In this document: positions 1-64,000 of the stretch, piece after piece | How positions within the stretch are numbered: position 1 is the stretch's first letter | Layout: each line of letters opens with the position of its first letter | DNA from: Styela clava | Taxonomy: Eukaryota | Direction: 5' to 3' | DNA length: 64,000 bases | Assembly: GCF_964204865.1 (NCBI RefSeq) | Contig: NC_135261.1 | Coordinates: 18,600,001-18,664,000 of the forward strand | Notes under the pieces: model-generated | What the model was told of the DNA's origin: nothing | The model's input: the letters and a program-made list of their open reading frames with translations, nothing else | The model's database searches: none | Position numbers and translations under genes: made by a program

Positions 1-1829
1 TCCAATATAGTTACCACGAAACTGAAGTCGTTGACCCATAAGATGGTATTGAAAACTGCACAACAAAATTAGTCCTTTTATAATATACACTCATACTCGA
101 TAAGACTGAAAATATGCGTGACGTGCAAAGCATTTATTTGAGATAGATTGCTGGAGTGCTTATTCAACAAACCTGTTTCCCATCAGATAGACCTGGATCA
201 ATTTACGCAGCTGACATTCTGAAAAAAAAAACAGAAAATTATATTCGTTACATAAGTTACTTTATGGTTAATGAGTGACTATGCCAGACCACTCTTCAAC
301 AATGACGTCACAATGCAGTTGTAAATATATTATACCGTCATAAATAACTCTTGAACATCTCTGATATATGTGTTTCTAGTCGCGAGATGTGAGTGGGGCG
401 CATTACTCAGTTACAGATAAATATAACATTACTGATAAACAAACTTACCATTCCTTATTTTTTAAATAAACGGGCATACGATAAAAATGGTTATAAAATA
501 GTAAATTACCTAAATCGGAGGTTCGTTGTTGCATAGATAAATTAGTATAGATAGAAAATATCTGGGACAACAATTATTAACCTGATCAAACTCAGTCTTG
601 AACCACTTAACTTATGAACCCCAACACCCTCAGAAGATCACACGAACTGAAAGAACTTTGTTGTAATATTCCGCTTGAAACTCGACAGAACAGTACGGCA
701 ATAACACTCACAAAATGCACACAGAGTTTGTGGACTATAGAGGACTTGCACGGGTCACGTGACATTGTTGCTGGACGGCAATAAAACAAAAACGTCCATT
801 TGGCTCCTGTCAGTTGCAAGTCGGATTATACGTTTCCGTTTTGTTTGGCTGTTGAAAATGGTTATTTCGTTGTTCTGTTGGCTGTACGTATAGTATAGAC
901 AACGAAATGGATCTTCAGTAATATTCCACTGATTTCAAAAGATTCTGAACGTCGCGCAACGTGGATATCATCTATTGCCTATTGGCAGAACTGCTTGGTG
1001 TCAAGTCCAGAAGCCATCTTACTTGTGTTTCACTGTTTGCGGACAGCACTTCGTTGATGGTGAGTGATAATGTGCCGTTATCAATTTCTTTAAATATTCA
1101 CAAGCTCCCTCATTTCAATGAAAAGCAGATGACAAACTACTGTTATCAGTATGCCTACTTGCAGTTGCAGACTTGACTTGTGTAAGACAGTAAGGAATTA
1201 ATAATCTAATAATCAACTACTGTTATTAGTAGGCCTAGTTGCAGACTTGACTTGTGTAAGACAGTAAGGAATTAATAATCAATTGCTGTAAGGTATTGTT
1301 TCCCTGATTAGCAGGTAATCTATTACTAAGTGTGAAAGGTTGAATAGATAACTAAAGTTTAAAACCAGTGGTCATGCAAAAAATAACCAGAATTCAATTG
1401 AATTCGCCATCTAGGAATACGCTCGCCACGGCATCTCTGACCACCCTGGTAGTTTCACAGGTTTCAATCCCATGCGGGGATAGTTATGTGCTAGAGGATT
1501 GCAGCTCCACTCCCACCGAGGGTGGTTCACATGAACGCTGATCGGGTACGACCATTCCCCCCCCCCCCCCCCCCCAGATAAATCCTATCCTAATGGTGCT
1601 TGTACAACTGATTCAAAATGTCTTTTTATCGTCATTGGTAAAAAAGATATGCTACCCGGAATCAAATTCATTCACGACTAGTGGCTGTGGTGGGATATGG
1701 ACATTAATTTCACACTCCTTGATTGTTAGATTTTATGAAAACTCTTATCTGTATCCATTATCTTACAGATATGGGTGCGACCATGGAATAGATGGATGGC
1801 AAAGTATAAGTTGCAACAAGACCACAGTG

Positions 1830-2115
1830 GCACAAGACCTCAGCTTGCGTGACTTGATAATACATCCTCAGTATCCATTTATTGATGCTTATCGTAATGA
1901 CAAAGTAACTTGTCATTACTGTGGATTGGTGGAGATAAAGTGTCCATTGTGCTTTAACGAAATCAACTTCAAGACGACCCTATCAAGAAAAAAAATTGTT
2001 TCGGTGGGTCTGGTCGTGAAGGTTTCATCCTAACGTTGGACACCGATACTACAACCAGATACAGTTGCCTATGAAACTTAAGCGAGGCGTAATATTGCGA
2101 CTTTGTGATCTGAAA
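1830..2115 (+). pseudogene. YqaJ/lambda-exonuclease-like domain remnant of the transposon
   Basis: Translation LIIHPQYPFIDAYRNDKVTCHYCGLVEIKCP, then after a frameshift HRYYNQIQLPMKL...YCDFVI*. These match the degenerate YqaJ motifs (P-F-x-G-A-S-P-D-G, E-I-K-C-P, Y-Y-x-Q-x-Q, C-D-F-V-x-W). Confidence 0.75.
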
Positions 2116-2389
2116 GGAAATTCTGATGCGTAGCCGGCTAGCCGCAACCTTTTGTTTAAAGAATATTATGAGATACGACTTAAGAGTCTAAACTTTTATT
2201 TAAGAGGGGTGTAACCCAAGCTAATTTACAAATTGTATTCACGGTACCAAATGTATCACACACTTTACAGTAATTATAAATTATATTTGAAAAATAAAGC
2301 ACATCAAAAATGTATTTTTAAAAAACTGGTTTTATCTGCAGATACTAGGTTGATATTGAGATTGACCATTTCAATGCTAAATTTTCTTT

Positions 2390-2830
2390 AGTCAAAAGGC
2401 AAACTTGATTCGCAAAAATTTGTGAATGCGCACAGTACACCAATTTGTCTAATGTTTTGATTCCATAGGCAGGAGGTTGTGGATCGGTGCTGCTCAGGAT
2501 GGGATATTTTTGCCTCTAAATGCATATTACGTGTTTCACATGAGTCCATCGTGCTCAGATTCGACTGTTTTCAAGGTCTGAAGGCTCCAACAGCCTTATT
2601 TTATGGGTACACAAGAGAATTTTCAATGTGGCATGCATGGGTCAGTTGGAGTCACTAACCTCAAGATATCTATAAGCAAGGATAAGATAACCTGGAAGTA
2701 ACATTCCATAATTTAGAGTAAAAAATGTATCTGCCTCCACAGCCCTTTCAAATGGAAGATATGATGCCTCGGGGGTAATTTCTATCAAATATTTTACAGT
2801 ATTATGGTTCTAGTGAAAAGGGGTGTAGGC
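2390..2830 (-). pseudogene. DDE transposase remnant (Harbinger/ISL2EU-type, DDE_Tnp_4-like)
   Basis: Minus-strand translation HNTVKYLIEITP...KGCGGR...LLPGYLILAYR...ATLKI...ENSRI*ARWTHVKHVICI*RQKYPILSS resembles the family consensus HNTxKYLIGITP..GWGGR..LLPGDxILADRG..RIHVERVIG..RQKY; interrupted by stops and frameshifts. Confidence 0.75.
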
Positions 2831-5599
2831 GGCTTTTTTTTAGTGTGGTAGGTCTAGTCGAAAGACACATTAAATGTTTATGCTAACAACTGCGAATTAA
2901 TATTGCAACGCATACAAGTTAACAGAATTTGTTGAAATGGTCCTGCCTTTTGCCTTCCTTCAAAATCCTCCTTTTTCTAACTATTCTCTTCTTCTCTGGG
3001 GATGGCGAAAATTCAAATATCGATGGGACATGTAAGCAGCTGATAATGGGTATCTTCACTTTTTCCTGAAAATAAATTAAACACTAATCATCATTTGACA
3101 GTGCCAAGTTTGTGTATCAGATCAGTAATAAATTACCTGCTAACTAACAAAACAATCAGACAACACCTTCTGACCATTAATGAAGATTTCTTTCAGTTTA
3201 AAACGCAACTATGCCAACGCAACTAGTTTTTAGGATAGAATTTATCTGTGGTTGGGGACAGATTGCAAGGTGCAACATCGTACGATTACCATTCTATGTC
3301 GGGATTAGTTAGCCAGTTTTTTGTTTTAGAAGCATGGACTTGATGGTGGGGGATGTCGTAATCGACCAGCGGTCGTGTGAACCACCCTTAGTGGGAGGAG
3401 AGCTGCAATCCCCTCGCACATAACTATCCCCGCATGGGATGGGAACCTGTGAAACTCCCAGGGGGATCAGAGATGCGGTGGCGAGCGTATTCTCAGATAG
3501 AGAATTCAATTGAATTCTGGTTATTTTTTGCATTAGCACTGGCGTTAAACTTTAGTTATCTATTCAAATTTTCACACTTACTAATAAATTACCTGCTAAC
3601 TAGGGAAACAATACCTCATGGCAATTATTGATTAATACCTTACACGAGTCAAGTCTGCAAGTAGGCCTACGCCTAAGCCTACCAATAACAGTAGTTTGTC
3701 ATCTGCTTTCCATTGAAATGAGGGAGCTTATGAATATTTAAAAAAAATTGATAACGGCACATCATGACTCACCATCAACGAAGTGCTGTCCGCAAATAGT
3801 GAAACACGAGTAAGATGGCTTCTGGACTTGACACCAAGCAGTCCTGCCAATAGATGATATCCATATTGCGCGACGTTCCGGATCTTTTGAAAACAGTGGA
3901 TTATAGCTGAAGATCCATTTCGTTGTCTATACTATACGTACAGCCAGCGGAACAATACGAAATAACCATTTTCAACAGCCAAACAAAACGGAAACGTATA
4001 ATCCGACTTGCAACTGACAGGAGCCAAATGGACGTTTTTGTTTTATTGCCGTCCAGTAACAAGGTCACGTGACTCGTGCAAGTCCTCTATACTGAATTTG
4101 TAGATTGTGAATAACACACTGAGTTTATGGCTCAACTAAATAGGAGTTTGACTAATACACACGCAGAGTTTGATTTCAAATACTGATAGATTCCGGGATT
4201 AATAACTGAATAAAATACAAAAGAAATGGTAATTATAAACACATAAATCCCAGACTATCCTAAAACCTAACATAATGATTCCCTACTAAATATTAAAACT
4301 AACAGCAATCTAAAATGATTCATAAAATCTACACTCCTATAAATCCTAAAAAGACCAGCAAAGTAGATAACAGCAGATTGCACTATAACTAGCTCGCCTC
4401 GCTCACGCAAGCCGAAAGCAATACAAGAAACTAACTAAAGAGCAAAGAACTTTATCGGTCGATTGCCGCAGCCAATAGCGTGCAAGATAAACATATTGCG
4501 TTTATTGCCGTACAACAAACAACCAATCCGGAACCTTTTGAGTCTTCTGATTCATACAATCACAGTAGACACATCTTTTCTGCCGTGACAATGTGCTTGT
4601 TGGACATGAAATGCATGTACCTACTTCGTACCCATATATATATATATATATTAGAGCATTGTTCATTTGTGATTTACTTGTTGTTTTGAAAAAAATCGCA
4701 TTTCGCTATTAACCGGACCAATTGCTTTGAAATTTTCATTGGTTGCATTATTCGCTAGAATGCTATTACTTTTATTTATTTTTAAAAATTACCATGGGCT
4801 CTATAAGATTCGATTTCTGGTGTGCAACGACGTCAAGAAAATTAAAAGTTGCGGCCCTCGTGGCGGTTCCGCGTTCGCGTTAATGGTCAGGCGACTGTGG
4901 TACGTTAGTTCACTATGACAGATTGCATATACCCGTACTACTTCGTTTTTACTTTCGTGTTCATATGCTTGAACATCGCCATCTTGTTAAAATATGTATT
5001 ACTTTGTTTGCATATGATATTTTATACATCGCCGGAATAAAAATGGACGCACACGATAAACATTCACGTTCGAATAACATGTAGCCTATGCGCTGTAAGC
5101 TATTTGATATTTAAAACAAGTCAGATTGTATACGATAACGTAGCTAACCGTCGACACTTATTGGACATCTATAGCAGAGATTTCGTTTTCCTACATTCGT
5201 AGCGTTTTCGCCAATCACAAATTGTGAAAAATGTGTTTTCGTAAAAATTGAACCTGAATATTCCACTTATGGATTTATGCTAAAAGTATCTATTTGAAAA
5301 AAATGAGCACAACTCTTTCTTCTTGAAACATATGAATAATGAAACATATTTGAATATTAATAATATTCAGTCTACAGCTGTATTGCACGATTTGCACATC
5401 TTTGTATCTCTCTTGAAATTGGATTATTGCGCCAATTCGTTTCCCACAAATGTTAATTAATCAAGCATATGCGAATAATACGATAATTCATTTTTTCAAT
5501 GTAATTGGTGATTAACTAGATTCCAATATTTAGTTTAGCAAAATGTACCTCTTGCCACGACTGGTCTGCGTTTTTGATTTTGTATGCTTATGGAAAAGA

Positions 5600-8500
5600 G
5601 AAAAAATTTCTCGCTATTACAATCAAACCATATACCAGAAGTACAAATTTGAGTAATTCGACAATTTAATTATGAATCACCGTGCTATTTTTGACCAACA
5701 TCACGTGAGTCGGTGACGATATAAACAAATCATGACGTAAAAACGCGGGAGATTTGAATTCGTTTGCAGTCGTACTACCCACAGTTTATTTATATATAAT
5801 CTATCATCAGAGTGTCGTTTAAAAACCACAATAGGTAACCAGAATTAATTAAAGCTATTCTATTTATAGATATAGTTATTAATATTCAAATGTGTTACCC
5901 TATTTGAGACATATTAGTGGTGTGCTTTGGTGAATTTCTGTAACTAAGATTTTAATGATATATTTCTGGATTGATATTTCTGATTGGTGATTTCAAACTT
6001 TTGAATTTTTTTTTCCGTTAATATGACCAATATAATAAACATCTATATTGGACGCTCAGTGGCAAGTGAATACAAGTATTGCTAAAAATAGGAAAGGGTC
6101 AACGTTGTATTCTTGAGTCGAATAAAATTAAGTCAACTTCATTTAAAATATATATTTTTTTTAAATATGTTGTAACATTACTAAGGTTATCACACACCAT
6201 TTTCATCACCTATACCCGGTTCTACACAATATGTATATATATAGCACTATATTTACAGTCATATCGTGACTTCTAAAAATTTGATTCGGATTTATTTGAG
6301 CATGCATTTTAATCGATTTATCAATTCTGACCTATAAACCAATATAAAATTTAAAGGAATAAATAAACAAATAAAAAAATGACAGCCAGAGTAAATATAA
6401 GTAAAATTTTGGATTAAAATATCGGCTGCGACAATAAAAAAAAAACATTTATCGATCCGACACCATTGCAGATCTGCCTTAAATTAGACAAACAACAGAA
6501 TTGTTCGACTATACTGCGAAACCGTGACATCGCATTCCAGAGGTAATTGGTAAAATATTCTATGAAAGTAGAAGTGCGTGCATTTTATTTTTGTACATGT
6601 ACACTATGACTATTTTCTTAACGAAACTCTAGCAAAAGTTATTTTAAAAAATTTTCCAATTGGCTCTTTGAGGATGACTACTGAACATTGGACGCAATGT
6701 GAAAAAATGGCGATACTATATCATATTATTAACATTTTCTAAATATATCAGACAAATTAAATCACAAGTTCAATTCAATAAATGTACCACTTAGTTTACG
6801 AAGATAAATTTAGCTATCCATTATTATTAGTTAGTTTGATAATTTCGAATATTCAAACACAAAACAGGCTGATTTAAGCTAACATTGGTCGGCTTGGAGG
6901 CGTGTTTAAATAGAACCATCTCGACGTCAGAAAAATACTTTATAACAACTTTTGAATGTAAACACAATCTCATTTAAATTCTGCGAAACGTATTTTATAA
7001 ATGAAAAATAAAATACATAAGTAAGTCGACAATTTAATTATGATGCACTTGGATATGTTGGTCCACAACCACACGAGTCGACTGCGTAATGAACGGATCA
7101 TGACTTAAATAAAAACGCAGAAGATTTGAATTCGTGTCCAGCATACAGGCGTTCTACCCGTAGCCTAAGTTATAACCTATCATCAGAGCGTCGTTTGAAA
7201 AGCAAAACAAAAATTCGAATATAATGAAGCTATTCTATTCATAGATAGTTATTTTCAATCAATTGTGCCGGCCTATTTTATAACATTTTTGTTGTGTGCT
7301 TTGTTAAGATTATGTAACTAGGATTTGAATAATATTTTTGGAACAATATTCCTATTGATGAGCTCAAACATTCAAATTTTGTTTCGTGTATATGATTACT
7401 CTACTAGATTTCTTTAGTGGACTCTTAATTGCGGGCGAATGAATACAACTAAGGGGGAAAAAAGTAAAGTGACAACGTTGAACTTATGAGTCGACTAATA
7501 TAAGGTCAACGTCATACATATTTGCAAAATATATTGTATGATTACTAATTTATTACACACACCATTTTTGACCACCTAAACCCGGTTCTACACGATATGT
7601 ACTGAGCACTATGTTTACAGTCATGTCGTGACTCCAAAAAGTTCGAGTCGGATTTATTTAAGCATGCATTTCAGTTTGTTCATCAATTCAGACCTATAAA
7701 CCAATATAAAATTTACTTGAATAAATAAACAAATACAAAAATGACGGCCAGAGTAAATATGAGTAAAATTTTGGATTAAAATATCGGCTGCGTCGAAAAA
7801 AATTTTTTTTATCGATTCGACATCATTGCAGATCTGCCTTAAATTAGACGAACAACAGAATTGTTCGAAAGATCATTGGAAAAATATAATAAAAATAAAA
7901 AGTGCGTGCATATTATTTTGCACGCTATGATACTTTTATTAACGAAACTTTAGCAAACGTTATTTTAAAAGCTTTTCTGAATGGCTCTTTCGGGATGACT
8001 AATAAACATTGCACAAACTGTTGACAAAATGGCGTTGTTATATCAAATTTCCTAAATAAATCACACAAAAATAGGTAATATAGGCTAATCTTGATCAGCT
8101 TGGAGACCTATTTAAATAGAACCATCTTGACGTTATAAAAATATTTTTTTCAAACTTTTGAATGTAAACACAATCTCATTCAAATTCTGCAAAACGTTTT
8201 TTTTTATAAATAAAAAAATATATTTATTTCGGGCATCAAAACAGGAGTTGATTTATTACACTTAAATCCAATACCAGAAGTGCAAATTAAAGTAAGTCGG
8301 CAATTTAATGATGATGCTCCGTGTCATTTTGTACCAACATCACGTGAGTCGATGGCGATATGAAATGTTTATGACGTAGATAAAAACGCGGGAGTTTTGA
8401 ATTCGTTTGTAGCATACATGCGTACTACCCACAGTCCAATTATAACCTATCATCAGAGTGTCGTTTAATTAAAAAACCAAAACAAGGATCAGAATCAAGT

Positions 8501-9775
8501 TAAGCTGTTCGAGTTATAGATACGCTGCAATATTTAAGACACATTAGTTGCGTATTTGGTGAATTTCTGTAACTACCATGTAAATGATACATTTTTGGAT
8601 TTATATTTCTTATTCGTGAATTTAAACTTTCGAATTTTGTCCTGTATATGACCACTATACTAGATATCTATAGTGTACTCATAATGGCGAGCCAATTCAT
8701 TTATTGCTAAAATAAGTATAGTGTCAACGTTGTATTCTTGAGTTCAGTGAATTATGTCAACGTCATTTGAAAAAATTATTTTTGAAATATGCTGTGTATC
8801 ACAACTAAGATTATCACACACCGCTTTTGTATATCTGGTTATAAATCATATGTACTGCATGTTATATTACCAGTCATGTATATTTTAACATCATGATCCC
8901 AAAAAACTTGAGTCGGATTTTTATATATGCCTGCAAATTTAATTTTGACTATAAGGCCATATAAAATTAACAAAACAAAAATGAATTACTAAGTACAAAT
9001 AAAGCCAGAGTGAATATAAGTGAATTTTGGATTAAATATCGGCTTCGACGACCAAACAATTAAGTAATAGCATCATAGCGGCCCTTCCCATCTTCAAGAA
9101 CTGAAACCCTGAAGTCATTAGGAAGACAAGGAAACAATTAATTTCACATAAAAGGTGACAAAAAAAGTGATGTTCATATTGGCTGAAACTGGGTGGACAC
9201 TCATTTAATTTCATCGATCCGAGATCATTGCCCTAAATCAGACAAACAACAGAATTGTTCAACTATATTGAGAAACCCTGACATTGTATTCAAAAGTCAT
9301 GTGGTAAGATATTATAGAGTAAACAAAAAGTGCGCGCATGTTATTTTTGTACACTCTGACGCTTTTCTTTACGAAACTGTGGCTAAAGTTATTTTAAAAA
9401 GTGATTGATTGACTCTTTCAGTATCACAATGGTAACAAAATGGCGACGCTATATCATTTGAATAACATTTTTCAATTATATCAAACAAATAAAAGTAGAT
9501 ACCATAAAATATACTACCTAGTTTAAATTTAGCTATTCATTGTTATTGGTTAGTTTGATAGCTCTCAAATTTTCAAACACAAAACGAGATAAATAAAGCT
9601 GATCTTGATTAGGTTTGGAAACGTGTTAAAATAGATCCATCCTGACGTCATCATGACAACATGCTAGACCAAGTTTTCAACATAAAAAATATCTGTTACA
9701 AATTCTACGAAATGTATTTTATTGAATATAAAAAAAATACATTTATTTTGGAAAACAAAACATGAATTGATTTAG
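5600..9775 (+). repeat. Degenerate tandem array (3 units, ~1.3 kb) upstream of gene A1
   Basis: Marker CACGTGAGTCG..ATGACGT..AAACGCGGGAGATTTGAATTCGTTT recurs at ~5700, 7070 and 8340; marker AGACAAACAACAGAATTGTTC recurs at ~6485, 7845 and 9240. Confidence 0.85.
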
Positions 9776-9811
9776 TATAAATTAGGTCACTTGTGCACAC
9801 TTGGCATCAGT
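9776..9811 (+). promoter_or_regulatory. Core promoter of A1: TATA box, TGCACAC, TCAGT initiator
   Basis: TATAAAT at 9776, TGCACAC at 9794-9800 and TCAGT at 9807-9811; the same spacing is conserved before all four paralogs. Confidence 0.7.
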
Positions 9812-9953
9812 GAGTGAAAGACAGTGAAAAAGCCGTCATTGACTTCGTGAATCGTACTTCCAATGAAATTTCTTGGTTGAAAATTTGAAAAAAAAACTCT
9901 GTTTTTCGAATGCAATTTTAAAAATAAACTCTTAAATCCAATATTCTGACACA

Positions 9954-12431
9954 ATGAAGATACTGGTTGTTTTGTGTTGTTTCGTAGTTGCAGGTAAGAT
10001 AAAAGTTTTCATAATTACACTATCTGTTTTAAATTTGATAAGCATTATCAAAATTATCGAGACTATAATAATATTCAAATATTCCCATAATTCAAACAAT
10101 CAAAAGCTTATAACCTAAAAACTTCAGTATTAGTGTTTTTTCAATCTTATTGAAACAACAAACAGATAATTAAAGATTTTGAATTTTGTTCATTTCCAGC
10201 CGTGATGGCTGACACCATTTATGCTGCCCCTTGGATATTACAAACGAGTATATTAAATTTCGCACAAGGTTGAATCAACAGAAAATGTTAATGATTATAT
10301 TCTTCTCAGTATCTTCATATGGGGGAGAGAGGAGACAATATTTTCAGTGGGGAAGCGGAAACAAAGGTATTTACTTTTTGTTTAGTTTATCAAGAAAGGT
10401 AAGTCAACATAAAAATTGATGCTTCTACATTAGTGATTTCTATACAAAATTTCTATCTGTTCAAAAACAACAATCATGCTCTTTAAATGAATTGATAACA
10501 CGATAATGACACTGAATATATTTTTCAAAAGATAACTTTGGACCAAAATCATTTGGAGACGGCCTTAGACGTAGAACAAACGGATGGAGAACAAGTAAAC
10601 CAGTTTTGTTTATGCGTAAACGTCTACAAGAAAGAACAAAATTTGCACCAGAAATACCAATACCCTATCGACCAAGTCTGTTTAAACGTTCTCCTCCAGG
10701 CATTATGATCAAAAAACAGGATACACCTGAACCATTGTGGCAGCGAGCTCTAAAAATTCTCTTCAACATAAATAGCAACAAATACCGGCCGAGACCATTT
10801 GGTATTCCGGGGGATGATGATAAAAGTAGACTTGGACAACTTTGGCGCCGAGTGGATGTTGTTAGAAATCGACCCGGGCCATTTGGACGTCGAGGAGATG
10901 GAGGCAGACTAGGGCCTTTTAGGCGACAAGGAGATGACGATGGTTATGAACCTGGACCTTTTCAACGTAGAGAATATGGTGATAGAGGTGGACTTGGACC
11001 TTTCGGGCGTAGAGGAATTGTGAATAGACTGGGACCTTTCGGGCGTGGAGGAGTTGTGAATAGACCTAAACCTTTCGGGCGTAGAGGAGATAATGATGGA
11101 GATAGACCTCGACCTTTTTGGAGCAGAGGTGATAATGGTAAAGATAGACCTAGACCTTTCGGACGTAGAGGAGATTATGTCGGAGATAAACCTAGACCTT
11201 TTTGGAGTAGAGGAGATAATGATGGAAATAGACCTGGGACTTTCTGGAGTAGAAAAATTAGTGACGAAGACAGGCTTGAACCTTTTGGACGACGAGAACA
11301 TGGTGATGGTGATAGACCTAGATCTTTTTGGAGTATAAGAGATAAGGATGGAGATAGACCAGTACCTTTTGGACGTGGAGGAGATAATGGTAGGGATAGA
11401 CCTGGACCTTTCGGACGTCGAGAAGATGGAAATAGGCCAGGGCCTTTTGGACGCCGAAGAGATGGCGATGAAGATAGACCTGGACTTTTTAGGCGTAGAG
11501 GAGATGGTGGTAGAGATAAACCTGAAAAATTCAATTTTGATGATAATTCCAGAAAGTTTAAAGAATGCAATAAACAATGTGAATCATTAGACGAATGTTT
11601 CGGCAAAAAAGACTTTAAAAAAATTATGATGATTGCTCCTAAACCTTGCAAGACATGTGTGATGAAAGAATGTGAATTTAAAACGAGTAAGTGTATATTT
11701 ATTCTATAATTTTCTTTTAGCAAAATGTCCAACTCAGATTTTATAAATAAACGAGGCGAAACATTGATTTTTACCAGATTTGAAATGCTTTTTCTGTTTT
11801 TTCACATGAAGCATATTATTGTTAATTCAATTTTTCGCGATCAAAATCTATTGATCTAAAATTTACTGCTGTTTCATAAAGTCAGATTGTGATAGGTTAT
11901 ATTCATTATATTTTTTTAGATCGTCAATGCTTTGTGGATTCCCATGCAACGTGCAGTGACATCTGCCCGAAAATATCACCTGATAAAGTCAAGGATAAAA
12001 TTTCCTCATGTGCATCATGTATCAATAAATGCGAAGCGGAAGGTATTTTTTTATATTTATTTCTTTTATCACCTGATGTTGCAATTGTCGAAGAAGCTTG
12101 ACCAAAGATGAGAGATTTGAATCTTTTACAGAAATATGAAAGTTTAATCATTCAAGCCATCATAACCAACTAAAACTACTCTAAATATGACATTATTTTA
12201 ATTGGAACAACTTTTTATAAAGATGACAACCAGAAAACTAAGGATGACAGTGAAGGCTACGAAGAAAACGGCACAAATGGAGTCGATGATGACGTGGAAA
12301 GCGAAGATCATGGCGATGCCCACGATGACGGAGCTGAGGCAGACAACGAAGATTGGCCAGAAAAGGAAGATGATAATGATGAGATAACCCCTGAGATGAT
12401 TTTGGCAATATTCAATAAGTTGCTATCCTAA
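9954..12431 (+). CDS. Gene A1: intact secreted RPGPF/RGD-repeat, Cys-rich (vanabin-like), acidic-tail protein, ~527 aa
   Basis: Exons 9954-9993, 10310-10366, 10532-11686, 11920-12042, 12223-12431, all GT-AG and phase 1, join in frame. Signal peptide MKILVVLCCFVVAVSSYG; repeat array; 12 Cys across exons 3-4; Asp/Glu tail; AATAAA at ~12444. Confidence 0.88.
10870..11525 (+). repeat. Coding 42-bp (14-aa) minisatellite in A1 exon 3
   Basis: Repeating AGACCT(G/A)GACCTTT(C/T)(G/T)GG..GTAGAGGAGAT units, translated RPxPF(G/W)(R/S)RGD. Confidence 0.9.
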
Positions 12432-13402
12432 CTTTTTGTCGAAAATAAAATAAAAAATTGTACACCCTGGAATATACATTCTGGAATTTCTTTTTCGCCA
12501 AATTTGACTTATGTGCCTGTTAGAAAATAGCTTATATAAATAAAATTTTGTTATGTTAGAGGTATTAAAAATGTACTGTTTGATAAATTAAACATATAAA
12601 TGTGTGAGTAATAAATTCATCAACTAAATAGAATTGTCGTAATATAATTCGCCTAATTCAATGTCGCATGATGAAAATGAAAAGTTTAGAAGAGGGATAA
12701 CAGACTCGAAAAAGTTTTATATAGACGCTTGGTATCAGTTAGATATGTACAAAATGTAGTTTTAGCAACATGTTTTGAGCCTTCAATTTGAGTTGTTTAC
12801 GTTGACTGCTCAGAAAAATGTTTTTCGCATTTCGTTATGTTTTCCATAGCCTTCTGTTCAGAGCAACAAATCGCCTTTCTTTTTATTCTCTTACACGAAG
12901 TATACGTATACATCGTTTGGGTTTTATGCCATTGTTGTTGTTAGAATTCTTTTTCTTGTTGTTCTTATGAAAAAATTGGTTTTCTCTTTATTTACTAGAC
13001 CAACTGCTTTAAAATTCATTTTCATTGCGTAAAAATTGGATTGGTCGTTAGAAGGCAATTACCATTTTTTATTCTTTAAAAACTTCCTGGAGGCTCTATG
13101 GGATCATATCAATAATATAAATACGACTCCAAGCCAATATCTCCTTTGTTTGTGGTGCGTAGCAGTTAAGGACAAATAGTTTGTATTGCCACCTTAGCTG
13201 GGCGTGAAAGTTAGCAGGAAAATTTATGCTTATCGTATACCCAGCTTTTGATAATCACATCACATAGCACACAGTTTTTTAGATCCTCGAATCTAAATTA
13301 CTGTATTTTTGTATTACAACCCTATCTTATGTATTCATGTAATTGTGTCCCGATTAAAAGTAGTGTCGAATTATGCAAGATGATTGCTGGATTAGCTTTG
13401 TT

Positions 13403-13582
13403 CCGTGCGGAGATTCAGCCGGTTTGTACCGGTTCTATAGAACCGTCTCACGGAATTTTTTGAGATCAGCGAACCGGTTGGAATTGCTGGTGATTGTCAA
13501 TGACTTTTTGTAACAGAACCGGCTGAAAAAATATGACTTTTGTGATAGAACCGGTTGACAAAAGATTTGAATCCCACCACTG
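13403..13582. mobile_element. hAT-type MITE
   Basis: Right end GAATCCCACCACTG, degenerate left end CCGTGCGGAGATTCA, internal ACCGGTT repeats, 8-bp flanks GCTTTGTT/GCTTTGCT. Confidence 0.6.
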
Positions 13583-14829
13583 GCTTTGCTATACCCTGTA
13601 GTCGTGCGTTGAAACTCAATAATAGTGAAAAGAGGATGCTTTGGGGGAAATGACTAAACTGGTCGTCATAAGGCGGTTAGATCTGCTGCAATTTTTATTT
13701 TTTTAGAAGTCGTCGCTAAAAAGGATCTAGATGATTGGGATTCAAAAATAATTTGTGACTTACAAATAGTATACGCAACGAATATGGAATCGACATGCAT
13801 ATGCAGGGAGCCATCAAAACTGCATTGTCCAACGGTACTTTGGATCGTCAAATTGACTGTCCCAATCGAATTCCAAGTGTATTTGACGTTACACAGGATG
13901 TTTGTCAAATAAATTTCGAAACAAACTCAACATGCGAGCATGCAATTCCAAGATGTAAGCATTTAACAACTCCTTAAAAATTTAATTTTATGGCAGTCAA
14001 GTTGCACGCCTGCTTCGGGAACATATTTTCTAAGAAGCAAATCACCAAGCAGACCCCCCGAAGGTGTCCGAGTGGCCCGCGCGATCATATTTGAAGCCCG
14101 ATGTCTTCCACAAATCTGAGCGACTATTGAAACCTCTTATTTCTCTCGTTCCTTCCTTAGGCAAGTACACACTGTGTTTAATGTGCTCATATAAAATAGT
14201 ATTACACTTTTTACATTTGATCTTCAAGGGTTTCATACATAGCTGAAACAAGAATATACGGCCTATCGACAACTTTTATTAAGCACTACAGTCTATTTAC
14301 TATCTAACTACATAAACGTTGTTTCTCCTAAATCCTAGAGTTTTCACCACTAACAAGTAGAGATGAAATCGTTTTTGCAAACATTAAAAATGACAAATTC
14401 ATGCCAGAGGGACGTGTTTGATAACTGAAGAAATGATTCTACTTATTCCTTTGCGCTCAAAGAATTAGACTGAAAATAATTCGACCTACGAATCGTTATG
14501 ATGTTTTCATGCTCTACTATCTATAAAAAATATTCAATGTTATTATTATTTAGCCTGACGGTAGTGTATTGCACAATATGAACATTTTCCACACATGAGT
14601 TAAACAAAAAATACGAAGATATATGCTGTTTTCATGACGTGTACTTGCTGATTATATAGATTCTAAAATTTATGTCAATAAAAATGCGGATTACTTTTCC
14701 CACAACTATTCGGCGTGTTTGATTGTGTATGTGTATATAAAATAGCGCGCGTATTTGCATGTTTCCAGCCTGAATTTTTGCAATCTTTCGCGAAAAAATG
14801 AAAATCAATTTATCTATATACTACACCCA

Positions 14830-17800
14830 AATCCCATACCAGAAGTGCAAATTGAAGAAAGTCGGCAATTTAATTAATAAGCACCGTGCTATTTTGGTCC
14901 AACCATCACGTGAGTCGATGACGATATGAACAGATTATGACGTTATAGAAAACGCGGGAGATTTGAATTCGTTTCCAGCATACGGGCGTACTATCCGCAG
15001 TTTATTTATACCCTATCATGAGAGTGTCGTTTTAAAAACCAAAACAAGGATTCGAATAAATTGAAGCTAAAGATATTCTATTTATAGATAGCTCTTTTCA
15101 ATCAAATATTGTGGGTCTATTTTAGGACATTTTAGCGCGGGTTTTGGTGCAAATTTCTAACTAGCATTTCAACTATATATTTTTGGAGTGATATTTCTTA
15201 TTGGTTAATTCAAACTTTTAAATTTCGTTTCGTGTATAATTTATTATGATTTCACACGAGATATCTATAGTGGACTTAATGGCAAGCGAATACGACTATT
15301 GCTAAAATTAGTATAGTGACAGCGTTGTATTAATTAGTCGAATAAACGAAAGTCAACGCCATACTTATTTTTAAAATATGTTTTAACATTACTAAGGTTA
15401 TCACACACCATTTTCGATCACCTATACTCATTTCATCGATCCGACACCATTGCAGGTCTGCCATAAATTAGACAAACAACAGAATTGTTCGACTATACTG
15501 AGAAACCCCGACATCGTATTCAAGAGGTCATTGGTAACATATAATAAATGTAAACAAAAAGTGCGTGCATGTTATTTTTGTACACTCATTTACGGTTTTT
15601 ATTTACGAAACTCTAGCAAACGTTATTGTATAAAGTTTACTAATTGGTTCCTTCAGTATGACTCCTAAACATTGCACGCAATGTTAACAAAATATTCTTA
15701 TTGGTTAGTTTGATAACCCTCGAATATTCAATCACGACGAAATAACTTGAACTAATCTTGATTAGCTTGGAGACGCGTTTACAACTAAATGGAACCATCT
15801 TGACGTCAAAAAATATTTTATACCAGGTTTTAAATTTAAACACAATCTTATAGTCTGGGAAACGTATTTTTATAAATGAAAAAAAAAATACATAAGTAAG
15901 TCGAGAATTTAAATATTGTGCACCGTGATATTTTAGATCAACACCAGTGAGTCGACGATGATATGAACGGATCATGAAGTAAATAAAAACTTGGGAGATT
16001 TAAATTCGTTTGCAGCATACAGGCGTACGACCCTCAATTTAATTATGGCTTTTTATCAGAATTTCATTTTGAAAACCAAAACAAAGAGTCGAATCAATTA
16101 GGCTAAGGCTATTCTATTTATGGATAGTTATTTTCGATCAAATAGGTGGGTCTATTTTAAGACATATTACCGGCGTGTTTTTGTGAATATTTCTAACTAG
16201 CATTTCAACTATATATTTTTGGAGTGGTATAGTCACTATACTGAGAAACTCTGACACCGTATTCAGGGGGTCATTGATAAAATATAATAATATAATGAAG
16301 TAAACAAAAATGTACGTACATGTTATTTTTGTACACTTTTACGCTTTTCTTTGCGAAACTCTATCAAAAGTTATTTTAAAAAGTTCTCTGTTTGGCTCTT
16401 TTGGGATGAGTAATTAACAAAATGGCGGTGCTTTATTTCAACATCTTTTTCTAAATATATCAGACAAACAGGATAAAAATTTCAATCCATTAAATTTATT
16501 ACTTAGTTTACAAAGCTAAATTTAGCCATTATTATTGGTTAGGTTGATAACTTTCGAATATTCAAACACAAAACAAGATAATTTGAGCTAATCTTGATCA
16601 GCTTGGAGATGTGTTTGAATATAGATCCATCTTGACGTCATGGAAATATTTAATATCAAGTTTCGAATGTAAACACAGCATCAAAACAAGAGTTGATTTA
16701 CTACACTGGAATTCACTACCGAAACTGCATATTGAAGTAACTCGACAATTTAATTATGATGAACCCTCATATTTCGGTCCAAAATCACATGAGTCGATGT
16801 CGATATGAGCAGCGGATCATGACGTAAATAAAAGCGCGGAAGATTTAAATTCGTTTGCAGCATACAGGCGTTCTACCCGTAGTTTAATTATAGTTTATAT
16901 CATAGTATAGTTTAAAAATCAAAACAAGAATGCGAAGTAATTAAAGTTATTCTATTCATAGATAGTTGTTTATAATCAAATGTGCTGTCTTATTTAAGAC
17001 ATATTAGTGGCGTATTAGTATCGGTGAATTTCTGTTCTGATGTTTCCTATTGGTGAAATCAAACTTTAAATTTTTTTCCCTTGTATATGATCGCTATAAA
17101 AGATATCAACGTTGTATTCATGAGTAAAATATTTATTTTAAAATAAAATGTTGTATCATTACTAAGATTATCACACACCATTTTTGATAAGTATATCTGG
17201 TTATATATCATATGTACTGCATATTATATTTACAGTCATGTATATTTCACCATCGTGATCGCAAAAACTGTGATTCGGATTTTTATATATGCATGCAAAT
17301 TTAATTGTGACCACCAGGCCATATAAAATGAACAAAACAAAAATGAATTACTAAGTACAAATGAAGCCAGGGTAAACACAAGTGAAATTTTGGATAAAAT
17401 ATCGCCTTCGACGACCAAAAAACTATAAAAGCAATAGCATTGTAGCGGCCTTTCCCATCTTCAAGAACGGAAAACCTGAAGTAATTAGGTAGAAAAGAAA
17501 ACGATTAATTTCACATAAAAGGTGACAAAAAATGTGATATTCATATTGGCTTCAAAAAACTGAGTGGACACTCATTTAAATTTATTGACCCGACACCATT
17601 GCCTTAAATCAGACAAACAACAGAATTGTTCGACGCTATTGAGAAACCCTGACATTGTATTCAAAAAACATTCGTAAGATATAATAAAGTAAACAAAATG
17701 TGCGTGCATGCTATTTTGGTACACTCTGACGCTTTTCTTTACGAAACTCTAGCTAAAGTTATTTTAAAAAGTTTTCTCATTAGCTCTTTCATTATGACAA

Positions 17801-18130
17801 TGCTAACAAAATGGCGACGCTATATCATTTCAATAACATTTTTCAAATATATCAGACAAATAAAATTTCAAACCGCTAAATGTACTACTTAGTTTAAATT
17901 TAGCTATTCTTTGTTATTGGTTAGTTTGATAACTCTCGAATATTCAAACACAAAACGAGATAAATAAAGCTGACCTTGATGTAAAAAGAACCATCCTGAC
18001 GTCATCGTGATAACATTTAGGACCAAGTTTTTCAACGTGAACACAAACTAATATAAATTCTACGAAATGTATTGATATAAATGAAAAGAAAAAATACATT
18101 TATTTTGGGCAACAAAACAAGTGTTGATTT
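14830..18130 (+). repeat. Degenerate tandem array (3 units) upstream of gene B1
   Basis: The same markers occur at ~14905, 15945 and 16785; perfect TGACGTCA at ~15801, 16634 and 17997. Confidence 0.85.
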
Positions 18131-18132
18131 AG

Positions 18133-18168
18133 TATAAATTAGGTCACTTGTGCACACTTGTTATCAGT
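18133..18168 (+). promoter_or_regulatory. Core promoter of B1
   Basis: TATAAAT at 18133, TGCACAC at 18151, TCAGT at 18164. Confidence 0.7.
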
Positions 18169-18299
18169 TGATAAACGACAGTGAAAAAGCGATTGTACTC
18201 AATTGTTAAATCGTATTTTTATTGATTTGCTCGGTTGAAAAAAAACTCGTATGTCGACAGCTATTTGTGATAAACTCAAAAATACAATATTCTGAAATA

Positions 18300-21200
18300 A
18301 TGAAGATACTGGCTGCTTTGTGCTGTTTCGTGGTCGTAGGTAAGATAAATTTTTAAATAAGTTATCATATTGTTTTAAATATAATAAGCAAAATTCAAAT
18401 TCATACGACTATAACGACTATATAAATATCCAAATATTCCAATAATTCAAAGAATCAAAAGCTCATTACTTAAAAAGTTTAGTATTAGTGTCATGCCTTT
18501 CCAATTTTAAAAAAAGAATCCTATTGAAAATGCAGTTGATTAAGGATTTTGAGTTTTGTACATGGCTAGTTCCAACAAGTATAATAGAAAACTTTAATAT
18601 TTATCTTCTTCTCAGTATCTTCATATGGTGGAGAGAGGAGACAATATACTCAATTGGGAATAGGAAACAGAGGTATTTACTTTTGTGTTTTATTTGTCAG
18701 AAATAGTAACGAAAGAAAAGGAATTCAACATAATAATTAATGCTTCTTTATCAGCGATTTCTGTACCAAATTTCTATTGGTTCAAAAACAACAATCATAT
18801 TCTTGACGTGGAATTGATTACATGATAATGACGCTAAATATATTTGTTCAAAAGATAACGTTGGACCAAAATCATTTGGATACGGCCTTAGACGAGAAGC
18901 ATACGGATGGAGAACAAGTAAACCAGTTTTGTTCATGCGTAAACGTATACAAGAAAGAGCAAGATCCGCACCGAAAATACCAATCCCCTATCGACCAAAT
19001 CTGTTTAAACGTTCTCCCCCAGGCATTATGATCAAAAAACAGGATAAACCATAACCAATATGGCAGCGAGCTGTAAAAATTCTTTTCGGCATGAATAGCA
19101 ACAAATACCGACCGAGACCATTTGGTATTCCTGGGAATGATGACAAAAGTAGACTTGGACCATTTTGGCGCCGAGTAGATGTTGATAGAAAACCCTGGCC
19201 ATTTGGACGTCGTGGAGATGAAGGCAGACTAGGGCCTTTTAGGCGACCAGGAGATGGCGATGGTGATAGACCTGGACCCCTTCGACGTAGAGAATATGGT
19301 GATAGAGATAGACCTGGATCTTTCTGGCGTAGAGGAGATGGTGATAAAAATGGACCTGGACCTTCCGGGCGTAGAAGAGATGATGATGGAAATAGACCTG
19401 GACCTTTCGGTGGTAGAGGAGATGGTGATGGAAATAGACCTGGACCTTTCGGGCGTATAGGAGATGGTGATAGAAATAGACCTGGACCTTTCGGGCGTAT
19501 AGGAGATGGTGATAGAAATAGACCTGGACCTTTCGGGCGTATAGGAGATGGTGATAGAAATAGACCTGGACCTTTCGGGCGTAAAGGAGATGGTGATGGA
19601 AATAGACCTGGACCTTTCGGGCGTATAGGAGATAGTGATAGAAATAGACCTGGACCTTTCGGGCGTATAGGAGATGGTGATAGAAATAGACCTGGACCTT
19701 TCGGGCGTATAGGAGATGGTGATGGAAATAGACCTGGACCTTTCGGGCGTATAGGAGATGGTGATAGAAATAGACCCGGACCTTTCGGGCGTATAGGAGA
19801 TGGTGATAGAAATAGACCCGGATCTTTCGGGCGTATAGGAGATGGTGATGAAAATAGACCTGGACCTTTCGGGCGTAGAGAAGATGATGATGGAAATAGA
19901 CCTGGACCTTTCGGGCGTAGAGGAGATAATGATGGAAATAGACCTGGACCTTTCGGGCGTAGAGAAGATGATGATGGAAATAGACCTGGACCTTTCGGGC
20001 GTAGAGGAGATGATGATGGAAATAGACCTGGACCTTTCGGGCGTAGAGGAGATGATGATAGAAATAGACCTGGACCTTACGGGAGTAGAGGAGATGATGA
20101 TGGAAATAGACCTGGACCTTTCGGACGTAGAGGAGATGATGATGGAGATAGACCTGGACCTTTCGGTCGTAGAGGAGATGGCGATGGAAATAGACCTGGA
20201 CCTTTCGGTCGTAGAGGAGATGGTGATGGAAATAGACCTGGACCTTTCGGTCGTAGAGGAGATGATGATGGAGATAGACCCGGACCTTTCGGTCGTAGAG
20301 GAGATGATGATGGAGATAGACCTGAACTTTTTGGGCGTAGAGGAGGTGGTGATGGAAATAGACCTGGACCTTTCGGTCGTAGAGGAAATGGTGATGGAAA
20401 TAGACCTGGACCTTTTGGACGAAGAGAAGATGGTGCTAGACCTGGATCTTTTGGACGTAGTGGAGATGGTGATGGAGGTAGACCTGGACCTTTTGGACGT
20501 AGTGGAGATGGTGATGGAGATAGAACTGGATCTTTTGGACGTAGAGGAAGTGGTGACAGAGATAGACCTGATATTTCCGGGCGTAGAGGATATGGTGATA
20601 GATATAGACCTGGACCTTTTAGGCCCAGAGGGGATGATGATGGAAAGAACTTTGGAAACATTATGATGAGAATTCTGAAAGTGATACATAAAACCTTCGG
20701 AAAAAAAGAAAATGTTGAAGAAACAAATAACAAAAAATGCAAAAAGCAATGTGAAGCAAAGGAAAATTGCTTTGGAAGAAAAGATTTTGAAAAAATGATG
20801 ATGCTGTCGCCCAAACATTGCAAAGCATGCATGATGAAAGAATGCCAATTTAATATGGGTATAATTTTTTATCACAAACTTGAATATTTTTATATTTCAA
20901 TACTATGCTGAAACTTCTTTCACTTTAGAATCAAACTTAAATAATAAGTTAGAGAATACTTGTTTATTGAATATAAAACTCATCAGTAAGTTTCAAATAA
21001 TCGGTTCCAATTTCGGTATGACTTCCGTAATGTTGTGTATGCCAAACAAAATGTTAACAACGTTAATGTTCTATTTTTTCATATGTTCCAGATCGTAAAT
21101 GTTTCATGGATGCTCACAAGAAATGTGACAACATTTGCCCAGTATTATCACAAGAGAAAGTCGAGAATAAAACGTCCTTTTGTAAAACATGCATTGAAAA

Positions 21201-22007
21201 ATGTGAAGCAGAAAGTAAGTAATTGGTTGTAATATTCTTTTTTCTATTATAATAGAATGAATAACACATTCAACTTATTTGCCGTTTTACAATTTTATAG
21301 CAGGAAATATAATTCTTTTTGCATATTTAATCAAATTGTGAGTTTGAACAGATCTAATTCATTTCTATTTTCAGTTAATAAGAAACAAGAAAACTGTCTA
21401 ACTTTTTTTAAGTAGGCTATTCACGAGGAATACGTAAATTATCAAATTTCTTCACCAGAGTTCAATGTCCATGAAATATATATGTTATTTATAACCCTAA
21501 ATGCAAATGTACCATGTAACCTCTTTCAGAAGTGGTACATATAAAATACATCACCGAAAAATCCAGAACTTGTAGAAATTATAAATTAAGCATAACCAAT
21601 TGAACGTACTTTGGATATTGCGGTTGGCAAAAATTGTTCAGATTCATAACGATAAAATGTTTACTTTGTTTATGCAATCCTGAGCAGACGAACTTACCTA
21701 TGGCAATGACGGAAAAGCATTTGTTTATATAATAAATAGGTATAAAAATATGTAATGATCCCATATTAACAAAATTATTTTGTGCAAAGAGGTCAATGAA
21801 GACGATGATGACATGCCGGAGGATGAAGATACAATCGACGATATCTCAAAAAAGGAAGATCTAGAAGATGATAGCCATGATGGAAATGATGAAACCGCAA
21901 GTGAAATAGAAGTTAGCGATGAAGATGAAGTTGGAAATGATGAGATGACTTCTGATGATATAATGTCAACTACGGGTGGTGATATGGCATCGGATTCTGA
22001 TGAATAA
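18300..22007 (+). pseudogene. Gene B1: paralog with premature stop in exon 3
   Basis: Exons 18300-18339, 18616-18672, 18855-20858, 21092-21214, 21790-22007. In-frame TAA at 19052-19054 where B2 has GAA; the rest of the frame is open. Confidence 0.82.
19180..20645 (+). repeat. Coding 42-bp minisatellite in B1 exon 3
   Basis: Over 30 units of GGAGATGxTGATGGAAATAGACCTGGACCTTTCGGxCGTA(G/T)A; a 5' block of nine units reads GRI instead of GRR. Confidence 0.92.
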
Positions 22008-24419
22008 TAATTCCGATTCAGCGACGAACGTTTTCTCTCTGGAACAGTTTTAAAATATTCAAATATATCTAAAATTGTTATGTAAACTACCTAAAAAGGT
22101 TGGAGCATTAATGTGTTGAGAAAATGTGCTAATAAAACCGTATAACCAATGACCTAAAAGATTATTTCGAAATTTTTATGCTGTTGCTACAGTCGGATAG
22201 AACAATTCAGCACCAAGAAATATGTACTATAAATCATAATTTCGTTAGGTAACTTCCACAAAGAGTGAGTGACATCTTGTCAGATTTTTCTTTCAAGTAG
22301 ACTCACGACCAAGGTCGTAGCCTGACCAAAATTTGTGATTCGAATTTTAATTAGAAGCTTAACACGGTCTACGATATCACCCCCTGAAAAATAAAACGGC
22401 ACGATTAGCTTCGAGTCAAGTCAATTTAAAAACTTTAAATCTCATCATTAAAATAAATTCAATTCATAGTGTTTTTCGTAACATAAAACAAATTATCATA
22501 ACATCAACCTGACTACATGAGGAACTACCCACACAAGTTCATTCGTCGCTTTCGCAGGTTGAGATAGTAGCCTAACTTTGAAATTGATATTATCGTCGTT
22601 GATCGGCTTTCAGGATGACAATGAAGAATGAATACATTGCTGAACGCAATAATGACTTGATCCGTTTCAAGCAAATCTAGCTAAAAACGCATAAGTCATA
22701 GAACAAAAAAAAAGAAAATTTAATTCGTGCGTTGAACCTTGTGTTCATGCAAGTAGGTGTCAACTGTGCCATTGCCTAAGTGTTGGTGTATGCTGAGAAA
22801 ATGACGTGCGAGAGTCTCACTGCAAATGGCGCAATTTCGCATACGCAGAATATCAAATATTTTTGCAACAAGCACTCATGTTGGGGACTGGATAGCACTA
22901 TGAAATTTCTTTGGTTTTATTCTGGTCCTATCTTTTGTCATACGTATATGACTCTCAACATGATGGATTATTGCACGATATACATGTACATGACTGCTAC
23001 TCAGACTAGATCCCAGGAAGAATTCCCATAGCCGGCGTTGAAGAATGATACTGAGAGAACGATATATATATATATCATCAAATTGTTTGCCTAATGCAGA
23101 TAGTTTCTTTTGTAATATTTGTATTGTCCAAGATGTCCATCACATGCACTCCCGAATTAAGCCATATTTTTTTAAATAAAATTGAAAATTTAAGTTGAGT
23201 TTAGGAAAGAAGAATGTTGGACATGAAATAACATATGGCGCAATTACAACTAATCTTTGATTGAGAGACCAATTATTCCATTTCAAATTTCTAACCTATT
23301 AAATTAAAGGGGTTAGTGACTAAGTTAGTTGTCTGGGTGCGTCTCTAAAATCGAGACTCATTTTGGGTAACGTTGGGCTACCTACCCAGTGCACTTGCTT
23401 ATCGATGAGGTTTGTTGAAAATAGTAAATTAAATAAATCATAAATTCGTTGTTGCTTAGATTAATTAGTATAGCTAAAAAATATTTTGGACATCAATTAC
23501 TATCCCGAATAAAAAATAATATATACAAATATCAGTCAAACCGATTTGATTCTGGAACGAGCTTTTGAAATTGAGCGAAAAAAAAATGAATATTAGTTCA
23601 AAAGTGAATGTCGAAGCCCTTGCCTAATGGTAAGATCGGCACTGGTGACAATGCAGATTCGAAATGAATATTCGGCACTTTTGCTTTTCGCTATTTACCG
23701 ACCCAATTGCTTTGAAAATTTCAGTGGTTAAAATTGTATTATTCGCTAGAAGGCTATGGGGTCTATGCGATTCGATTTCTTGTGTGGGAAGACGTCATCA
23801 AAATTAAAAATTGCGGCCCCCTTGGCGGTTCCGCAATCGCGTTAGTGGTCAAGCGACTGCGGTACAGTAATTCACTGTGACAGATTACATATACCCGTAC
23901 TAGTTCGTTTTGCTATTCGTGTCCATATTGGAGCATCGCCCTCTTGGTAAAAATTGTATTACTTCGTTTGCATATGATCTTCTGGAGTTTTATAAATAAC
24001 CAGAAAAAAAATGTACGCACACGACAAACATTCGCGTTCGAATAACGTTTATGCGCTATCGGCTATTTGATATTTAAAACAATTCAGATTGTATACAATA
24101 ACGTAGCTAACCGTTGACAATACTTGTGGGACATCCAATAGCAGAGACTTCGTTTCCCTACATTCGTAGCATTTTCGCCAATCTCAAATAGTGAGAAATT
24201 CGTTTTCGCAAAAATTCAAACGGAAGAAAAGATTCCACTTATGGTCTTATGCTAAAAGGATCTGTTTGTTTTACTTTTCAATGTAATTGCTGATTAACTG
24301 GTTTATAATATTTAGTTTGGCAAAATGTGCTATTCCTTCTGCCACGATTGACCCGCGTTTTTGAATTTGTATGCGTATATAAAATAGGTTATTTAAAAAT
24401 TTTCTTTCTACTTCACTCA

Positions 24420-26980
24420 AACCGTATACCAGAAGTTCGTGAAGATATGAAGCACCGTGCTATTTTTGACCGACATCACGTGAGTCAGTGACGATATGAA
24501 CGGATTATGACGCAAATAAAAACGCGGGAGGTTCGAATTCGTTTCCAGCAGACAGGCGTACTACCCGAAGTTTTATTATATATAACCTATCATCAGAGTG
24601 TCGTTTTAAAAACCTGACAAGTAATAAAATTAATTAAAGCTGTTCTATTTATAGATTTATTTTTACTTATTTATTTATAGCTATTTTTGCTCAAATGTGC
24701 TGGCCTATTTTAAGACATTTTTGTGGTGTGCTTTGGTGAGATTGCGTAACTTGGATTTAAACAAGGTTTTTGGAGCAATATTTCTTATTGATGAATTTGA
24801 ACTTTCAAATTTTGTTTCATGTATTTGATTACTATATTAGCTCTATCTCTCTAGTGGAATCTTAAGAGCAGGCGAATACAACTATGGCTAAAAAAAATAT
24901 AGTGTCAACGTTAGTGGAATAAAATAAAGTCAACTTCATACTCATTTTTAAAATATGTTGTATCATTACTAAGGTAATCACACACAATTTTTAATCTCAT
25001 GTGCCAGATTATACATGATATGTACTGCGCGCTATGTTTACAGTCATCCTCTGTCGTTAAGTGTTATGACTCCGAAATATTTGAGTCGGATTTAAATAAG
25101 CATGCATGCAATTCAATTCGTTCATTGATTCCGAACCATAAACCCATATAGAATTTGAAAAAATGAATAATTGAACGAATATTAAAAAGAAAGCCAGAGT
25201 GAAATGTAAGTAAAATTTTGGATTAAATATCGTCTACGACGATAAATCATTAAATCGGTCCGACACCATTGCAGATCTGCCTTGAATTAGACAAAGAACA
25301 GAATTGTTCGACTATACTGAGAAACTCTGACATCGTACTCAAGAGGTCATTGATAAAATATAATAAAACTAAACAATAAATGCGTTCATGTTATTTTTGT
25401 ACACTTTGACATTTTTCTTAGCGAAACTCTTTTCTTAGCGAAAGTTATTTTAAAAAGTTTTCTGATTGGCTCTTTCAGTATGAGTAATTAACAAAATGGC
25501 GGCGATATATCGTAATGGAATTTTCTAAATGTATATATCAGACAAATAAAATAAAATCACGTGAGTGGATGGCGATATGAACGGATCATGACGTAAACAA
25601 AAACGCGGGAGATTTGAATTCGTTTCCAGCCTACAGGCGTTCTACCTTTAGTCTGATTATTTATAACCTATCATTAGAGTGTCGTTTAAAAACCAAAAAA
25701 AAAATTTGAATTCAATGAAACTATTCTATTTATAGACAGTTAGTATCAATCGAATTTTCTGGCTTATTTAAGACATATTAGTGATGTGATTTGGTGAACT
25801 TCTGTAACTACCATGTTATTGATATATTTTTGGAGTGATATTGGTTTAATCAAACTTTCAGTTTTGTTTCGTGTATATGTTTACTACAATAGATATCTAT
25901 AGTGAACTTCTAATGGAAAGTCAATTCAACTATTGCTATATAACAAGTATAGTGTCAACATTGTATTCTTGAGTCCAATAAAATTAGGTTAACGTCATCT
26001 CTAAAATAGGTTGCATCATTATTAAAATTATCATACACCATTTTAATGTCGTATATCTTGGCATAAACATCATATGTACTGCATGCATTGTTTACAGTCA
26101 TGTATATATATATTTACCGTAGGCTTTATATAGCCTATGCATTCATATTCATTTGTTCCTTAATTTAGACCCATCAACCCATGTAAAATTAAGGGAACAA
26201 TAATGAATTACCGAATACAATTATGGCAGTCAGAAAAAATAAGTCAAAATTTGAATAAAAATTAGGCTGAGACGACCAAAAGTATGGAAGTAAAGGCTTT
26301 GCAGCGACTTTTTCTATCTTCAACTACTTGCAACTTATCATTAGGTCCATTAGTATAAAATGATTATTCTCACATAGAGCGGAACAAAAGAATGTGATGT
26401 CCGTGTTTGACGGAACCTTGTGGACACTTGATTAGACAAACAACAGAATTGTTCGACTATACTAAGAAACACTTCCATCGTATTCAAAGGGTAATTGGTA
26501 AAATATAATAAAAGTAAACAAAAAGTGCGTACATGGTATTTTTGTACACTATGACGCATTTCTTATCGAAATTCTGGCAAAAGTTATTTTAAACAGATTT
26601 TCTGATTGGCTCTTTCAGTATGAACAATTAACAAAATGGCGGTGCTATATATTAATAACATTTTTTAAATATATCAGATAAATAGAACTAAGACTTCAAT
26701 CCATTATATCTACTACTTAGTTTATAAAGATAAATTTAGCTATTCATTGTTATTGGTTAGTTTGATAACTCTCGAATATTCAAACACGAAACGAGATAAT
26801 TAAAGCTGATCTTGATCAGGTTCGGAAACGTGTTAAAATAGAACCAACCTGACGTCATCACGACAACATTGTAGACCAAGTTTTCAACGTGAACACAATC
26901 TGATATAAATTCTACAAAATGTATTTTTATGAATATAAAAAAATATTTTTATTTCAGGCAACAAAACAAGAGTTGATTTA
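24420..26980 (+). repeat. Degenerate tandem array (2 units) upstream of gene A2
   Basis: Marker CACGTGAGT..ATGACG..AAACGCGGGAG at ~24477 and 25558; TTAGACAAA.AACAGAATTGTTCGAC at ~25287 and 26432; TGACGTCA at ~26850. Confidence 0.85.
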
Positions 26981-26981
26981 G

Positions 26982-27017
26982 TATAAATTAGATCACTTGT
27001 GCACACTTAGCATCAGT
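26982..27017 (+). promoter_or_regulatory. Core promoter of A2
   Basis: TATAAAT at 26982, TGCACAC at 27000, TCAGT at 27013. Confidence 0.7.
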
Positions 27018-27154
27018 TGGAGAACAGCGAAAAAGCGGTTAACCAATTCGTAAATCGTATTTTCAAAGAAATTTCTTTGTTGAACATTTGAAAAAAAACT
27101 CTGTTTATCGAATGTAATTTTGTGATAAACTCTAAAATCCAATATTCTGATGCA

Positions 27155-29970
27155 ATGAAGATACTGGTTGTTTTGTGTTGTTTCGTAGTTGCAGGTAAGA
27201 TAAATGTTTCAATAGGTTTTCATAATTAAACTATCAGTTTTAAATTTGATGAGCAATATCAAAAGTATCGCGACTATATAAATATTCAAATATTCCCATA
27301 ATTCAAACAATCAAAAGCTTACAACCTAAAAACTTCAATATTAGTGTCTTTTCAATCGTATTGAAACAACAGATAATTAAAGATTTTGAATTTTGTACAT
27401 GTCCAGCCGTGATGGCTGACAACATTTATGCTGCCCCTTGGATATTACAAACGAGTATATTGAATTTCGCATAAGGTAGAATCAACAGAAAATGTTAATG
27501 ATCATATTCTTCTCAGTATCTTCATATGGGGGAGAGAGGAGACAATATACTCAGTGGGGAAGCGGGAACAAAGGTATTTACTTTTTTGTTTTGTTCATTG
27601 ATAATTCAACATAAAAATTGATGCTTCTACATTAGTGATTTCTATACAAAATTTCTATCTGTTCAAAAACAACAATCATACTCTTTACATGGAATTGATA
27701 ACATGATAATGACACTGAATATATTTTTCAAAAGGTTACTTCGGACCACAATCATTCGGAGACGGCCTTAGACGAGGAACATACGTATTGAGAACAAGTA
27801 AACCAGTTTTGTTTATGCGTAAACGTCTACAAGAAAGAACAAAATCCGCACCAAAAATACCAATACCCTATCGACCAAGTCTGTTTAAACGTTCTCCTCC
27901 AGGCATTATGATAAAAAAACAGGATACACCTGAACCATTGTGGCAGCGAGCTCTAAAAATTCTCTCCAACATAAATAGCAACAAATACCGGCCCAGACTG
28001 GTTTTCCGGGGGATGATGATAAAAGTAGACTTGGACCACTTTGGCGCCGAGTGGATGTTGTTAGAAATCGACCGGGCCCATTCGGACGTCGAGGAGATGG
28101 AGGCAGACTAGGGCCTTTTAGGCGACAAGGAGATGGCGATGGTGTTAAACCTGGACCTTTTCAACGTAGAGAATATGGTGATAGAGATAGACTTGGACCT
28201 TTCGGGCGTAGAGGAGTTGTGAATAGACTTGGACCTTTCGGGCGTGGAGGAGATGGTGATGGAAATAGACCTGGACTTTTCGGGCGTAGAGGAGTTGTGA
28301 ATAGACTTGGACCTTTCGGGCGTGGAGGAGATGATGATGGAAATAGACCTAAACCTTTCGGGCGTAGAGGAGATAATGATGGAGATAGACCTCGACCTTT
28401 TTGGACCAGAGGTGATAATGGTAAAGATAGACCTAGACCTTTCGGACGTAGAGGAGATAATGACGGAGATAAACCTGGTCCTTTTTGGAGTAGAGGTGAT
28501 AATGATGAAGATCGACCTGGACTCTTCGGACGTCGAGGAGATAAGTATAGAAATAGACCTGGACCTTTCTGGCGTAGAGGATATAATGATAGAAATACAC
28601 CTGGACATTTCGAACGTCGAGTAGATAATGATGGAGATACCTCTGGACCTTTCTGGAGTAGAAAAAATATTGACGGAGACAGGCCTGAACGTTTTGGACG
28701 TCGAGGGGATGATGATGGAGGTAGTCCTAAACCTTTTTGGAGTAGAGGAGATAATGATGGAAATGGGCCTGGGACTTTCTGGAGTAGAAAAGATAATGAC
28801 GAAGACAGCCCTGAACCTTTTGGACGTCGAGAACATGGTGATGGTGATAGACCTAGACCTTTTTGGAGTATAAGAGATAAGGATGGAGATAGACCAGTAG
28901 TACCTTTTGGACGTGGAGGAGATAATGATATGGATAAACCTGGACCTTTCGGACGTCGAGAAGATGGAAATAGGCCAGGGCCTTTTAGACGCCGAAGAGA
29001 TGGCGATGAAGATAGACCTGGACCTTTCAGGCGTAGAGGAGATAGTGGTAGAGATAAACCTGAAAAATTCAACTTTGATGATAATTCCACAAAGTTTAAA
29101 GAATGCAATAAAAAATGTGAATCATTAGACGAATGTTTCGGCAAAAAAGACTTCGAAAAAATGATGATGATTGCTCCTAAACCTTGCAAGAAATGTGTGA
29201 TGAAAGAATGTGGATTCAAAATGAGTAAGTGTATATTTATTCTATAATTTTCTATTAGCAAAATGTCCAACTCAGATTTTATAAATAAACGAGGCGAAAC
29301 ATTGATTTTTACCAGATTTGAAATGCTTTTTCTGTTTTTTCACATGAAGCATATTATTGTTAATTCAATTTTTCGCGATCAAAATCTATTGATCTAAAAT
29401 TTACTGCTGTTTCATAAATTCAGATTGTGATAGGTTATATTCATTATCTTTTTTTTAGATCGTCAATGCTTTGTGGATTCCCATGCAACGTGCAGTGACA
29501 TCTGCCCGAAAATATCACCTGATAAAGTCAAGGATAAAATTTCCTCATGTGCATCATGTATCAATAAATGCGAAGCGGAAGGTATTTTTTTATATTTATT
29601 TCTTTTATCACCTGATGTTGCAATTGTCGAAGAAGCTTGACCCAAGATGAGAGATTTGAATCTTTTATAGAAATATGAAAGTTTAATCATTCAAGCCATC
29701 ATAACCAACCAAAACTACTCTAAATATGACATTATTTTAATTGGAACAACTTTTTATAAAGATGACAACCAGAAAACTAAGGATGACAGTGAAGGTTACG
29801 GAGAAATCGACACAAATGGAGTCGATGATGACGTGGAAAGCGAAGATCATGGCGATGCCCACGGTGATGGAGCTGAGGCAGACAACGATGATTGGCCAGA
29901 AAAGGAAGATGATAATGATGGGATAACCCCTGAGATGATTTTGTCGATATTCAATAAGTTGCTATCCTAA
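27155..29970 (+). pseudogene. Gene A2: paralog with frameshift in exon 3
   Basis: Exons 27155-27194, 27517-27573, 27735-29224, 29459-29581, 29762-29970. A 4-nt deletion near 27998 (AGACTGGTTTT vs A1 AGACCATTTGGTATT) shifts the frame to a stop at 28109-28111. Confidence 0.82.
28065..29062 (+). repeat. Coding 42-bp minisatellite in A2 exon 3, longer than in A1
   Basis: Same unit family as A1 with roughly eight additional units. Confidence 0.9.
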
Positions 29971-30695
29971 CTTTTTGTCAACAATTAAAATAAAAAATTA
30001 TATACCCTGGAATATACATTCTGGAATTTCTTTTGCGCCCAATTTGACTTATGTGCCTATTAGAAAATAGCTTATATAAATAAAATTTCGTTATGTTAGA
30101 GGTATTAAAAATGTACTGTTTGATAAATTAAACATTTAAATGTGTGAGTAATAAATTCATCAACTAAATAGAACTGTCGTAATATAATCCGCCTAATTCA
30201 AGGTCGCATGATGAAAATGAAAAGGTTAGAAGAGGGATAGCAGACTCGAAAAAGTTTCAAATAGACGCTTAGTATCAGTTAGATATGTACAAAATGTAGT
30301 TTTAGCAACATGTTTTGAGCCTTCAATTTGAGTTGTTTACGTTGACTGCTCAGAAAAATGTATTTCGCATTTCGTTATGTTTTCCATAGCCTTTTGTTCA
30401 GAGCAACAAATCGCCTTTCTTTTTATTCTCTTACACGAAGTATACGTATACATCGTTTGGGTATTATGACATTGTTGTTGTTAGAATTCTTTTTCTTGTT
30501 GTTCTTATGAAAAAAATGGTTTTCTATTTATTTACTAGACCAACTGCTTTAAAATTCATTTTCATTGCGTAAAAATTGGATTGGTCGTTAGCAGGCAATT
30601 ACCATTTTTTATTTTTTTTAAAAACTTTCTGGAGGCCCTATGGGATCATATCCATAAAATATAAATACGTCTCCAAGCCAATATCTCCTTTGGGG

Positions 30696-30925
30696 GCTCC
30701 CGAAGTATGCAAACCAAGATGGCGGACATCGGAATGTATTATGTGTACTAGGTTAGGGTTAGGCCATAATTTTAGGTATAAATACTACGGGAGGCTCTTG
30801 GCTAGTCTTCGAACTGATAATAGAACTAAAATAAGAGAAATTGAAATAAAATTATCGCCTAACCCTAACCTGTTACCCATGTTACGTTCCGATGTCCGCC
30901 ATCTTGGTTCGCCTACTTCGGGAGC
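30696..30925. mobile_element. Foldback MITE present only in duplication unit 2
   Basis: ~43-bp TIR GCTCCCGAAGTATGCAAACCAAGATGGCGGACATCGGAA / TTCCGATGTCCGCCATCTTGGTTCGCCTACTTCGGGAGC, inner inverted GGTTAGGGTTAGG/CCTAACCCTAACC; absent at the paralogous site ~13148. Confidence 0.85.
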
Positions 30926-31169
30926 GTAGCATTTAAGGACAAATAGTTTGTATTGCCACCTTAGCTGGGCGTGAAAGTTAGCAGGAAAATTTATGCTTAC
31001 CGTATACCCAGTTTTTGATAATCACATCACATAGTACACAGTTTTTTAGATCCTCGAATCAAAATTACGTTATTTTTGTGTTACAACCCTATCTTATGTA
31101 TTTATGTAATTGTGTCCCGATTAAAAGTAGTGTCGAATTATGCAAGATAATCGCTGGATTAGCCTTGTT

Positions 31170-31349
31170 CCGTGGGGAGAATCAGCCCGTATGTACCGGT
31201 TCTATAGAACCGTCTCACGGAATTTTTTGAGATCAGCGAACCGGTTAGCATTGCTGGTGATTGTCAATGACTTTTTGTAACAGAACCGGCTGAAAAAATA
31301 TGACTTTTGTGATAGAACCGGTTGACAAAAGATTTGAATCCCACCACTG
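31170..31349. mobile_element. hAT-type MITE (duplicate of 13403-13582)
   Basis: Near-identical to the unit-1 copy, so it was copied together with its flanks. Confidence 0.6.
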
Positions 31350-32639
31350 GCTTTGCTATACCCTGTAGTCGTGCGTTGAAACTCAATAATAGTGAAAAGA
31401 AGATGCTTTGGGGGAAATGACTAAACTGGTCGTCATAAGGCGGTTAGATCTGCTGCAATTTTTATTTGTTAGAAGTCGTCGCTAAAAAGGATCTAGATGA
31501 TTGGGATTCAAAACTAATTTGTGACTTACAAATAGTATACGCAACGAATATAGAATCGACATTCATATGTAGGTAGCAATCAAAACTGCATTGTCCAACG
31601 GTACTTTGGATCGTCAAATTGACTGTCCCAATCGAATTCCAAGTGTATTTGACGTTACACAGGATGTTTGTCAAATAAATTTCGAAACAAACTCAACATG
31701 CGAGCATGCAATTCCAAAATGTAAGCATTCAACAACTCCTTAAAAAATTAATTTTATGGCAGTCAAGTTGCACGCCTGCTTCGGGAACATATTTTCTAAG
31801 AAGCAAATCACCAAGCAGACCCCCCGAAGGTGTCCGAGTGGCCCGCGCGATCATATTTGAAGCCCGATGTCTTCCACAAATCTGAGCGACTATTGAAACC
31901 TCTTATTTCTCTCGTTCCTTCCTTAGGCAAGTAAACACTGTGTTTAATGTGCTCATATAAAATAGTATTACACTTTTTACATTTGATCTTCAAGGGTTTC
32001 ATACATAGCTGAAACAAGAATATACGGCCTATCGACAACTTTTATTAAGCACTACAGTCTATTTACTATCTAACTACATAAACGTTGTTTCTCCTAAATC
32101 CTAGAGTTTTCACCACTAACAAATAGAGATGAAATCGTTTTTGCAAACATTAAAAATGACAAATTCATGCCAGAGGGACGTGTTTGATAACTGAAGAAAT
32201 GATTCTACTTATTCCTTTGCGCTCAAAGAATTAGACTGAAAATAATTCGACCTACGAATCGTTATGATGTTTTCATGCTCTACTATCTATAAAATATATT
32301 CAATGTTATTATTATTTAGCCTGACGGTTGTGTATTGCACAATATGAACATTTTCCACACATGAGTTAAACAAAAACATATACGAAGTTATATGATGTTT
32401 TCATGACGTGTACTTGCTGATTATATAGATTCTAAAATTTAAGTCAATAAAAATGCGGATTACTTTTCCCACAACTATTCGGCGTGTTTGATTGTGTATG
32501 TGTATATAAAATAGCGCGCGTATTTGCATGTTTCCAGCCTGAATTTTTGCAATCTTTCGCGTGCACACGCTATGATGTTTACGATTGTTTATACTTTAAA
32601 ACGAAAAAATGAAAATCAATTTATCTATATACTACACCC

Positions 32640-35600
32640 AAATCCCATACCAGAAGTGCAAATTGAAGAAAGTCGGCAATTTAATTAATAAGCACCGTGC
32701 TATTTTGGTCCAACCATCACGTGAGTCGATGACGATTTGAACAGATTATGACGTTATAGAAAACGCGGGAGATTTGAATTCGTTTCCAGCATACGGGCGT
32801 ACTATCCGCAGTTTATTTATACCCTATCATGAGAGTGTCGTTTTAAAAACCAAAACAAGGATTCGAATAAATTGAAGCTAAAGATATTTTATTTATAGAT
32901 AGCTCTTTTCAATCAAATATTGTGGGTCTATTTTAGGACATTTTAGCGTGGGTTTTGGTGCAAATTTCTAACTAGCATTTCAACTATATATTTTTGGAGT
33001 GTATTTCTTATTGGTTAATTCAAACTTTCAAATTTCGTTTCGTGTATAATTTATTATGATTTCACACGAGATATCTATAGTGGACTTAATGGCAAGCGAA
33101 TACGACTATTGCTAAAATTAGTATAGTGACAGCGTTGTATTAATTAGTCGAATAAACGAAAGTCAACGCCATACTTATTTTTAAAATATGTTTTAACATT
33201 ACTAAGGTTATCACACACCATTTTCGATCACCTATACTCATTTCATCGATCCGACACCATTGCAGGTCTGCCATAAATTAGACAAACAACAGAATTGTTC
33301 GACTATACTGAGAAACCCCGACATCGTATTCAAGAGGTCATTGGTAACATATAATAAATGTAAACAAAAAGTGCGTGCATGTTATTTTTGTACACTCATT
33401 TACGGTTTTTATTTACGAAACTCTAGCAAACGTTATTGTATAAAGTTTACTAATTGGTTCCTTCAGTATGACTCCTAAACATTGCACGCAATGTTAACAA
33501 AATATTCTTATTGGTTAGTTTGATAACCCTCGAATATTCAATCACGACGAAATAACTTGAACTAATCTTGATTAGCTCGGAGACGCGTTTACAACTAAAT
33601 GGAACCATCTTGACGTCAAATAATATTTTATACCAGGTTTTAAATTTAAACACAATCTTATAGTCTGGGAAACGTATTTTTATAAATGAAAAAAAAAATA
33701 CATAAGTAAGTCGAGAATTTAAATATTGTGCACCGTGATATTTTAGATCAACACCAGTGAGTCGACGATGATATGAACGGATCATGAAGTAAATAAAAAC
33801 ATGGGAGATTTAAATTCGTTTGCAGCATACAGGCGTACGACCCTCAGTTTAATTTTGGCTTTTTATCAGAATTTCATTTTGAAAACCAAAACAAAGAGTC
33901 GAATCAATTAGGCTAAGGCTATTCTATTTATGGATAGTTATTTTCGATCAAATAGGTGGGTCTATTTTAAGACATATTACCGGCGTGTTTTTGTGAATAT
34001 TTCTGACTAGCATTTCAGCTATATATTTTTGGAGTGGTATAGTGACTATACTGAGAAACTCTGACACCGTATTCAGGGGGTCATTGATAAAATATAATAA
34101 TATAATAAAGGTAAACAAAAATGTACGTACATGTTATTTTTGTACACTTTTACGCTTTTCTTTGCGAAACTCTATCAAAAGTTATTTTTAAAAGTTCTCT
34201 GATTGGCTCTTTTGGGATGAGTAATTAACAAAATGGCGGTGCTTTATTTCAACATCTTTTTCTAAATATATCAGACAAACAGGATAAAAATTTCAATCCA
34301 TTAAATTTATTACTTAGTTTACAAAGCTAAATTTAGCCATTATTATTGGTTAGGTTGATAACCTTCGAATATTCAAACACAAAACAAGATAATTTGAGCT
34401 AATCTTGATCAGCTTGGAGATGTGTTTGAATATAGATCCATCTTGACGTCATGGAAATATTTAATATCAAGTTTCGAATGTAAACACAGCATCAAAACAA
34501 GAGTTGATTTACTACACTGGAATTCACTACCGAAACTGCATATTGAAGTAACTCGACAATTTAATTATGATGAACCCTCATATTTCGGTCCAAAATCACA
34601 TGAGTCGATGTCGATATGAGCAGCGGATCATGACGTAAATAAAAGCGCGGAAGATTTAAATTCGTTTGCAGCATACAGGCGTTCTACCCGTAGTTTAATT
34701 ATAGTTTATATCATAGTATAGTTTAAAAATCAAAACAAGAATGCGAAGTAATTAAAGTTATTCTATTCATAGATAGTTGTTTATAATCAAATGTGCTGTC
34801 TTATTTAAGACATATTAGTGGCGTATTAGTATCGGTGAATTTCTGTAGCTAGGATTTTAATGATCTAATTTTGGATTGATGTTTCCTATTGGTGAAATCA
34901 AACTTTAAATTTTTTTCCCTTGTATAGGATCGCTATAAAAGATATCAACGTTGTATTCATGAGTAAAATATTTATTTTAAAATAAAATGTATCATTACTA
35001 AGATTATCACACACCATTTTTAATAAGTATATCTGGTTATATATCATATGTACTGCAAATCATATTTACAGTCATGTATATTTCACCATCGTGATCGCAA
35101 AAAATGTGATTCGGATTTTTATATATGCATGCAAATTTAATTGTGACCACCAGGCCATGTAAAATGAACAAAACAAAAATGAATTACTAAGTACAAATGA
35201 AGCCAGGGTAAACACAAGTGAAATTTTGGATAAAATATCACCTTCGACGACCAAAAAACTATAAAAGCAATAGCAGTGTAGCGGCCTTTCCCATCTTCAA
35301 GAACGGGAAACCTGAAGTAATTAGGTAGACAAGAAAACGATTAATTTCACATAAAAGGTGACAAAAAATTTGATATTCATATTGGCTTCAAAAAACTGGG
35401 TGGACACTCATTTAAATTTATTGACCCGACACCATTGCCTTAAATCAGACAAACAACAGAATTTGTTCGACGCTATTGAGAAACCCTGACATTGTATTCA
35501 AAAAACATTCGTAAGATATAATAAAGTAAACAAAAAGTGCGTACATGCTATTTTGGTACACTCTGACGCTTTTCTTTACGAAACTCTAGCTAAAGTTATT

Positions 35601-35960
35601 TTAAAAAGTTTTCTCATTAGCTCTTTCATTATGACAATGCTCACAAAATGGCGACGCTATATCATTTCAATAACATTTTTCAAATATATCAGACAAATAA
35701 AATTTTAAACCGCTAAATGTACTACTTAGTTTAAATTTAGCTATTCTTTGTTATTGGTTAGTTTGATAACTCTCGAATATTCAAACACAAAACGAGATAA
35801 TTAAAGCTGACCTTGATGTAAATAGAACCATCCTGACGTCATCGTGATAACATTTAAGTTTTTCAACGTGAACACAAACTAATATAAATTCTACGAAATG
35901 TATTGATATAAATGAAAAAAAAAAATACATTTATTTTGGGCAACAAAACAAGTGTTGATT
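32640..35960 (+). repeat. Degenerate tandem array (3 units) upstream of gene B2
   Basis: Near-identical to 14830-18130; markers at ~32717, 33755 and 34597. Confidence 0.85.
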
Positions 35961-35963
35961 TAG

Positions 35964-35999
35964 TATAAATTAGGTCACTTGTGCACACTTGTCATCAGT
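35964..35999 (+). promoter_or_regulatory. Core promoter of B2
   Basis: TATAAAT at 35964, TGCACAC at 35982, TCAGT at 35995. Confidence 0.7.
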
Positions 36000-36129
36000 T
36001 GATAAACGACAGTGAAAAAGCGATTACTCAATTGTTAAATCGTATTTTTATTGATTTGCTCGGTTGAAAAAAAAAGTCGTTTGTCGACAGCTATTTGTGA
36101 TAAACTCAAAAATACAATATTCTGAAATA

Positions 36130-39100
36130 ATGAAGATACTGGCTGCTTTGTGCTGTTTCGTGGTCGTAGGTAAGATAAATTTTTAAATAAGTTATCATAT
36201 TGTTTTAAATATAATAAGCAAAATTCAAATTCAATAATTCAAAGAATCAAAAGCTCATTACTTAAAAAGTTTAGTATTAGTGTCATGCCTTTCCAATTTT
36301 AAAAAAAGAATCCTATTGAAAATGCAGTTGATTAAGGATTTTGAGTTTTGTACATGGCTAGTTCCAACAAGTATAATAGAAAACTTTAATATTTATCTTC
36401 TTCTCAGTATCTTCATATGGTGGAGAGAGGAGACAATATACTCAATTGGGAATAGGAAACAGAGGTATTTACTTTTGTGTTTTATTTGTCAAAAATAGTA
36501 ACGAAAGAAAAGGAATTCAACATAATAATTAATGCTTCTTTATCAGCGATTTCTGTAACCAAATTTCTATTTGTTCAAAAACAACAATCATATTCTTGAC
36601 GTGGAATTGATTACATGATAATGACGCTAAATATATTTGTTCAAAAGGTAACGTTGGACCAAAATCATTTGGATACGGCCTTAGACGAGAAGCATACGGA
36701 TGGAGAACAAGTAAACCAGTTTTGTTCATGCGTAAACGTCTACAAGAAAAAGCAAGATCCGCACCGAAAATACCAATCCCCTATCGACCAAATCTGTTTA
36801 AACGTTCTCCCCCAGGCATTATGATCAAAAAACAGGATAAACCAGAACCACTATGGCAGCGAGCTGTAAAAATTCTTTTCGGCATAAATAGCAACAAATA
36901 CCGGCCGAGACCATTTGGTATTCCGGGGAATGATGACAAAAGTAGACTTGGACCATTTTGGCGCCGAGTAGATGTTGATAGAAAACCCGGGCCATTTGGA
37001 CGTCGTGGAGGTGATGGCAGACTAGGGCCTTTTAGGCGACCAGGAGATGGCGATGGTGATAGACCTGGACCTCTTCGACGTAGAGAATATGGTGATAGAG
37101 ATAGACCTGGATCTTTCTGGCGTAGAGGAGATGGTGATAAAAATGGACCTGGACCTTCCGGGCGTAGAAGAGATGATGATGGAAATAGACCTGGACCTTT
37201 CGGTGGTAGGAGAGATGGTGATGGAAATAGACCTAAACCTTTCGGGCGTATAGGAGATGGTGATAGAAATAGACCTGGACCTTTCGGGCGTATAGGAGAT
37301 GGTGATGGAAATAGACCTGGACCTTTCGGGCGTATAGGAGATGGTGATAGAAATAGACCCCGACCTTTCGGTGATGGAAATAGACCTGGACCTTTCGGAC
37401 GTAGAGGAGATGGCGATGGAAATAGACCTGGACCTTTCGGTCGTAGAAGAGATGATGATAGAAATAGACCTGGACCTTTCGGGCGTAGAGGAGATGATGA
37501 TGGAAATAGACCTGGACCTTTCGGTCGTAGAGGAGATGGCGATGGAAATAGACCTGGACCTTTCGGTCGTAGAGGAGATGATGATGGAAATAGACCTGGA
37601 CCTTTCGGACGTAGAGGAGATGATGATGGAGATAGACCTGGACCTTTCGGTCGTAGAGGAGATGGCGATGGAAATAGACCTGAACCTTTCGGTCGTAGAG
37701 GAGATGGTGATGGAAATAGACCTGGACCTTTCGGTCGTAGAGGAGATGATGATGGAGATAGACCTGGACTTTTTGGGCGTAGAGGAGATAGTGATGAAAA
37801 TAGACCTGGACCTTTCGGTCGTAGAGGAGATGATGATGGAGATAGACCTGGACTTTTTGGGCGTAGAGGAGATGATGATAGAAATAGACCTGGACCTTTC
37901 GGACGTAGAGGAGATGATGATGGAGATAGACCTGGACCTTTCGGTCGTAGAGGAGATGGCGATGGAAATAGACCTGGACCTTTCGGTCGTAGAGGAGATG
38001 ATGATGGAAATAGACCTGGACCTTTCGGACGTAGAGGAGATGATGATGGAGATAGACCTGGACCTTTCGGTCGTAGAGGAGATGGCGATGGAAATAGACC
38101 TGGACCTTTCGGTCGTAGAGGAGATGGTGATGGAAATAGACCTGGACCTTTCGGTCGTAGAGGAGATGATGATGGAGATAGACCTGGACTTTTTGGGCGT
38201 AGAGGAGATGGTGATGAAAATAGACCTGGACCTTTCGGTCGTAGAGGAGATGATGATGGAGATAGACCTGGACTTTTTGGGCGTAGAGGAGATGGTGATG
38301 GAAATAGACCTGGACCTTTCGGTCGTAGAGGAAATGGTGATGGAAATAGACCTGGACCTTTTGGACGTAGAGAAGATGGTGCTAGACCTGGATCTTTTGG
38401 ACGTAGTGGAGATGGTGATGGAGGTAGACCTGGACCTTTTGGACGTAGTGAAGATGGTGATGGAGATAGAACTGGATCTTTTGGACGTAGAAGAAGTGGT
38501 GACAGAGATAGACCTGATATTTCCGGGCGTAGAGGATATGGTGATAGATATAGACCTGGACCTTTTAGGCCCAGAGGAGATGATGATGGAAAGAACTTTG
38601 GAAACATTATGATGAGAATTCTGAAAGTGATACATAAAACCTTCGGAAAAAAAGAAAATGATATAGAAACAAATAACAAAAAATGCAAAAAGCAATGTGA
38701 AGCAAAGGAAAAATGCTTTGGAAGAAAAGATTTTGAAAAAATGATGATGCTGTCGACCAAACATTGCAAAGCATGCATGATGAAAGAATGCCAATTTAAT
38801 ATGGGTATATATAATTTTTTATCACAAACTTGAATATTTTTATTTTTCAATACTATGCTAGAACTTCTTTTACTTTAAAGTCAAACTTAAATAATAAGTT
38901 AGAGAATACTTGTTTATTGAATATAAAACTCACCAGTAAGTTTCAAATAATCGGTTCCAATTTCGGTATGAATTCCGTAATGTTGTGTATTCCAAACAAA
39001 ATGTTAACAACGTTAATGTTCTATTTTTTCATATGTTCCAGATCGTAAATGTTTCATGGATGCTCACAAGAAATGTGACAACATTTGCCCAGTATTATCA

Positions 39101-39957
39101 CAAGAGAAAGTCGAGAATAAAACGTCATCTTGTAAAACATGCATTGAAAAATGTGAAGCAGAAAGTAAGTAATTGGTTGTAATATTCTTTTTTCTATCAT
39201 AATAGAATGAATAACACATTCAACTTATTTGCCGTTTTACAATTTTATAGCAGGAAATATAATTCTTTTTGCATATTTAATCAAATTGTGAGTTTGAACA
39301 GATCTAATTCATTTCTATTTTCAGTTAATAAGAAACAAGAAAACTGTCCAACTTTTTTTAAGTAGGCTATTCACGAGGAATACGTAAATCATCAAATTTC
39401 TTCACCAGAGTTCAATGTCCATGAAATATATATGTTATTTATAACCCTAAATGCAAATGTCCCATGTGATCTCTTCCAGAAGTGGTACATATAAAATACA
39501 TCACCGAAAAATCCCGAACTGGTGGAAATTATAAATTAAGCATAACCAATTTAACGTACTTTGGATATTGCGGTTGGCAAAAATTGTTCAGATTCATAAC
39601 GATAAAATATTTACTTTGTTTATGCAATCCTGAGCAGACGAACTTACCTATGACAATGACGGAAAAGCATTTGTTTATATAATGAATAGGTATAAAAATA
39701 TGTAATGATCCCATAGTAACAAAATTATTTTGTGCAAAGAGGTCGATGAAGACGATGATGACATGCCGGAGGATGAAAATACAATCGACGATATCTTAGA
39801 AAAGGAAGATCTAGAAGATGATAGCCATGATGGAAATGATGAAACCGCAAGTGAAATAGAAGTTAGCGATGAAGATGAAGTTGGAAATGATGAGATGACT
39901 TCTGATGATATAATGTCAACTACGGGTGGTGATATGGCATCGGATTCTGATGAATAA
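36130..39957 (+). CDS. Gene B2: intact secreted RPGPF/RGD-repeat, Cys-rich (vanabin-like), acidic-tail protein, ~864 aa
   Basis: Exons 36130-36169, 36408-36464, 36648-38804, 39042-39164, 39740-39957, all GT-AG and phase 1, in frame. Signal MKILAALCCFVVVVSSYG; ~23 RGD motifs by hand count; 12 Cys; acidic C-terminus; AATAAA at ~40079. Confidence 0.88.
36975..38590 (+). repeat. Coding 42-bp minisatellite in B2 exon 3 with internal 420-bp higher-order duplication
   Basis: About 38 units; 37501-37880 is almost identical to 37921-38300. Confidence 0.92.
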
Positions 39958-41285
39958 TAATTCCGATTCAGCGACGAACGTTTTCTCTCTGGAACAGTTT
40001 TAAAATATTCAAATATATCTGAAATTGTTGTGTAAAATACTTAAAAATGTTGGAGCATTAATGTGTTGCTAATATGCTAATAAAACCGTATAACAGAATA
40101 CAAAAGTGGAATGGTTTACTTACATATGTGTCCCTATTGAAACATAACGCGTTCACATGAGAATGATTGTCTAATTCTCATAGATTAATTTGGAGTCTTT
40201 GTGCTGTTGCCACAATTAAATAAAACAATTCCGCACCATGGAATATGTACTACAAATCATTTTTTCGTCAGGTAACTTAGACAAAAAGCGACTGATCTGT
40301 TGTAAGATTTGTCTTTTAAATCGACTCATGACCAAAGTCGTAGCCTGACCAAAATTTGGGATGGGGGCTAGTGATGTGACTTTTAATTTTAAGTAAAAGC
40401 TACATATGTTCTAGGATATCACCTCCTGAAAAATGAAGCGGCACAGTTAGTTTCGTAGTCAGGCTTATTCAACAACTATAAACCTACAAACATGAAGTCA
40501 TTGCTGAGCGCAATTACGTCTTGACCCGTTGCATGCTTGAACAACGGGTCGCTTATCCGGTCAAAAACACTTACGGTAAATCGTAACACAAAGAAGACGA
40601 ATATATAAATTGGTCGTTGGAGCTTGCGTACCTTAAATATTTAAAAAGCATTTAACCTCTGATTTATGCTATAAAGGGGTGAGGCCGCTAGATCATGCAG
40701 TGGTTTTAATATGGCCGCACAGTTCTTGACAAAGCGGTGGTAGTAACATACTAGACCAAGAAAAGATCGAAGTTTATTTGAAAAAGGAAACTTGTTGATT
40801 GTTTCAAACTTTGAAGTCAGTGAATAGATACCCTTCGATGTAACGTGATGGCCTAAAAAATCGATCTCTTTTTTCCCGAACTCACATTTATAAACATTCA
40901 AGACAAGTTCGTATTTTCGAAAGCGTAAGGAATGTTGTCTTAGTGCTTGCCGATGTTGTTCCTCAGTTTCGGTTGCACATAATATATCATCGAGGAATAC
41001 AAATATATTCTATAAACCAGAAGTTACTTCCGACAGAAAACGAGAAAATGATGAACAGGCATTGCACAGACCGAATCGTAAAATTACTGATTCAAACCTC
41101 CTTCAGGACAGATGAAAGCAGCTTTCTTCCTATTAGATTGATGAAGAGATATTTGATGATATGCTCTTAAAAGGTCACATTTGCTGAAATAGTGGCAATC
41201 ATGTAATTCATTGGTAAAATCGCGCATGTGAGGAATTGGCCATCTGTCTTTTATTGTCTGATTGTTAAGGGAAATATAGTCGACT

Positions 41286-42136
41286 TTAACGATTTTGAAA
41301 AATTTACCTCATTGCGTTGTATTTAAAGTATTTTGTTAGAAAACTGATAGAGGTTTTTCTAATTTTTTTATGTGATTGGTAAGGAAATGAATCCAGCTAT
41401 TCATACCCAAAATATTTTTTGAGCCCCAAAAACGAATCTTTCTCAAATTTTGTGTCAATTTGGGAAAATTTACGTTATCGCGTTCTGTTGGATGTATTTT
41501 GTTGGAAAACTGATCGAGTTTTTTTCCAATTTTTTTTATCTGATCAAAAAGATGGTGAAACCAGCTATCCGTGCCTATAATATTTTTTGAGCCCCAAAGA
41601 CGGATATTTTTCAAATTTTGGGTCAATTTAACGATTTTGGAAAATTTACGTTATTGCGCTGTATCAAAAATATTTTGTTACAAAACTGATCGAGTTTTTT
41701 TCCAATTTTTTTACATGATTGGAAAGAAAATGAATCCAGCTATCTATGACTAAAATATATTTTGAGCCCCAAAGACCGATCTTCTTCAAATTTTAGGTCA
41801 ATTTAACGATTTTGGAAAATTGACGTTATTGCGTTGTATTTGAAGTATTTTGTTCGAAAACTGTTTGAGTTTTTTTCCAATTTTCTTTTTTGATTGAAAA
41901 GGAAATTCATCCAGGTATTCATACCCAAAATATTTTATGAGCCCCAACGACGAATCTTCTTAAATTTTGAGTCAATTTAACGATTTTGTAAAATTTACGT
42001 TATTGCGTTGTATTTAAAAGTATTTTGTTAGAAAACTGATCGAGTTTTTTTTCCAAATTCTTTACATGATTGGAAAGGAAAGGAATCCAACTATCCATAC
42101 CCAAAATATTTTTTGAGCCCCAATGACCGATCTTCT
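41286..42136. repeat. ~175-bp tandem repeat, ~5 copies, inserted in Gypsy pol
   Basis: Unit TTTAACGATTTTGGAAAATTTACGTTATTGCG...GAAAACTGATCGAG...TTTTGAGCCCCAA recurs at ~41286, 41458, 41627, 41802 and 41976. Confidence 0.9.
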
Positions 42137-43603
42137 GTTACACCAGGATCAACCAGAAATTGTCGGCCGCTTTTTTTATATCGAAGACGTAGAGAAGATT
42201 TGTTGTTGGAGAATTGGAATTAAGTCTATTAAGTGAATTTATATGGCGTTGTGAAGATCTTTTACAGCGCTCTAGGGCCTAGGCGAAAAGGGACCCCGAC
42301 TGGAAAAGGTACAGGCCGTTGCGTGCCAGGTTCCCATAACGTTGATGATACCAGCAAACTGTTGGAGTATTGGGTCGGTTATTTCTGTTGTTGGTGTTGT
42401 AACCTCTTGTCCTTACTATATGATGATTGGTGATTTTACATAAGGGCACTCTATGGATTCACAAGACTCGTGCGTTCTCCGTTTCTGACACGTACATGAT
42501 GTTGAGTTAACGCATCAGAGCTAAGAGAAGTAAGGGGTGCAGCTTTCGAAGACCAATGCGTAGTGTTATGCATTATATTGTCAAGTTCGTTTTGAAGATT
42601 ACCAACTTCGACATCATTGGGCTAACTTCGACACGGAAAGAATTTTTACTGTTGTCGACGCTATAGTCGGGGTTTAATGCAAGATTTTTATAAGAAATGG
42701 GATGGGCAGATTGTAAAGATCGTCTGGCGAATATATATACTCTCAGCTCGCTAGGCTAATTTATCGATGGTATCATCCGGATGGACAGAAAGAGCTTAAA
42801 CAATATCTGGCGGTAGTTGCTGAAAAAACATCTCCTTCAAACAAATATTCCGTGTTAGTGTTCGGAGCATCATTTGGGCAAACGGAACTGCGTAGCTTTC
42901 TTAAAATTACGGATAGTTTGAGATTAGAGCATCCGCCGTTGTAGATATCTCGTAAGCGATCTCTAAGCGGGACGGAGTAAGTATTGATCAGAAGTTCCCG
43001 CAAAAGTCGATAACAACTAGGATGATGCTAGCCTAGTAGGTGCGAGCGTAATTCCTAATTGGCGACTAATATTTGTCGACATCATCGTTTATCCCTCCCT
43101 ACCATGCGGAATCCTGCTTCTGTTGATGTAAACCACGAGTCAGGGGTATGGTACCGAAACTCATTAATTTGGAGTAATGGACGCGGTTGATAAATAAACT
43201 GTGGTTGTGGACGGACCTGAACAACATTATTATTGAGTGAGCCGGCAATAGGTGTGCTACCTATATCTATTTGTAGCTCAAACTGATTCATTGCACATTC
43301 TGGTGATTCCTCGCTATTATTAGCAATTAAAACCAAGTCAGTCTGCGTGCTTTCGAAGGAAAATTGTCTTCCAGTTAAAATACGTTGCATCTAATGATAA
43401 ACAACGTAAATAAAAACAATGGGCTAAAACGCACGCGACAAAATGGTCCTTTAAAGCTAATTATAAGAGCCTTGAAATTAATAAATTCAGTCAGTTCCAG
43501 GAATAAAATCTATAAAAACCTCGAATCCAGTTTCTTGAGGCTGAGGCTTGTCTGAGTTTGAAGCTTGAAGTTGAACTTGAGCACGCCGGGGTCACCAACT
43601 TTA

Positions 43604-43916
43604 TGTAGGATTCGTTGCTGTTGTTTCCTAAACTCCGCGTGCCGAGACCACACTTCCTTTTAATTGTCCGCTTAGAAGTCTCTAATAAAATGTGAAGATC
43701 TTTGTTGTATACTGTGTTAAAATCCAGTAGCAATAAAATGAATGAAACACTAAAAGAATTTAACTTGTTTGAGTACTAATGCTGAAGTTGCGTGGGGGTT
43801 CAGCGTTGGAAGTCGAGTGTCCGAAAAGAGCGCGTCCAATTTCGTATTCAAAACAGAATCCAAAACGTGGCAGCGCTTCACGGGTCATGTGACTCAGGCT
43901 TAGGTGTCGCTCTACA
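43604..43916 (-). repeat. Putative 5' LTR of the Gypsy element
   Basis: TG..CA termini with a short inverted repeat (TGTAG/CTACA), 6 nt from the PBS; no second LTR seen to confirm it. Confidence 0.6.
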
Positions 43917-43996
43917 TATAATCAGTGTAACTATTACTACATTTTCCAAATGATAATTTTGCTCAGATCAAGAGGCTTACAAATCCTAAGAACAGA

Positions 43997-46900
43997 ATGG
44001 GAAAATTATCAGTGTTTGGAATTACATTGGAAGGGAACAGAACAGTATATTTCCCGGGCGATTTCATCAAAGGACAAGTATTGATTCTAGTAACTGAGCC
44101 AATGAAGATGAAAGGTAAGGAGTGGTGGTCTTGCGGTCTTATAAAAATAATAAATCTTATAAATATTTTAGGTACCGTGCTTTGATTGCAGTGAAAAACG
44201 TGGATAAACGTCATATGAATTCATTCATTAATATGTGTTGTATATGTAACATCGTGTTAGAGTTTGGCCAACTCGTGCTCGAATATTGACATATTAAACA
44301 TAAAAATGTTTCCATTAAAAACAGTTTTACTCCTATTAAATTTGACATTGTGTAGTTTACTTATCAGTAAATCTGAGATTAGGCTAGATTGTTTTTATTA
44401 TTTCGAGAGTCAATTCGGTAGCAACGAAAATAAATGATCGTTATTAATAATAATTATACAATATCTTGGCTGCAGTGAGTTGCGCGACTCGTATCATATC
44501 CTCCTCCTGAATATTTTCCGGTTTTGTGTGTAGATTGTCATTGTTTGAAAATATCGAAAGTTACTGGAACTCACTGACACAAGAGAAAATGATTAATTAA
44601 AAGGTTCTCACTATACCATGATTTGTTTATAGCGTTCACAACGCATTGGGTATTAATTAGAAATTGTACCACTTTATGTCAATATCGAACTATCCAAAAC
44701 GAATCGATGGACATAACTAGGCTATTTTATAACGTTATTTGTCCTGCCTGTGCCCCGAGGTGTACATACATTGACTAATCTTTCTTAATCCTACTTACTG
44801 CTCAGCTATTAAAATCATGTGCGTCGGCAGAGCATACGTTCATTGGACTGAAACACACACAACAGGATCAGGCGAAAATCAACGAACCGAAACTGAAAAT
44901 TATTCTGAAACTGAGAACCTATTCGAACAGACTATCATCGTACACGGAGAAGGTAGGTAAAAACTGCAACAAACAGTGGTATAATTGAGCTTTATAATTT
45001 ACCCTAATAAGAAACTTTGTGCGCAAATACTTATATGTGCAAATGTTGTTATAGCCCAAACTTGAAATAAATATGATTTGCCAATGAAATTTATAGCAGT
45101 ATTTTGCATTTCTATTTACGCAGGCGCCAATGAACAGACTAATCTTTCACAAGGACAGCACGTGTTTCCCTTTCAGTATCAATTGCCGACACCACTTCCG
45201 TCGTCTTACGAAGGTAAGGACACAAATTTTCAATATCGGAGCTAAATGTGATCATTCATTTTCTGTAGGTAATTATAAATAAATAATGTTTAACAGGATA
45301 AATGTCCAAGTTACGAGCAATTTCAAGTAAATGGGATTGGGTGGAAGGTATTCGCATCTAAACTTTGGAAATACTACGGCGAACAGTGAATTCTTTACCC
45401 TCCTTCTTTTTTAGAATTCTTCCATCTATAAGTGCTGAAAATTTGGAATAGATTGGTCCATTAGTTGCAGAGAAGAGCAGTTTCCTCGTCAAACAGTTTT
45501 AAGCAACCGTACACCTAAATTATCAATTTTTTTCTTTGTTCCAGTTGCGTTTTATTTGCAATAAAAATTGCTATTAAAATTTTTATCTACAACGTAAATT
45601 ACCCGAGTTTACCCATTTTTTAGACGGCATTGGATACATTAGATACTGGGTGAAAGGAACAATTGTAAAACCATGGAAATTCGATAAATATACAACGCAA
45701 GTGTTTACTGTTCTTGATACATTGGATCTGAACAACATTCCAAATATATCTGTAAGTTTGATTTAAAGGAACAAGCATAAATAATAGCAGACAGGCGAAA
45801 GATCACGGGTATTGACTATGAAATTTGAAATATATTATTTCTAGGGAACGACGAAAAAATCACCCGTCTTCAAGTTCAGAAAATGCTCATTTTTAGTTCG
45901 TTAACATGTTCATCTTTAAATATTACAATCGTGAGTGGTGGCAATGGCAAATAAATGAAAAATCTCTGCCCCATATTGGTAAGGTGCTAAAAGTTAGGGT
46001 GCGGTAATTATTTTTGTCAACCGAAAAAAAGGAAATTTTCACATCCTTTACTCTCCTCTCTTTCTCATTCGAACAATTCATCATCTCCACACTTTTAAAT
46101 CACAGACTCCTTCTGGAAATTCAGACACAAAGACTCTTTGCTGCTGGTGTTGTACCAGTGGACCGATCGAGGCAGAATTTCACACTGACAGATCTGGTTA
46201 CGTTCCAGGGGAATATATTTTGATCAATGCTGCCATCACTAATTCTAGGTACTAAATCGTTTAATTAGCTATCAAAATGTATTCTACTATTCTATTTTAC
46301 TACTACTACTTAGTGTTAGTTTGGTTCACATCTTCTGCCTGTGATATAAATGATGTTTCTGCCAATGTACATATTTTTTTGATTCAGTTACAGCAAAGTT
46401 AAATACACGTCCGCAATGTTAATGCAAAATGTGACGTATCACGCAACAACCAAGACAAGGATTGATTCCCGAGTTGTCAACACAATAATGGGGCCTGGAG
46501 TTGATAAACGTGCGACTGAAAACTGGACTAACAAAAGACTTCATATTCCCCCTCTACCCCCATCTGAATCACTACACTGCAGAATTATTGACATAACTTA
46601 TTCTGTGATTGTGAGTATTCTAAAATGAAATCGTTTTCACGATAGGAAGCACTGACTCAATATTATATTTAAAATTTAATTTTGCACAGTCGCTATTATA
46701 CAGCAATAAACAAAAAAATATATTGAAACAATTTTCTACTCTTGAATCAGCAGAAATGCGAATGCTTATATTATTGTTCTTATTTTCAGTTCCAGGCTCA
46801 CCTAAGAACATGTGCCGTAGACATGCGTTTATACGCGCCAATCACAATAGGAACTATTCCTATTCGCAGTTTACAAATGTATAGGAACCCGCCCCCGTCA

Positions 46901-47261
46901 ATTGGTAACCAACGACTTGCCGTTGCACCAAGCGCTCCTCCAACCCACAATTTTCCACCCAACACCTCGCCAAATCCAGAGCAAGCAACAAGCGCTTATC
47001 CTACGCGGGGAACTTTTTATTGTAAGTTTAATTTTGTACTTTCATTTGACTCCGTAAAATAATTTACGTTACCTTAAGAATAATTCTATTCATATTACAC
47101 CTTGTTTGATTACAGCGCCCCCTCCCTCGTACCCGTCAGCAACCGGGGGTGGAGCAATAATAAAAGATGACGATTATGGATATACAATGGGAGACACATC
47201 TTTCACGCCTCAGTATACTTACTACGATTGGAATCAATCGACTTTCACTTCCAATAAATAA
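43997..47261 (+). CDS. Alpha-arrestin (arrestin domain-containing protein, ARRDC-like), 8 exons
   Basis: Exons 43997-44114, 44806-44952, 45124-45213, 45624-45751, 46106-46248, 46388-46610, 46790-47021, 47116-47261. Motifs [67 protein letters not shown] and a C-terminal PPSY (PPxY). Confidence 0.92.
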
Positions 47262-48468
47262 GTGCTTGACGACAGAATTTTATTTATAGTTCTTATAAAT
47301 AATAGTGACGCTTGAAAAGAACTCAAAGAGAATTGATGTATTTAGCTGTTTATACTTATATTTTATATATAGAAAGGAATTCTTACATAAGAAGAATTCT
47401 CACAACCGGTGTCAAAGAATGATATTTAAAAAACTATATATATGTCATCACACAGAGGGTCTATATGTAATTTCGGGCACTACATAACTCCCGAATTAAG
47501 CAATATTTTGTTAAAACTAGAATAGAAAATCAAATTTAAGATCAGGCAAGAAGAATATTGAATCTGGACTTATGAATCATTACAACTAATCTTTGTTCTA
47601 GATACCCAATATTTCAACCCAAATATACTGCAGTGGTTTTATTTTAATTGAGGGACAAACAACGGATATTCGTTACAGATGATTGTACTTTTTCAAAAAT
47701 TTATACATTCTTATCCATTGGGTGAATTTTACAAAGCGTATTGCGTATCTATATTTACATAAATTCTTGTTAAGCTTAAGTTAATTGCGTGGATGTGATA
47801 CTTGGAACGTCATACTTGGAACACACAAGTCAAGTTCTTGAATTTTGTTCGTCCGTATCACAAATTCTATGACGATTTAATAACTTTATTACTCTACTAT
47901 ACAAGTCCGAAATTGGCACACTGAAAACATCAAGTTGCTATTTCCTTTAGATTTACTTACGTTAATCGAATCACAATCAAGAGCAACTGCCGACGGTCAA
48001 TCATAAATAGCACTGTATTAATTTGCCCGAGGCGTTGGCATCGTGTATGCCATAAAATGTGAACAAAAAGTATTTGCATCATCACTTGTATTAATCATAT
48101 TCATATTTCGATCATGTTTTATCAAAATTCTATATGGAACAAAACCAGAAAATATTGAAAAACCGAAAGCCTAAACCATATTAGTCGGATTCTAAATAAG
48201 AAATTTACAATTACTATCAAACGTTTGTCGAATTCGTCCATTGGAATTGAAACAGCACAAAACAATATGTTTAGAATATTTATGCATGAAAGTGAACGTA
48301 AAGAGCACAAACGGTTATTCATACTCCAAACGATGAAAAATGAAAAACAAGGTTTATTTTATTCATTTAAACTGACAATTTTACAAATTAAAAAAACGTC
48401 TTGGAAAGTTACAATTTTCTGTTTCCGATATCCTTGTTACCGAATAAATGGAATGATTGTGATCAATT

Positions 48469-51400
48469 TTAGAAAGTTCCCGCGTGCGTTCCACTACTGT
48501 TCCAGATTTCTTTTTCGTTTCGTCCATGGGATGAATTAAAATCCAGACTCGGTCCCATGTGAACTATTCCGAATGGATTGACATGAAGATGACTCATCTG
48601 AAAATGCAGATCAAACGATATTCATTTCAATATCAATAATTTAACGTTATTATCAAAGGAGCGTCTTCGCTTTTATTTTGAATGTGGTGTCTATATTCGA
48701 TATGTTACAACCCATCTATGACATCCCCAATAAATATCAATTCATAGGCTTCAAAACCCACTGATGTTATCACATTGTTTTCGATCTCTAGCTATTCTAA
48801 GAAGTCTCATGACAATAAACCAGTCTTTTCAAACATATTTATCATTTTTTTCTCTAGTTGACGACAAAAATATGAGTATTAGCTTTAGCATATTTTAAAT
48901 TTTGGTCGCAATAAATGATTTCTGTTGTAATTGTTTTATAGTGAAAATAAAAACCCGATGTATTACCATGTAATGTTTTCGAATATGTTCAAAATTCGTC
49001 GTTTCTGCAAATCCAGGAGTCTGATACAAATCTCTTAAGAATCCCCATAAGTTGGGATAATCTATAATTCGTTTCTTGTTGCACTGAAACATAATGAGCA
49101 ATTAGAAATAATGGATGGTAGAAATGATCATGCTCAATATTGTTCTCAGTAATAGAAAATATCAGTGATTCGCCTGTAATGTTTTGTTCACTAATCGATA
49201 TTTTAAAAAAGGGATTTTTTTGTTGCGAATTTAGTGCATGCCATTACCTTTGAGCAGTTTTTGCTCAAGATTTTCAATATGCTTACATCACCCCACGCAA
49301 TTTTAAATTTGCTTGGTAAAAAACACGAAAGCATCAATCTCTGCACCAAAAATATTGATACCTATCATATTGAGCAACACTAGGTGAGAAATTCCAACTA
49401 CGTCTGTGAAAAATCGCTATGAAGAGATTAAAATCCCATGTTTCGATGAATTATATTGAAGGTCATTTCGGTGAGCAAGCATGCTATTAGAAGACAAATT
49501 ACCTTGAAATGTCCATGATAGACGTGATCAAATCTGGCAAGAGTTGTATACAAACGAACATCGGCTTCAGTCAAACGATCCCCAACGAGATATCGAGATT
49601 TACTTAAGACTTGTTCGGCCTGGTACAAACGAAAAGAGATTTTCCAACTTTATTCAAACGAGTCTCGTAGATAATACCGTCTTCTCTAACAGATAAACCA
49701 AATTTATAGCTTACTTTATCCAAGTGTTCGAATAAATTTTCAACTGCTTTATCGTAAGATTCCTGTTCCTTTGCGAATCCGCATCGGTAAACTCCGATAT
49801 TGATGAACCTAAATGAATACGTGTCAAATATGTTATACGTCTTCCACACTGGTGAATATCGGGGTGGACGACGTGTGAACTGGTACGCCCACAACCAGAA
49901 GTAAATTTTATTTTATGCCACCACTAAATGAATCATGAATAGATCACTTCTAATATTAGCAGCAAAAGTACTTCTCTATATAATTTGCTCCAAACGAACA
50001 GTAGTCTTGCTGTCACAAGGTTTTTAATCTTTTTATTAAACTCAATAAAATAAATACACTTACGGAAAAACCCATTCATTAATCGCATCAATTTGAGGGC
50101 GAAGTTCTTCTGGGTAAATATCTACTGCTCGTTTTTGATCATCAGCACAAAATTCATCAAACTCTTTCGTAAACATTCGTATTATTTCACTCGATTCGTT
50201 ATTGACTATTTGATTCGTTTTCTTGTCAAATAATACTGGAACAGATACTCGTCCTTCATAACCTGGAATAGAATAAAAATCAGGGTCGAAAGTAATTAGT
50301 TTTATAGAAACTATAGAGTTTCTAAGCTGTTGACATTCCAATTTGTAAAATACATTAGAAAACGTTGTGGAAATTATGGAAAAATGTGTAGATCAAATCT
50401 ATGATTGAGAGCGAAACTGATTAATCTAGACATAGTTACTGGAGTTCATATTGAAAATTGTTTCATCGTGGTGATGGTTCTATATTTACAATATACGGAT
50501 GACAGATCATGCACAACCATGTTCATCAATCAGAACTTCTATTTGAGATAATATGAAGTCGTAACATGGATAAATGATCCTAACATCGAGGAAGAGATTA
50601 CGCGGGAAAACAAAATCAAAAAAAATTTGATCATAAAACTTCATAATTTGAATAATAGCTAGCATATATAATTAAATGTTATTTTACCAGTTTTTATGTA
50701 CAAGTTTAGAGGTTAAAGGTCGATAGTTACATAAAATTTTATCGTACAAAAATAGAAAGTTCGGTTATACCCGGTGACACCTTTTGGTATATTTCTTTCA
50801 GATACTTTGCATCAAAAATGGGGTCTTTTTCACACTTGTCTACCTGGAAGACAAAATTACTTTCAATTTTTGAATAATCAACATTAATTTAGTTTCAATT
50901 CACAAATAGAAACAACAAAATTTTAACGTTAGCTTATGCGAGATTTACGCGACTCACTCTGTTTATATTAAACATGTAATTTACCTCTGGATTAAAGCGC
51001 CATCCTTCCTTCGGCATAAGAAAATCAACTACGGTGTATGAGATGACGTCCTCTAGCCCTTTCAACCTGACATGAATATAGAAGATACAAAAACAAATTG
51101 ATGATGGATTAATTTAAGATAAATTGATAGTTTGTTTATTAAGCAATGACAAATTTGATAATCATTTGAAATATATGAGACATCTACTGGGCCGAGGGAA
51201 GATAAAACAAAACCCATTAACAATAAGGAACCAAGTAAATATTTGTTTCTTACTTGCGTGTGATGAGTGTACGATGTGCCCATGGACAAGCTAATGAAAC
51301 ATACAGATGATAACGATCTTTCTCTGCTTTGTAACCGCTGGAGCCATCAGCTTGAAAAATTAAAGTTTACTTTAAATAAAGTTGAAATCTTTTCGAACAA

Positions 51401-52384
51401 TAATCTCCGAAATAATATGTACATAAATACTAATCCCATCCATGAATGTGCTTAGACTTATTTTACACTTACAACGCCCTCCATTCCCATGTTGTCAACA
51501 AGAAATGATAATAAACACAAACTTCAGTGCAATAACTTTACTGTTAAATAGATCCCAGACACATGCTCATCGATCTTGTAGAACGGTGATCTCACGCGAA
51601 TTTGATTATACGATCCTAATAGAGCAGCCAATAACGACAAAAGTACTATTTCGAAAAGTGAATTATCGCAAAGGCCCTTTTTGTGGCTACTATTTTGAAT
51701 TGCCACTAATGTCACAAGGACAACGAAGGATAAATTTACTATAGATAGGTAATGGTTGAAGCTGCAAGCGTGCACAGCAAACTAAATATTGCTTCAGTAT
51801 CATGTAAACGCTTACTGCCACCTGAGCTTCAACGTTAACAAAGTTAGATACATGCATATATGTAGCTGTAGGGCTTAACAATGAAGACACCGTCGTCATA
51901 CTCGTAGTGTTATTGCGAGATTTATGACTTTAGTTTAGTTATAATTCTAAATGTTAAAGTTTGTCTATAAATGTTTCAAGTCCGCAACAAGTTTTAAAAG
52001 TCTAACTATTAACCAAAGTCAGTAAAATTAACTACAATTAGATAACTACTATAGATATATATCTACACGTGCTCCGAGCAAACTCGGAGATAAAATAAAA
52101 AATTATAATGCCTAGATTTGAATATATTTCGAGTACATATGGAAAGAAATCTCACAGAACAAATCGCACATGAATATAACCCAACGAGCGCTTCCAAACG
52201 AACCAACATTTTAAATTGTACAAGGGAACTTCTGGAAATTGCAAGATTGAAAACTAATCTTTCTTAATTACAAAACATTAAAATTTTGTTAATTATTGAG
52301 AGCTTAATTACCAGTAATCCAGTTCCTAAATATAGTTCCTGGTGGCACAGTTGAAGATGTGTCCTTCTGTCCTGCTTTCGACAT
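48469..52384 (-). CDS. Glutathionyl-hydroquinone reductase (Xi-class GST, YqjG/ECM4-like), copy 1, 9 exons
   Basis: Spliced motifs [24 protein letters not shown] (~51253-51350), [84 protein letters not shown]. The start may extend upstream to 52582. Confidence 0.92.
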
Positions 52385-54082
52385 ATCGATGGCTGAGAAA
52401 TAACAGCGAGGTATTCGCAAGCAGGGTAATATTTCTAAACTACTAAAAATCTGTCCTATATAGGCCAACCTGCGCAGACGCCCGGATTTTACAGGAAACT
52501 GATGCGTAGTAAACGAGAGTACACAGTTCGTGTTATTGATAAGGCGGTGCGTAGTAGCATAGCTGCAGTTGACACGAAACATGATTTAGTTTAGAAGGCC
52601 TGTAAGATTTCGGCCTAGCGCGTTATGGTCAGTCGGTATTTGTTTCGCCCGTAGGGAATTTGGTTTCGCATTGTGGGCATAAAGTATAGATTCAAAATAA
52701 CCACTCTATTTCATGCCGGTACAATTGATTAAACTGCCAAATATGTTTGAAGTAATATAAATATTTAATGTTTATGTTATTTTAGCTCGTCAACAGATAT
52801 TTTTCAAGTCTTACCAAATGTGGGCCGAATGCATTCCAAGTCATATTTCATCCGCTTGTTTAACATATTACAAAAAGAATGTTTGTGGACTGACGTTACT
52901 AACTCCTCTTGTGAGCGGCCCATTGCTAGAAGATGTGCATCGTTCAAGAAACTTCTATAATCGTGAATTGACAAATGAACAATGGCCTTAAATATTGCCG
53001 AACACTTAAGCTGACTTCATCTTTGTAGTTTCTAATATTTTTAATAATGGCATTTTACAATGATTACTCAGACGCCCTCGACCTTAAAATTATAACATTC
53101 CTCTTCGAGACACTCGGCCTTTTTTTTGCTTACCCCGGTATTTGAATAGGTGTGATATGCTTTCAGCTTTTATTTACTTTCTAGTTGAATGGCCGGCATA
53201 TGAATGTTTCAGTCGGCGTTCGCTCGATATGGCATATATTGTACATTTATAAATTAAATATGACACCACATAAATACTTCGAGTCTAGGTTTACGAGCGG
53301 AAAGAACTATCCAAGCGTGACTCAGGATTTCGTTGCAGAAATCAGACGCAGCCGGCCGGCGCAAAGCCTTGCACGAATTCATTTCTCTTTCGTTTCATTG
53401 ATTTGTCCAGGACTTTTCTCACCGTGACTCAGCGCTCGCGATGCGGTATCGATCTATAATATAAACTGTTGTTCAGGGTAGTGAATTGTAGATGTGACAG
53501 CGCGGCGTCTACTTGGTATTAGAATTATAAACCATCTCATACAGGTTCAGGTTTACCTCAACATATCGATAAGTGGTAGCTATTTTTGATTAGATATTAG
53601 CTTATATATATATAGAAAATATAAAATGGCGAAGCGACAGAGTAGCAATCCATTGCAACATTTTGCCCTGCAGGCTCGGTTGGAAAATCTACGGCTACGT
53701 TTGCCAATAAAGGCTTAGTATATTTTAGCAGAGCATAGTTAAGTAATATTTTTTGGTGGAATTAATTGTTTGAAAACAGTAACTAATAGCTACCCATGCC
53801 AGATATGGCAATATTCCATGAAAACCACATTCTTTCACTCGCCACATAAACTTTTTTCGTAAATGAAGGCTTACATGGTAAAATCTTATGGTCAGCGTGA
53901 CAAACTTCTATCAATCAGGAAGCATTATCGCGTTACAACTCGTCAGAGTAACACAAACGTTTAAACAAAAGATGGCTTATTCTCAGTTCTGTAAGTTTGA
54001 CAGTGTTTTGAAAGAGCACGGAGAGCCATACCATTCTTTGAAACTCGATTACTGTCAATTCAACATTATATATAGACAATCA

Positions 54083-57000
54083 ATGCATATTTCTAGAAAA
54101 TTATTCACTATACTTTTAAGACGGAACTATTCACTTTCGAAAATGGCGCAAACTGCTAAAAAGGACGATATAATGGGTACGGCTATCAAAAATGGTGAAT
54201 TCGTGCGAGCACCGTCATCTTTTCGAAATTGGATAACAGGTATGAAAATTTGTTTAGAGTTCGAATGCGTAAAATCAGCTTGAAGTTGTTACTGGTTAGT
54301 CGATGTTAAAATAAACACGTGCCATAACCGTCGAGTTTGTAATACGACACGGCAAAATTGAGTTCATTTCTTTAATTGGAAATCTTCGTTCAAAAAAGTC
54401 CACATACGCAAAGTAAACCAAGTTGGATCAAAAACGAAACAGCCATTTGCGATAGTTCAAAATTGTATAAACGCATTCTGGCACCCACCCTTTGTACAAA
54501 TTGGTGGGAGTATTATATGAAAAAAATCGTCTTTCGCCATAGAAATCTCGAACTTTTGCGAATTAATATATATATTTTTTCAACTTTAGCCGACGGTTCG
54601 AGTGGATTCAAGGCAGAAGCAGGGCGTTATCACATTTATGTTTCTCTAGCTTGTCCATGGGCGCACCGGACTCTTATCACACGAAAGTAAGTTATGGAAG
54701 AATCGTGCAGTTAAATCAATACTAGTGATTGTATTGTTATCGTTGCAGAATTTTCACTAGTACATTTTCCCTAGTACATTTTCCCAATTGTGTTTGCACG
54801 TGTAAGCGAAGTGCGAAGTATTTCACTCAAGTTTGAACCAATAAAACAATTTCATTTCCTGCATTCATTGTAAATAATAGGATTAACCAAACTTAACACA
54901 AAGTTAACTAAATGCAGATTGAAAGGGCTGGAAGACGTTATTTCTTATACCGTCGTAGATTTCTTGATGCTGGACAAAGGATGGAAATTCAATGACAAGG
55001 TTAGTTATATCAGTTTGTAATACTTTGTATTGATAAAATTAACCGAAAAATATTCAACAAAAGCTCAATAAACAATTTCAGGTCCCACAATGCACTAAAG
55101 ATCCAATATTTGGAGCGGAATATCTGAGAGAAGTTTACAATATGGTTTCACCTGGTATGACGGTAGCTCTTTCATATATATGTTTTAAAACGATATCAAA
55201 TTTCAAAAACTATTTGAATTTGCCTTTATTATGTGTAATTAGTATTAAATAACAATTCTCCGTTGATATTTTGTTCATGAATACTTACTTTTATGTACTC
55301 TACATTGTTTCAGATTACCAAGGTCGAATAACTGTTCCAGTCCTCTTCGACAAGGAAAAGAAAACGATTGTCAACAACGAATCGAGTGAAATAATTCGAA
55401 TATTGTCAAAGGAATTCAATGAATTCTGTTCCGATGATCAGAAAAGAGCAGTAGATATCTATCCAGAAGATCTTCGTCAACAAATCGATGCAATTAATGA
55501 ATGGGTGTATCCGTAAGTTTGCTTGAGATTCAGTGATTGGTCCATCTCTCGTTTCAAAATTTGAACTTTCTGCCAAATATATTACAAAAATTACAGTATT
55601 CATACATTGCTGAGATGTTTAGCAACGTCGATGTCGTATTTTATTCATAGCTGATCACAATTGCAAGGCATGTGCACGCCAATGGTTGCCCTCCTTTAAG
55701 TTGGGATTTATGAAAACGCATCAATTGTTTACATTATGTAGTTGCTATTCCTTGTTTAAATCCTATAACTCAGAATATGGATACATTTGTATGTATTAAA
55801 TTGTTAGTAAGAAAATGAATATAAAAACCATGAGCTGTTTACAAGTTTGATTCACTTTGTCCCCAGAATAAGGCCTAAACAATTAGATGCCGAATTATTT
55901 TCGGGGCTACTGGACCTGGAACGACTTAAATCTTTACGGTTTGACGTCGCCTACCCATACTGAATGAGATAAGGGTTGTGAGCCAAGAAATGACGGCGTC
56001 AGCAATAAAAATTAAAAGCGTGCATGAATCATTTGAACTTTTTACAAATAAAAACTGAGCACCTAAGTTGACAAATCATTTTTCGTTAAAAGAAAAATGG
56101 TGTTCGAAAGACTAAACTAATTGCAGATTGTTCTAATTTTGTCGATTTCAGGACCATCAACAATGGCGTGTACAGGTCTGGTTTTGCTCGGACTCAGGAA
56201 GCTTACGATAAAGCGGTCGGAGATTTGTTCGAAAATTTGGATAAGGTTTGTAAGTTGATTTCTTTGTGAACCAAATCCGGTTGATTTTTTTTATTTCACC
56301 AATTCCAATTACATCTGAATGACGTTATTTTTTTAATAAAGGCAGAAGAGGTTTTAGGCAAATCTCGATATCTCGTAGGTGACCGTTTGACTGAAGCCGA
56401 TATTCGTCTGTTCACGACTCTTGTCAGATTTGATAAAGTTTACCATGGACATTTCAAGGTGAGGTGATTGAATGTTCAAGTATTTAGTTCGATCGGGTAG
56501 GACATTCTGGTCATCTTGAATCGTATTTATTTTTGTTCACGTTATGTTAAGTTTTATTCACGTTAATATTATATCTGTTCATTCAAAAGCAACCAGTCGT
56601 TTCGCGTCATGGTGTAGGCTACTTTCATTTATCTTCAACCCATTGTCATATACTCAAATTCATCTATTATCTTTAGTGTAACAGAAGACAGATTAAAGAT
56701 TACCCTAATTTATGGGGATATTTGAGGGACTTGTACCAGACTTCTGGTTTTGGAGACACGACCGACTTTGACCATATCCGGAAGCATTACATGGTAAGAT
56801 TTTATTCAGTCCCTATCAAGAATTTTTATAACCTAAAACGATCTCTTCTAGCTGTAATGTTTTCGTAATTTGTAATATCATATAGTAAAAAACCACAAGT
56901 AATGTTATCAAGGCTTGCAATAATGATCGTTCCAAAAATCGCCGCCTTATTTGTAGATGTAAGCTTATTATTATTACTTATCGATCTTAAGATCGGTAAG

Positions 57001-57488
57001 TATATTGATAGGTATTTGTATGTATGTCTGTGTGTGTGTGTGTGTGTGTCTGTTAGATGAACGCGATATCTCACGAACGCGTGGTTGAATCTGCTCCAAA
57101 TTTTGCATGTGCATGCACCTTACCTCGGACCAGACGCCTATCGATTTTGGGTTAATTATGTCGTATAATTAGCGAGTTATTAACTAATTACCGATCTAAG
57201 ATCGATAAGTCTTCGGTCTCCGACCGATATTCTCGTTTACTGAGTTGCTTGGTATTACATTGAGGCTCTGTCTGTCTTATTCACCTAAAATTGAGTTTAC
57301 CTGATGTATAATTTACAAAATTTCCCTCACTAAAACCGACCCGACAGTCTATGATTTTATAAAGATAAATAAGTCTGTGCTATTTTCAGATGAGTCATAC
57401 GAGTATCAATCCGTTTTCCATTGTGTCAGTTGGACCGGATCTTGACTTCAATTCTGCACACGGAAGAGCTGAAAAATTCTGCAAATAG
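54083..57488 (+). CDS. Glutathionyl-hydroquinone reductase (Xi-class GST, YqjG/ECM4-like), copy 2, 9 exons
   Basis: [95 protein letters not shown]; same intron positions as copy 1; in-frame ATGs at 54083 and 54143; stop at 57486-57488. Confidence 0.93.
56976..57238 (+). mobile_element. Non-autonomous Helentron/DINE-1-like element in last intron of GHR copy 2
   Basis: Inverted repeats 56976-56999 and 57188-57210, internal (TG)n microsatellite, then a 3' hairpin TCGGTC-TCC-GACCGA and T-rich end. Confidence 0.6.
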
Positions 57489-58222
57489 CATAAACATCTT
57501 TGTGATTTGAATAAAACGGAATTTAATTTTCCAAAATACTGTATAGTCTGCTTGTGAAGTTACTTCATCAAATATGGAGATTATACAGAGTTAAATTCGA
57601 GCATAAATTCGAAGATTGGTTTTCAATTGCATTATATTGGCAGAATATCCGCTTTTGCGTCGTCTTTTTGGGTTTTCCAGTATGGAATTCCTCAATATAC
57701 GAAAAAATCAAAATGGAATTGCGGTACTCATGTGACTTACTAATAATCTAAGAAAAAGATACACACACACGCACATATATTATTTGGCTGCGATATGACG
57801 AGTAGTGTGATATTAAAGAACGATCTTGAAAACAAGAGAACAATGCTCAAATATTTTGGCACGTTAACCAGTGCGAAGCAGTCCTTACCTTTGACGCTAC
57901 CGGTACCCTCAAAAAAATTCTGAGTTTCGCGTAGCAAAAATTTACAGAATTAAACCGGACAGCCAGTGTTCCCGTGGATAAAATAATACAGAGAAATTTT
58001 GGACGAAATATCATATTTCATACGAAATTTAGAAATAAATAAAAGAAACAGCCTTCTGGCAAAAAAATCAACCGTTAATCACTGAAAATTTCAAAGCAAC
58101 TGGTCCAGTATTTGGAGAGAAAAGCGATTTTTAATGATAATGATGACGAATAACAAGAACAACAACATAATATTGAAACGACCGTTACGTCCACTAACAT
58201 GTCCAATAATATGCTCTAAAAA

Positions 58223-58491
58223 CAATAGGTTCTCAAAGTGCCCCATGGCTCAGTGAGAGAAACCTAGGGGCTCCGCGAGCTATTCCTTTACTTATCAAAA
58301 TACTGACTTCGCTAATTTTGCAACTGTCCAAAGAAGCAATCACGGCATCAATAAAATTTGACAACAGTAGCGCCGAAATGTGGCAACAAAGTGGTACGGT
58401 TTTCAAATATTTTTATATATTTATTGTAGGGTTACGTAAATAATCGTCAATTTCTTTACGGGCATGAAGCCAAAAAGTTTGAGAGCCCCTG
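58223..58491. mobile_element. Possible degenerate hAT MITE
   Basis: Ends CAATAGGTTCTCAAAG / AGTTTGAGAGCCCCTG resemble hAT TIRs; no clean TSD. Confidence 0.4.
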
Positions 58492-60646
58492 CCCTTAAAA
58501 TATTGAATCTAAAGGAAACTTGAAGAAACGGGTCTTGAATACACGTCTAAACGTACAACCAGTGCTACTGAGGGCAAGAAACTTCCCAAGTCACACGGTT
58601 AATTAAAACTCAAACTGAGGTTTTGTTTTTCTCGATTTCTAAAAAACAGCCTGTTTCAAAAGAAGGGCTTGTTTTAGATCAAATTTGTTTCTCTATCTTC
58701 TGTTTTTTTTTTATTGAAATACCCATTGCATCGCCGTGAGACTACGGAAAAATGGTGCTGCACACACTGTAGGAATTATTATTTTAAAAAATGTAAGAAA
58801 AAGATTTTGCTCCGTTACAGAAGAAATCTGTTTGAATGTTTTTGTCGCAATACTTGTACAGCCCTTATGCCAAAAGTTTTCATATTTCATTGCATCAGGT
58901 GGAATTTTGCGAAACATAGGCCACATCCAACTTCTCTTTCTATTGGACAAATAAATAGTTATACGGTACCTTTGATAAAAGACGCGGCCGCCGGCTCTCG
59001 ACTAAATCTGGCGGGTCACAACTCCCACACGTAGGTTAGACACTAGCATTGTGCCACACAGCTGGAGATGCGTGTACTAGCGAGTCACCTGTAGGGTTTT
59101 GAAGGGTATATTGACAATAATCACCGATTAGGTTTTTACATCCATTCGTCCTCTTTTAACCCATTTAGTACAAATGAAAGAAATAAAACAGCCATTTCGA
59201 ACAGCACAGGTAAAAGGAAAATTTTGTTGCAGTCAGAAGCTGTTTTGCAAACCATCAGGTAATTTTGGGTCAATGAAATAGGTTTAAATGTCTAAGAAAA
59301 TGTGGATACCATGATATAGAACATAGATAACCGTACAGCTAGCTGTAAGCTATATGCGCGAGTTAGAATATTTGTTAAAACTAAAGAAAAAAAAGGACTT
59401 TTTATTGCGCTTTCCAGAGCTTTATGCTTATGAAATTTTGTATTCCTATTGCGAATTCGAAATATATACTTATTTTTTGGGGGACTATCACAAGTAGGTT
59501 ATAAAATAAACTTTTTGATGGTTCAATAACCGGTGGCGATATCGATTTTAAATCCTGGTGCAAAGTCCCAAATGTCGAGCTAGGATATGAATCCGTTATA
59601 GAATAAGACCAACCAAAGTTAGCGATTATATTTCTATGGACAATAGTTTTATATTGCAGTTTTAGCCAATATAATATTATGTTTTGACGTTGTGTTGTAT
59701 GAAGGCAGATGGGAGCGATCCAATCCCTAGCTTGATCTCTATCGCAACCTTTTTCCGCGATTGCCCGATCCTAACTCCCAACAACGAATACAAAGATAAG
59801 TTGATATAGCCTATATATATTATTGAGAACTTGATCGTCACAATTCTACAGTATTTCGCGGATATATACTGTTTCATTCTATCCCAGCTATCAGGTAGAA
59901 AATGAATTGTTATGGTGAACTTGTTTTGTCCTAATTCTAAGATTCCGAGTTAGATCCAATTTACAACTAATAATAAGAATTTTGCCAAAATACCGAAATG
60001 CAGTCAACATGATATGATTGTGCCTACAAGTTAGCTCGTGCGTTTGTTTGCAAGCTGAATGAAAAACGGATATTCTAGTTTGAATTTTTGAACATTGTAC
60101 CAAGGCTACTTCAGGAATTTGCAAAACAACCATTAGCACAGGCCGGCACAATAGAAATATAATAACTTCAAATGTGGAATGTCCTTGTTGAATTACGGTA
60201 CATAATTTAGCATTTGTACATTTTTACTATTTGTATAAAACAGCTTTTGTTGTTACTCCGTTTGAGAATAAAATACAAATTAATTTGAACGTATTTCTAA
60301 TAAAACATATTAGATTTTGACCCGGATTGAAGTACTGTAGTTGAATTTAACATTTAGCTTTTAATTAGCTCAGTGTCGTTGCTATTTGAATGAAACAGTT
60401 TGACTGACTCATAACAAAGCTCCTCAATCACAGTATTCGTTCTTAGATTATTTGGATACCTCGCTATCGTGTTAGGAAAAAAGTAAAGTACATGTGTGAG
60501 CATGAATGAAAAGATTAAAAAAACATTGTGTGTCCGTATATATATTGTTCGCGTTTTAAAATAAACCGTTTCATAATTTTCGAAAAGCGCCTTTCCATGC
60601 AAATGGAGTTTTATTGATTGACCTACGAGCAGTGTTCCCTCTAAGG

Positions 60647-62487
60647 CATTGGTTCCCAACCGCCGGTCCGCGGACCGGTGCCGGTCCGCGAAGCTTTTTT
60701 GCCGGTCCGCGAGAAAATTTCGGTGTTTTGTTGTTTTTATGCCGTCTGAATCGCTTTAACGAGGACGCTTTACCGTACTGGTATTGTTTGCAATATATCC
60801 TTCGCTGTAACCTAATCAGAGTGGTAATCTCTTTTTAATTTGTATATAAGCTTTCAAAATTGTATTTGTTAAAAAAATTTTGTGCGTATTGTTCGTTTTC
60901 CATGGTTTTTAGTTTTACATTTGCCAAATTTGCATTCTCTTCAAGTTTTTCTTTATTTTTTCTTGTTGTCCTCCCATTTTCTCTCTTCAGTGCATTCTCT
61001 CGTGATAGGTATATATTTATTTTGTTAAATAATCTGCACAGTAGCCTCAATTATGTATACACTGCCGCAACTACTGGTATTCAATAGTTGTGTCTCATAT
61101 AGTTACTAACCCGCATCAGCTAGGTGTCGCTGCTAGAAGACCTTAGGTTCCTCGCGACTCCGGTCACACAATTAACATGACCAGTATATTTCGTTTGTTG
61201 TAACAATTTTCTTTATGCTTGTTTTTTGTGTTGACAAATAAAAGATTGATTGATTGAGGTTGCGTTGGTTTATTACGCAATTTCTCTTCCGCTGTCGGCG
61301 CCGAGTAATCATACTTTTCGCTTTTTCGGCTCCAATTCACCTCGAATGCGCTCCGATCTCTTTACCGAAGACGAGGTTGATTTATTACGCAATTTCTCTT
61401 CCGCTGTCATATTGCGACGTCTTTCGCGACATCTTGGCGCCAAGGAATCACACTTTTTGCTTTTTCGGCTACGATTCATCGTGAATGCGCTCCATCAAAT
61501 CTCGCAAGATTCAGAAACCTAAAAATTGGCACGCGTGCTTTATCTGTACTGCATGCTTTTCCTGATTTATATGACCATCCAAATAAAACGTTATGCATAT
61601 TTCTTTGTTCAAACCAAAAAACAGGAAAGAAAAGTATAATACTCCAGTAAAATATGGCAGGTGGTCACGAGGAGCGCAAAAAAGCATGGGCCGCTGAGAT
61701 CTTTTCCAGTATCTTGAGCAGACAAAGTAGGATTTTGAGCCTGGTGCCAAATTACCGACGACTTTGTCATTGTAATGTGAATTCATCCTGTTTGAAGCAT
61801 AGATCAACTGCAGAGGGATTAATATGATAAACCCAATGAAAAAGCTTGATTTAAATTTTGATTCTAATATACAGTTCAGATTTAAAAAAGAATCACTGTC
61901 ACAATTTTTGATATCTCTTAATAACGAATACCCATCACTAAGTAATCAAGCAATCAAACTGTTGTTCGTATTTTCAACGAGTTACTTTTATTTTTATTCC
62001 TTATATATAAAAATATTATCATCACTAGCTTTAACTAAAGCGAAGCAAGGAAATTTGCTGCACGCCGCTGCAGGGCTACGTGTTGCAGAAACTTCTTTCA
62101 GGCATCGTTTGCAATCCTATATTGGGAACTAAACAGCAGCAAAATTTTCACTAGAGTTAATTGCGTTTGTACATGATTTGGCATGTACATGTTTTTTTAT
62201 GTGAGATGTTTTATGTGTGCCTTTCTTACGCATAATGGGTACTCAGCACTGCATTTCAGTACGCAAATATTTTTGGTCGGCACATTATTTGATAGTTTTT
62301 CTTTGTATGAGCTGTTTTTGAGTGTGCCTTTTTTGTCTAGATGCATATTGAGTGCCCGACATTGCATTATATTACGCAAATATATGTTATTCTTTTATGT
62401 TCCGGTCATTTCAATTTTTTGCCGGTCCCCGAGTACATTTAATCCATTTTCACCGGTCCGCTAGGGTAGAAAGGTTGGGAACCACTG
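60647..62487 (+). mobile_element. Internally deleted hAT (Buster/Charlie-like) element
   Basis: TIRs CATTGGTTCCCAACC / GGTTGGGAACCACTG, subterminal CCGGTCCGCG repeats, and a hAT dimerisation-domain remnant (EYPSLSNQAIKLLFVFSTSY...TKAKQGNLL...LRVA) at 61824-62132. Confidence 0.85.
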
Positions 62488-62743
62488 ATTTAGAACATAT
62501 ATTATGAAAAACATAACTTTTGTGCAAAGCTTTCCAGTTTACTGAAACTTTTGAGTACAATCTTACACAAACAGAAGTTGAAGGGTTTAATAAATTTTCG
62601 AAATTTCGTTAGAGTAATTGAGAAATTTATTTTTTGTTGTGCTTTCCAGGCGCATTTTATTGGTATGATCATCCCTTGTTGAGTTGTCTCAGCAGTCTGT
62701 TGTTGTTTACGCTCCATATTATTATAAATTAGAGGATTTAGAG

Positions 62744-63371
62744 CAGTAGTTCTCAACCAGGGGTCCGTGGATCCCCAGTGGTCCGCGAAGCATTTCCAGG
62801 GGGTCCGCGATTAAATTAAAATTTTAGGAAATTATTTGCAATTTGATATCGTTTTTTTTTGTAATACGCTCGAAAATTTGCTGCCTATGACAATGTGACA
62901 ATAGCCTACAAAAACTATTCTGATCCAACTCCCGTAGACATATTGTGACGAACTCAAGTTATGACATCACAATGATAAATACGAGAACACAGCCACAGTG
63001 ATCACTTTCTCAGTTTTGGTGCGCCATTTTGTCGTCGTACCCAAAAGTATTGATGTAAGCATTACGTGTTATTGTTCCAATCGCCTTCACTTACCTTTAT
63101 GCGTCTATCGTTATCAAAAACACGACTACGTATTTCAAGACTTGCTTATGATATGCAACAGCAAAAATCCCATTAAGTGTATTTGATTTGACAAAATAAA
63201 TTGAAATGTTCACTAGTTTGGTGTTATCTTTGGCATGGTTAAATATGTATGGAACATTAGGTTTCTGTTTAAGCTATGAACTGAATTTCAAATAAAACAC
63301 TTTTGAGGGGTCCGCGACCGCTTTGAGAGCATCAGAAAGGTCCGCAAAGACAAAAAGGTTGAGAACCACTG
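62744..63371. mobile_element. hAT MITE
   Basis: TIRs CAGTAGTTCTCAACC / GGTTGAGAACCACTG with GGTCCGCG subterminal repeats. Confidence 0.85.
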
Positions 63372-64000
63372 CTCTAAGGTGTGCGCGCGCACACAGCTTT
63401 CAGAGGCTGCGCACACGCATAGATTTACTGCGCACAGACGTATTTCGATGCAATGTAACAATGGTTGGCAGGTTGAGAAAGTTTGTTGTTGGCGCACTTA
63501 TTACCCGGTTAGAACGTCAAAATTTCTTCATTGGTTTTTGCACAAATATTAGTCATTTCCAAAAAAAGTGCGCACACACCAAAATTTCTGCGCACACATA
63601 CTACAAAAAATTAGAGGGAACATTGCCTACGAGTATAAGTATGTGTTTATTTCGACTCCATAATCAGCAATAGACGATAAAATAATTGATAAAAACAAAA
63701 AAATAAAACTAATTATAGAATCGGGAAAGCAAACGAAACCCCAAAGAAAGGTTTAAAGCGTAGCCTACAGATTTTAGGTGGGAAGGTATTGAAATAGAAG
63801 TAGTACGTGTTCGCTCACCCAATTGCACGATTGTTTTGCCACTAATCGTACAGCGGCGATTGTTCAAAACCCAACAATCGTCCATCTTTACATATTACAT
63901 AAAAGATAGCTATCGAGAAAAGACATTCGAGCGATTGGTTGTCTCGCGACAATATAAACACATCTTTGTGGTCATGTGACGAACGTTGTGTGGTGTGACG

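What the first reader, a model, noticed from the sequence alone, without database searches (positions are those of the whole stretch)
5600..9811. Promoter-derived tandem arrays: 11 copies of a motif-dense unit in front of the four genes
Seen: each gene is preceded by 2-3 diverged ~0.9-1.4 kb units (3+3+2+3). Conserved islands include CACGTGAGTC (E-box overlapping an AP-1-like site), ATGACGT, TGACGTCA (perfect CRE), ATTGG (CCAAT) and AAAATGGCG (YY1-like). Only the last unit continues from AAAACAAGAGTTGATTTA into the TATA box; inner units diverge at that point. I did not see the unit elsewhere in the window. Inference: the upstream region was amplified in place into an enhancer array for strong or stress-inducible expression, parallel to the coding-repeat amplification.
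Basis: partly seen in the sequence, partly recalled or inferred. Interest (0 to 1): 0.7.

Follow-up and report, generated by a model that had tools for sequence, protein, structure and literature searches.

The report
Old triplicated promoter in sea squirt
Five sea-squirt genes in one cluster each carry one or two extra, ageing copies of their own upstream control region that stop short of the TATA box; the extras likely act as weak add-on enhancers, but most of their sequence drifts like intron DNA and no effect on expression has been shown.

Summary
The array is real. Eleven units of 0.8-1.5 kb lie 3+3+2+3 before four paralogous genes for a secreted Gly/Arg/Asp-repeat protein; a neighbouring exon points to the ascidian Styela clava. 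Upstream of the window lie three more units and one single-unit, broken paralog; no copy was found elsewhere. The unit is a slice of ordinary upstream DNA, not a transposon or satellite. Units mostly group by position, not by gene: all 9 distal copies lack a ~150-bp block that all 5 proximal copies and the single-unit paralog keep. The region was thus most likely amplified before the genes duplicated, then reshuffled, not amplified per gene. At 3 junctions the copy ends 1 nt before TATAAA. Function is only weakly supported. Whole units diverge like introns, and distal copies lost 17% to large deletions versus 3%. YY1-like, CACGTG and CRE/ATF sites are conserved, but cross-validated tests give p 0.07-0.09; CRE/ATF sites decay in distal copies and CCAAT is mostly unconserved. 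Stress induction has no support here. Promoter-fragment duplications are a known kind. The scan's index held no earlier finding of it.

The parts
5596..7021 (+). Gene 1, distal unit A (1426 bp): copy of the upstream region without the ~150-bp proximal-only block; ends about 30 nt short of the TATA position
7022..8255 (+). Gene 1, distal unit B (1234 bp): ends at TTGATTTA, the position 1 nt before TATAAA in the proximal copy; two internal deletions of 20 or more columns
8256..9774 (+). Gene 1, proximal unit C (1519 bp): the inferred working upstream promoter, running into the TATA box
9061..9208 (+). ~150-bp block (ends approximate) kept by all 5 proximal units and the single-unit paralog, absent from all 9 distal units
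   Evidence: 137-157 residues versus 0-4 in alignment columns 1105-1270
5702..5711 (+). CACGTGAGTC (E-box) in unit A; exact again at 8341, changed in unit B at 7070
5732..5738 (+). ATGACGT (ATF/CREB-type half site) in unit A; again at 8371, changed in unit B
6704..6712 (+). AAAATGGCG (YY1-like) in unit A; again at 8026 and 9437; the best-conserved window of the unit
9643..9650 (+). Perfect CRE TGACGTCA, proximal unit only in this array; distal copies read CGACGTCA (6922) and TGACGTTA (8128)
9776..9811 (+). Predicted core promoter, not duplicated: TATAAA at 9776 and TCAGT initiator-like site 33 nt downstream; same spacing in all 5 plus-strand paralogs with units
   Evidence: TSS not measured
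9954..12431 (+). Gene 1: predicted signal peptide, Gly/Arg/Asp repeats, 12-Cys domain, acidic tail; 527-aa model with no internal stop; its last two introns are spliced in RNA-type contigs
14795..18131 (+). Gene 2 array: units 14795-15896, 15897-16700, 16701-18131; TATAAA 18133, ATG 18300
24390..26980 (+). Gene 3 array: units 24390-25552 and 25553-26980, joined at a deletion-type junction; TATAAA 26982, ATG 27155
32605..35962 (+). Gene 4 array: units 32605-33706, 33707-34511, 34512-35962, 98.5-99.5% identical to the gene 2 array; TATAAA 35964, ATG 36130

Best explanation
Each array is a gene's own ~1.45-kb upstream region plus one or two old tandem copies that stop short of the TATA box; the copies likely arose before the genes duplicated and likely act as weak, partly decayed add-on enhancers for the one core promoter. 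Inferred history: (1) one ancestral gene duplicated the stretch from about -1.5 kb to 1 nt before TATAAA; (2) the distal copy lost a ~150-bp block; (3) that copy was doubled, and a ~65-bp loss across one junction would explain the second junction type; (4) the three-unit module was copied with the gene, and unequal exchange and deletions then made mosaics and the two-unit array. Inferred mechanism: the proximal unit carries CRE/ATF, E-box and YY1-like sites and drives a TATA-plus-initiator promoter; the distal copies would add extra YY1-like and E-box sites without adding a competing start site. Shown: anatomy, locality, shared deletion, intron-like overall divergence. Inferred: order of events, the TSS, factor identities. 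Untested: any enhancer activity. I put the history at about 0.85 and the function at about 0.5.
For: Local only: all 31 and 16 matches of two genome searches lie on contig C16 within about 70 kb; a profile search of 184 kb finds the 15 units and nothing else; DNA-run depth over the gene 1 array is 12-68 against about 15,000 on a neighbouring repeat. Homology continues in patches upstream of the unit edge between first units and the single-unit paralog, so it is a slice of flank. Proximal units form one clade (support 98) and all 9 distal units lack the block. Four named CpG-bearing sites show 9 changes against 25.8 expected in 7 distal units and 3 against 17.6 in 4 proximal units (sites chosen after the fact). 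With 32 canonical motifs and all hits counted, 5 sites are strongly conserved against 0.65 for permuted motifs, p 0.0002, mean rate 0.72 against 0.98, p 0.016. The YY1-like site has 0 substitutions against 6.6 expected in distal units, and its 12-mer occurs 579 times in the genome against 61 for the reversed control. All 5 plus-strand genes with units keep at least two. Gene 1 is spliced in 3 of 3 RNA-type runs laid, all from one study.
Against: Units are about as diverged as introns of the same gene pairs: g0-g1 introns 79.8%, units 78.9-82.6%; g2-g3 83.1% against 81.0-82.3% (one search agrees). Rate variation is mild (gamma shape 3.0), and the longest invariant run of 6 is what simulation gives. 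The best window is not significant after allowing for the search over all windows, p 0.10-0.25 for 8-10 columns. Cross-validated motif tests: distal ratio 0.76, p 0.09; proximal 0.70, p 0.08. The broad 40-motif library gives p 0.07. CRE and ATGACGT sites have 0 changes in proximal units but 7 against 10.9 expected in distal units. Distal units lost 16.6% of columns to large deletions against 2.7%, and these do not significantly spare the four core sites, 2 of 28 lost against 4.7 expected, p 0.17. Exchange between units (g0A-g2A 91.6% while their introns are 73-76%) can keep copies alike without selection. The deep branches among distal units are poorly supported (28-53). Gene 2 has an in-frame stop, so not every array serves an intact gene.
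Confidence: 0.5

Rival explanations
1. Same history, no function: the distal copies are neutral by-products of tandem duplication in an unstable cluster, slowly decaying and kept recognisable by unequal exchange with the working proximal unit. Only the proximal unit regulates the gene.
For: Intron-like divergence; six-fold more loss to large deletions, with 5 deletions of 100 or more columns in 7 distal units and 0 in 4 proximal; CRE/ATF sites decay in distal copies; cross-validated distal test p 0.07-0.09; mosaic nearest neighbours along the unit.
Against: YY1-like site unchanged by substitution in all distal units that retain it, and the E-box site has 2 changes against 8.3 expected; all 5 genes keep at least two units over about 20% divergence, although unequal exchange could collapse arrays (inference).
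Confidence: 0.36
2. The distal units are alternative TATA-less promoters or upstream non-coding first exons, or the promoters of genes whose bodies were deleted.
For: A perfect donor-like GTAAGT sits at the A/B junction of genes 0, 1, 2 and 4; two short low-depth RNA-type contigs lie at 8290-8538 and 8979-9165.
Against: No contig joins a unit to an exon among the joints shown (the tables were cut); units abut directly, with no gene or 3' flank remnant between them; the two contigs lie in the proximal unit at depth about 2 and may be DNA.
Confidence: 0.09
3. The unit is a transposon fragment or a long-period satellite that accumulated upstream of the genes.
For: Head-to-tail arrangement; the YY1-like 12-mer also occurs elsewhere in 25-bp-spaced pairs and triplets that look like a repeat family. 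The genome search warns that it skips very common words.
Against: Matches confined to this cluster; low DNA depth; no terminal inverted repeats and no stop-free frame over 90 codons; homology runs on into the flank and into the TATA box.
Confidence: 0.03

Closest known systems
Tandem duplications of a promoter fragment that raise expression: grapevine VvmybA1 408-bp GCE (PMC7464560) and wheat TaALMT1 upstream repeats (PMC6480313)
   Same: A stretch of the gene's own upstream region is repeated head to tail, 2-3 times here (2, 3 or 5 for GCE), upstream of one transcription unit.
   Different: GCE repeats are perfect, 408 bp, end 338 bp upstream of the ATG, are allelic and correlate with expression. 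Here units are 0.8-1.5 kb, about 20% diverged, reach up to 1 nt before TATAAA, were passed on through a gene cluster, and have no measured effect.
Shadow (redundant) enhancers born by duplication (10.64898/2026.06.26.734851, abstract: 18.3% of fly and 33.9% of mouse sets)
   Same: Several homologous regulatory-looking units before one gene, arisen by duplication rather than from transposons.
   Different: Those are elements with enhancer evidence; here the source is the promoter-proximal region and activity is untested.
rDNA spacer promoters and enhancer repeats (PMC12326227)
   Same: Promoter-related duplications upstream of the main promoter in a tandem gene cluster subject to unequal exchange.
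   Different: RNA polymerase I system; spacer promoters are functional and initiate transcripts, whereas these copies lack the TATA box and initiator. That review notes such elements rarely raised absolute transcription.
Promoter/enhancer repurposing in mammals (PMC6172195, abstract)
   Same: Idea that promoter and enhancer sequences can switch roles.
   Different: Those are orthologous elements switching in place, mostly enhancer to promoter; here a promoter-to-enhancer switch would come through duplication, and is not shown.

Membership tests
Promoter-fragment tandem duplication (GCE/TaALMT1 kind) | Direct head-to-tail repeat of the gene's own upstream sequence | tested here: met
Promoter-fragment tandem duplication (GCE/TaALMT1 kind) | Unit confined to the locus, not a mobile element | tested here: met
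   depth
Promoter-fragment tandem duplication (GCE/TaALMT1 kind) | Expression rises with copy number | not testable with these tools
   Only contigs were available, which cannot rank genes by expression
Duplicated (shadow) enhancers | Copies are homologous and arose by duplication | tested here: met
Duplicated (shadow) enhancers | Binding sites under constraint in the extra copies | tested here: inconclusive
   Named sites 9 changes against 25.8 expected, chosen after the fact; cross-validated p 0.07-0.09; CRE/ATF sites decay
Duplicated (shadow) enhancers | Unit as a whole more conserved than neutral DNA | tested here: not met
   Units about equal to introns of the same gene pairs
Duplicated (shadow) enhancers | Each copy drives overlapping expression on its own | not testable with these tools
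   Needs reporter or chromatin data
rDNA-type spacer promoter | Duplicated copy includes the core promoter and initiates transcripts | tested here: not met
   No distal unit includes TATAAA or the initiator-like site
TATA-containing Pol II core promoter (ascidian) | TATA box at -32 to -29 of a pyrimidine-purine start (PMC4691747, passages) | tested here: inconclusive
   TATAAA begins 33 nt before the A of (T/C)CAGT in 5 of 5 genes, one base outside that range; the start site is not measured
Transposon or satellite | Dispersed or high copy; terminal repeats or coding capacity; short homogeneous period | tested here: not met
Vanabin (considered for the downstream protein) | Core of 16-18 cysteines (PMC9486056, passages) and a match to the family or solved structure | tested here: not met
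   12 Cys in the domain; no Pfam family or PDB hit with single-exon queries, which is a weak test because the domain spans an intron

The most novel reading that the evidence does not exclude
An RNA polymerase II gene turned its own promoter into an enhancer array by duplicating everything up to 1 nt before the TATA box and leaving the core promoter out; selection kept the YY1-like and E-box sites in the extra copies for long enough to pass the module to five paralogs, leaving a natural series of 0, 1, 2 and 3 units in one cluster with which promoter-to-enhancer conversion could be tested directly.
Probability: 0.3. Interest if true: 0.6.

Novelty: new member of a known kind. Interest (0 to 1): 0.35.

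Why it matters
Known promoter-fragment duplications are mostly young and near-perfect. This one is old, datable against introns, and present in 15 copies in one cluster with paralogs carrying 0, 1, 2 or 3 units. It therefore shows what happens to duplicated promoter DNA over time: which sites stay, which decay. If the distal copies are active, it is a clean case of promoter-to-enhancer conversion by duplication, testable by electroporating reporters into ascidian embryos. If not, it is a caution that motif-bearing tandem arrays upstream of genes can be decaying by-products.

Tried and rejected
Dispersed repeat or satellite: rejected. Assembly artefact: rejected, since most units differ by about 20% and DNA runs cover all 30 bins of both stretches laid; the near-identical gene 2 and gene 4 modules were not checked separately against reads. 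Independent amplification per gene: rejected by the shared deletion and the tree. Expression: the run search listed no holder on record as RNA. RNA-type contigs barely cover the array or exon 1, and runs X9 and X10 did not cover the gene 2 3' exons or the gene 3 5' part; this is no evidence either way, and the start site could not be mapped. Naming the protein: no hit at E 0.001 or 0.01 among proteins of 211-674 aa; no Pfam family (one E 5.8 chance hit); no PDB hit; two hits among cluster representatives that look like repeat-driven chance matches; a single-sequence model of one exon was too poor to search (pLDDT 53). Deletions sparing motif sites: not significant. Genome-wide enrichment of the E-box island: 6 of 7 exact 13-mer matches are in this cluster, so it is not a common word. 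Literature: searches listed no title or abstract opening that describes this cluster or its promoter array; only the listed results were seen (20 of 503, 12 of 38), and subscription journals and supplements were not covered. Earlier scan findings: none near the locus; two unrelated ones by words.
Full report
Setting. The window lies on contig C16 of a 377-Mb genome. An exon at window 50063-50392 is 100% identical over the aligned part to a Styela clava protein, so the host is most likely this ascidian. Four paralogous genes start at 9954, 18300, 27155 and 36130. A gene 1 model of 527 aa has no internal stop; it has a predicted signal peptide, 42-bp Gly/Arg/Asp repeats, a 12-Cys domain and an acidic tail. 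Its last two introns are spliced in contigs of 3 of 3 RNA-type runs laid, all from one study. The protein found no convincing relative.

The observation. Self-comparison and alignment give 11 units in the window, 3+3+2+3, of 804-1519 bp. Three more precede a fifth paralog (gene 0) 4-8 kb upstream of the window, and one precedes a broken minus-strand paralog (gene M) about 31 kb upstream. A seventh paralog (gene Z) has a different upstream region with no unit. Each array ends in TTGATTTA, then G, then TATAAA, with a (T/C)CAGT site 33 nt on in 5 of 5 genes. In Ciona TATA boxes lie at -32 to -29 of the start (PMC4691747, passages). The start site here is predicted, not measured.

Not a mobile or satellite repeat. 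All 31 and 16 matches of two genome searches fall within about 70 kb of this cluster, with the tool's caveat that very common words are skipped. A profile search of 184 kb finds only the 15 units. DNA-run depth over the gene 1 array is 12-68 against about 15,000 on the repeat at 4500-4793. There are no terminal inverted repeats and no stop-free frame over 90 codons. Homology continues in patches of 55-120 bp upstream of the unit's edge between gene M and genes 1, 2 and 3, so the unit is a slice of ordinary flank.

History. All 5 proximal units and gene M hold a ~150-bp block (137-157 residues) that all 9 distal units lack (0-4 residues). Proximal units form a clade with support 98; the deeper order among distal units is poorly resolved (28-53). 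There are two recurring junctions. At 8255, 16700 and 34511 a unit ends at TTGATTTA, the base before G-TATAAA in the proximal copy, and the next begins at alignment column 33. At the A/B junctions, and at gene 0's second junction, the unit ends about 30 nt earlier and the next begins at column 69. The simplest reading is one duplication, loss of the block, a doubling of the distal copy, and a ~65-bp loss across one junction, followed by gene duplication. This order is inferred. Later exchange is evident: g0A and g2A are 91.6% identical while their genes' introns are 73-76%; genes 1 and 3 have 93% identical introns but 78-81% identical units; nearest neighbours change along the unit. Gene M's single unit is the most distant (66-73%) and fits the ancestral state, though secondary collapse is not excluded.

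Constraint, whole unit. Conservation tests used 12 of the 15 units; the three gene 4 copies were dropped as 98.5-99.5% identical to gene 2's, and 1309 of 1955 columns with at least 8 sequences were kept. Units are about as diverged as introns of the same gene pairs: g0-g1 introns 79.8% against units 78.9-82.6%; g1-g2 80.5% against 75.8-84.8%; g2-g3 83.1% against 81.0-82.3%. Rates vary mildly (gamma shape 3.0) and are somewhat clustered (p 0.0005 to 0.003), but the longest invariant run, 6 columns, matches simulation. Seven distal units lost 16.6% of columns to large deletions, four proximal units 2.7%.

Constraint, motifs. Motif names are recalled consensus labels, not results of a database scan. 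The YY1-like, CRE and CACGTGAGTC sites rank in the top 0.2%, 1.1% and 1.5% of same-length windows; the four ATTGG sites rank at 9-65%. A broader 40-motif library gives p 0.07. Finding sites in one group and counting changes in the other gives ratios of 0.76 (distal, p 0.09) and 0.70 (proximal, p 0.08). The single best window is not significant after allowing for all windows (p 0.10-0.25 for 8-10 columns). Site by site, CRE and ATGACGT have 0 changes in proximal units but 7 against 10.9 expected in distal ones; the YY1-like site has 0 against 6.6 and the E-box island 2 against 8.3 in distal ones. One deletion cuts the YY1-like site in g2A and another removes the CRE in g3A; 2 of 28 core sites lost against 4.7 expected, p 0.17. 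The YY1-like 12-mer is over-represented genome-wide, 579 against 61, partly in repeat-like clusters. No NF-kB-type site occurs in the units, and metal- and heat-shock-type sites are not among the conserved ones.

Reading. The proximal unit looks like a working promoter with CRE/ATF, E-box and YY1-like inputs. The distal copies are under relaxed constraint and may keep some function through the YY1-like and E-box sites. I give weak add-on enhancers 0.5, neutral decay 0.36, alternative promoters 0.09 and mobile DNA 0.03. Stress induction rests only on the CRE/ATF sites.

Comparison. Tandem promoter fragments that raise expression are known: the grapevine 408-bp GCE in 2, 3 or 5 copies (PMC7464560; abstract and section 3.2) and wheat TaALMT1 (PMC6480313; one passage). 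Duplication underlies 18.3% of fly and 33.9% of mouse shadow-enhancer sets (10.64898/2026.06.26.734851; abstract). rDNA spacers hold promoter duplications and enhancer repeats (PMC12326227; passages). Promoter/enhancer switching is described in mammals (PMC6172195; abstract). This locus meets the structural criteria of the first kind; the expression criterion could not be tested. It differs in unit size, age, the break next to the TATA box, and inheritance through a gene cluster. Listings showed no description of it; supplements and subscription journals were not seen.

Verdict. A real, local, old promoter-region triplication: a new member of a known kind, with borderline evidence of function. 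Interest 0.35.

Noticed in passing
window 9954-12431, 18300-22090, 27155-29967, 36130-40094; L015-L019: A seven-member cluster of unnamed secreted proteins with 14-residue Gly/Arg/Asp repeats (6 RGD in gene 1), a 12-Cys domain and an acidic tail. The Cys-core-plus-acidic-tail layout recalls vanabins, but the cysteine count differs and no database hit was found.
   Followed up: partly
window 19052-19054: Gene 2 has an in-frame stop where genes 0, 1, 3 and 4 read through; not checked against reads.
   Followed up: partly
window about 27998: Gene 3 has a frameshift in the assembly; a contig of DNA run X6 with gene 3-type letters nearby is four bases longer there, so this may be an allele or an assembly error.
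   Followed up: partly
L018:5161-9610 (gene Z, about 10-15 kb upstream of the window): A paralog whose 3' part is 86% identical to gene 1 but whose upstream region, first exons and N-terminus are unrelated or far diverged; looks like a chimera with a different promoter.
   Followed up: partly
L015:4000 to L016:9545, minus strand (gene M): Broken paralog with one unit, a degenerate TATA box and no CRE; about 10 kb separate its first exon from the next matching one, with a gag-like open frame inside, and a transposase-like frame lies just past its 3' end (labels recalled, not tested).
   Followed up: partly
window 736-4091: Large inverted repeat with arms of about 0.9 kb (85-98% complementary) around a degenerate frame at 1542-2030; likely a DNA transposon remnant.
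   Followed up: no
window about 4500-4950, 12930 and 23700-23890: Very high-copy short repeat (depth about 15,000 in DNA runs), probably a MITE family.
   Followed up: no
window 30696-30925: A 230-bp element with 79-nt inverted arms in the gene 4 upstream flank, absent from the matching gene 2 flank.
   Followed up: no
window 41285-42136: 175-bp tandem repeat, 4.9 copies.
   Followed up: no
window about 48900-56800: Inverted pair of glutathionyl-hydroquinone reductase (YqjG-like GST) paralogs.
   Followed up: partly
window 43085-47059: Exon-like frames with a weak arrestin C-domain hint (E 0.12, below the family cut-off).
   Followed up: no
window 7021, 15896, 33706 and L019:3049: The A/B junction creates a perfect splice-donor-like GTAAGT in genes 0, 1, 2 and 4; no spliced contig uses it among the joints shown.
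   Followed up: partly
G000 genome-wide: The YY1-like 12-mer occurs 579 times against 61 for the control, often as 25-bp-spaced pairs or triplets, suggesting a repeat family that spreads this site.
   Followed up: no

What the first reader, a model, noticed from the sequence alone, without database searches (positions are those of the whole stretch)
9954..39957. Candidate undescribed system: four-gene cluster of secreted polyproteins joining a variable peptide/RGD array to a vanabin-like Cys domain and an acidic tail
Seen: four co-oriented five-exon paralogs of two types (A, B), each with signal peptide, basic pro-region, variable 14-aa repeat array, 12-Cys domain and Asp/Glu tail; repeat number and variants differ in every copy. 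Known: signal + cationic peptide + anionic C-terminal tail is the layout of ascidian haemocyte defence-peptide precursors (clavanin, styelin); clustered, repeat-variable, Gly/Arg-rich RGD-bearing secreted proteins recall sea-urchin SpTransformer (Sp185/333), by analogy only. I know no named family with this combination. Inference: an inducible, fast-diversifying effector for defence, wound plugging, adhesion or metal handling.
Basis: partly seen in the sequence, partly recalled or inferred. Interest (0 to 1): 0.92.

Follow-up and report, generated by a model that had tools for sequence, protein, structure and literature searches.

The report
Orphan sea-squirt secreted repeat-polyprotein gene cluster
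A sea-squirt genome carries a tandem cluster of genes, with no relatives found anywhere, that encode secreted proteins made of dozens of copies of a 14-residue unit followed by a 12-cysteine domain and an acidic tail. They are most likely precursors cut into many small amidated peptides, but no RNA or peptide evidence could be obtained.

Summary

**Structure**
- The window holds four co-oriented genes: A1, B1, A2 and B2.
- Each has a conserved TATA box, a signal-peptide exon, GT-AG introns all in phase 1, a stop codon and poly(A) signals.
- My model has four coding exons, not five.
- B1 carries a nonsense codon and A2 a 4-bp frameshift.
- The cluster runs past the window. Two more intact genes (A0, B0) and one broken inverted copy lie upstream, and there is no copy elsewhere in the 377-Mb genome.

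**Host.** The genome is a tunicate: it has the fused cellulose synthase/GH6 gene.

**Protein**
- The order is signal peptide, basic Pro/Gly/Phe/Arg region, then an array of RPGPF-G-R-R-G-D-x-D-x-N/D units, about 15 to 37 per gene.
- A 12-Cys Lys/Met-rich helical domain and a polyanionic tail follow.
- All 12 Cys are invariant in six copies. dN/dS for A versus B is 0.11-0.14.

**Evolution.** The genes are mosaics. The 5' halves of A and B differ by about 0.19 substitutions per site. The 3' halves are saturated, and the junction lies at the array.

**Homology.** No homologue was found by Pfam, PDB, 1.84 billion representatives, three word-index searches or the Atlas. It is not a vanabin; true vanabin exons lie elsewhere in this genome.

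**Reading.** Best reading (0.4): a convertase- and amidation-processed polyprotein. Main rival (0.3): an uncleaved disordered RGD matrix protein.

**Limits.** Earlier scan notes on this cluster all concern this same stretch, not other DNA.

The parts
9776..9781 (+). A1 TATA box (TATAAA) inside a conserved core-promoter block about 175 nt upstream of the ATG
   Evidence: The same block is present upstream of all four genes.
9954..9993 (+). A1 exon 1: signal peptide MKILVVLCCFVVA, phase-1 GT donor
10532..11686 (+). A1 exon 2: basic pro-region, array, and the first six Cys of the domain
   Evidence: AG acceptor, GT donor, no stop codon.
10929..11524 (+). A1 42-nt array (14.6 copies, 69% matches). 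FGRR and FWSR units alternate.
11920..12042 (+). A1 exon 3 (123 nt, phase 1-1): second six Cys
12223..12431 (+). A1 exon 4: polyanionic tail and TAA stop; AATAAA at 12444
18133..18138 (+). B1 TATA box
18300..18339 (+). B1 exon 1: signal peptide MKILAALCCFVVV
18855..20858 (+). B1 exon 2: pro-region, array, cationic helix and Cys half 1; interrupted by one stop codon
19052..19054 (+). B1 lesion: GAA to TAA nonsense codon in the pro-region
19249..20646 (+). B1 42-nt array (33.4 copies, 89% matches), including nine FGRI units
21092..21214 (+). B1 exon 3: Cys half 2
21790..22007 (+). B1 exon 4: acidic tail and stop
26982..26987 (+). A2 TATA box
27155..27194 (+). A2 exon 1: signal peptide
27735..29224 (+). 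A2 exon 2: frameshifted by a 4-bp deletion; the frame is open again from 28051
27998..27999 (+). A2 lesion: 4 bp (CATT in the other three copies) missing between these two bases
28138..29062 (+). A2 42-nt array (22.4 copies, 70% matches)
29459..29581 (+). A2 exon 3: Cys half 2
29762..29970 (+). A2 exon 4: acidic tail and stop
35964..35969 (+). B2 TATA box
36130..36169 (+). B2 exon 1: signal peptide
36648..38804 (+). B2 exon 2: pro-region, array, cationic helix ending in GKK, and Cys half 1; intact
37042..38592 (+). B2 42-nt array (37.4 copies, 84% matches)
39042..39164 (+). B2 exon 3: Cys half 2
39740..39957 (+). B2 exon 4: acidic tail (net charge -33) and stop

Best explanation
**What it is.** The window holds four members of a gene family of six genes plus one fragment. 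The family is confined to one locus of a tunicate genome.

Each gene encodes a secreted modular polyprotein, in this order:
- a signal peptide;
- a basic Pro/Gly/Phe/Arg-rich stretch that grades into a tandem array of 14-residue units (RPGPF-G-R-R-G-D-x-D-x-N/D);
- a cationic, Lys/Met-rich, all-helical 12-Cys domain;
- a polyanionic tail.

**How it most likely works (inferred).** The protein enters the regulated secretory pathway.
- Prohormone-convertase-type enzymes cut after the dibasic pairs.
- A carboxypeptidase removes the basic residues.
- The exposed Gly is converted to a C-terminal amide.

A B-type gene would then release two to three dozen copies of an 11-residue peptide, G-D-x-D-x-(N/D)-R-P-G-P-F-amide. 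Its C-terminal core is constant and its N-terminal half variable. A-type genes would give fewer and longer peptides, because every second unit reads FWSR instead of FGRR.

The cationic Cys domain would be a second product. The acidic tail would mask its charge until it is cleaved off, as in cationic-peptide/anionic-propiece precursors.

**How the family evolves (shown).**
- Unit number changes by unequal crossing-over within the arrays.
- The arrays are also the junction at which a shared 5' module (promoter, signal peptide, pro-region, array) has been recombined onto two old 3' modules (A and B Cys domain plus tail).

**Shown versus inferred.** Shown: gene structure, repeat anatomy, Cys invariance, purifying selection, mosaic history, lack of homologues. 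Inferred: secretion, cleavage, amidation and any activity.
For: **Gene reality**
- A TATA block is conserved upstream of all four genes, and poly(A) signals follow the stops.
- Every intron is GT-AG and in phase 1 in every copy.
- The 12 Cys are invariant in six copies.
- For the Cys domain, A versus B gives dN/dS 0.11-0.14 with dS about 2.

**Processing signature**
- In 72 B-type units, positions 1-7 (RPGPFGR) are nearly fixed: G6 in 68 of 72, R7 in 69 of 72, and R or K at position 8 in 56 of 72. Variation sits at positions 8, 11, 13 and 14.
- This is the neuropeptide-like pattern of a conserved C-terminal core plus cleavage and amidation sites, with a variable N-terminal half.
- B2 has 31 G-basic-basic sites and B0 has 29.
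- In-silico cleavage of B2 gives 30 amidated peptides, 24 of them 11-mers. B0 gives 27, mostly 11- or 12-mers ending RPGPF.
- Dibasic sites in the pro-region (MRKR, FKR, IKK) are kept between A1, B1, B2 and B0.

**Charge layout.** Helix plus Cys half 1 carries +10 and the tail -33 in B2.

**Against a cross-linked matrix.** The arrays hold no Cys, no Lys, almost no Tyr and almost no Ser or Thr, so the usual cross-linking and glycosylation handles are missing.

**Mosaic history**
- The 5' halves of A and B are 79-83% identical, introns included. Pro-region dS is 0.20.
- No nucleotide similarity remains 3' of the array.
Against:
- A-type arrays fit poorly. Position 6 is W in 21 of 45 units and G in 19, so predicted products are a heterogeneous set of 8- to 40-mers.
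- B1 carries nine tandem FGRI units and B2 three. These lack the dibasic pair.
- R-G-D and the G-D-x-D part are about as conserved as the cleavage site. An uncleaved protein explains that equally well.
- An invariant C-F-G-(K/R)-K motif sits inside the folded Cys domain. So a Gly-dibasic motif alone does not prove cleavage.
- Arrays with 84-89% nucleotide identity between units, tandem gene copies and no homologue in any other species are more usual for structural, reproductive or immune secreted proteins than for neuropeptides.
- The predicted peptide is roughly neutral, so it is not a typical cationic antimicrobial peptide.
- Recent duplicates show weak constraint: dN/dS is 0.59 for B1/B2 and 0.86 for A1/A2.
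Confidence: 0.4

Rival explanations
1. Uncleaved, intrinsically disordered secreted matrix, adhesive or coacervate protein. The Gly/Pro/Arg/Asp/Phe array acts as a hydrated, elastomer-like polyampholyte spacer. It displays many RGD cell-attachment motifs and Asp-rich Ca-binding patches. The C-terminal Cys domain multimerises or anchors the protein, and the acidic tail binds cations. Possible sites of action are the tunic, a blood clot, the egg coat or the larval adhesive.
For: - RGD occurs 23 times in B2, 17 in B0 and 16 in A0, and it survives in both FGRR-GD and FWS-RGD units.
- G9, D10 and D12 are as conserved as the cleavage site.
- B2 array composition is G 28%, R 22%, D 18%, P 13% and F 7%. 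By general knowledge of resilin- and elastin-type repeats, this lies in the Pro+Gly range of elastomeric disordered proteins.
- The layout of signal peptide, long homogenised array and C-terminal Cys module is that of many structural secreted proteins.
- Rapid change in copy number and taxonomic restriction.
Against: - The arrays lack Tyr, Lys, Cys, Ser and Thr, so they have no usual cross-linking or glycosylation chemistry.
- RGD is lost in FGRI, GRRE, GRRGY and GRRR units.
- The near-fixed Gly6-Arg7 in B units has no obvious structural reason.
Confidence: 0.3
2. Inducible immune effector of the SpTransformer (Sp185/333) type: a disordered, multitasking, RGD-bearing haemocyte protein. Its value lies in repeat and element diversity among clustered paralogues, and peptide release is not essential.
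For: - Clustered paralogues whose arrays differ in number and variant in every copy.
- In B units, amino-acid diversity at positions 8, 11, 13 and 14 exceeds the diversity at most four-fold synonymous sites.
- Recombination shuffles modules between the A and B types.
- The cationic Cys domain plus anionic tail resembles host-defence precursors.
Against: - No sequence similarity to any SpTransformer or other protein.
- There is no His-rich region.
- Inducibility and haemocyte expression are untested.
- The diversity may simply reflect amplification of unit subtypes.
Confidence: 0.15
3. Metal-handling protein whose 12-Cys, Lys/Met-rich domain is a divergent vanabin. It would bind vanadium or copper, with the Asp-rich array and tail as additional cation binders.
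For: - The domain is Lys-rich and predicted all-helical, with CX3C-type spacings and three invariant Met.
- A 12-residue KCKKxC...C match to an own-genome vanabin exon.
Against: - PF11437 finds true vanabin exons on C17 and C112 but nothing in this cluster at E<=10.
- Pfam on the separate pieces gives no family at E<=1.
- PDB profile searches, which include solved vanabin, are blank at E<=10.
- The domain has 12 Cys, not 18.
- The BLASTP match is not significant.
Confidence: 0.05
4. A decaying or non-functional minisatellite-bearing locus. The open frames persist only because the repeats are young, and several copies are pseudogenes.
For: - B1 has a nonsense codon and A2 a frameshift.
- A degraded inverted copy lies upstream, next to a transposase-like ORF.
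- Weak constraint between recent duplicates.
Against: - Four of six copies keep open long exons of 385-732 codons.
- Splice sites, the TATA block and all 12 Cys are conserved.
- dN/dS is 0.11-0.14 across a saturated A/B divergence.
Confidence: 0.05

Closest known systems
Multi-copy amidated neuropeptide or prohormone precursors (for example the FMRFamide precursor of Aplysia and cnidarian Antho-RFamide/LWamide precursors; from general knowledge)
   Same: A signal peptide followed by tens of tandem copies of a short peptide. Each copy ends in Gly plus a dibasic pair. The C-terminal core is constant and the stretch between cores is acidic or variable.
   Different: - No sequence relation.
- Here the gene is multi-copy and fast-evolving.
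- A-type units lose the amidation and cleavage signal in alternation.
- A 12-Cys domain and a polyanionic tail follow the array.
- No peptide ending in PGPF-amide was found in the paper library.
Insect polypeptide immune-effector precursors (honeybee apidaecin multipeptide precursor, ant hymenoptaecin multipeptide precursor, Drosophila Baramicin; from general knowledge, the ant case listed)
   Same: Tandem units of dibasic site, acidic spacer and Pro/Arg-containing peptide. Unit number varies between alleles and paralogues. Several different products come from one precursor.
   Different: - The predicted repeat peptide here is roughly neutral and only 11 residues long, not a cationic Pro-rich antimicrobial peptide.
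- No homology.
- An immune role is untested.
Ascidian haemocyte peptide precursors (clavanin, styelin; from general knowledge)
   Same: A signal peptide, a cationic part and a polyanionic C-terminal extension. B-type genes also carry a 17-residue cationic amphipathic stretch ending in Gly-Lys-Lys.
   Different: - Those precursors are small, carry a single peptide and are Cys-free.
- No sequence similarity was detected in any search.
Turgencins A and B of the ascidian Synoicum turgens (PMC7024374)
   Same: Lys-rich, Met-containing, six-Cys helix-loop-helix modules with C-x3-C near the N-terminus and C-x2-C-x3-C near the C-terminus. Each half of the 12-Cys domain has six Cys and predicted helices.
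   Different: - Loops are twice as long: 16 and 14 residues between Cys3 and Cys4, against 7-8 in the turgencins.
- Half 2 starts with C-x7-C.
- The turgencin motifs CXMAC and KKXGG are absent.
- No conserved cleavage site lies between or after the halves, and no amidation signal.
- Homology is undetectable.
Vanabin-2 family (PF11437)
   Same: Lys-rich, disulphide-stapled helical domain in an ascidian.
   Different: - Fails the family model, while true vanabin exons in the same genome pass it.
- 12 Cys instead of 18.
- It is embedded in a long repeat protein.
Sea-urchin SpTransformer (Sp185/333)
   Same: Clustered, repeat-variable, Gly/Arg-rich, RGD-bearing secreted proteins restricted to one lineage.
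   Different: - No sequence relation.
- Regular 14-residue tandem units rather than element mosaics.
- A Cys domain and an acidic tail are present.
- No expression data.

Membership tests
Vanabin-2 (PF11437) | Match to the family profile above the 25-bit cut-off | tested here: not met
   - Pfam scan of the exon pieces gave no family at E<=1.
- A whole-genome six-frame search with PF11437 found four exons on C17 and C112 at 26-27 bits, but nothing in the C16 cluster at E<=10.
Vanabin-2 (PF11437) | 18 Cys forming nine disulphides in a four-helix bow | tested here: not met
   - 12 invariant Cys.
- Helices are predicted, but only at pLDDT 60-64, and each half was folded alone.
Vanabin-2 (PF11437) | Binds V(IV) | not testable with these tools
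   Needs recombinant protein and EPR or a binding assay.
Turgencin-type six-Cys helix-loop-helix peptides | Cys spacing C-x3-C-x4-C-x7/8-C-x2-C-x3-C with motifs CXMAC and KKXGG (PMC7024374) | tested here: not met
   - Half 1 is C-x3-C-x5-C-x16-C-x2-C-x4-C.
- Half 2 is C-x7-C-x3-C-x14-C-x2-C-x3-C.
- Both motifs are absent.
Turgencin-type six-Cys helix-loop-helix peptides | Free peptide of about 35 residues with an amidated C-terminus and C1-C6/C2-C5/C3-C4 bridges | not testable with these tools
   - There is no conserved dibasic site between the halves: RK in B, RQ in A.
- Disulphide pairing needs MS or NMR.
Amidated multi-copy peptide precursor (functional class, not a homology family) | N-terminal signal peptide | tested here: met
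   - A hydrophobic 13-residue start ending in small residues, on its own exon in all copies.
- Judged by inspection; no predictor was run.
Amidated multi-copy peptide precursor (functional class, not a homology family) | Repeated peptide bounded by dibasic sites, with Gly before the C-terminal site | tested here: met
   - Met for B type: G6 in 68 of 72 units, R7 in 69 of 72, R or K at position 8 in 56 of 72; 24 of the 30 peptides predicted for B2 are 11-mers.
- Only half met for A type: W replaces G in 21 of 45 units.
Amidated multi-copy peptide precursor (functional class, not a homology family) | Mature peptides detectable; expression in secretory, neuroendocrine or haemocyte cells | not testable with these tools
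SpTransformer (Sp185/333) | Sequence homology to the echinoid family | tested here: not met
   phmmer over 1.84 billion representatives returned only four unrelated repeat proteins.

The most novel reading that the evidence does not exclude
A tunicate-specific dual-state effector. As an intact protein, the array displays dozens of RGD motifs and acts as a cell-adhesive, Ca-binding matrix. Convertase cleavage between the two Arg and the Gly-Asp destroys every RGD at once and releases a burst of amidated xRPGPF peptides as signals. The acidic tail is removed at the same time, unmasking a cationic Cys-rich domain. Recombination within the arrays continually re-pairs one shared peptide-array module with two ancient C-terminal effector modules.
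Probability: 0.1. Interest if true: 0.8.

Novelty: new variant of a known kind. Interest (0 to 1): 0.55.

Why it matters
Tunicates are the closest invertebrate relatives of vertebrates, and their lineage-specific secreted effectors are poorly charted.

- **If peptides are released.** This family would add a new amidated peptide type (xRPGPF-amide), made in very high copy number. It would also add a new disulphide-rich cationic domain to the ascidian peptide repertoire. Both can be tested directly by peptidomics.
- **Whatever the function.** The locus shows clearly how coding minisatellites drive gene evolution. The arrays change length between duplicates that are about 5% diverged. They also serve as crossover points that swap a young 5' module onto old 3' modules.
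- **A limit of current catalogues.** The family escaped every protein database searched here.

Tried and rejected
**Homologue searches (all blank)**
- Word-index searches with A1 exon 2, with the B2 Cys region and with the unique N-terminal region of A0.
- phmmer of A1 exon 2 against 1.84 billion representatives gave four hits. All align repeat to repeat in unrelated proteins.
- Pfam gave no family for any exon piece.
- PDB profile searches of both Cys halves were blank at E<=10.
- The ESM Atlas gave no usable hit.

**Structure**
- AlphaFold2 of each Cys half alone, with six-row alignments, gave all-helical models at pLDDT 60 and 64.
- Foldseek against the PDB found nothing.
- The wide VIA-align search gave only generic three-helix matches at Z<5, which I disregard.

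**Tests of specific ideas**
- Internal duplication of the two Cys halves: hhalign probability 3%. Rejected.
- The A0 N-terminal amphipathic stretch as a relative of the B-type helix: no BLASTP alignment. Rejected.
- Vanabin relation: rejected.

**Literature.** The peptide strings PGPFamide, RPGPF, FGRRGD and others gave no relevant paper. Topic searches gave nothing specific.

The spliced model was never joined. All searches and folds were run exon by exon. The whole 12-Cys domain and the full-length proteins were therefore neither searched nor folded as one chain.

Full report
**1. What is in the sequence**

A self-comparison of the window shows a unit of about 17.8 kb holding one A gene and one B gene, present twice.
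- A1/B1 lie at about 9.9-22.0 kb and A2/B2 at about 27.1-40.0 kb.
- The intergenic DNA of the two units is 97-98% identical.

Tandem Repeats Finder reports period-42 arrays in the four long exons:

| Gene | Array | Copies | Matches |
|---|---|---|---|
| A1 | 10929-11524 | 14.6 | 69% |
| B1 | 19249-20646 | 33.4 | 89% |
| A2 | 28138-29062 | 22.4 | 70% |
| B2 | 37042-38592 | 37.4 | 84% |

The window has no N. The long reverse-strand and off-frame ORFs in the ORF list are by-products of the repeats.

**2. Gene models**

All four genes share the same signals.
- A conserved block with TATAAA lies about 175 nt upstream of the ATG (9776, 18133, 26982, 35964). Poly(A) signals lie 13-125 nt after the stop.
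- Exon 1 is 40 nt, encodes MKIL(V/A)(V/A)LCCFVV(A/V), and ends in a GT donor in phase 1.
- The next AG acceptor opens the long frame in phase 1 in every copy, including B0 and A0.

The long exon carries the basic pro-region, the array and the first six Cys. A 123-nt phase 1-1 exon carries the second six Cys. The last exon carries the acidic tail. Every boundary is GT/AG.

Coding exons in window coordinates:

| Gene | Exon 1 | Exon 2 | Exon 3 | Exon 4 |
|---|---|---|---|---|
| A1 | 9954-9993 | 10532-11686 | 11920-12042 | 12223-12431 |
| B1 | 18300-18339 | 18855-20858 | 21092-21214 | 21790-22007 |
| A2 | 27155-27194 | 27735-29224 | 29459-29581 | 29762-29970 |
| B2 | 36130-36169 | 36648-38804 | 39042-39164 | 39740-39957 |

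A1 sums to 508 codons and B2 to 845. Without RNA I cannot exclude a further small exon.

B1 has GAA changed to TAA at 19052-19054. A2 lacks 4 bp after 27998, where the other three copies read CATT. Each has that single lesion and is otherwise open. They are therefore young pseudogenes, polymorphisms or assembly errors.

**3. The cluster is larger than the window**

The window is G000:C16:18600001-18664000 in a 377-Mb assembly. Six-frame searches of the whole genome with the B2 Cys region and with the Cys-half-2 profile find seven places. All lie on C16 between 18.555 and 18.640 Mb, and nothing convincing lies elsewhere. I fetched the upstream 50 kb.
- **A0:** long exon of 732 codons, with its own signal-peptide exon MNLSLAVLCCLAVL in phase 1 and a different N-terminal region.
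- **B0:** 657 codons.
- **A degraded B-like copy** on the minus strand, beside a 593-codon transposase-like ORF.

**4. The host is a tunicate**

A cellulose-synthase (PF03552) exon lies at C9:16177457-16177855. A glycoside-hydrolase-6 (PF01341) exon lies 2 kb downstream on the same strand. By established knowledge, this GT2-GH6 fusion gene marks tunicates among animals. An earlier follow-up note (s1-817513) names the genome Styela clava. I did not test that.

**5. Repeat anatomy**

I collected 117 units of exactly 14 residues.

*B type (72 units).* Counts by position:
- R1 69, P2 68, G3 67, P4 61, F5 67, G6 68, R7 69.
- R8 53, with I 11, S 5 and K 3.
- G9 62, D10 64, D12 70.
- Position 11 is G or D. 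Position 13 is G, R, E or K. Position 14 is N or D.
- Gly6 uses four codons (GGG 27, GGT 26, GGA 13, GGC 2).

*A type (45 units).* Position 6 is W in 21 units and G in 19, and position 7 is R in 27 and S in 15. FGRR and FWSR units alternate, giving a 28-residue super-repeat. This agrees with note s1-810891.

RGD occurs 23 times in B2, 17 in B0, 16 in A0, 13 in B1, 9 in A2 and 6 in A1. G-basic-basic occurs 31, 29, 9, 20, 10 and 8 times in the same order.

The 'pro-region' is itself made of decayed xPxPF(G/W/S) units.

**6. In-silico processing**

I cut after dibasic pairs and read a C-terminal Gly as an amide donor.
- B2 gives 30 peptides. 24 are 11-mers, and G-D-G-D-G-N-R-P-G-P-F-amide occurs seven times.
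- B0 gives 27 peptides, mostly 11- or 12-mers.
- A1, A2 and A0 give only 8-10 heterogeneous peptides of 8-40 residues.

B genes also carry a 17-residue cationic amphipathic stretch ending in G-K-K, between the array and the Cys domain (note s1-810916).

Net charges:

| Part | Net charge |
|---|---|
| B2 array | +21 over 548 residues |
| B2 helix plus Cys half 1 | +10 |
| B2 Cys half 2 | +1 |
| B2 tail | -33 |
| A1 tail | -22 |

**7. The Cys domain**

All 12 Cys are invariant in six copies.
- Half 1 is C-x3-C-x5-C-x16-C-x2-C-x4-C and contains an invariant C-F-G-x-K-D-F motif and three invariant Met.
- Half 2 is C-x7-C-x3-C-x14-C-x2-C-x3-C.
- For A versus B, dN is 0.23-0.26 and dS about 2 or saturated, so dN/dS is 0.11-0.14. 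This is clear purifying selection.
- The two halves are not detectably related to each other.
- AlphaFold2 on each half alone predicts three helices at low confidence, pLDDT 60 and 64. Structure searches gave nothing usable.

The whole domain was therefore neither searched nor folded as one chain.

**8. Not a vanabin, and only turgencin-like in style**

The Vanabin-2 model finds four exons at 26-27 bits on C17 and on the small contig C112. It finds nothing in this cluster at E<=10. BLASTP of the Cys halves against one of those exons gives only a 12-residue K-C-K-K-x-C match at E 0.04.

Turgencins (PMC7024374) share three features with each half: Lys/Met richness, six Cys, and a helix-loop-helix with a C-x3-C start and a C-x2-C-x3-C end. 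Their loops are half as long, and their motifs CXMAC and KKXGG are absent here.

**9. No homologues**

| Search | Query | Result |
|---|---|---|
| Word-index, three runs | A1 exon 2; B2 Cys region; A0 N-terminal region | blank |
| phmmer, 1.84 billion representatives | A1 exon 2 | four unrelated repeat proteins |
| Pfam | exon pieces | no family |
| PDB profiles | both Cys halves | blank at E<=10 |
| ESM Atlas | both Cys halves | no usable hit |
| Papers | peptide strings | nothing relevant |

These databases may hold few tunicate proteins, so 'orphan' means 'none in what was searched'.

**10. Mosaic history**

- Between A and B, the promoter, exon 1, intron 1 and the pro-region are 79-83% identical. 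For the pro-region, dS is 0.20 and dN/dS is 0.45.
- Past the array no nucleotide similarity is left, and the Cys exons are saturated at synonymous sites. The arrays are therefore the junction at which a young 5' module has been placed on two old 3' modules. Unequal crossing-over or gene conversion between A and B arrays is the likely cause.
- The A0/B0 pair split from the others at dS of about 0.16-0.18. The A1B1/A2B2 duplication is at dS 0.03-0.06.
- Since that duplication the arrays have gained or lost whole units. dN/dS is 0.59 for B1/B2 and 0.86 for A1/A2.

**11. Interpretation**

The genes are real and are, or recently were, under selection. The near-fixed core RPGPF plus Gly-Arg-Arg, set against a variable N-terminal half, is the signature of a multi-copy amidated peptide precursor. 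That is my leading mechanism, at 0.4.

Against it stand six points:
- the A-type FWSR units;
- the FGRI units;
- the equal conservation of R-G-D and G-D-x-D;
- the young, homogenised arrays;
- the multi-copy, lineage-restricted nature of the family;
- the complete lack of expression or peptide data.

The main rival is an uncleaved disordered RGD and Ca-binding matrix or adhesion protein (0.3). Next come an SpTransformer-style immune protein (0.15), metal handling (0.05) and a decaying locus (0.05).

Note s1-810838 points out that cleavage between R-R and G-D would destroy the RGD. That idea links the first two readings, and I give it as the novel case.

**12. What could not be done**

**13. 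Verdict**

This is a genuine, previously uncatalogued tunicate gene family with a clear modular architecture and an instructive recombination history. Its function is unknown. I rate interest at 0.55 and novelty as a new variant of a known kind, namely secreted multi-copy repeat or peptide polyproteins.

Noticed in passing
L013:5161-9666 and L014:5832-9343 (G000:C16:18585161-18599343, upstream of the window): Two further intact-looking family members. A0 has a different signal peptide and a unique N-terminal region of about 240 residues. B0 has 15-residue unit variants. The 'four-gene cluster' is really six genes plus a fragment.
   Followed up: yes
L010:2077-7867 (G000:C16:18552077-18557867, minus strand): A degraded B-like copy with stop codons lies on the opposite strand, directly beside a 593-codon open frame that looks like a hAT/ZBED-type transposase (judged by eye).
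   Followed up: partly
window 8770-10136, 17126-18491, 26431-27348, 34988-36220; also 5493-8822: The 1.3 kb upstream of each gene is shared by A and B types at about 80% identity. Related segments of 0.6-1.3 kb recur several times between 5.5 and 8.8 kb and in the intergenic regions (14836-15427, 24275-25493, 32647-33237). The scan also noted this as s1-810886.
   Followed up: no
window 49604-50341 (-) and 53888-54690 (+): Exon-sized ORFs of glutathione-transferase type: a weak GST_N_2 match, and a C-P-W-A-H-R motif typical of Xi/omega-class GSTs. There appear to be two genes in divergent orientation downstream of the cluster.
   Followed up: partly
L020:1858-2091 and 8002-8247 (G000:C17:10366858-10373247); L021:325-558 and 8288-8521 (C112): True Vanabin-2-family exons in tandem about 6 kb apart on C17. 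A near-identical pair sits on the 22-kb contig C112, which is probably an uncollapsed haplotig.
   Followed up: partly
G000:C9:16177457-16180164 (L015): Cellulose-synthase GT2 and GH6 exons lie 2 kb apart on one strand. This is the tunicate CesA fusion gene and serves as a quick taxon marker for this genome.
   Followed up: yes
window 41292-42136: A local tandem duplication of about 170-nt offset (81% identity over about 680 nt), overlapping a 96-codon minus-strand ORF that has an internal repeat.
   Followed up: no
window 13500-13563 and 31267-31330: A 32-nt unit present twice in tandem at the same place downstream of both A genes.
   Followed up: no

What the first reader, a model, noticed from the sequence alone, without database searches (positions are those of the whole stretch)
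38670..39164. 12-Cys Lys-rich domain with vanabin/turgencin-like spacing
Seen: CKKQCEAKEKC-x16-CKACMMKEC-x7-C-x7-CDNIC-x14-CKTCIEKC; all 12 Cys are kept in A and B although intervening residues diverge; 6 Cys lie in exon 3 and 6 in exon 4. Known: ascidian vanabins are built from C-x(2-5)-C helical repeats rich in Lys (normally 18 Cys, some with acidic tails, tandemly clustered), and turgencin antimicrobial peptides have a 6-Cys Cx3C..C..Cx2Cx3C pattern. Inference: a shortened vanabin-like helical-hairpin domain fused to a repeat array, possibly binding metal.
Basis: partly seen in the sequence, partly recalled or inferred. Interest (0 to 1): 0.75.

Follow-up and report, generated by a model that had tools for sequence, protein, structure and literature searches.

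The report
Sea-squirt repeat polyprotein with cysteine hairpins
A sea squirt carries seven neighbouring copies (some broken) of a spliced gene whose long, repetitive, likely secreted protein ends in a conserved 12-cysteine domain; the domain resembles vanadium-binding vanabins only in cysteine layout, and the protein is more likely a precursor cut into defence peptides than a vanadium carrier.

Summary
The 12-Cys block (6 Cys in exon 3, 6 in exon 4) ends a five-exon Styela clava gene of 864 aa: signal-like start, basic region, about 37 repeats of 14 aa, Cys domain, acidic tail. Six of six comparable tandem copies keep the spacing exactly, with dN/dS at most 0.18 between types A and B; a seventh is decayed. 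RNA-like contigs of one study skip all four introns.

The vanabin reading is only partly supported. Each half is predicted helical, and the spacing matches the last 12 Cys of a true Pfam Vanabin-2 protein elsewhere in this genome (6 of 11 gaps, p=0.006). But it has 12 Cys, not 18, no Pfam match and no significant similarity beyond the cysteines. Fold searches were inconclusive.

Best reading (0.4): a secreted precursor cut at paired basic residues into amidated repeat peptides, a clavanin-like helix and a two-hairpin domain, for host defence. Rivals: matrix or adhesive protein, metal binder, hormone precursor.

The scan noted similar hairpin proteins in two other genomes, but not this sequence.

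The parts
36130..36169 (+). Exon 1 of copy c4 (type B): hydrophobic signal-peptide-like start
   Evidence: Model; conserved in 5 copies; signal peptide judged by eye, no predictor run
36408..36464 (+). Exon 2: end of the signal region and first RR site
   Evidence: introns 1 and 2 are skipped in contigs of X2 and X4 laid on the paralogue c3
36648..38804 (+). Exon 3: basic N-terminal region with dibasic sites, repeat array, amphipathic helix, first 6 Cys
37042..38592 (+). 42-bp tandem array, 37.4 copies, coding 14-aa Gly/Asp/Arg/Pro/Phe units; 25 of 38 counted units end F-G-R-R; 23 RGD motifs
38594..38653 (+). Cationic amphipathic 17-aa helix followed by G-K-K (candidate amidation and cleavage signal); type B copies only
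   Evidence: Highest hydrophobic moment in the protein, 0.73; kept in c2, c4, u2 and the decayed copy
38684..38791 (+). First half of the 12-Cys domain, gaps 3,5,16,2,4; predicted three helices
38805..39041 (+). Intron 3, 237 nt, phase 1, GT..AG, between the two halves
   Evidence: skipped in X1 and X2 contigs with 83 letters on the short side
39042..39164 (+). Exon 4: second half of the 12-Cys domain, gaps 7,3,14,2,3; first whole codon at 39044
39740..39957 (+). Exon 5: acidic tail of about 72 aa, net charge -32, and stop
   Evidence: the 575-nt intron 4 is skipped in X1 and X2 (29-30 letters on the short side) and in X4 (72 letters, on c2)
9954..12431 (+). Paralogue c1 (type A), open model of about 527 aa
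18300..22007 (+). Paralogue c2 (type B), premature TAA at 19052-19054 in this assembly
27155..29970 (+). Paralogue c3 (type A), frameshifted near 27998 in this assembly
   Evidence: related contigs of X2 and X4 carry 4 more bases there

Best explanation
The 12-cysteine block is the last domain before the acidic tail of a spliced Styela clava gene present in seven tandem copies, whose product is likely secreted and likely cut at paired basic residues into short repeat peptides and a predicted two-hairpin, disulfide-stapled domain, most likely for host defence rather than vanadium handling. Shown: gene structure, splicing, copy number, purifying selection on the Cys domain, and the positions of dibasic sites. 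Predicted: helices in each half. Inferred: (1) entry into the secretory pathway, where the Cys oxidise; (2) each half closes on itself as a 1-6, 2-5, 3-4 ladder, as in turgencins; (3) a convertase cuts at RR/KR/KK, releasing up to about 25 amidated Pro/Arg/Phe peptides from this copy, a clavanin-like amphipathic helix in type B, and a piece of about 160-170 aa holding the Cys domain and acidic tail; (4) the acidic tail masks the cationic parts until release, as anionic proregions do in ascidian antimicrobial precursors.
For: All four introns are skipped in RNA-like contigs. In 6 of 6 copies a dibasic site lies 10 (type B, G-K-K) or 22-23 (type A, R-R) residues before the first Cys. Four dibasic sites in the non-repeat N-terminal part are shared by c1-c4. 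73 of 151 counted units end in F-G plus a dibasic pair, and 91 of 151 in F-G plus at least one basic residue. The type B helix ends H-x-x-F-G; this genome's clavanin ends H-V-F-G before an acidic tail. Ciona antimicrobial precursors run signal, cationic amphipathic region, anionic region (PMC7387483, passages). The first half's spacing 3,5,16,2,4 resembles turgencin A 3,4,8,2,3 and B 3,4,7,2,3 (counted by hand from PMC7024374 section 2.2). Tandem duplication with variable repeat number and broken copies is typical of defence gene clusters (general knowledge).
Against: No peptide, tissue or activity data. 26 of 151 units have F-W, which cannot be amidated, and 61 of 151 lack a dibasic pair at that place; units spread by local expansion, so the counts are not independent. 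The units are nearly neutral (Asp offsets Arg), unlike typical cationic antimicrobials. PMC7387483 says styelins and clavanins are cut before Asp and that Ciona candidates lack basic processing motifs. The helix with G-K-K is absent next to the domain in type A. One N-terminal RR site is missing in copy u2. Turgencin's two shared motifs are absent. The models are weak (pLDDT 69 and 72, pTM 0.39 and 0.41) and the disulfides were not measured. All runs showing splicing come from one study and their RNA status is the tool's guess.
Confidence: 0.4

Rival explanations
1. An uncut extracellular matrix, tunic or adhesive protein: the charge-alternating, disordered repeat forms a condensed phase or binds integrins through RGD, and the 12-Cys domain anchors or cross-links it.
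For: The repeat region is about 27% Gly, 21% Arg, 17% Asp, 12% Pro and 7% Phe, with 6-23 RGD motifs per copy. Variants with F-W or a single Arg keep this composition while losing the amidation or dibasic signal. The final R-G-D is about as common as the G-R-R.
Against: The density of dibasic sites would invite cutting in a secretory cell. RGD is a by-product of R-R-G-D and is lost in 12 G-R-I units. No Tyr-rich adhesive signature is seen in the models.
Confidence: 0.3
2. A shortened vanabin relative that binds or reduces metal ions through Lys/Arg side chains and reversible disulfides, helped by the acidic tail.
For: 6 of 11 gaps are identical to the last 12 Cys of the genome's own PF11437 protein, best of 19 windows, p=0.006 against shuffled gap order. 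Cys core plus acidic tail is the layout of VanabinX and two Ciona vanabins (PMC9486056). VanabinX has only 16 Cys, so the count can vary.
Against: No PF11437 match. Pairwise scores against the C17 block are not above Cys-fixed shuffles (p 0.19-0.51 in 6 of 6). Cys-anchored flanks give p 0.03-0.04 in 2 of 6 and 0.11-0.20 in 4 of 6. A profile of the six domains scores the block below most shuffles (384 of 500 score as high); hhalign probability is under 10%. Intron positions differ. Stolidobranchs hold less vanadium than phlebobranchs (PMC10572860, passage; placing Styela there is recalled).
Confidence: 0.15
3. A hormone or neuropeptide precursor releasing many copies of an amidated peptide ending R-P-G-P-F, with the Cys domain as a carrier, as neurophysin is for vasopressin.
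For: Signal-like start, 25 of 38 units ending F-G-R-R in this copy, Gln right after the first RR (a possible pyroglutamate). Ciona haemocytes release an amidated 14-mer, CiEMa (PMC10888236, passages).
Against: The core varies widely among copies, which a receptor ligand would resist. Seven young copies, some broken, are unlike the usual single neuropeptide gene (general knowledge).
Confidence: 0.15

Closest known systems
Vanabins (Vanabin1-4, P, X of Ascidia sydneiensis samea; CiVanabins; Pfam PF11437; PDB 1VFI)
   Same: Ascidian, Lys-rich helical domain with Cys in C-x(2-5)-C groups; acidic tail as in VanabinX; spacing like the last 12 Cys of the genome's own PF11437 protein.
   Different: 12 Cys instead of 18 or 16; longer loops; no Pfam match; no significant residue similarity; fused behind a repeat array of 230-600 aa; host not known as vanadium-rich.
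S. clava 30-Cys protein on C17 (RefSeq LOC120332556 and LOC144431330, P0004 and P0003)
   Same: Same genome, five exons, signal-like start, terminal 12-Cys block with 6 of 11 identical gaps.
   Different: It passes the PF11437 cut-off (35.5 bits), has three further 6-Cys modules and no repeat array or long acidic tail; introns lie elsewhere; no significant alignment.
Turgencins A and B (Synoicum turgens, PMC7024374)
   Same: Six non-adjacent Cys per unit, starting C-x3-C and ending C-x2-C-x3/4-C; Lys- and Met-rich; helix-loop-helix.
   Different: Turgencins are free amidated 35-36-mers with 7-8-residue loops and the motifs CXMAC and KKXGG; here two units with 14-16-residue loops are linked within a large protein and lack both motifs.
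Clavanin, styelin and Ci-MAM antimicrobial precursors
   Same: Order signal, cationic amphipathic helix, anionic C-terminal region.
   Different: They are short, Cys-free in the mature part and cut before Asp; no Pfam match here.
Multi-copy and repeat-variable defence precursors: apidaecin, penaeidin, sea-urchin SpTransformer (recalled, not tested)
   Same: Repeated Pro/Arg units between RR sites; a Pro/Arg region joined to a Cys domain; tandem genes with variable Gly-rich, RGD-bearing repeats.
   Different: Analogy only; other phyla, and no search here returned them.

Membership tests
Vanabin (PF11437) | Match to the Vanabin-2 profile | tested here: not met
   No match at E<=10 for either exon or in the genome-wide search, which found the C17 and C112 exons at 26-27 bits. 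The spliced domain itself could not be scanned against Pfam; an indirect profile test against P0004 was negative.
Vanabin (PF11437) | 18 conserved Cys (16 in VanabinX) | tested here: not met
   12 Cys in 6 of 6 copies; definition from PMC9486056.
Vanabin (PF11437) | Cys in short C-x(2-5)-C groups in a Lys-rich domain | tested here: met
   Gaps 3,5 / 2,4 / 7,3 / 2,3; 18-22 Lys+Arg in 86 aa; spacing match to the C17 block.
Vanabin (PF11437) | Bow-shaped helical fold with nine disulfides (1VFI) | tested here: inconclusive
   Halves folded separately at low confidence; fold searches gave no clear match. Twelve Cys allow at most six disulfides.
Vanabin (PF11437) | V(IV) binding or V(V) reduction | not testable with these tools
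   Needs recombinant protein.
Vanabin (PF11437) | Acidic C-terminal tail (VanabinX and two Ciona vanabins only) | tested here: met
   Tail net charge -32 (c4) and -23 (c1); PMC9486056.
Turgencin | Six non-adjacent Cys with spacing near 3,4,7-8,2,3 | tested here: inconclusive
   Half 1 is 3,5,16,2,4 and half 2 is 7,3,14,2,3: 2 of 5 gaps identical in each, loops about twice as long.
Turgencin | Motifs CXMAC and KKXGG | tested here: not met
   Absent from all six domains printed; motifs from PMC7024374.
Turgencin | Free, amidated 35-36-residue peptide | tested here: not met
   Neither half is followed by Gly plus a basic signal; the halves are joined by 7 residues and followed by the acidic tail.
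Turgencin | Disulfides 1-6, 2-5, 3-4 | not testable with these tools
Ascidian linear cationic helical antimicrobial precursor (clavanin, styelin, Ci-MAM type) | Signal, cationic amphipathic helix, anionic region, in a short precursor | tested here: not met
   The order is present in type B, but the protein has 864 aa, holds a Cys domain and matches neither Pfam family.

The most novel reading that the evidence does not exclude
An undescribed tunicate defence polyprotein that packs dozens of amidated peptides, a membrane-active helix and a truncated vanabin-derived double hairpin into one precursor. Together with a Pfam-positive vanabin relative in the same vanadium-poor species, it would show that vanabins and turgencins are offshoots of one general tunicate family of disulfide-stapled hairpins, with vanadium handling a late specialisation.
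Probability: 0.2. Interest if true: 0.62.

Novelty: new variant of a known kind. Interest (0 to 1): 0.36.

Why it matters
The origin and ordinary job of vanabins are open questions, and a 2022 paper states that they are known only from vanadium-rich ascidians (PMC9486056). A vanabin-like Cys layout in a repeat polyprotein of Styela, beside a true PF11437 protein in the same genome, gives a testable route to ask whether the fold began in defence or the extracellular matrix. The gene also offers concrete candidate peptides for peptidomics. If the likeness is convergent, it remains a real but lineage-restricted secreted gene family of modest interest.

Tried and rejected
Wrong frame: (protein 2), and one search used window 39045-39164, one base off. 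Their results, including the C8 hit, were discarded and redone.

Homologue searches found nothing: 0 candidates among proteins of 394-1257 aa; 0 of 33 candidates scored for the exon-4 alignment; 0 of 1.84 billion representatives for the exon-3 alignment; 0 of 593 pattern matches in metagenome contigs. The collection does hold S. clava RefSeq proteins, so the blank may mean the genes are unannotated, left out, or missed by short queries; I cannot tell which. It is no proof of novelty.

PDB sequence searches were blank. The Pfam-positive P0004 also fails to find Vanabin2 this way, so the test is insensitive. Foldseek gave 0 matches for both halves. VIA-align best Z was 4.5 (rmsd 2.2, 42 aligned) and 3.4 (rmsd 2.1, 36 aligned), to unrelated helical proteins; 1VFI is not listed, which excludes nothing. 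The protein atlas gave no answer, and no complex of the two halves was computed.

The halves are not detectably a duplication of each other (p 0.35-0.62; hhalign 2%). The C14 hit (E 0.28, a stop inside) and the weak Fer4_4 matches were rejected as chance. A possible small exon near 39325 was not used by any listed joint.

No listed holder is on record as RNA. X3 showed no joint, X11 no cover of the exons, and X5 (another organism label) one 163-base piece at the tail; none of this is evidence on expression or distribution. The u2 row used a wrong exon-3 start and was ignored beyond exon 2.

Paper searches listed no description of this family (listings only). The library lacks most subscription papers, including the Vanabin2 structure paper and the Ciona vanabin gene paper, and no supplements were read.

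Full report
Setting. The window lies on contig C16 of a 376.8-Mb animal genome. The genome holds clavanin (120 bits) and styelin (42 bits) genes. A gene on C17 is 98% identical to RefSeq proteins that the source names Styela clava. The host is therefore this solitary ascidian.

Observation. Four related genes lie head to tail in the window. Each has five exons with phase-1 GT..AG introns. The copy in question, c4 (36130-39957), gives an open 864-aa model: a hydrophobic start, a basic region, 37.4 copies of a 42-bp unit, a 12-Cys block and an acidic tail. Searches of the genome with each Cys exon found seven copies, all within about 85 kb of C16. All 79 listed matches to the repeat lie in the same cluster. 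Six copies keep all 12 Cys with identical gaps; the seventh is decayed. They form two types in the order A-B-A-B-A-B. The last two pairs are 93-95% identical over several kb; an uncollapsed haplotype was not excluded. In this assembly c2 has a premature stop and c3 a frameshift.

The domain is under selection. Between types, dN is 0.23-0.27 while dS is 1.6-3.9 or saturated (dN/dS 0.06-0.18 in 8 of 9 pairs), and 8 of 12 Cys codons vary silently. Within types dN/dS is 0.28-0.70 on few changes. The family is transcribed and spliced as modelled. Contigs of X1 and X2 skip intron 3 (83 letters on the short side) and intron 4 (29-30 letters), while X6 contigs read through both. X4 bridges intron 4 with 72 letters, and X2 and X4 skip introns 1 and 2 on the c3 coordinates. 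These runs are guessed RNA from one study, and contigs cannot always be assigned to one copy.

Is it a vanabin? PMC9486056 (read: parts 1-4 of 5) defines vanabins by 18 Cys and nine disulfides; VanabinX has 16 Cys and an acidic tail and does not bind V(IV) in its mature form. The PF11437 profile finds 4 of 4 candidates above cut-off in this genome, all on C17 and C112, none on C16. Neither exon matches at E<=10. The C17 gene encodes a 30-Cys protein (RefSeq form P0004) that scores 35.5 bits over profile positions 1-79. Its last 12 Cys have gaps 3,5,4,2,3,6,4,3,31,2,3. Six of 11 equal ours, in the best of 19 windows, and 601 of 100,000 shuffles of gap order do as well. This null ignores that helical geometry itself favours gaps of 2 to 4, so it overstates the case. 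Residues other than Cys give little: local scores p 0.19-0.51 against Cys-fixed shuffles, anchored flanks p 0.03-0.20, a profile score below most shuffles, hhalign under 10%. Intron positions differ. From memory, and unchecked because the paper is not held, the first twelve Cys of Vanabin2 form one nested ladder; a protein lacking six of them could not keep that pairing. So the layout is vanabin-like, membership fails, and homology is open.

Is it turgencin-like? From the sequences printed in PMC7024374 (read: section 2.2 and passages) the gaps are 3,4,8,2,3 and 3,4,7,2,3, with a 1-6, 2-5, 3-4 ladder. Each half here shares 2 of 5 gaps, has a loop about twice as long, lacks both turgencin motifs and is not set up for release as a free amidated peptide. 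AlphaFold2 on each half gives three helices, with the Cys on or beside the first and last (pLDDT 69 and 72; pTM 0.39 and 0.41). This fits self-closing hairpins but does not show them. Fold searches gave no clear match. The St-CRP peptides have adjacent Cys and another pairing (PMC13208793, passages) and do not apply.

What the rest of the protein says. The repeat region is Gly, Arg, Asp, Pro and Phe with little net charge. Of 151 counted units in six copies (a few from the N-terminal region), 73 end in F-G plus a dibasic pair, 26 have F-W, and each copy has 6-23 RGD motifs. Four dibasic sites are shared in the non-repeat N-terminal part of c1-c4, and in 6 of 6 copies one lies 10-23 residues before the first Cys. 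Cutting there would free a piece of about 160-170 aa with the Cys domain and the acidic tail, close to the layout of VanabinX. Type B copies carry just upstream a strongly amphipathic cationic helix ending in F-G-K-K. This recalls the genome's clavanin, which ends in F-G before an acidic tail, and the order described for Ciona precursors (PMC7387483, passages). That paper also says ascidian precursors are cut before acidic residues, not at basic pairs, which counts against my reading.

Mechanism. I judge a processed, secreted defence polyprotein most likely (0.4). An uncut matrix or adhesive protein is close behind (0.3); a metal-binding vanabin relative (0.15) and a hormone precursor (0.15) follow. 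Only the gene, its splicing, its copies and the selection on the domain are shown. Secretion, cutting, disulfide pairing and function are inferred. Vanadium handling is weakened by the lower vanadium content of stolidobranchs (PMC10572860 and PMC8303170, passages; the placement of Styela is recalled). Ciona vanabins respond to an immune peptide (PMC10888236, passages) and one marks a neural region (PMC11273300, passages), so a vanabin-like domain need not concern vanadium storage. Passages of PMC13079984 and bioRxiv 2025.05.20.655184 added nothing.

Novelty. No Pfam family, homologue or paper was found (paper listings 30, 70, 83, 84, 109), but these blanks are weak for the reasons given under Tried and rejected. 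The scan has no note on this place or sequence. It noted two similar cases of hairpin-type Cys proteins in other genomes, both judged to resemble vanabins or turgencins in layout only; I did not test them. The finding is a real, apparently undescribed, lineage-restricted variant of the ascidian Cys-hairpin theme in a new domain context.

Noticed in passing
G000:C17:10365.7-10367.7 kb and 10371.8-10373.8 kb; C112:325-9081 (L009-L012): Tandem genes for a 268-269-aa, 30-Cys protein with a signal-like start that passes the Vanabin-2 cut-off (35.5 bits). RefSeq calls it uncharacterised. This is at odds with the statement in PMC9486056 that vanabins are known only from vanadium-rich ascidians. One isoform lacks a 6-Cys exon.
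   Followed up: partly
window 10929-22146 against 28452-40094: Recent duplication of an A-B gene pair, about 17.8 kb apart, 93-95% identical; an older pair lies just upstream. A haplotype artefact was not excluded.
   Followed up: partly
window 19052-19054 and about 27998: c2 has a premature TAA and c3 a frameshift in this assembly; related contigs in X2 and X4 carry 4 more bases at the c3 site.
   Followed up: partly
L014:6717-8933 (C16:18586.7-18588.9 kb): Upstream copy u1 has a different, longer N-terminal region with its own amphipathic stretch and many Trp-containing repeat units; its first exon was not located.
   Followed up: no
L017:5091-6119, minus strand: Decayed seventh copy next to a transposase-like ORF (L017:2077-3855).
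   Followed up: partly
L015:2687-5984, minus strand: Exons that look like C-type-lectin domains (judged by eye, not scanned) between the cluster and the decayed copy.
   Followed up: no
window 43931-47062, + strand: Arrestin-domain gene downstream of the cluster: Arrestin_C E 5e-12, Arrestin_N weak.
   Followed up: partly
window 54376-54687 (+) and 49604-49912 (-): Exons that look like a glutathione transferase omega-type reductase (recalled motifs; no Pfam hit for the exon scanned).
   Followed up: no
window 41285-42136: 175-bp tandem repeat, about 5 copies, preceded by a short reverse-transcriptase-like remnant at 40641-41009.
   Followed up: no
L014:3-776 and L015:7901-10000; L016:2919-3617; L018: A LINE-like element with long endonuclease and reverse-transcriptase frames, a gag-like frame and other transposon remnants flank the cluster (judged by eye).
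   Followed up: no
window 39325-39366: An AG followed by a short open stretch with one Cys and a stop in intron 4 of type B copies; low-depth contigs touch intron 4, but no listed joint uses it.
   Followed up: partly

What the first reader, a model, noticed from the sequence alone, without database searches (positions are those of the whole stretch)
37380..38345. RGD motif overlaps the convertase/amidation site: a possible proteolytic switch
Seen: the unit reads ...RPGPF-G-R-R-G-D-D-D-G-N, so G-RR and R-G-D share the second Arg; B2 has ~23 RGDs. Known: X-Gly-Arg-Arg is the prohormone convertase/carboxypeptidase/PAM signal for amidated peptides, and RGD is the integrin-binding motif. Inference: the uncut protein is a highly multivalent integrin ligand, while cleavage after RR destroys each RGD and releases ~20 near-identical peptides such as GDDDGNRPGPF-NH2. 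One sequence would then have two mutually exclusive activities.
Basis: partly seen in the sequence, partly recalled or inferred. Interest (0 to 1): 0.85.

Follow-up and report, generated by a model that had tools for sequence, protein, structure and literature searches.

The report
Secreted tunicate repeat polyprotein with FGRRGD units
A sea-squirt-type (tunicate) genome carries a private cluster of expressed genes for secreted proteins built from dozens of copies of a 14-residue unit in which a peptide-cutting and amidation signal (Phe-Gly-Arg-Arg) overlaps a cell-adhesion motif (Arg-Gly-Asp); the overlap is real, but the sequence evidence favours a peptide precursor with an incidental RGD over a designed two-state switch.

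Summary
Window 37380-38345 encodes 23 in-frame 14-residue units, and 21 of them read F-G-R-R-G-D. Gene B2 as a whole has 23 RGD and 29 GRR.

The gene is real. RNA contigs splice five exons with GT..AG introns, giving an 864-codon frame: signal peptide, basic N-region, about 40 units, an amphipathic helix ending F-G-K-K, two 6-Cys modules and an acidic tail.

B2 belongs to a cluster of at least seven loci on one chromosome of a tunicate genome (a GT2-GH6 cellulose-synthase gene is present). No relatives were found anywhere else.

- Across 183 units in six paralogs the two motifs separate: both 32%, RGD only 14%, G-dibasic only 21%, neither 33%.
- In the oldest, non-homogenised units a basic pair survives in 83%. 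RGD survives in 20%, about the 22% that shuffling the unit gives.
- The 23 RGDs are few independent events, because a 10-unit block was duplicated recently (96.6% identity).

Best reading (confidence about 0.4): a multi-copy precursor cut at FG-RR to give about 24 peptides ending RPGPF-amide, with RGD as a passenger. An intact polyampholyte matrix protein (0.3) and the true switch (0.1) are not excluded.

The parts
35964..35970 (+). TATAAAT box upstream of B2 (inferred promoter element)
   Evidence: Read directly from the sequence. RNA contig coverage begins by 36034. The surrounding 334 bp is 96% identical upstream of B1 and 74-80% identical upstream of A1, A2 and C.
36034..36169 (+). B2 exon 1: 5' UTR and ATG at 36130; encodes the hydrophobic signal-peptide start M-K-I-L-A-A-L-C-C-F-V-V-V
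   Evidence: The RNA contigs of runs X1 and X2 join 36169 to 36408 across a GT..AG intron. Mean Kyte-Doolittle hydropathy of residues 3-13 is 3.3. A homologous exon lies upstream of A1, B1, A2 and C.
36408..36464 (+). B2 exon 2 (end of the signal peptide and start of the pro-region)
   Evidence: GT..AG joints flank it on both sides in X1 and X2. It is 86-100% identical in the paralogs.
36648..38804 (+). B2 exon 3: basic N-region, repeat array, amphipathic helix and first 6-Cys module (718 full codons, 36650-38803)
   Evidence: Joints at 36464/36648 and 38804/39042; ORF listed.
36650..36994 (+). Basic N-region (pI 11.4), the part best conserved between the A, B and C paralogs; its RKR, KR and KK pairs are invariant
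   Evidence: Alignment A1 gives 84% and 72% identity; composition.
37042..38592 (+). 42-bp (14-residue) tandem array with consensus R-P-G-P-F-G-R-R-G-D-x-D-G-N
   Evidence: TRF reports 37.4 copies at 84% matches.
37380..38345 (+). Regular core of the array (the finding): 23 units, 21 reading FGRRGD, built from a duplicated 10-unit block
38594..38653 (+). Cationic amphipathic stretch ending in a second F-G-K-K signal (B and C types only)
   Evidence: Translation. It is conserved in B1, C and the pseudogene copy.
38670..38804 (+). First 6-Cys, Lys-rich module
   Evidence: Translation. Found at 53-94% identity at seven loci of the genome. No Pfam or PDB match.
39042..39164 (+). B2 exon 4: second 6-Cys module
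   Evidence: Joints 38804/39042 and 39164/39740. tblastn finds the equivalent exon in A1, A2, B1, C, D and the pseudogene.
39740..39957 (+). B2 exon 5 coding part: 71-residue acidic tail (34 Asp+Glu, pI 4.05) and TAA stop; an AATAAA lies at 40079-40084
   Evidence: The joint is seen in X2. Sequence, composition.
9885..12041 (+). Paralog A1 (exons 1-4 found); its array mixes FGRRGD and FWSRGD units
18205..22142 (+). Paralog B1 (exons 1-5); nine FGRIGD units; carries a TAA in the N-region in this assembly
27051..29580 (+). Paralog A2 (exons 1-4); the frame shifts just before the array in this assembly

Best explanation
B2 is one member of a tunicate-private tandem gene family that encodes secreted polyproteins of about 864 residues.

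Most likely mechanism, with what is shown and what is inferred:
1. The protein enters the secretory pathway through its signal peptide. The splicing, and a hydrophobic N-terminus that reads as a signal peptide, are shown.
2. In a cell with a regulated secretory pathway, each F-G-R-R is cut after the second Arg by a subtilisin-like proprotein convertase. This is inferred.
3. A carboxypeptidase removes the two Arg, and the exposed Gly is converted to a C-terminal amide by peptidylglycine alpha-amidating monooxygenase. This is inferred.
4. The result would be about 24 nearly identical 11-residue peptides of the form G-D-x-D-x-x-R-P-G-[P/L]-F-amide. A further amidated cationic helix would come from the F-G-K-K site.
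5. The Cys modules and the acidic tail would act as carrier or packing parts.

On this reading RGD exists because the acidic spacer begins Gly-Asp directly after the second Arg. It was then copied by repeat amplification rather than kept as an integrin ligand.
For: - Gene structure. Spliced, expressed gene with a signal-peptide exon.
- Processing signals. 26 of about 41 B2 units carry [FWYL]-G-basic-basic, and 29 carry G-dibasic. A second F-G-K-K signal follows the helix in the B and C types.
- Position conservation. In B and C arrays Gly6 is 86-94% and Arg7 is 89-97% conserved. The core R-P-G-P-F is more constant than spacer positions 11, 13 and 14.
- Codon changes. Changes at Phe5 (50 silent, 23 replacing) and at Gly6 in B2, B1 and C (51 silent, 12 replacing) are mostly silent. 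At Gly3 (17/47), Gly9 (17/44) and Gly13 (13/96) they are mostly replacing.
- Old units. In the 35 most diverged units a basic pair persists in 83% but RGD in 20%, against 22% by chance.
- Machinery. FGRRGD is the commonest junction in five of the six paralogs and second, 8 against 9 FGRIGD, in B1. Convertase P-domains and PHM/DBH-type copper monooxygenase domains are in the genome.
- Precedent. F-G-R-R followed by acidic residues is the processing signal of CCK, gastrin and cionin precursors (established knowledge, from memory).
Against: - In the A and D paralogs 28-43% of units have Trp in place of the amide-donor Gly and 21-24% have Ser in place of Arg7. Only 25-39% of their units carry G-dibasic, so those genes cannot be simple 11-mer precursors.
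- A fast-changing cluster of seven loci with broken copies is unusual for neuropeptides, as are two Cys modules and a 71-residue acidic tail.
- No orthologue was found in any other organism.
- The silent/replacing counts count units, not mutations. They are inflated by the 10-unit duplication.
- With 3-4 basic residues per unit, an adjacent basic pair is expected by chance in 40-67% of units (own calculation).
- The cell type of expression is unknown, and no peptide data exist.
Confidence: 0.4

Rival explanations
1. The array is not cut. The protein is secreted whole as a disordered, charge-balanced (polyampholyte) matrix, glue or granule-condensing protein. Arg, Asp and the regularly spaced Phe/Trp drive self-association. 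The Cys modules cross-link it, and RGD may or may not engage cells.
For: - The array has 121 Lys+Arg against 100 Asp+Glu. It is 29% Gly and 13% Pro, with one aromatic residue per unit.
- Units that lose Arg7 (FWSR) gain Lys13, and FGRIGD units gain Arg13, as read from the sequences.
- RGD is kept in FWSRGD units that have no cleavage signal.
- F-G-R-R lacks the Arg at P4 that furin needs, so a non-endocrine cell would leave it intact (established knowledge).
- Fast-evolving clustered families with Cys-rich ends are typical of secreted structural and adhesive proteins.
Against: - Gly6-Arg7 are held more tightly than the other Gly positions in the B and C arrays, which a purely compositional role does not predict.
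- A second F-G-K-K signal sits after the helix.
- The charge compensations were inherited as amplified blocks, so they are few events.
- There is no similarity to any known structural protein.
Confidence: 0.3
2. The same product is used in two states: uncut as a highly multivalent RGD ligand for a PS2-type integrin, and cut as a source of amidated peptides. The convertase decides which.
For: - The overlap is exact in 21 of 23 core units and arises in only 1.2% of shuffled units.
- FGRRGD is the commonest junction in five of the six paralogs and second, 8 against 9 FGRIGD, in B1, so it is probably ancestral.
- G-R-R-G-D is a working integrin ligand context in human LAP-beta1 (PMC2173277).
- Ascidians have one alpha integrin in the RGD-binding clade (PMC1145181), and integrin beta genes are present here.
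Against: - RGD is not kept above chance in diverged units: 20% against 22%.
- The motifs are uncoupled in 35% of all units, and 33% have neither.
- Asp10 shows 1 silent against 44 replacing changes.
- The reading needs two separate unproven activities, plus regulated partial processing.
Confidence: 0.1
3. A polyprotein of host-defence or deterrent peptides, made in blood cells or tunic cells rather than neurons. The array, the cationic helix and the Cys modules would each be released as separate effectors. This resembles insect apidaecin-type multi-peptide precursors, or tunicate clavanin/styelin precursors with their anionic tails.
For: - Clustered, rapidly diversifying family with pseudogenes.
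- A cationic amphipathic helix followed by Gly and then an anionic C-terminal tail. This matches the layout of clavanin and styelin precursors (from memory).
- Transcripts are present in all four runs of one study and absent from four runs of two other studies of the same species, which suggests tissue- or state-specific expression.
Against: - The predicted 11-mers are net acidic, unlike known antimicrobial peptides.
- No sequence similarity to any such family.
- The identity of the runs is coded, so the tissue is unknown.
Confidence: 0.15

Closest known systems
Multi-copy amidated neuropeptide precursors (cnidarian Antho-RFamide, molluscan and insect FMRFamide, TRH precursors); the F-G-R-R-plus-acidic signal of CCK, gastrin and cionin
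   Same: Signal peptide, then many tandem copies of a short conserved core, each followed by Gly and two basic residues and separated by acidic spacers. Tens of copies per precursor. (Recalled from established knowledge.)
   Different: - No sequence relation.
- Seven fast-diverging clustered paralogs rather than one conserved gene.
- About half the units of the A and D paralogs lack the signal.
- Extra 12-Cys region and long acidic tail.
- No orthologue outside this genome.
RGD ligands regulated by nearby proteolysis (osteopontin RGD beside the thrombin site; TGF-beta1 LAP G-R-R-G-D-L-A-T-I)
   Same: An RGD adjoining basic residues in an exposed, flexible extracellular segment. The GRRGD string itself binds integrin alpha-v beta-8 in LAP (PMC2173277).
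   Different: Those are single sites in folded or well-studied proteins, and their specificity depends on flanking residues (L-A-T-I) that are absent here. Here there are 21-23 copies followed by Asp or Gly, and no binding evidence.
Sea urchin SpTransformer (Sp185/333) proteins
   Same: A clustered, rapidly diversifying, lineage-private family of secreted disordered proteins with Gly-rich repeats and an RGD motif (papers listed; not read in depth).
   Different: No sequence similarity. SpTransformer has one RGD and a His-rich region; it has no dibasic or amidation periodicity and no Cys modules.
Vanabins (ascidian Cys- and Lys-rich metal-binding proteins)
   Same: Lys-rich helical segments with closely spaced Cys pairs (C-x2-5-C) in a tunicate protein.
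   Different: Neither Cys module matches Pfam or any PDB chain at E<=1 to 10, including vanabin2. Here there are 12 Cys in two exon-sized modules, not 18. Only the separate exons were tested.

Membership tests
Multi-copy amidated peptide precursor (prohormone type) | N-terminal signal peptide | tested here: met
   Exon 1 encodes M-K followed by an 11-residue hydrophobic run (mean hydropathy 3.3). RNA contigs join it to the array exon. No dedicated signal-peptide predictor was available.
Multi-copy amidated peptide precursor (prohormone type) | Each peptide copy followed by Gly plus a basic pair | tested here: inconclusive
   Met in B2 (71% of units) and C (84%). Only 25-49% in D, A1, A2 and B1.
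Multi-copy amidated peptide precursor (prohormone type) | Peptide core and processing residues more constrained than the spacer | tested here: met
   In B and C arrays positions 1-8 are 62-97% conserved, against 29-72% for the top residue at positions 11, 13 and 14. Changes at Phe5 and Gly6 are mostly silent. The counts are inflated by block duplication.
Multi-copy amidated peptide precursor (prohormone type) | Mature amidated peptides detectable; expression in cells with a regulated secretory pathway | not testable with these tools
   Only assembled RNA contigs of coded runs were available. There are no peptide data and no paper mentions the core sequence.
Multi-copy amidated peptide precursor (prohormone type) | Processing enzymes encoded in the genome | tested here: met
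   P_proprotein domains at about 8 loci. Cu2_monooxygen domain exons at 46 places. PAM was not told apart from DBH-like genes.
RGD-dependent integrin ligand | RGD in an extracellular, accessible segment | tested here: met
   Secreted protein. RGD sits in a Gly/Pro/charged repeat with no Cys. Disorder is inferred from composition, not computed.
RGD-dependent integrin ligand | RGD conserved beyond what the surrounding sequence and chance give | tested here: not met
   RGD is present in 46% of 183 units. In units under 80% identical to any other unit it is 20%, against 22% in shuffled units. Many C-type units have R-G-Y instead.
RGD-dependent integrin ligand | RGD-sensitive binding to an integrin of the same animal | not testable with these tools
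   Integrin beta genes exist at 4 or more loci. An RGD-clade alpha chain is known in Ciona (PMC1145181) but was not searched for here.
Vanabin | Sequence match to the Pfam vanabin model or to the vanabin2 structure | tested here: not met
   No Pfam family at E<=1 and no relevant PDB chain at E<=10 for either Cys module. The modules were tested exon by exon only.
Collagen-like triple helix | Uninterrupted Gly-X-Y with Gly every third residue | tested here: not met
   The unit has G-P-F, G-R-R and G-D-x, and then breaks. A 14-residue period is not a multiple of three (read directly).

The most novel reading that the evidence does not exclude
The FGRRGD unit is a true two-state element. Secreted uncut, the array is a 20-fold multivalent integrin ligand that clusters receptors on the animal's blood or epithelial cells. 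Cut by a convertase, every RGD is destroyed and about 24 amidated RPGPF peptides with a different target are released. One tunicate-private gene would then encode two mutually exclusive signals selected by proteolysis.
Probability: 0.1. Interest if true: 0.8.

Novelty: new variant of a known kind. Interest (0 to 1): 0.45.

Why it matters
If the array is processed, this is an undescribed family of amidated peptides in the closest living relatives of vertebrates. It would be made from an unusual precursor that also carries Cys modules and an acidic tail, and it is diversifying in a seven-locus cluster. That would make it a good system for studying how new peptide signals arise by repeat amplification.

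If it is secreted whole, it is a new charge-balanced, RGD-studded repeat protein of possible interest for tunic, adhesion or blood-cell biology and for biomaterials.

Either way, the family offers natural unit variants that separate the two motifs (FWSRGD, FGRRGY, FGRIGD). This makes the switch idea cheaply testable.

Tried and rejected
Homology searches, all blank or chance:
- Word-indexed search with the whole of B2 exon 3, and with its N-region alone: no hit.
- phmmer of A1 exon 3 against 1.84 billion representatives gave four hits, all in the repeat region. P0001-P0003 are unrelated Ser/Pro/His-rich repeat proteins. P0004 is a 75-residue metagenome fragment with 14-residue units containing S-R-G-D-N. 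It is a single-member cluster on a 1.1-kb contig and too weak to call.
- Pfam, PDB sequences and the ESM Atlas (twice): nothing.
- Metagenome scan with an N-region alignment: 590 pattern matches, none confirmed.
- Rfam on the window: nothing.
- Literature: no paper holds the core RPGPF in a relevant sense.

- The look-up of sequencing runs and read laying allow one call each, so the paralogs and the tissue of origin could not be examined. Run names are coded.

Readings rejected:
- Coding on the minus strand or in the other frames: splice orientation and the signal peptide fix the frame.
- Collagen-like helix: the period is 14.
- Furin substrate: there is no Arg at P4.
- Enrichment of dibasic sites in the N-region as evidence for processing: about 4 are expected by chance from its 24% basic content.

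Left out by rule: the joined (spliced) protein was never searched, folded or printed.
Full report
**What is there.** The window is AT-rich eukaryotic DNA with about 30-41% G+C. Tandem Repeats Finder reports four arrays of a 42-bp unit, at 10929-11524, 19249-20646, 28138-29062 and 37042-38592. Each lies inside a long + strand ORF; I label them A1, B1, A2 and B2. In the flagged stretch 37380-38345 the frame reads 23 units of 14 residues. B2 as a whole has 23 RGD, 29 GRR and 21 GRRGD.

**Is it more than chance?**
- Against shuffles of the array's own residues the counts are far out: RGD 22 against 6.2 +/- 2.3, and GRRGD 21 against 0.4.
- The copies are not independent. The core is a 420-bp block of ten units duplicated at 96.6% identity, and single units are 90-93% alike.
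- The honest figure is per unit. A shuffled unit contains RGD 22% of the time, G-dibasic 15%, and the overlapping GRRGD 1.2%. One unit with a mildly unusual overlap has been amplified.

**The gene is real and secreted.** One call each of the look-up of sequencing runs and read laying was available.
- Two runs, guessed to be RNA, hold contigs that skip 36170-36407, 36465-36647, 38805-39041 and 39165-39739. All are GT..AG on the + strand. A DNA-type run of the same species covers the introns.
- This gives five exons: 36034-36169 (ATG at 36130), 36408-36464, 36648-38804, 39042-39164 and 39740 onward (stop at 39955-39957).
- The coding length is 2595 nt, or 864 codons plus the stop. One search counted from 36131; the ATG is at 36130.
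- Exon 1 encodes M-K followed by eleven hydrophobic residues, which reads as a signal peptide.
- Exon 3 encodes a basic N-region (pI 11.4), the array (121 basic and 100 acidic residues, 29% Gly), a cationic amphipathic stretch ending F-G-K-K, and six Cys.
- Exon 4 adds six more Cys. Exon 5 encodes a 71-residue tail with 34 Asp+Glu.
- The long ORFs in other frames and on the minus strand are side effects of a repeat unit without stop codons.

**Organism and family.**
- The assembly is 377 Mb, and the window lies on contig 16 at 18.60 Mb.
- A GT2 domain lies 2 kb upstream of a GH6 domain on the same strand of contig 9. This fused arrangement is the hallmark of tunicate cellulose synthase (established knowledge), so the genome is very probably a tunicate's.
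- Searching the genome with the N-region and with the first Cys module finds only one cluster, on contig 16 between 18.555 and 18.640 Mb. It holds A1, B1, A2 and B2; two further intact genes upstream, which I call C (L019:2414-4366) and D (L017:2834-4936); and a broken copy on the minus strand.
- All types share the signal-peptide exons, the large exon and a second Cys exon. The B and C types share the acidic-tail exon, and the A type has an acidic exon of its own.
- Nothing related was found outside this genome. No paper contains the core sequence.

**What the paralogs say about the two motifs.** I aligned every array to the cyclic consensus R-P-G-P-F-G-R-R-G-D-D-D-G-N.
- In the B and C types Gly6 is 86-94% and Arg7 is 89-97% conserved. 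Gly9 is 82-90% and Asp10 is 82-87%.
- In the A and D types Gly6 falls to 41-56% (Trp 28-43%) and Arg7 to 51-75% (Ser 21-24%). Arg8-Gly9-Asp10 stay at 50-80%.
- Over 183 units, both signals occur in 32%, RGD alone in 14% (mostly FWSRGD), G-dibasic alone in 21% (FGRRGY, FGRRED, FGRRRD) and neither in 33% (for example FGRIGD, nine copies in B1).
- The overlap is therefore ancestral: FGRRGD is the commonest junction in five of the six paralogs and second, 8 against 9 FGRIGD, in B1. But it is not maintained as a unit.
- Homogenisation hides selection, so I looked at the 35 units that are under 80% identical to any other unit of their gene. These are mostly the array edges. They keep a basic pair in 83%, G-dibasic in 40% and RGD in 20%, which is the chance level.
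- Two cautions apply. Several of these edge units are shared between paralogs, so the effective number is nearer 15. With 3-4 basic residues per unit, a basic pair is already expected in 40-67% (own calculation).

**Codon level.**
- Departures from the commonest codon are mostly silent at Phe5 (50 silent, 23 replacing) and at Gly6 in B2, B1 and C (51 against 12).
- They are mostly replacing at Gly3 (17/47), Gly9 (17/44), Asp10 (1/44) and Gly13 (13/96).
- This points to constraint on Phe-Gly-Arg rather than on Gly-Asp. However, the counts are of units, not mutations, and the Gly6 codon variants mark sub-blocks of the 10-unit repeat. I give this modest weight.

**Mechanism.**
- If every G-dibasic site in B2 were used, exon 3 would yield 24 products of 11 residues plus Gly. 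Seven would be G-D-G-D-G-N-R-P-G-P-F, four G-D-D-D-G-D-R-P-G-L-F, three each of two further forms, and the rest singles.
- The site F-G-R-R followed by acidic residues is the classic convertase, carboxypeptidase and amidation signal, as in CCK, gastrin and cionin (memory).
- It lacks Arg at P4, so furin would not cut it. Processing would need PC1/3- or PC2-type enzymes in regulated secretory cells (established knowledge).
- The genome encodes P-domain convertases, PHM/DBH-type copper monooxygenase domains and integrin beta chains. An RGD-clade alpha integrin is known in Ciona (PMC1145181).
- GRRGD is a working integrin ligand in human LAP-beta1, though specificity there depends on the following L-A-T-I (PMC2173277).
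Neither is shown.

**Weighing the readings.**
- Peptide-precursor reading, confidence about 0.4. For it: the tight F-G-R-R in the B and C arrays, the second F-G-K-K site, the conserved core against variable spacer, and the persistence of basic pairs in old units. Against it: the A and D paralogs, where nearly half the units cannot be amidated or cut; the rapid turnover of the cluster; the extra Cys and acidic parts; and the lack of orthologues.
- Intact polyampholyte matrix or glue protein, 0.3. It fits the balanced charge and the regular aromatic residue, the retention of RGD in FWSRGD units, and the apparent charge compensation (Lys13 with Ser7, Arg13 with Ile8), although these were inherited as blocks.
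- Defence-peptide polyprotein, 0.15. It shares features with both readings above.
- The switch proper, about 0.1. It requires both activities plus regulated partial processing.

**Expression.** Transcripts occur in all four runs of one study and in none of four runs from two other studies of the same species. This suggests restricted expression, but the runs are coded and only contigs were served, so tissue, level and strand cannot be read.

**Verdict.** The proteolytic switch is a legitimate but unsupported hypothesis. The comparative data favour the cleavage and amidation half and give no sign that RGD is selected for. Interest is moderate.

Noticed in passing
window 19052 (B1) and about 28060-28110 (A2): In this assembly B1 has GAA changed to TAA in the conserved N-region, and A2 changes frame just before its array. 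The RNA contigs, and a DNA-run contig laid on B2, carry a third B-type haplotype. It mixes B1-like and B2-like letters but keeps GAA at the stop position. The breaks may therefore be allelic, or specific to the sequenced individual.
   Followed up: partly
L017:2834-4936, L019:2414-4366, L018:4225-7895 (G000 contig 16, 18.555-18.599 Mb): Three more family members lie just upstream of the window. D has A-like alternating FGRRGD/FWSRGD units and a different N-region containing its own amphipathic stretch. C has 15-residue units, many with R-G-Y. The third is a minus-strand copy with TGA stops.
   Followed up: partly
window 10606-22142 versus 27788-40090: The pairs A1+B1 and A2+B2 are a segmental duplication of about 17.8 kb. 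Identical 32-bp tandem repeats lie at 13500-13563 and 31267-31330, and near-identical 111-residue ORFs at 15640-15975 and 33450-33785.
   Followed up: no
window 6779-7018, 8105-8258, 15695-15893, 16477-16598, 33505-33703, 34288-34409: Partial copies (67-79% identity) of the B2 promoter-proximal 334 bp are scattered upstream of each gene, in addition to the true promoter copy next to each exon 1.
   Followed up: no
G000 contig 13 at 10.37-10.76 Mb, contig 5 at 9.1-21.0 Mb, and others: There are 46 exon-level matches to the copper type II monooxygenase domain (PHM/DBH family), many of them in tandem clusters. This is a striking expansion. Whether any are true amidating enzymes was not tested.
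   Followed up: no
G000 contig 9, 16177301-16180164: A GT2 domain and a GH6 domain lie 2 kb apart on one strand. This is the fused cellulose-synthase arrangement typical of tunicates, and I used it to place the genome.
   Followed up: yes
window 37042-38592, unit positions 10-14: The spacer reads D-x-D-x-[N/D], the 1-3-5 spacing of DxDxDG-type calcium-binding loops, though without the Gly at position 6. Asp12 is the most constant spacer residue (61-100%). Calcium binding by the array or by the released peptides is an untested possibility.
   Followed up: no
window 40641-40901 (-) and 41285-42136: A retrotransposon-like reverse-transcriptase fragment lies just downstream of B2, judged by eye only; Pfam gave no match for the 86-residue piece. 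It is followed by a 175-bp tandem repeat of 4.9 copies.
   Followed up: no
L018:2074-3816 (-): An intact 580-residue ORF sits beside the broken family copy. It has no Pfam match at E<=0.01 and its origin is unassigned.
   Followed up: partly
window 36034 (5' end of RNA contig record 8 of run X2): The 1191-nt RNA contig continues for about 450 nt upstream of 36034 with sequence unlike the window, and no AG acceptor is present there. It could be a chimeric contig, another haplotype's upstream region, or a further 5' exon.
   Followed up: no
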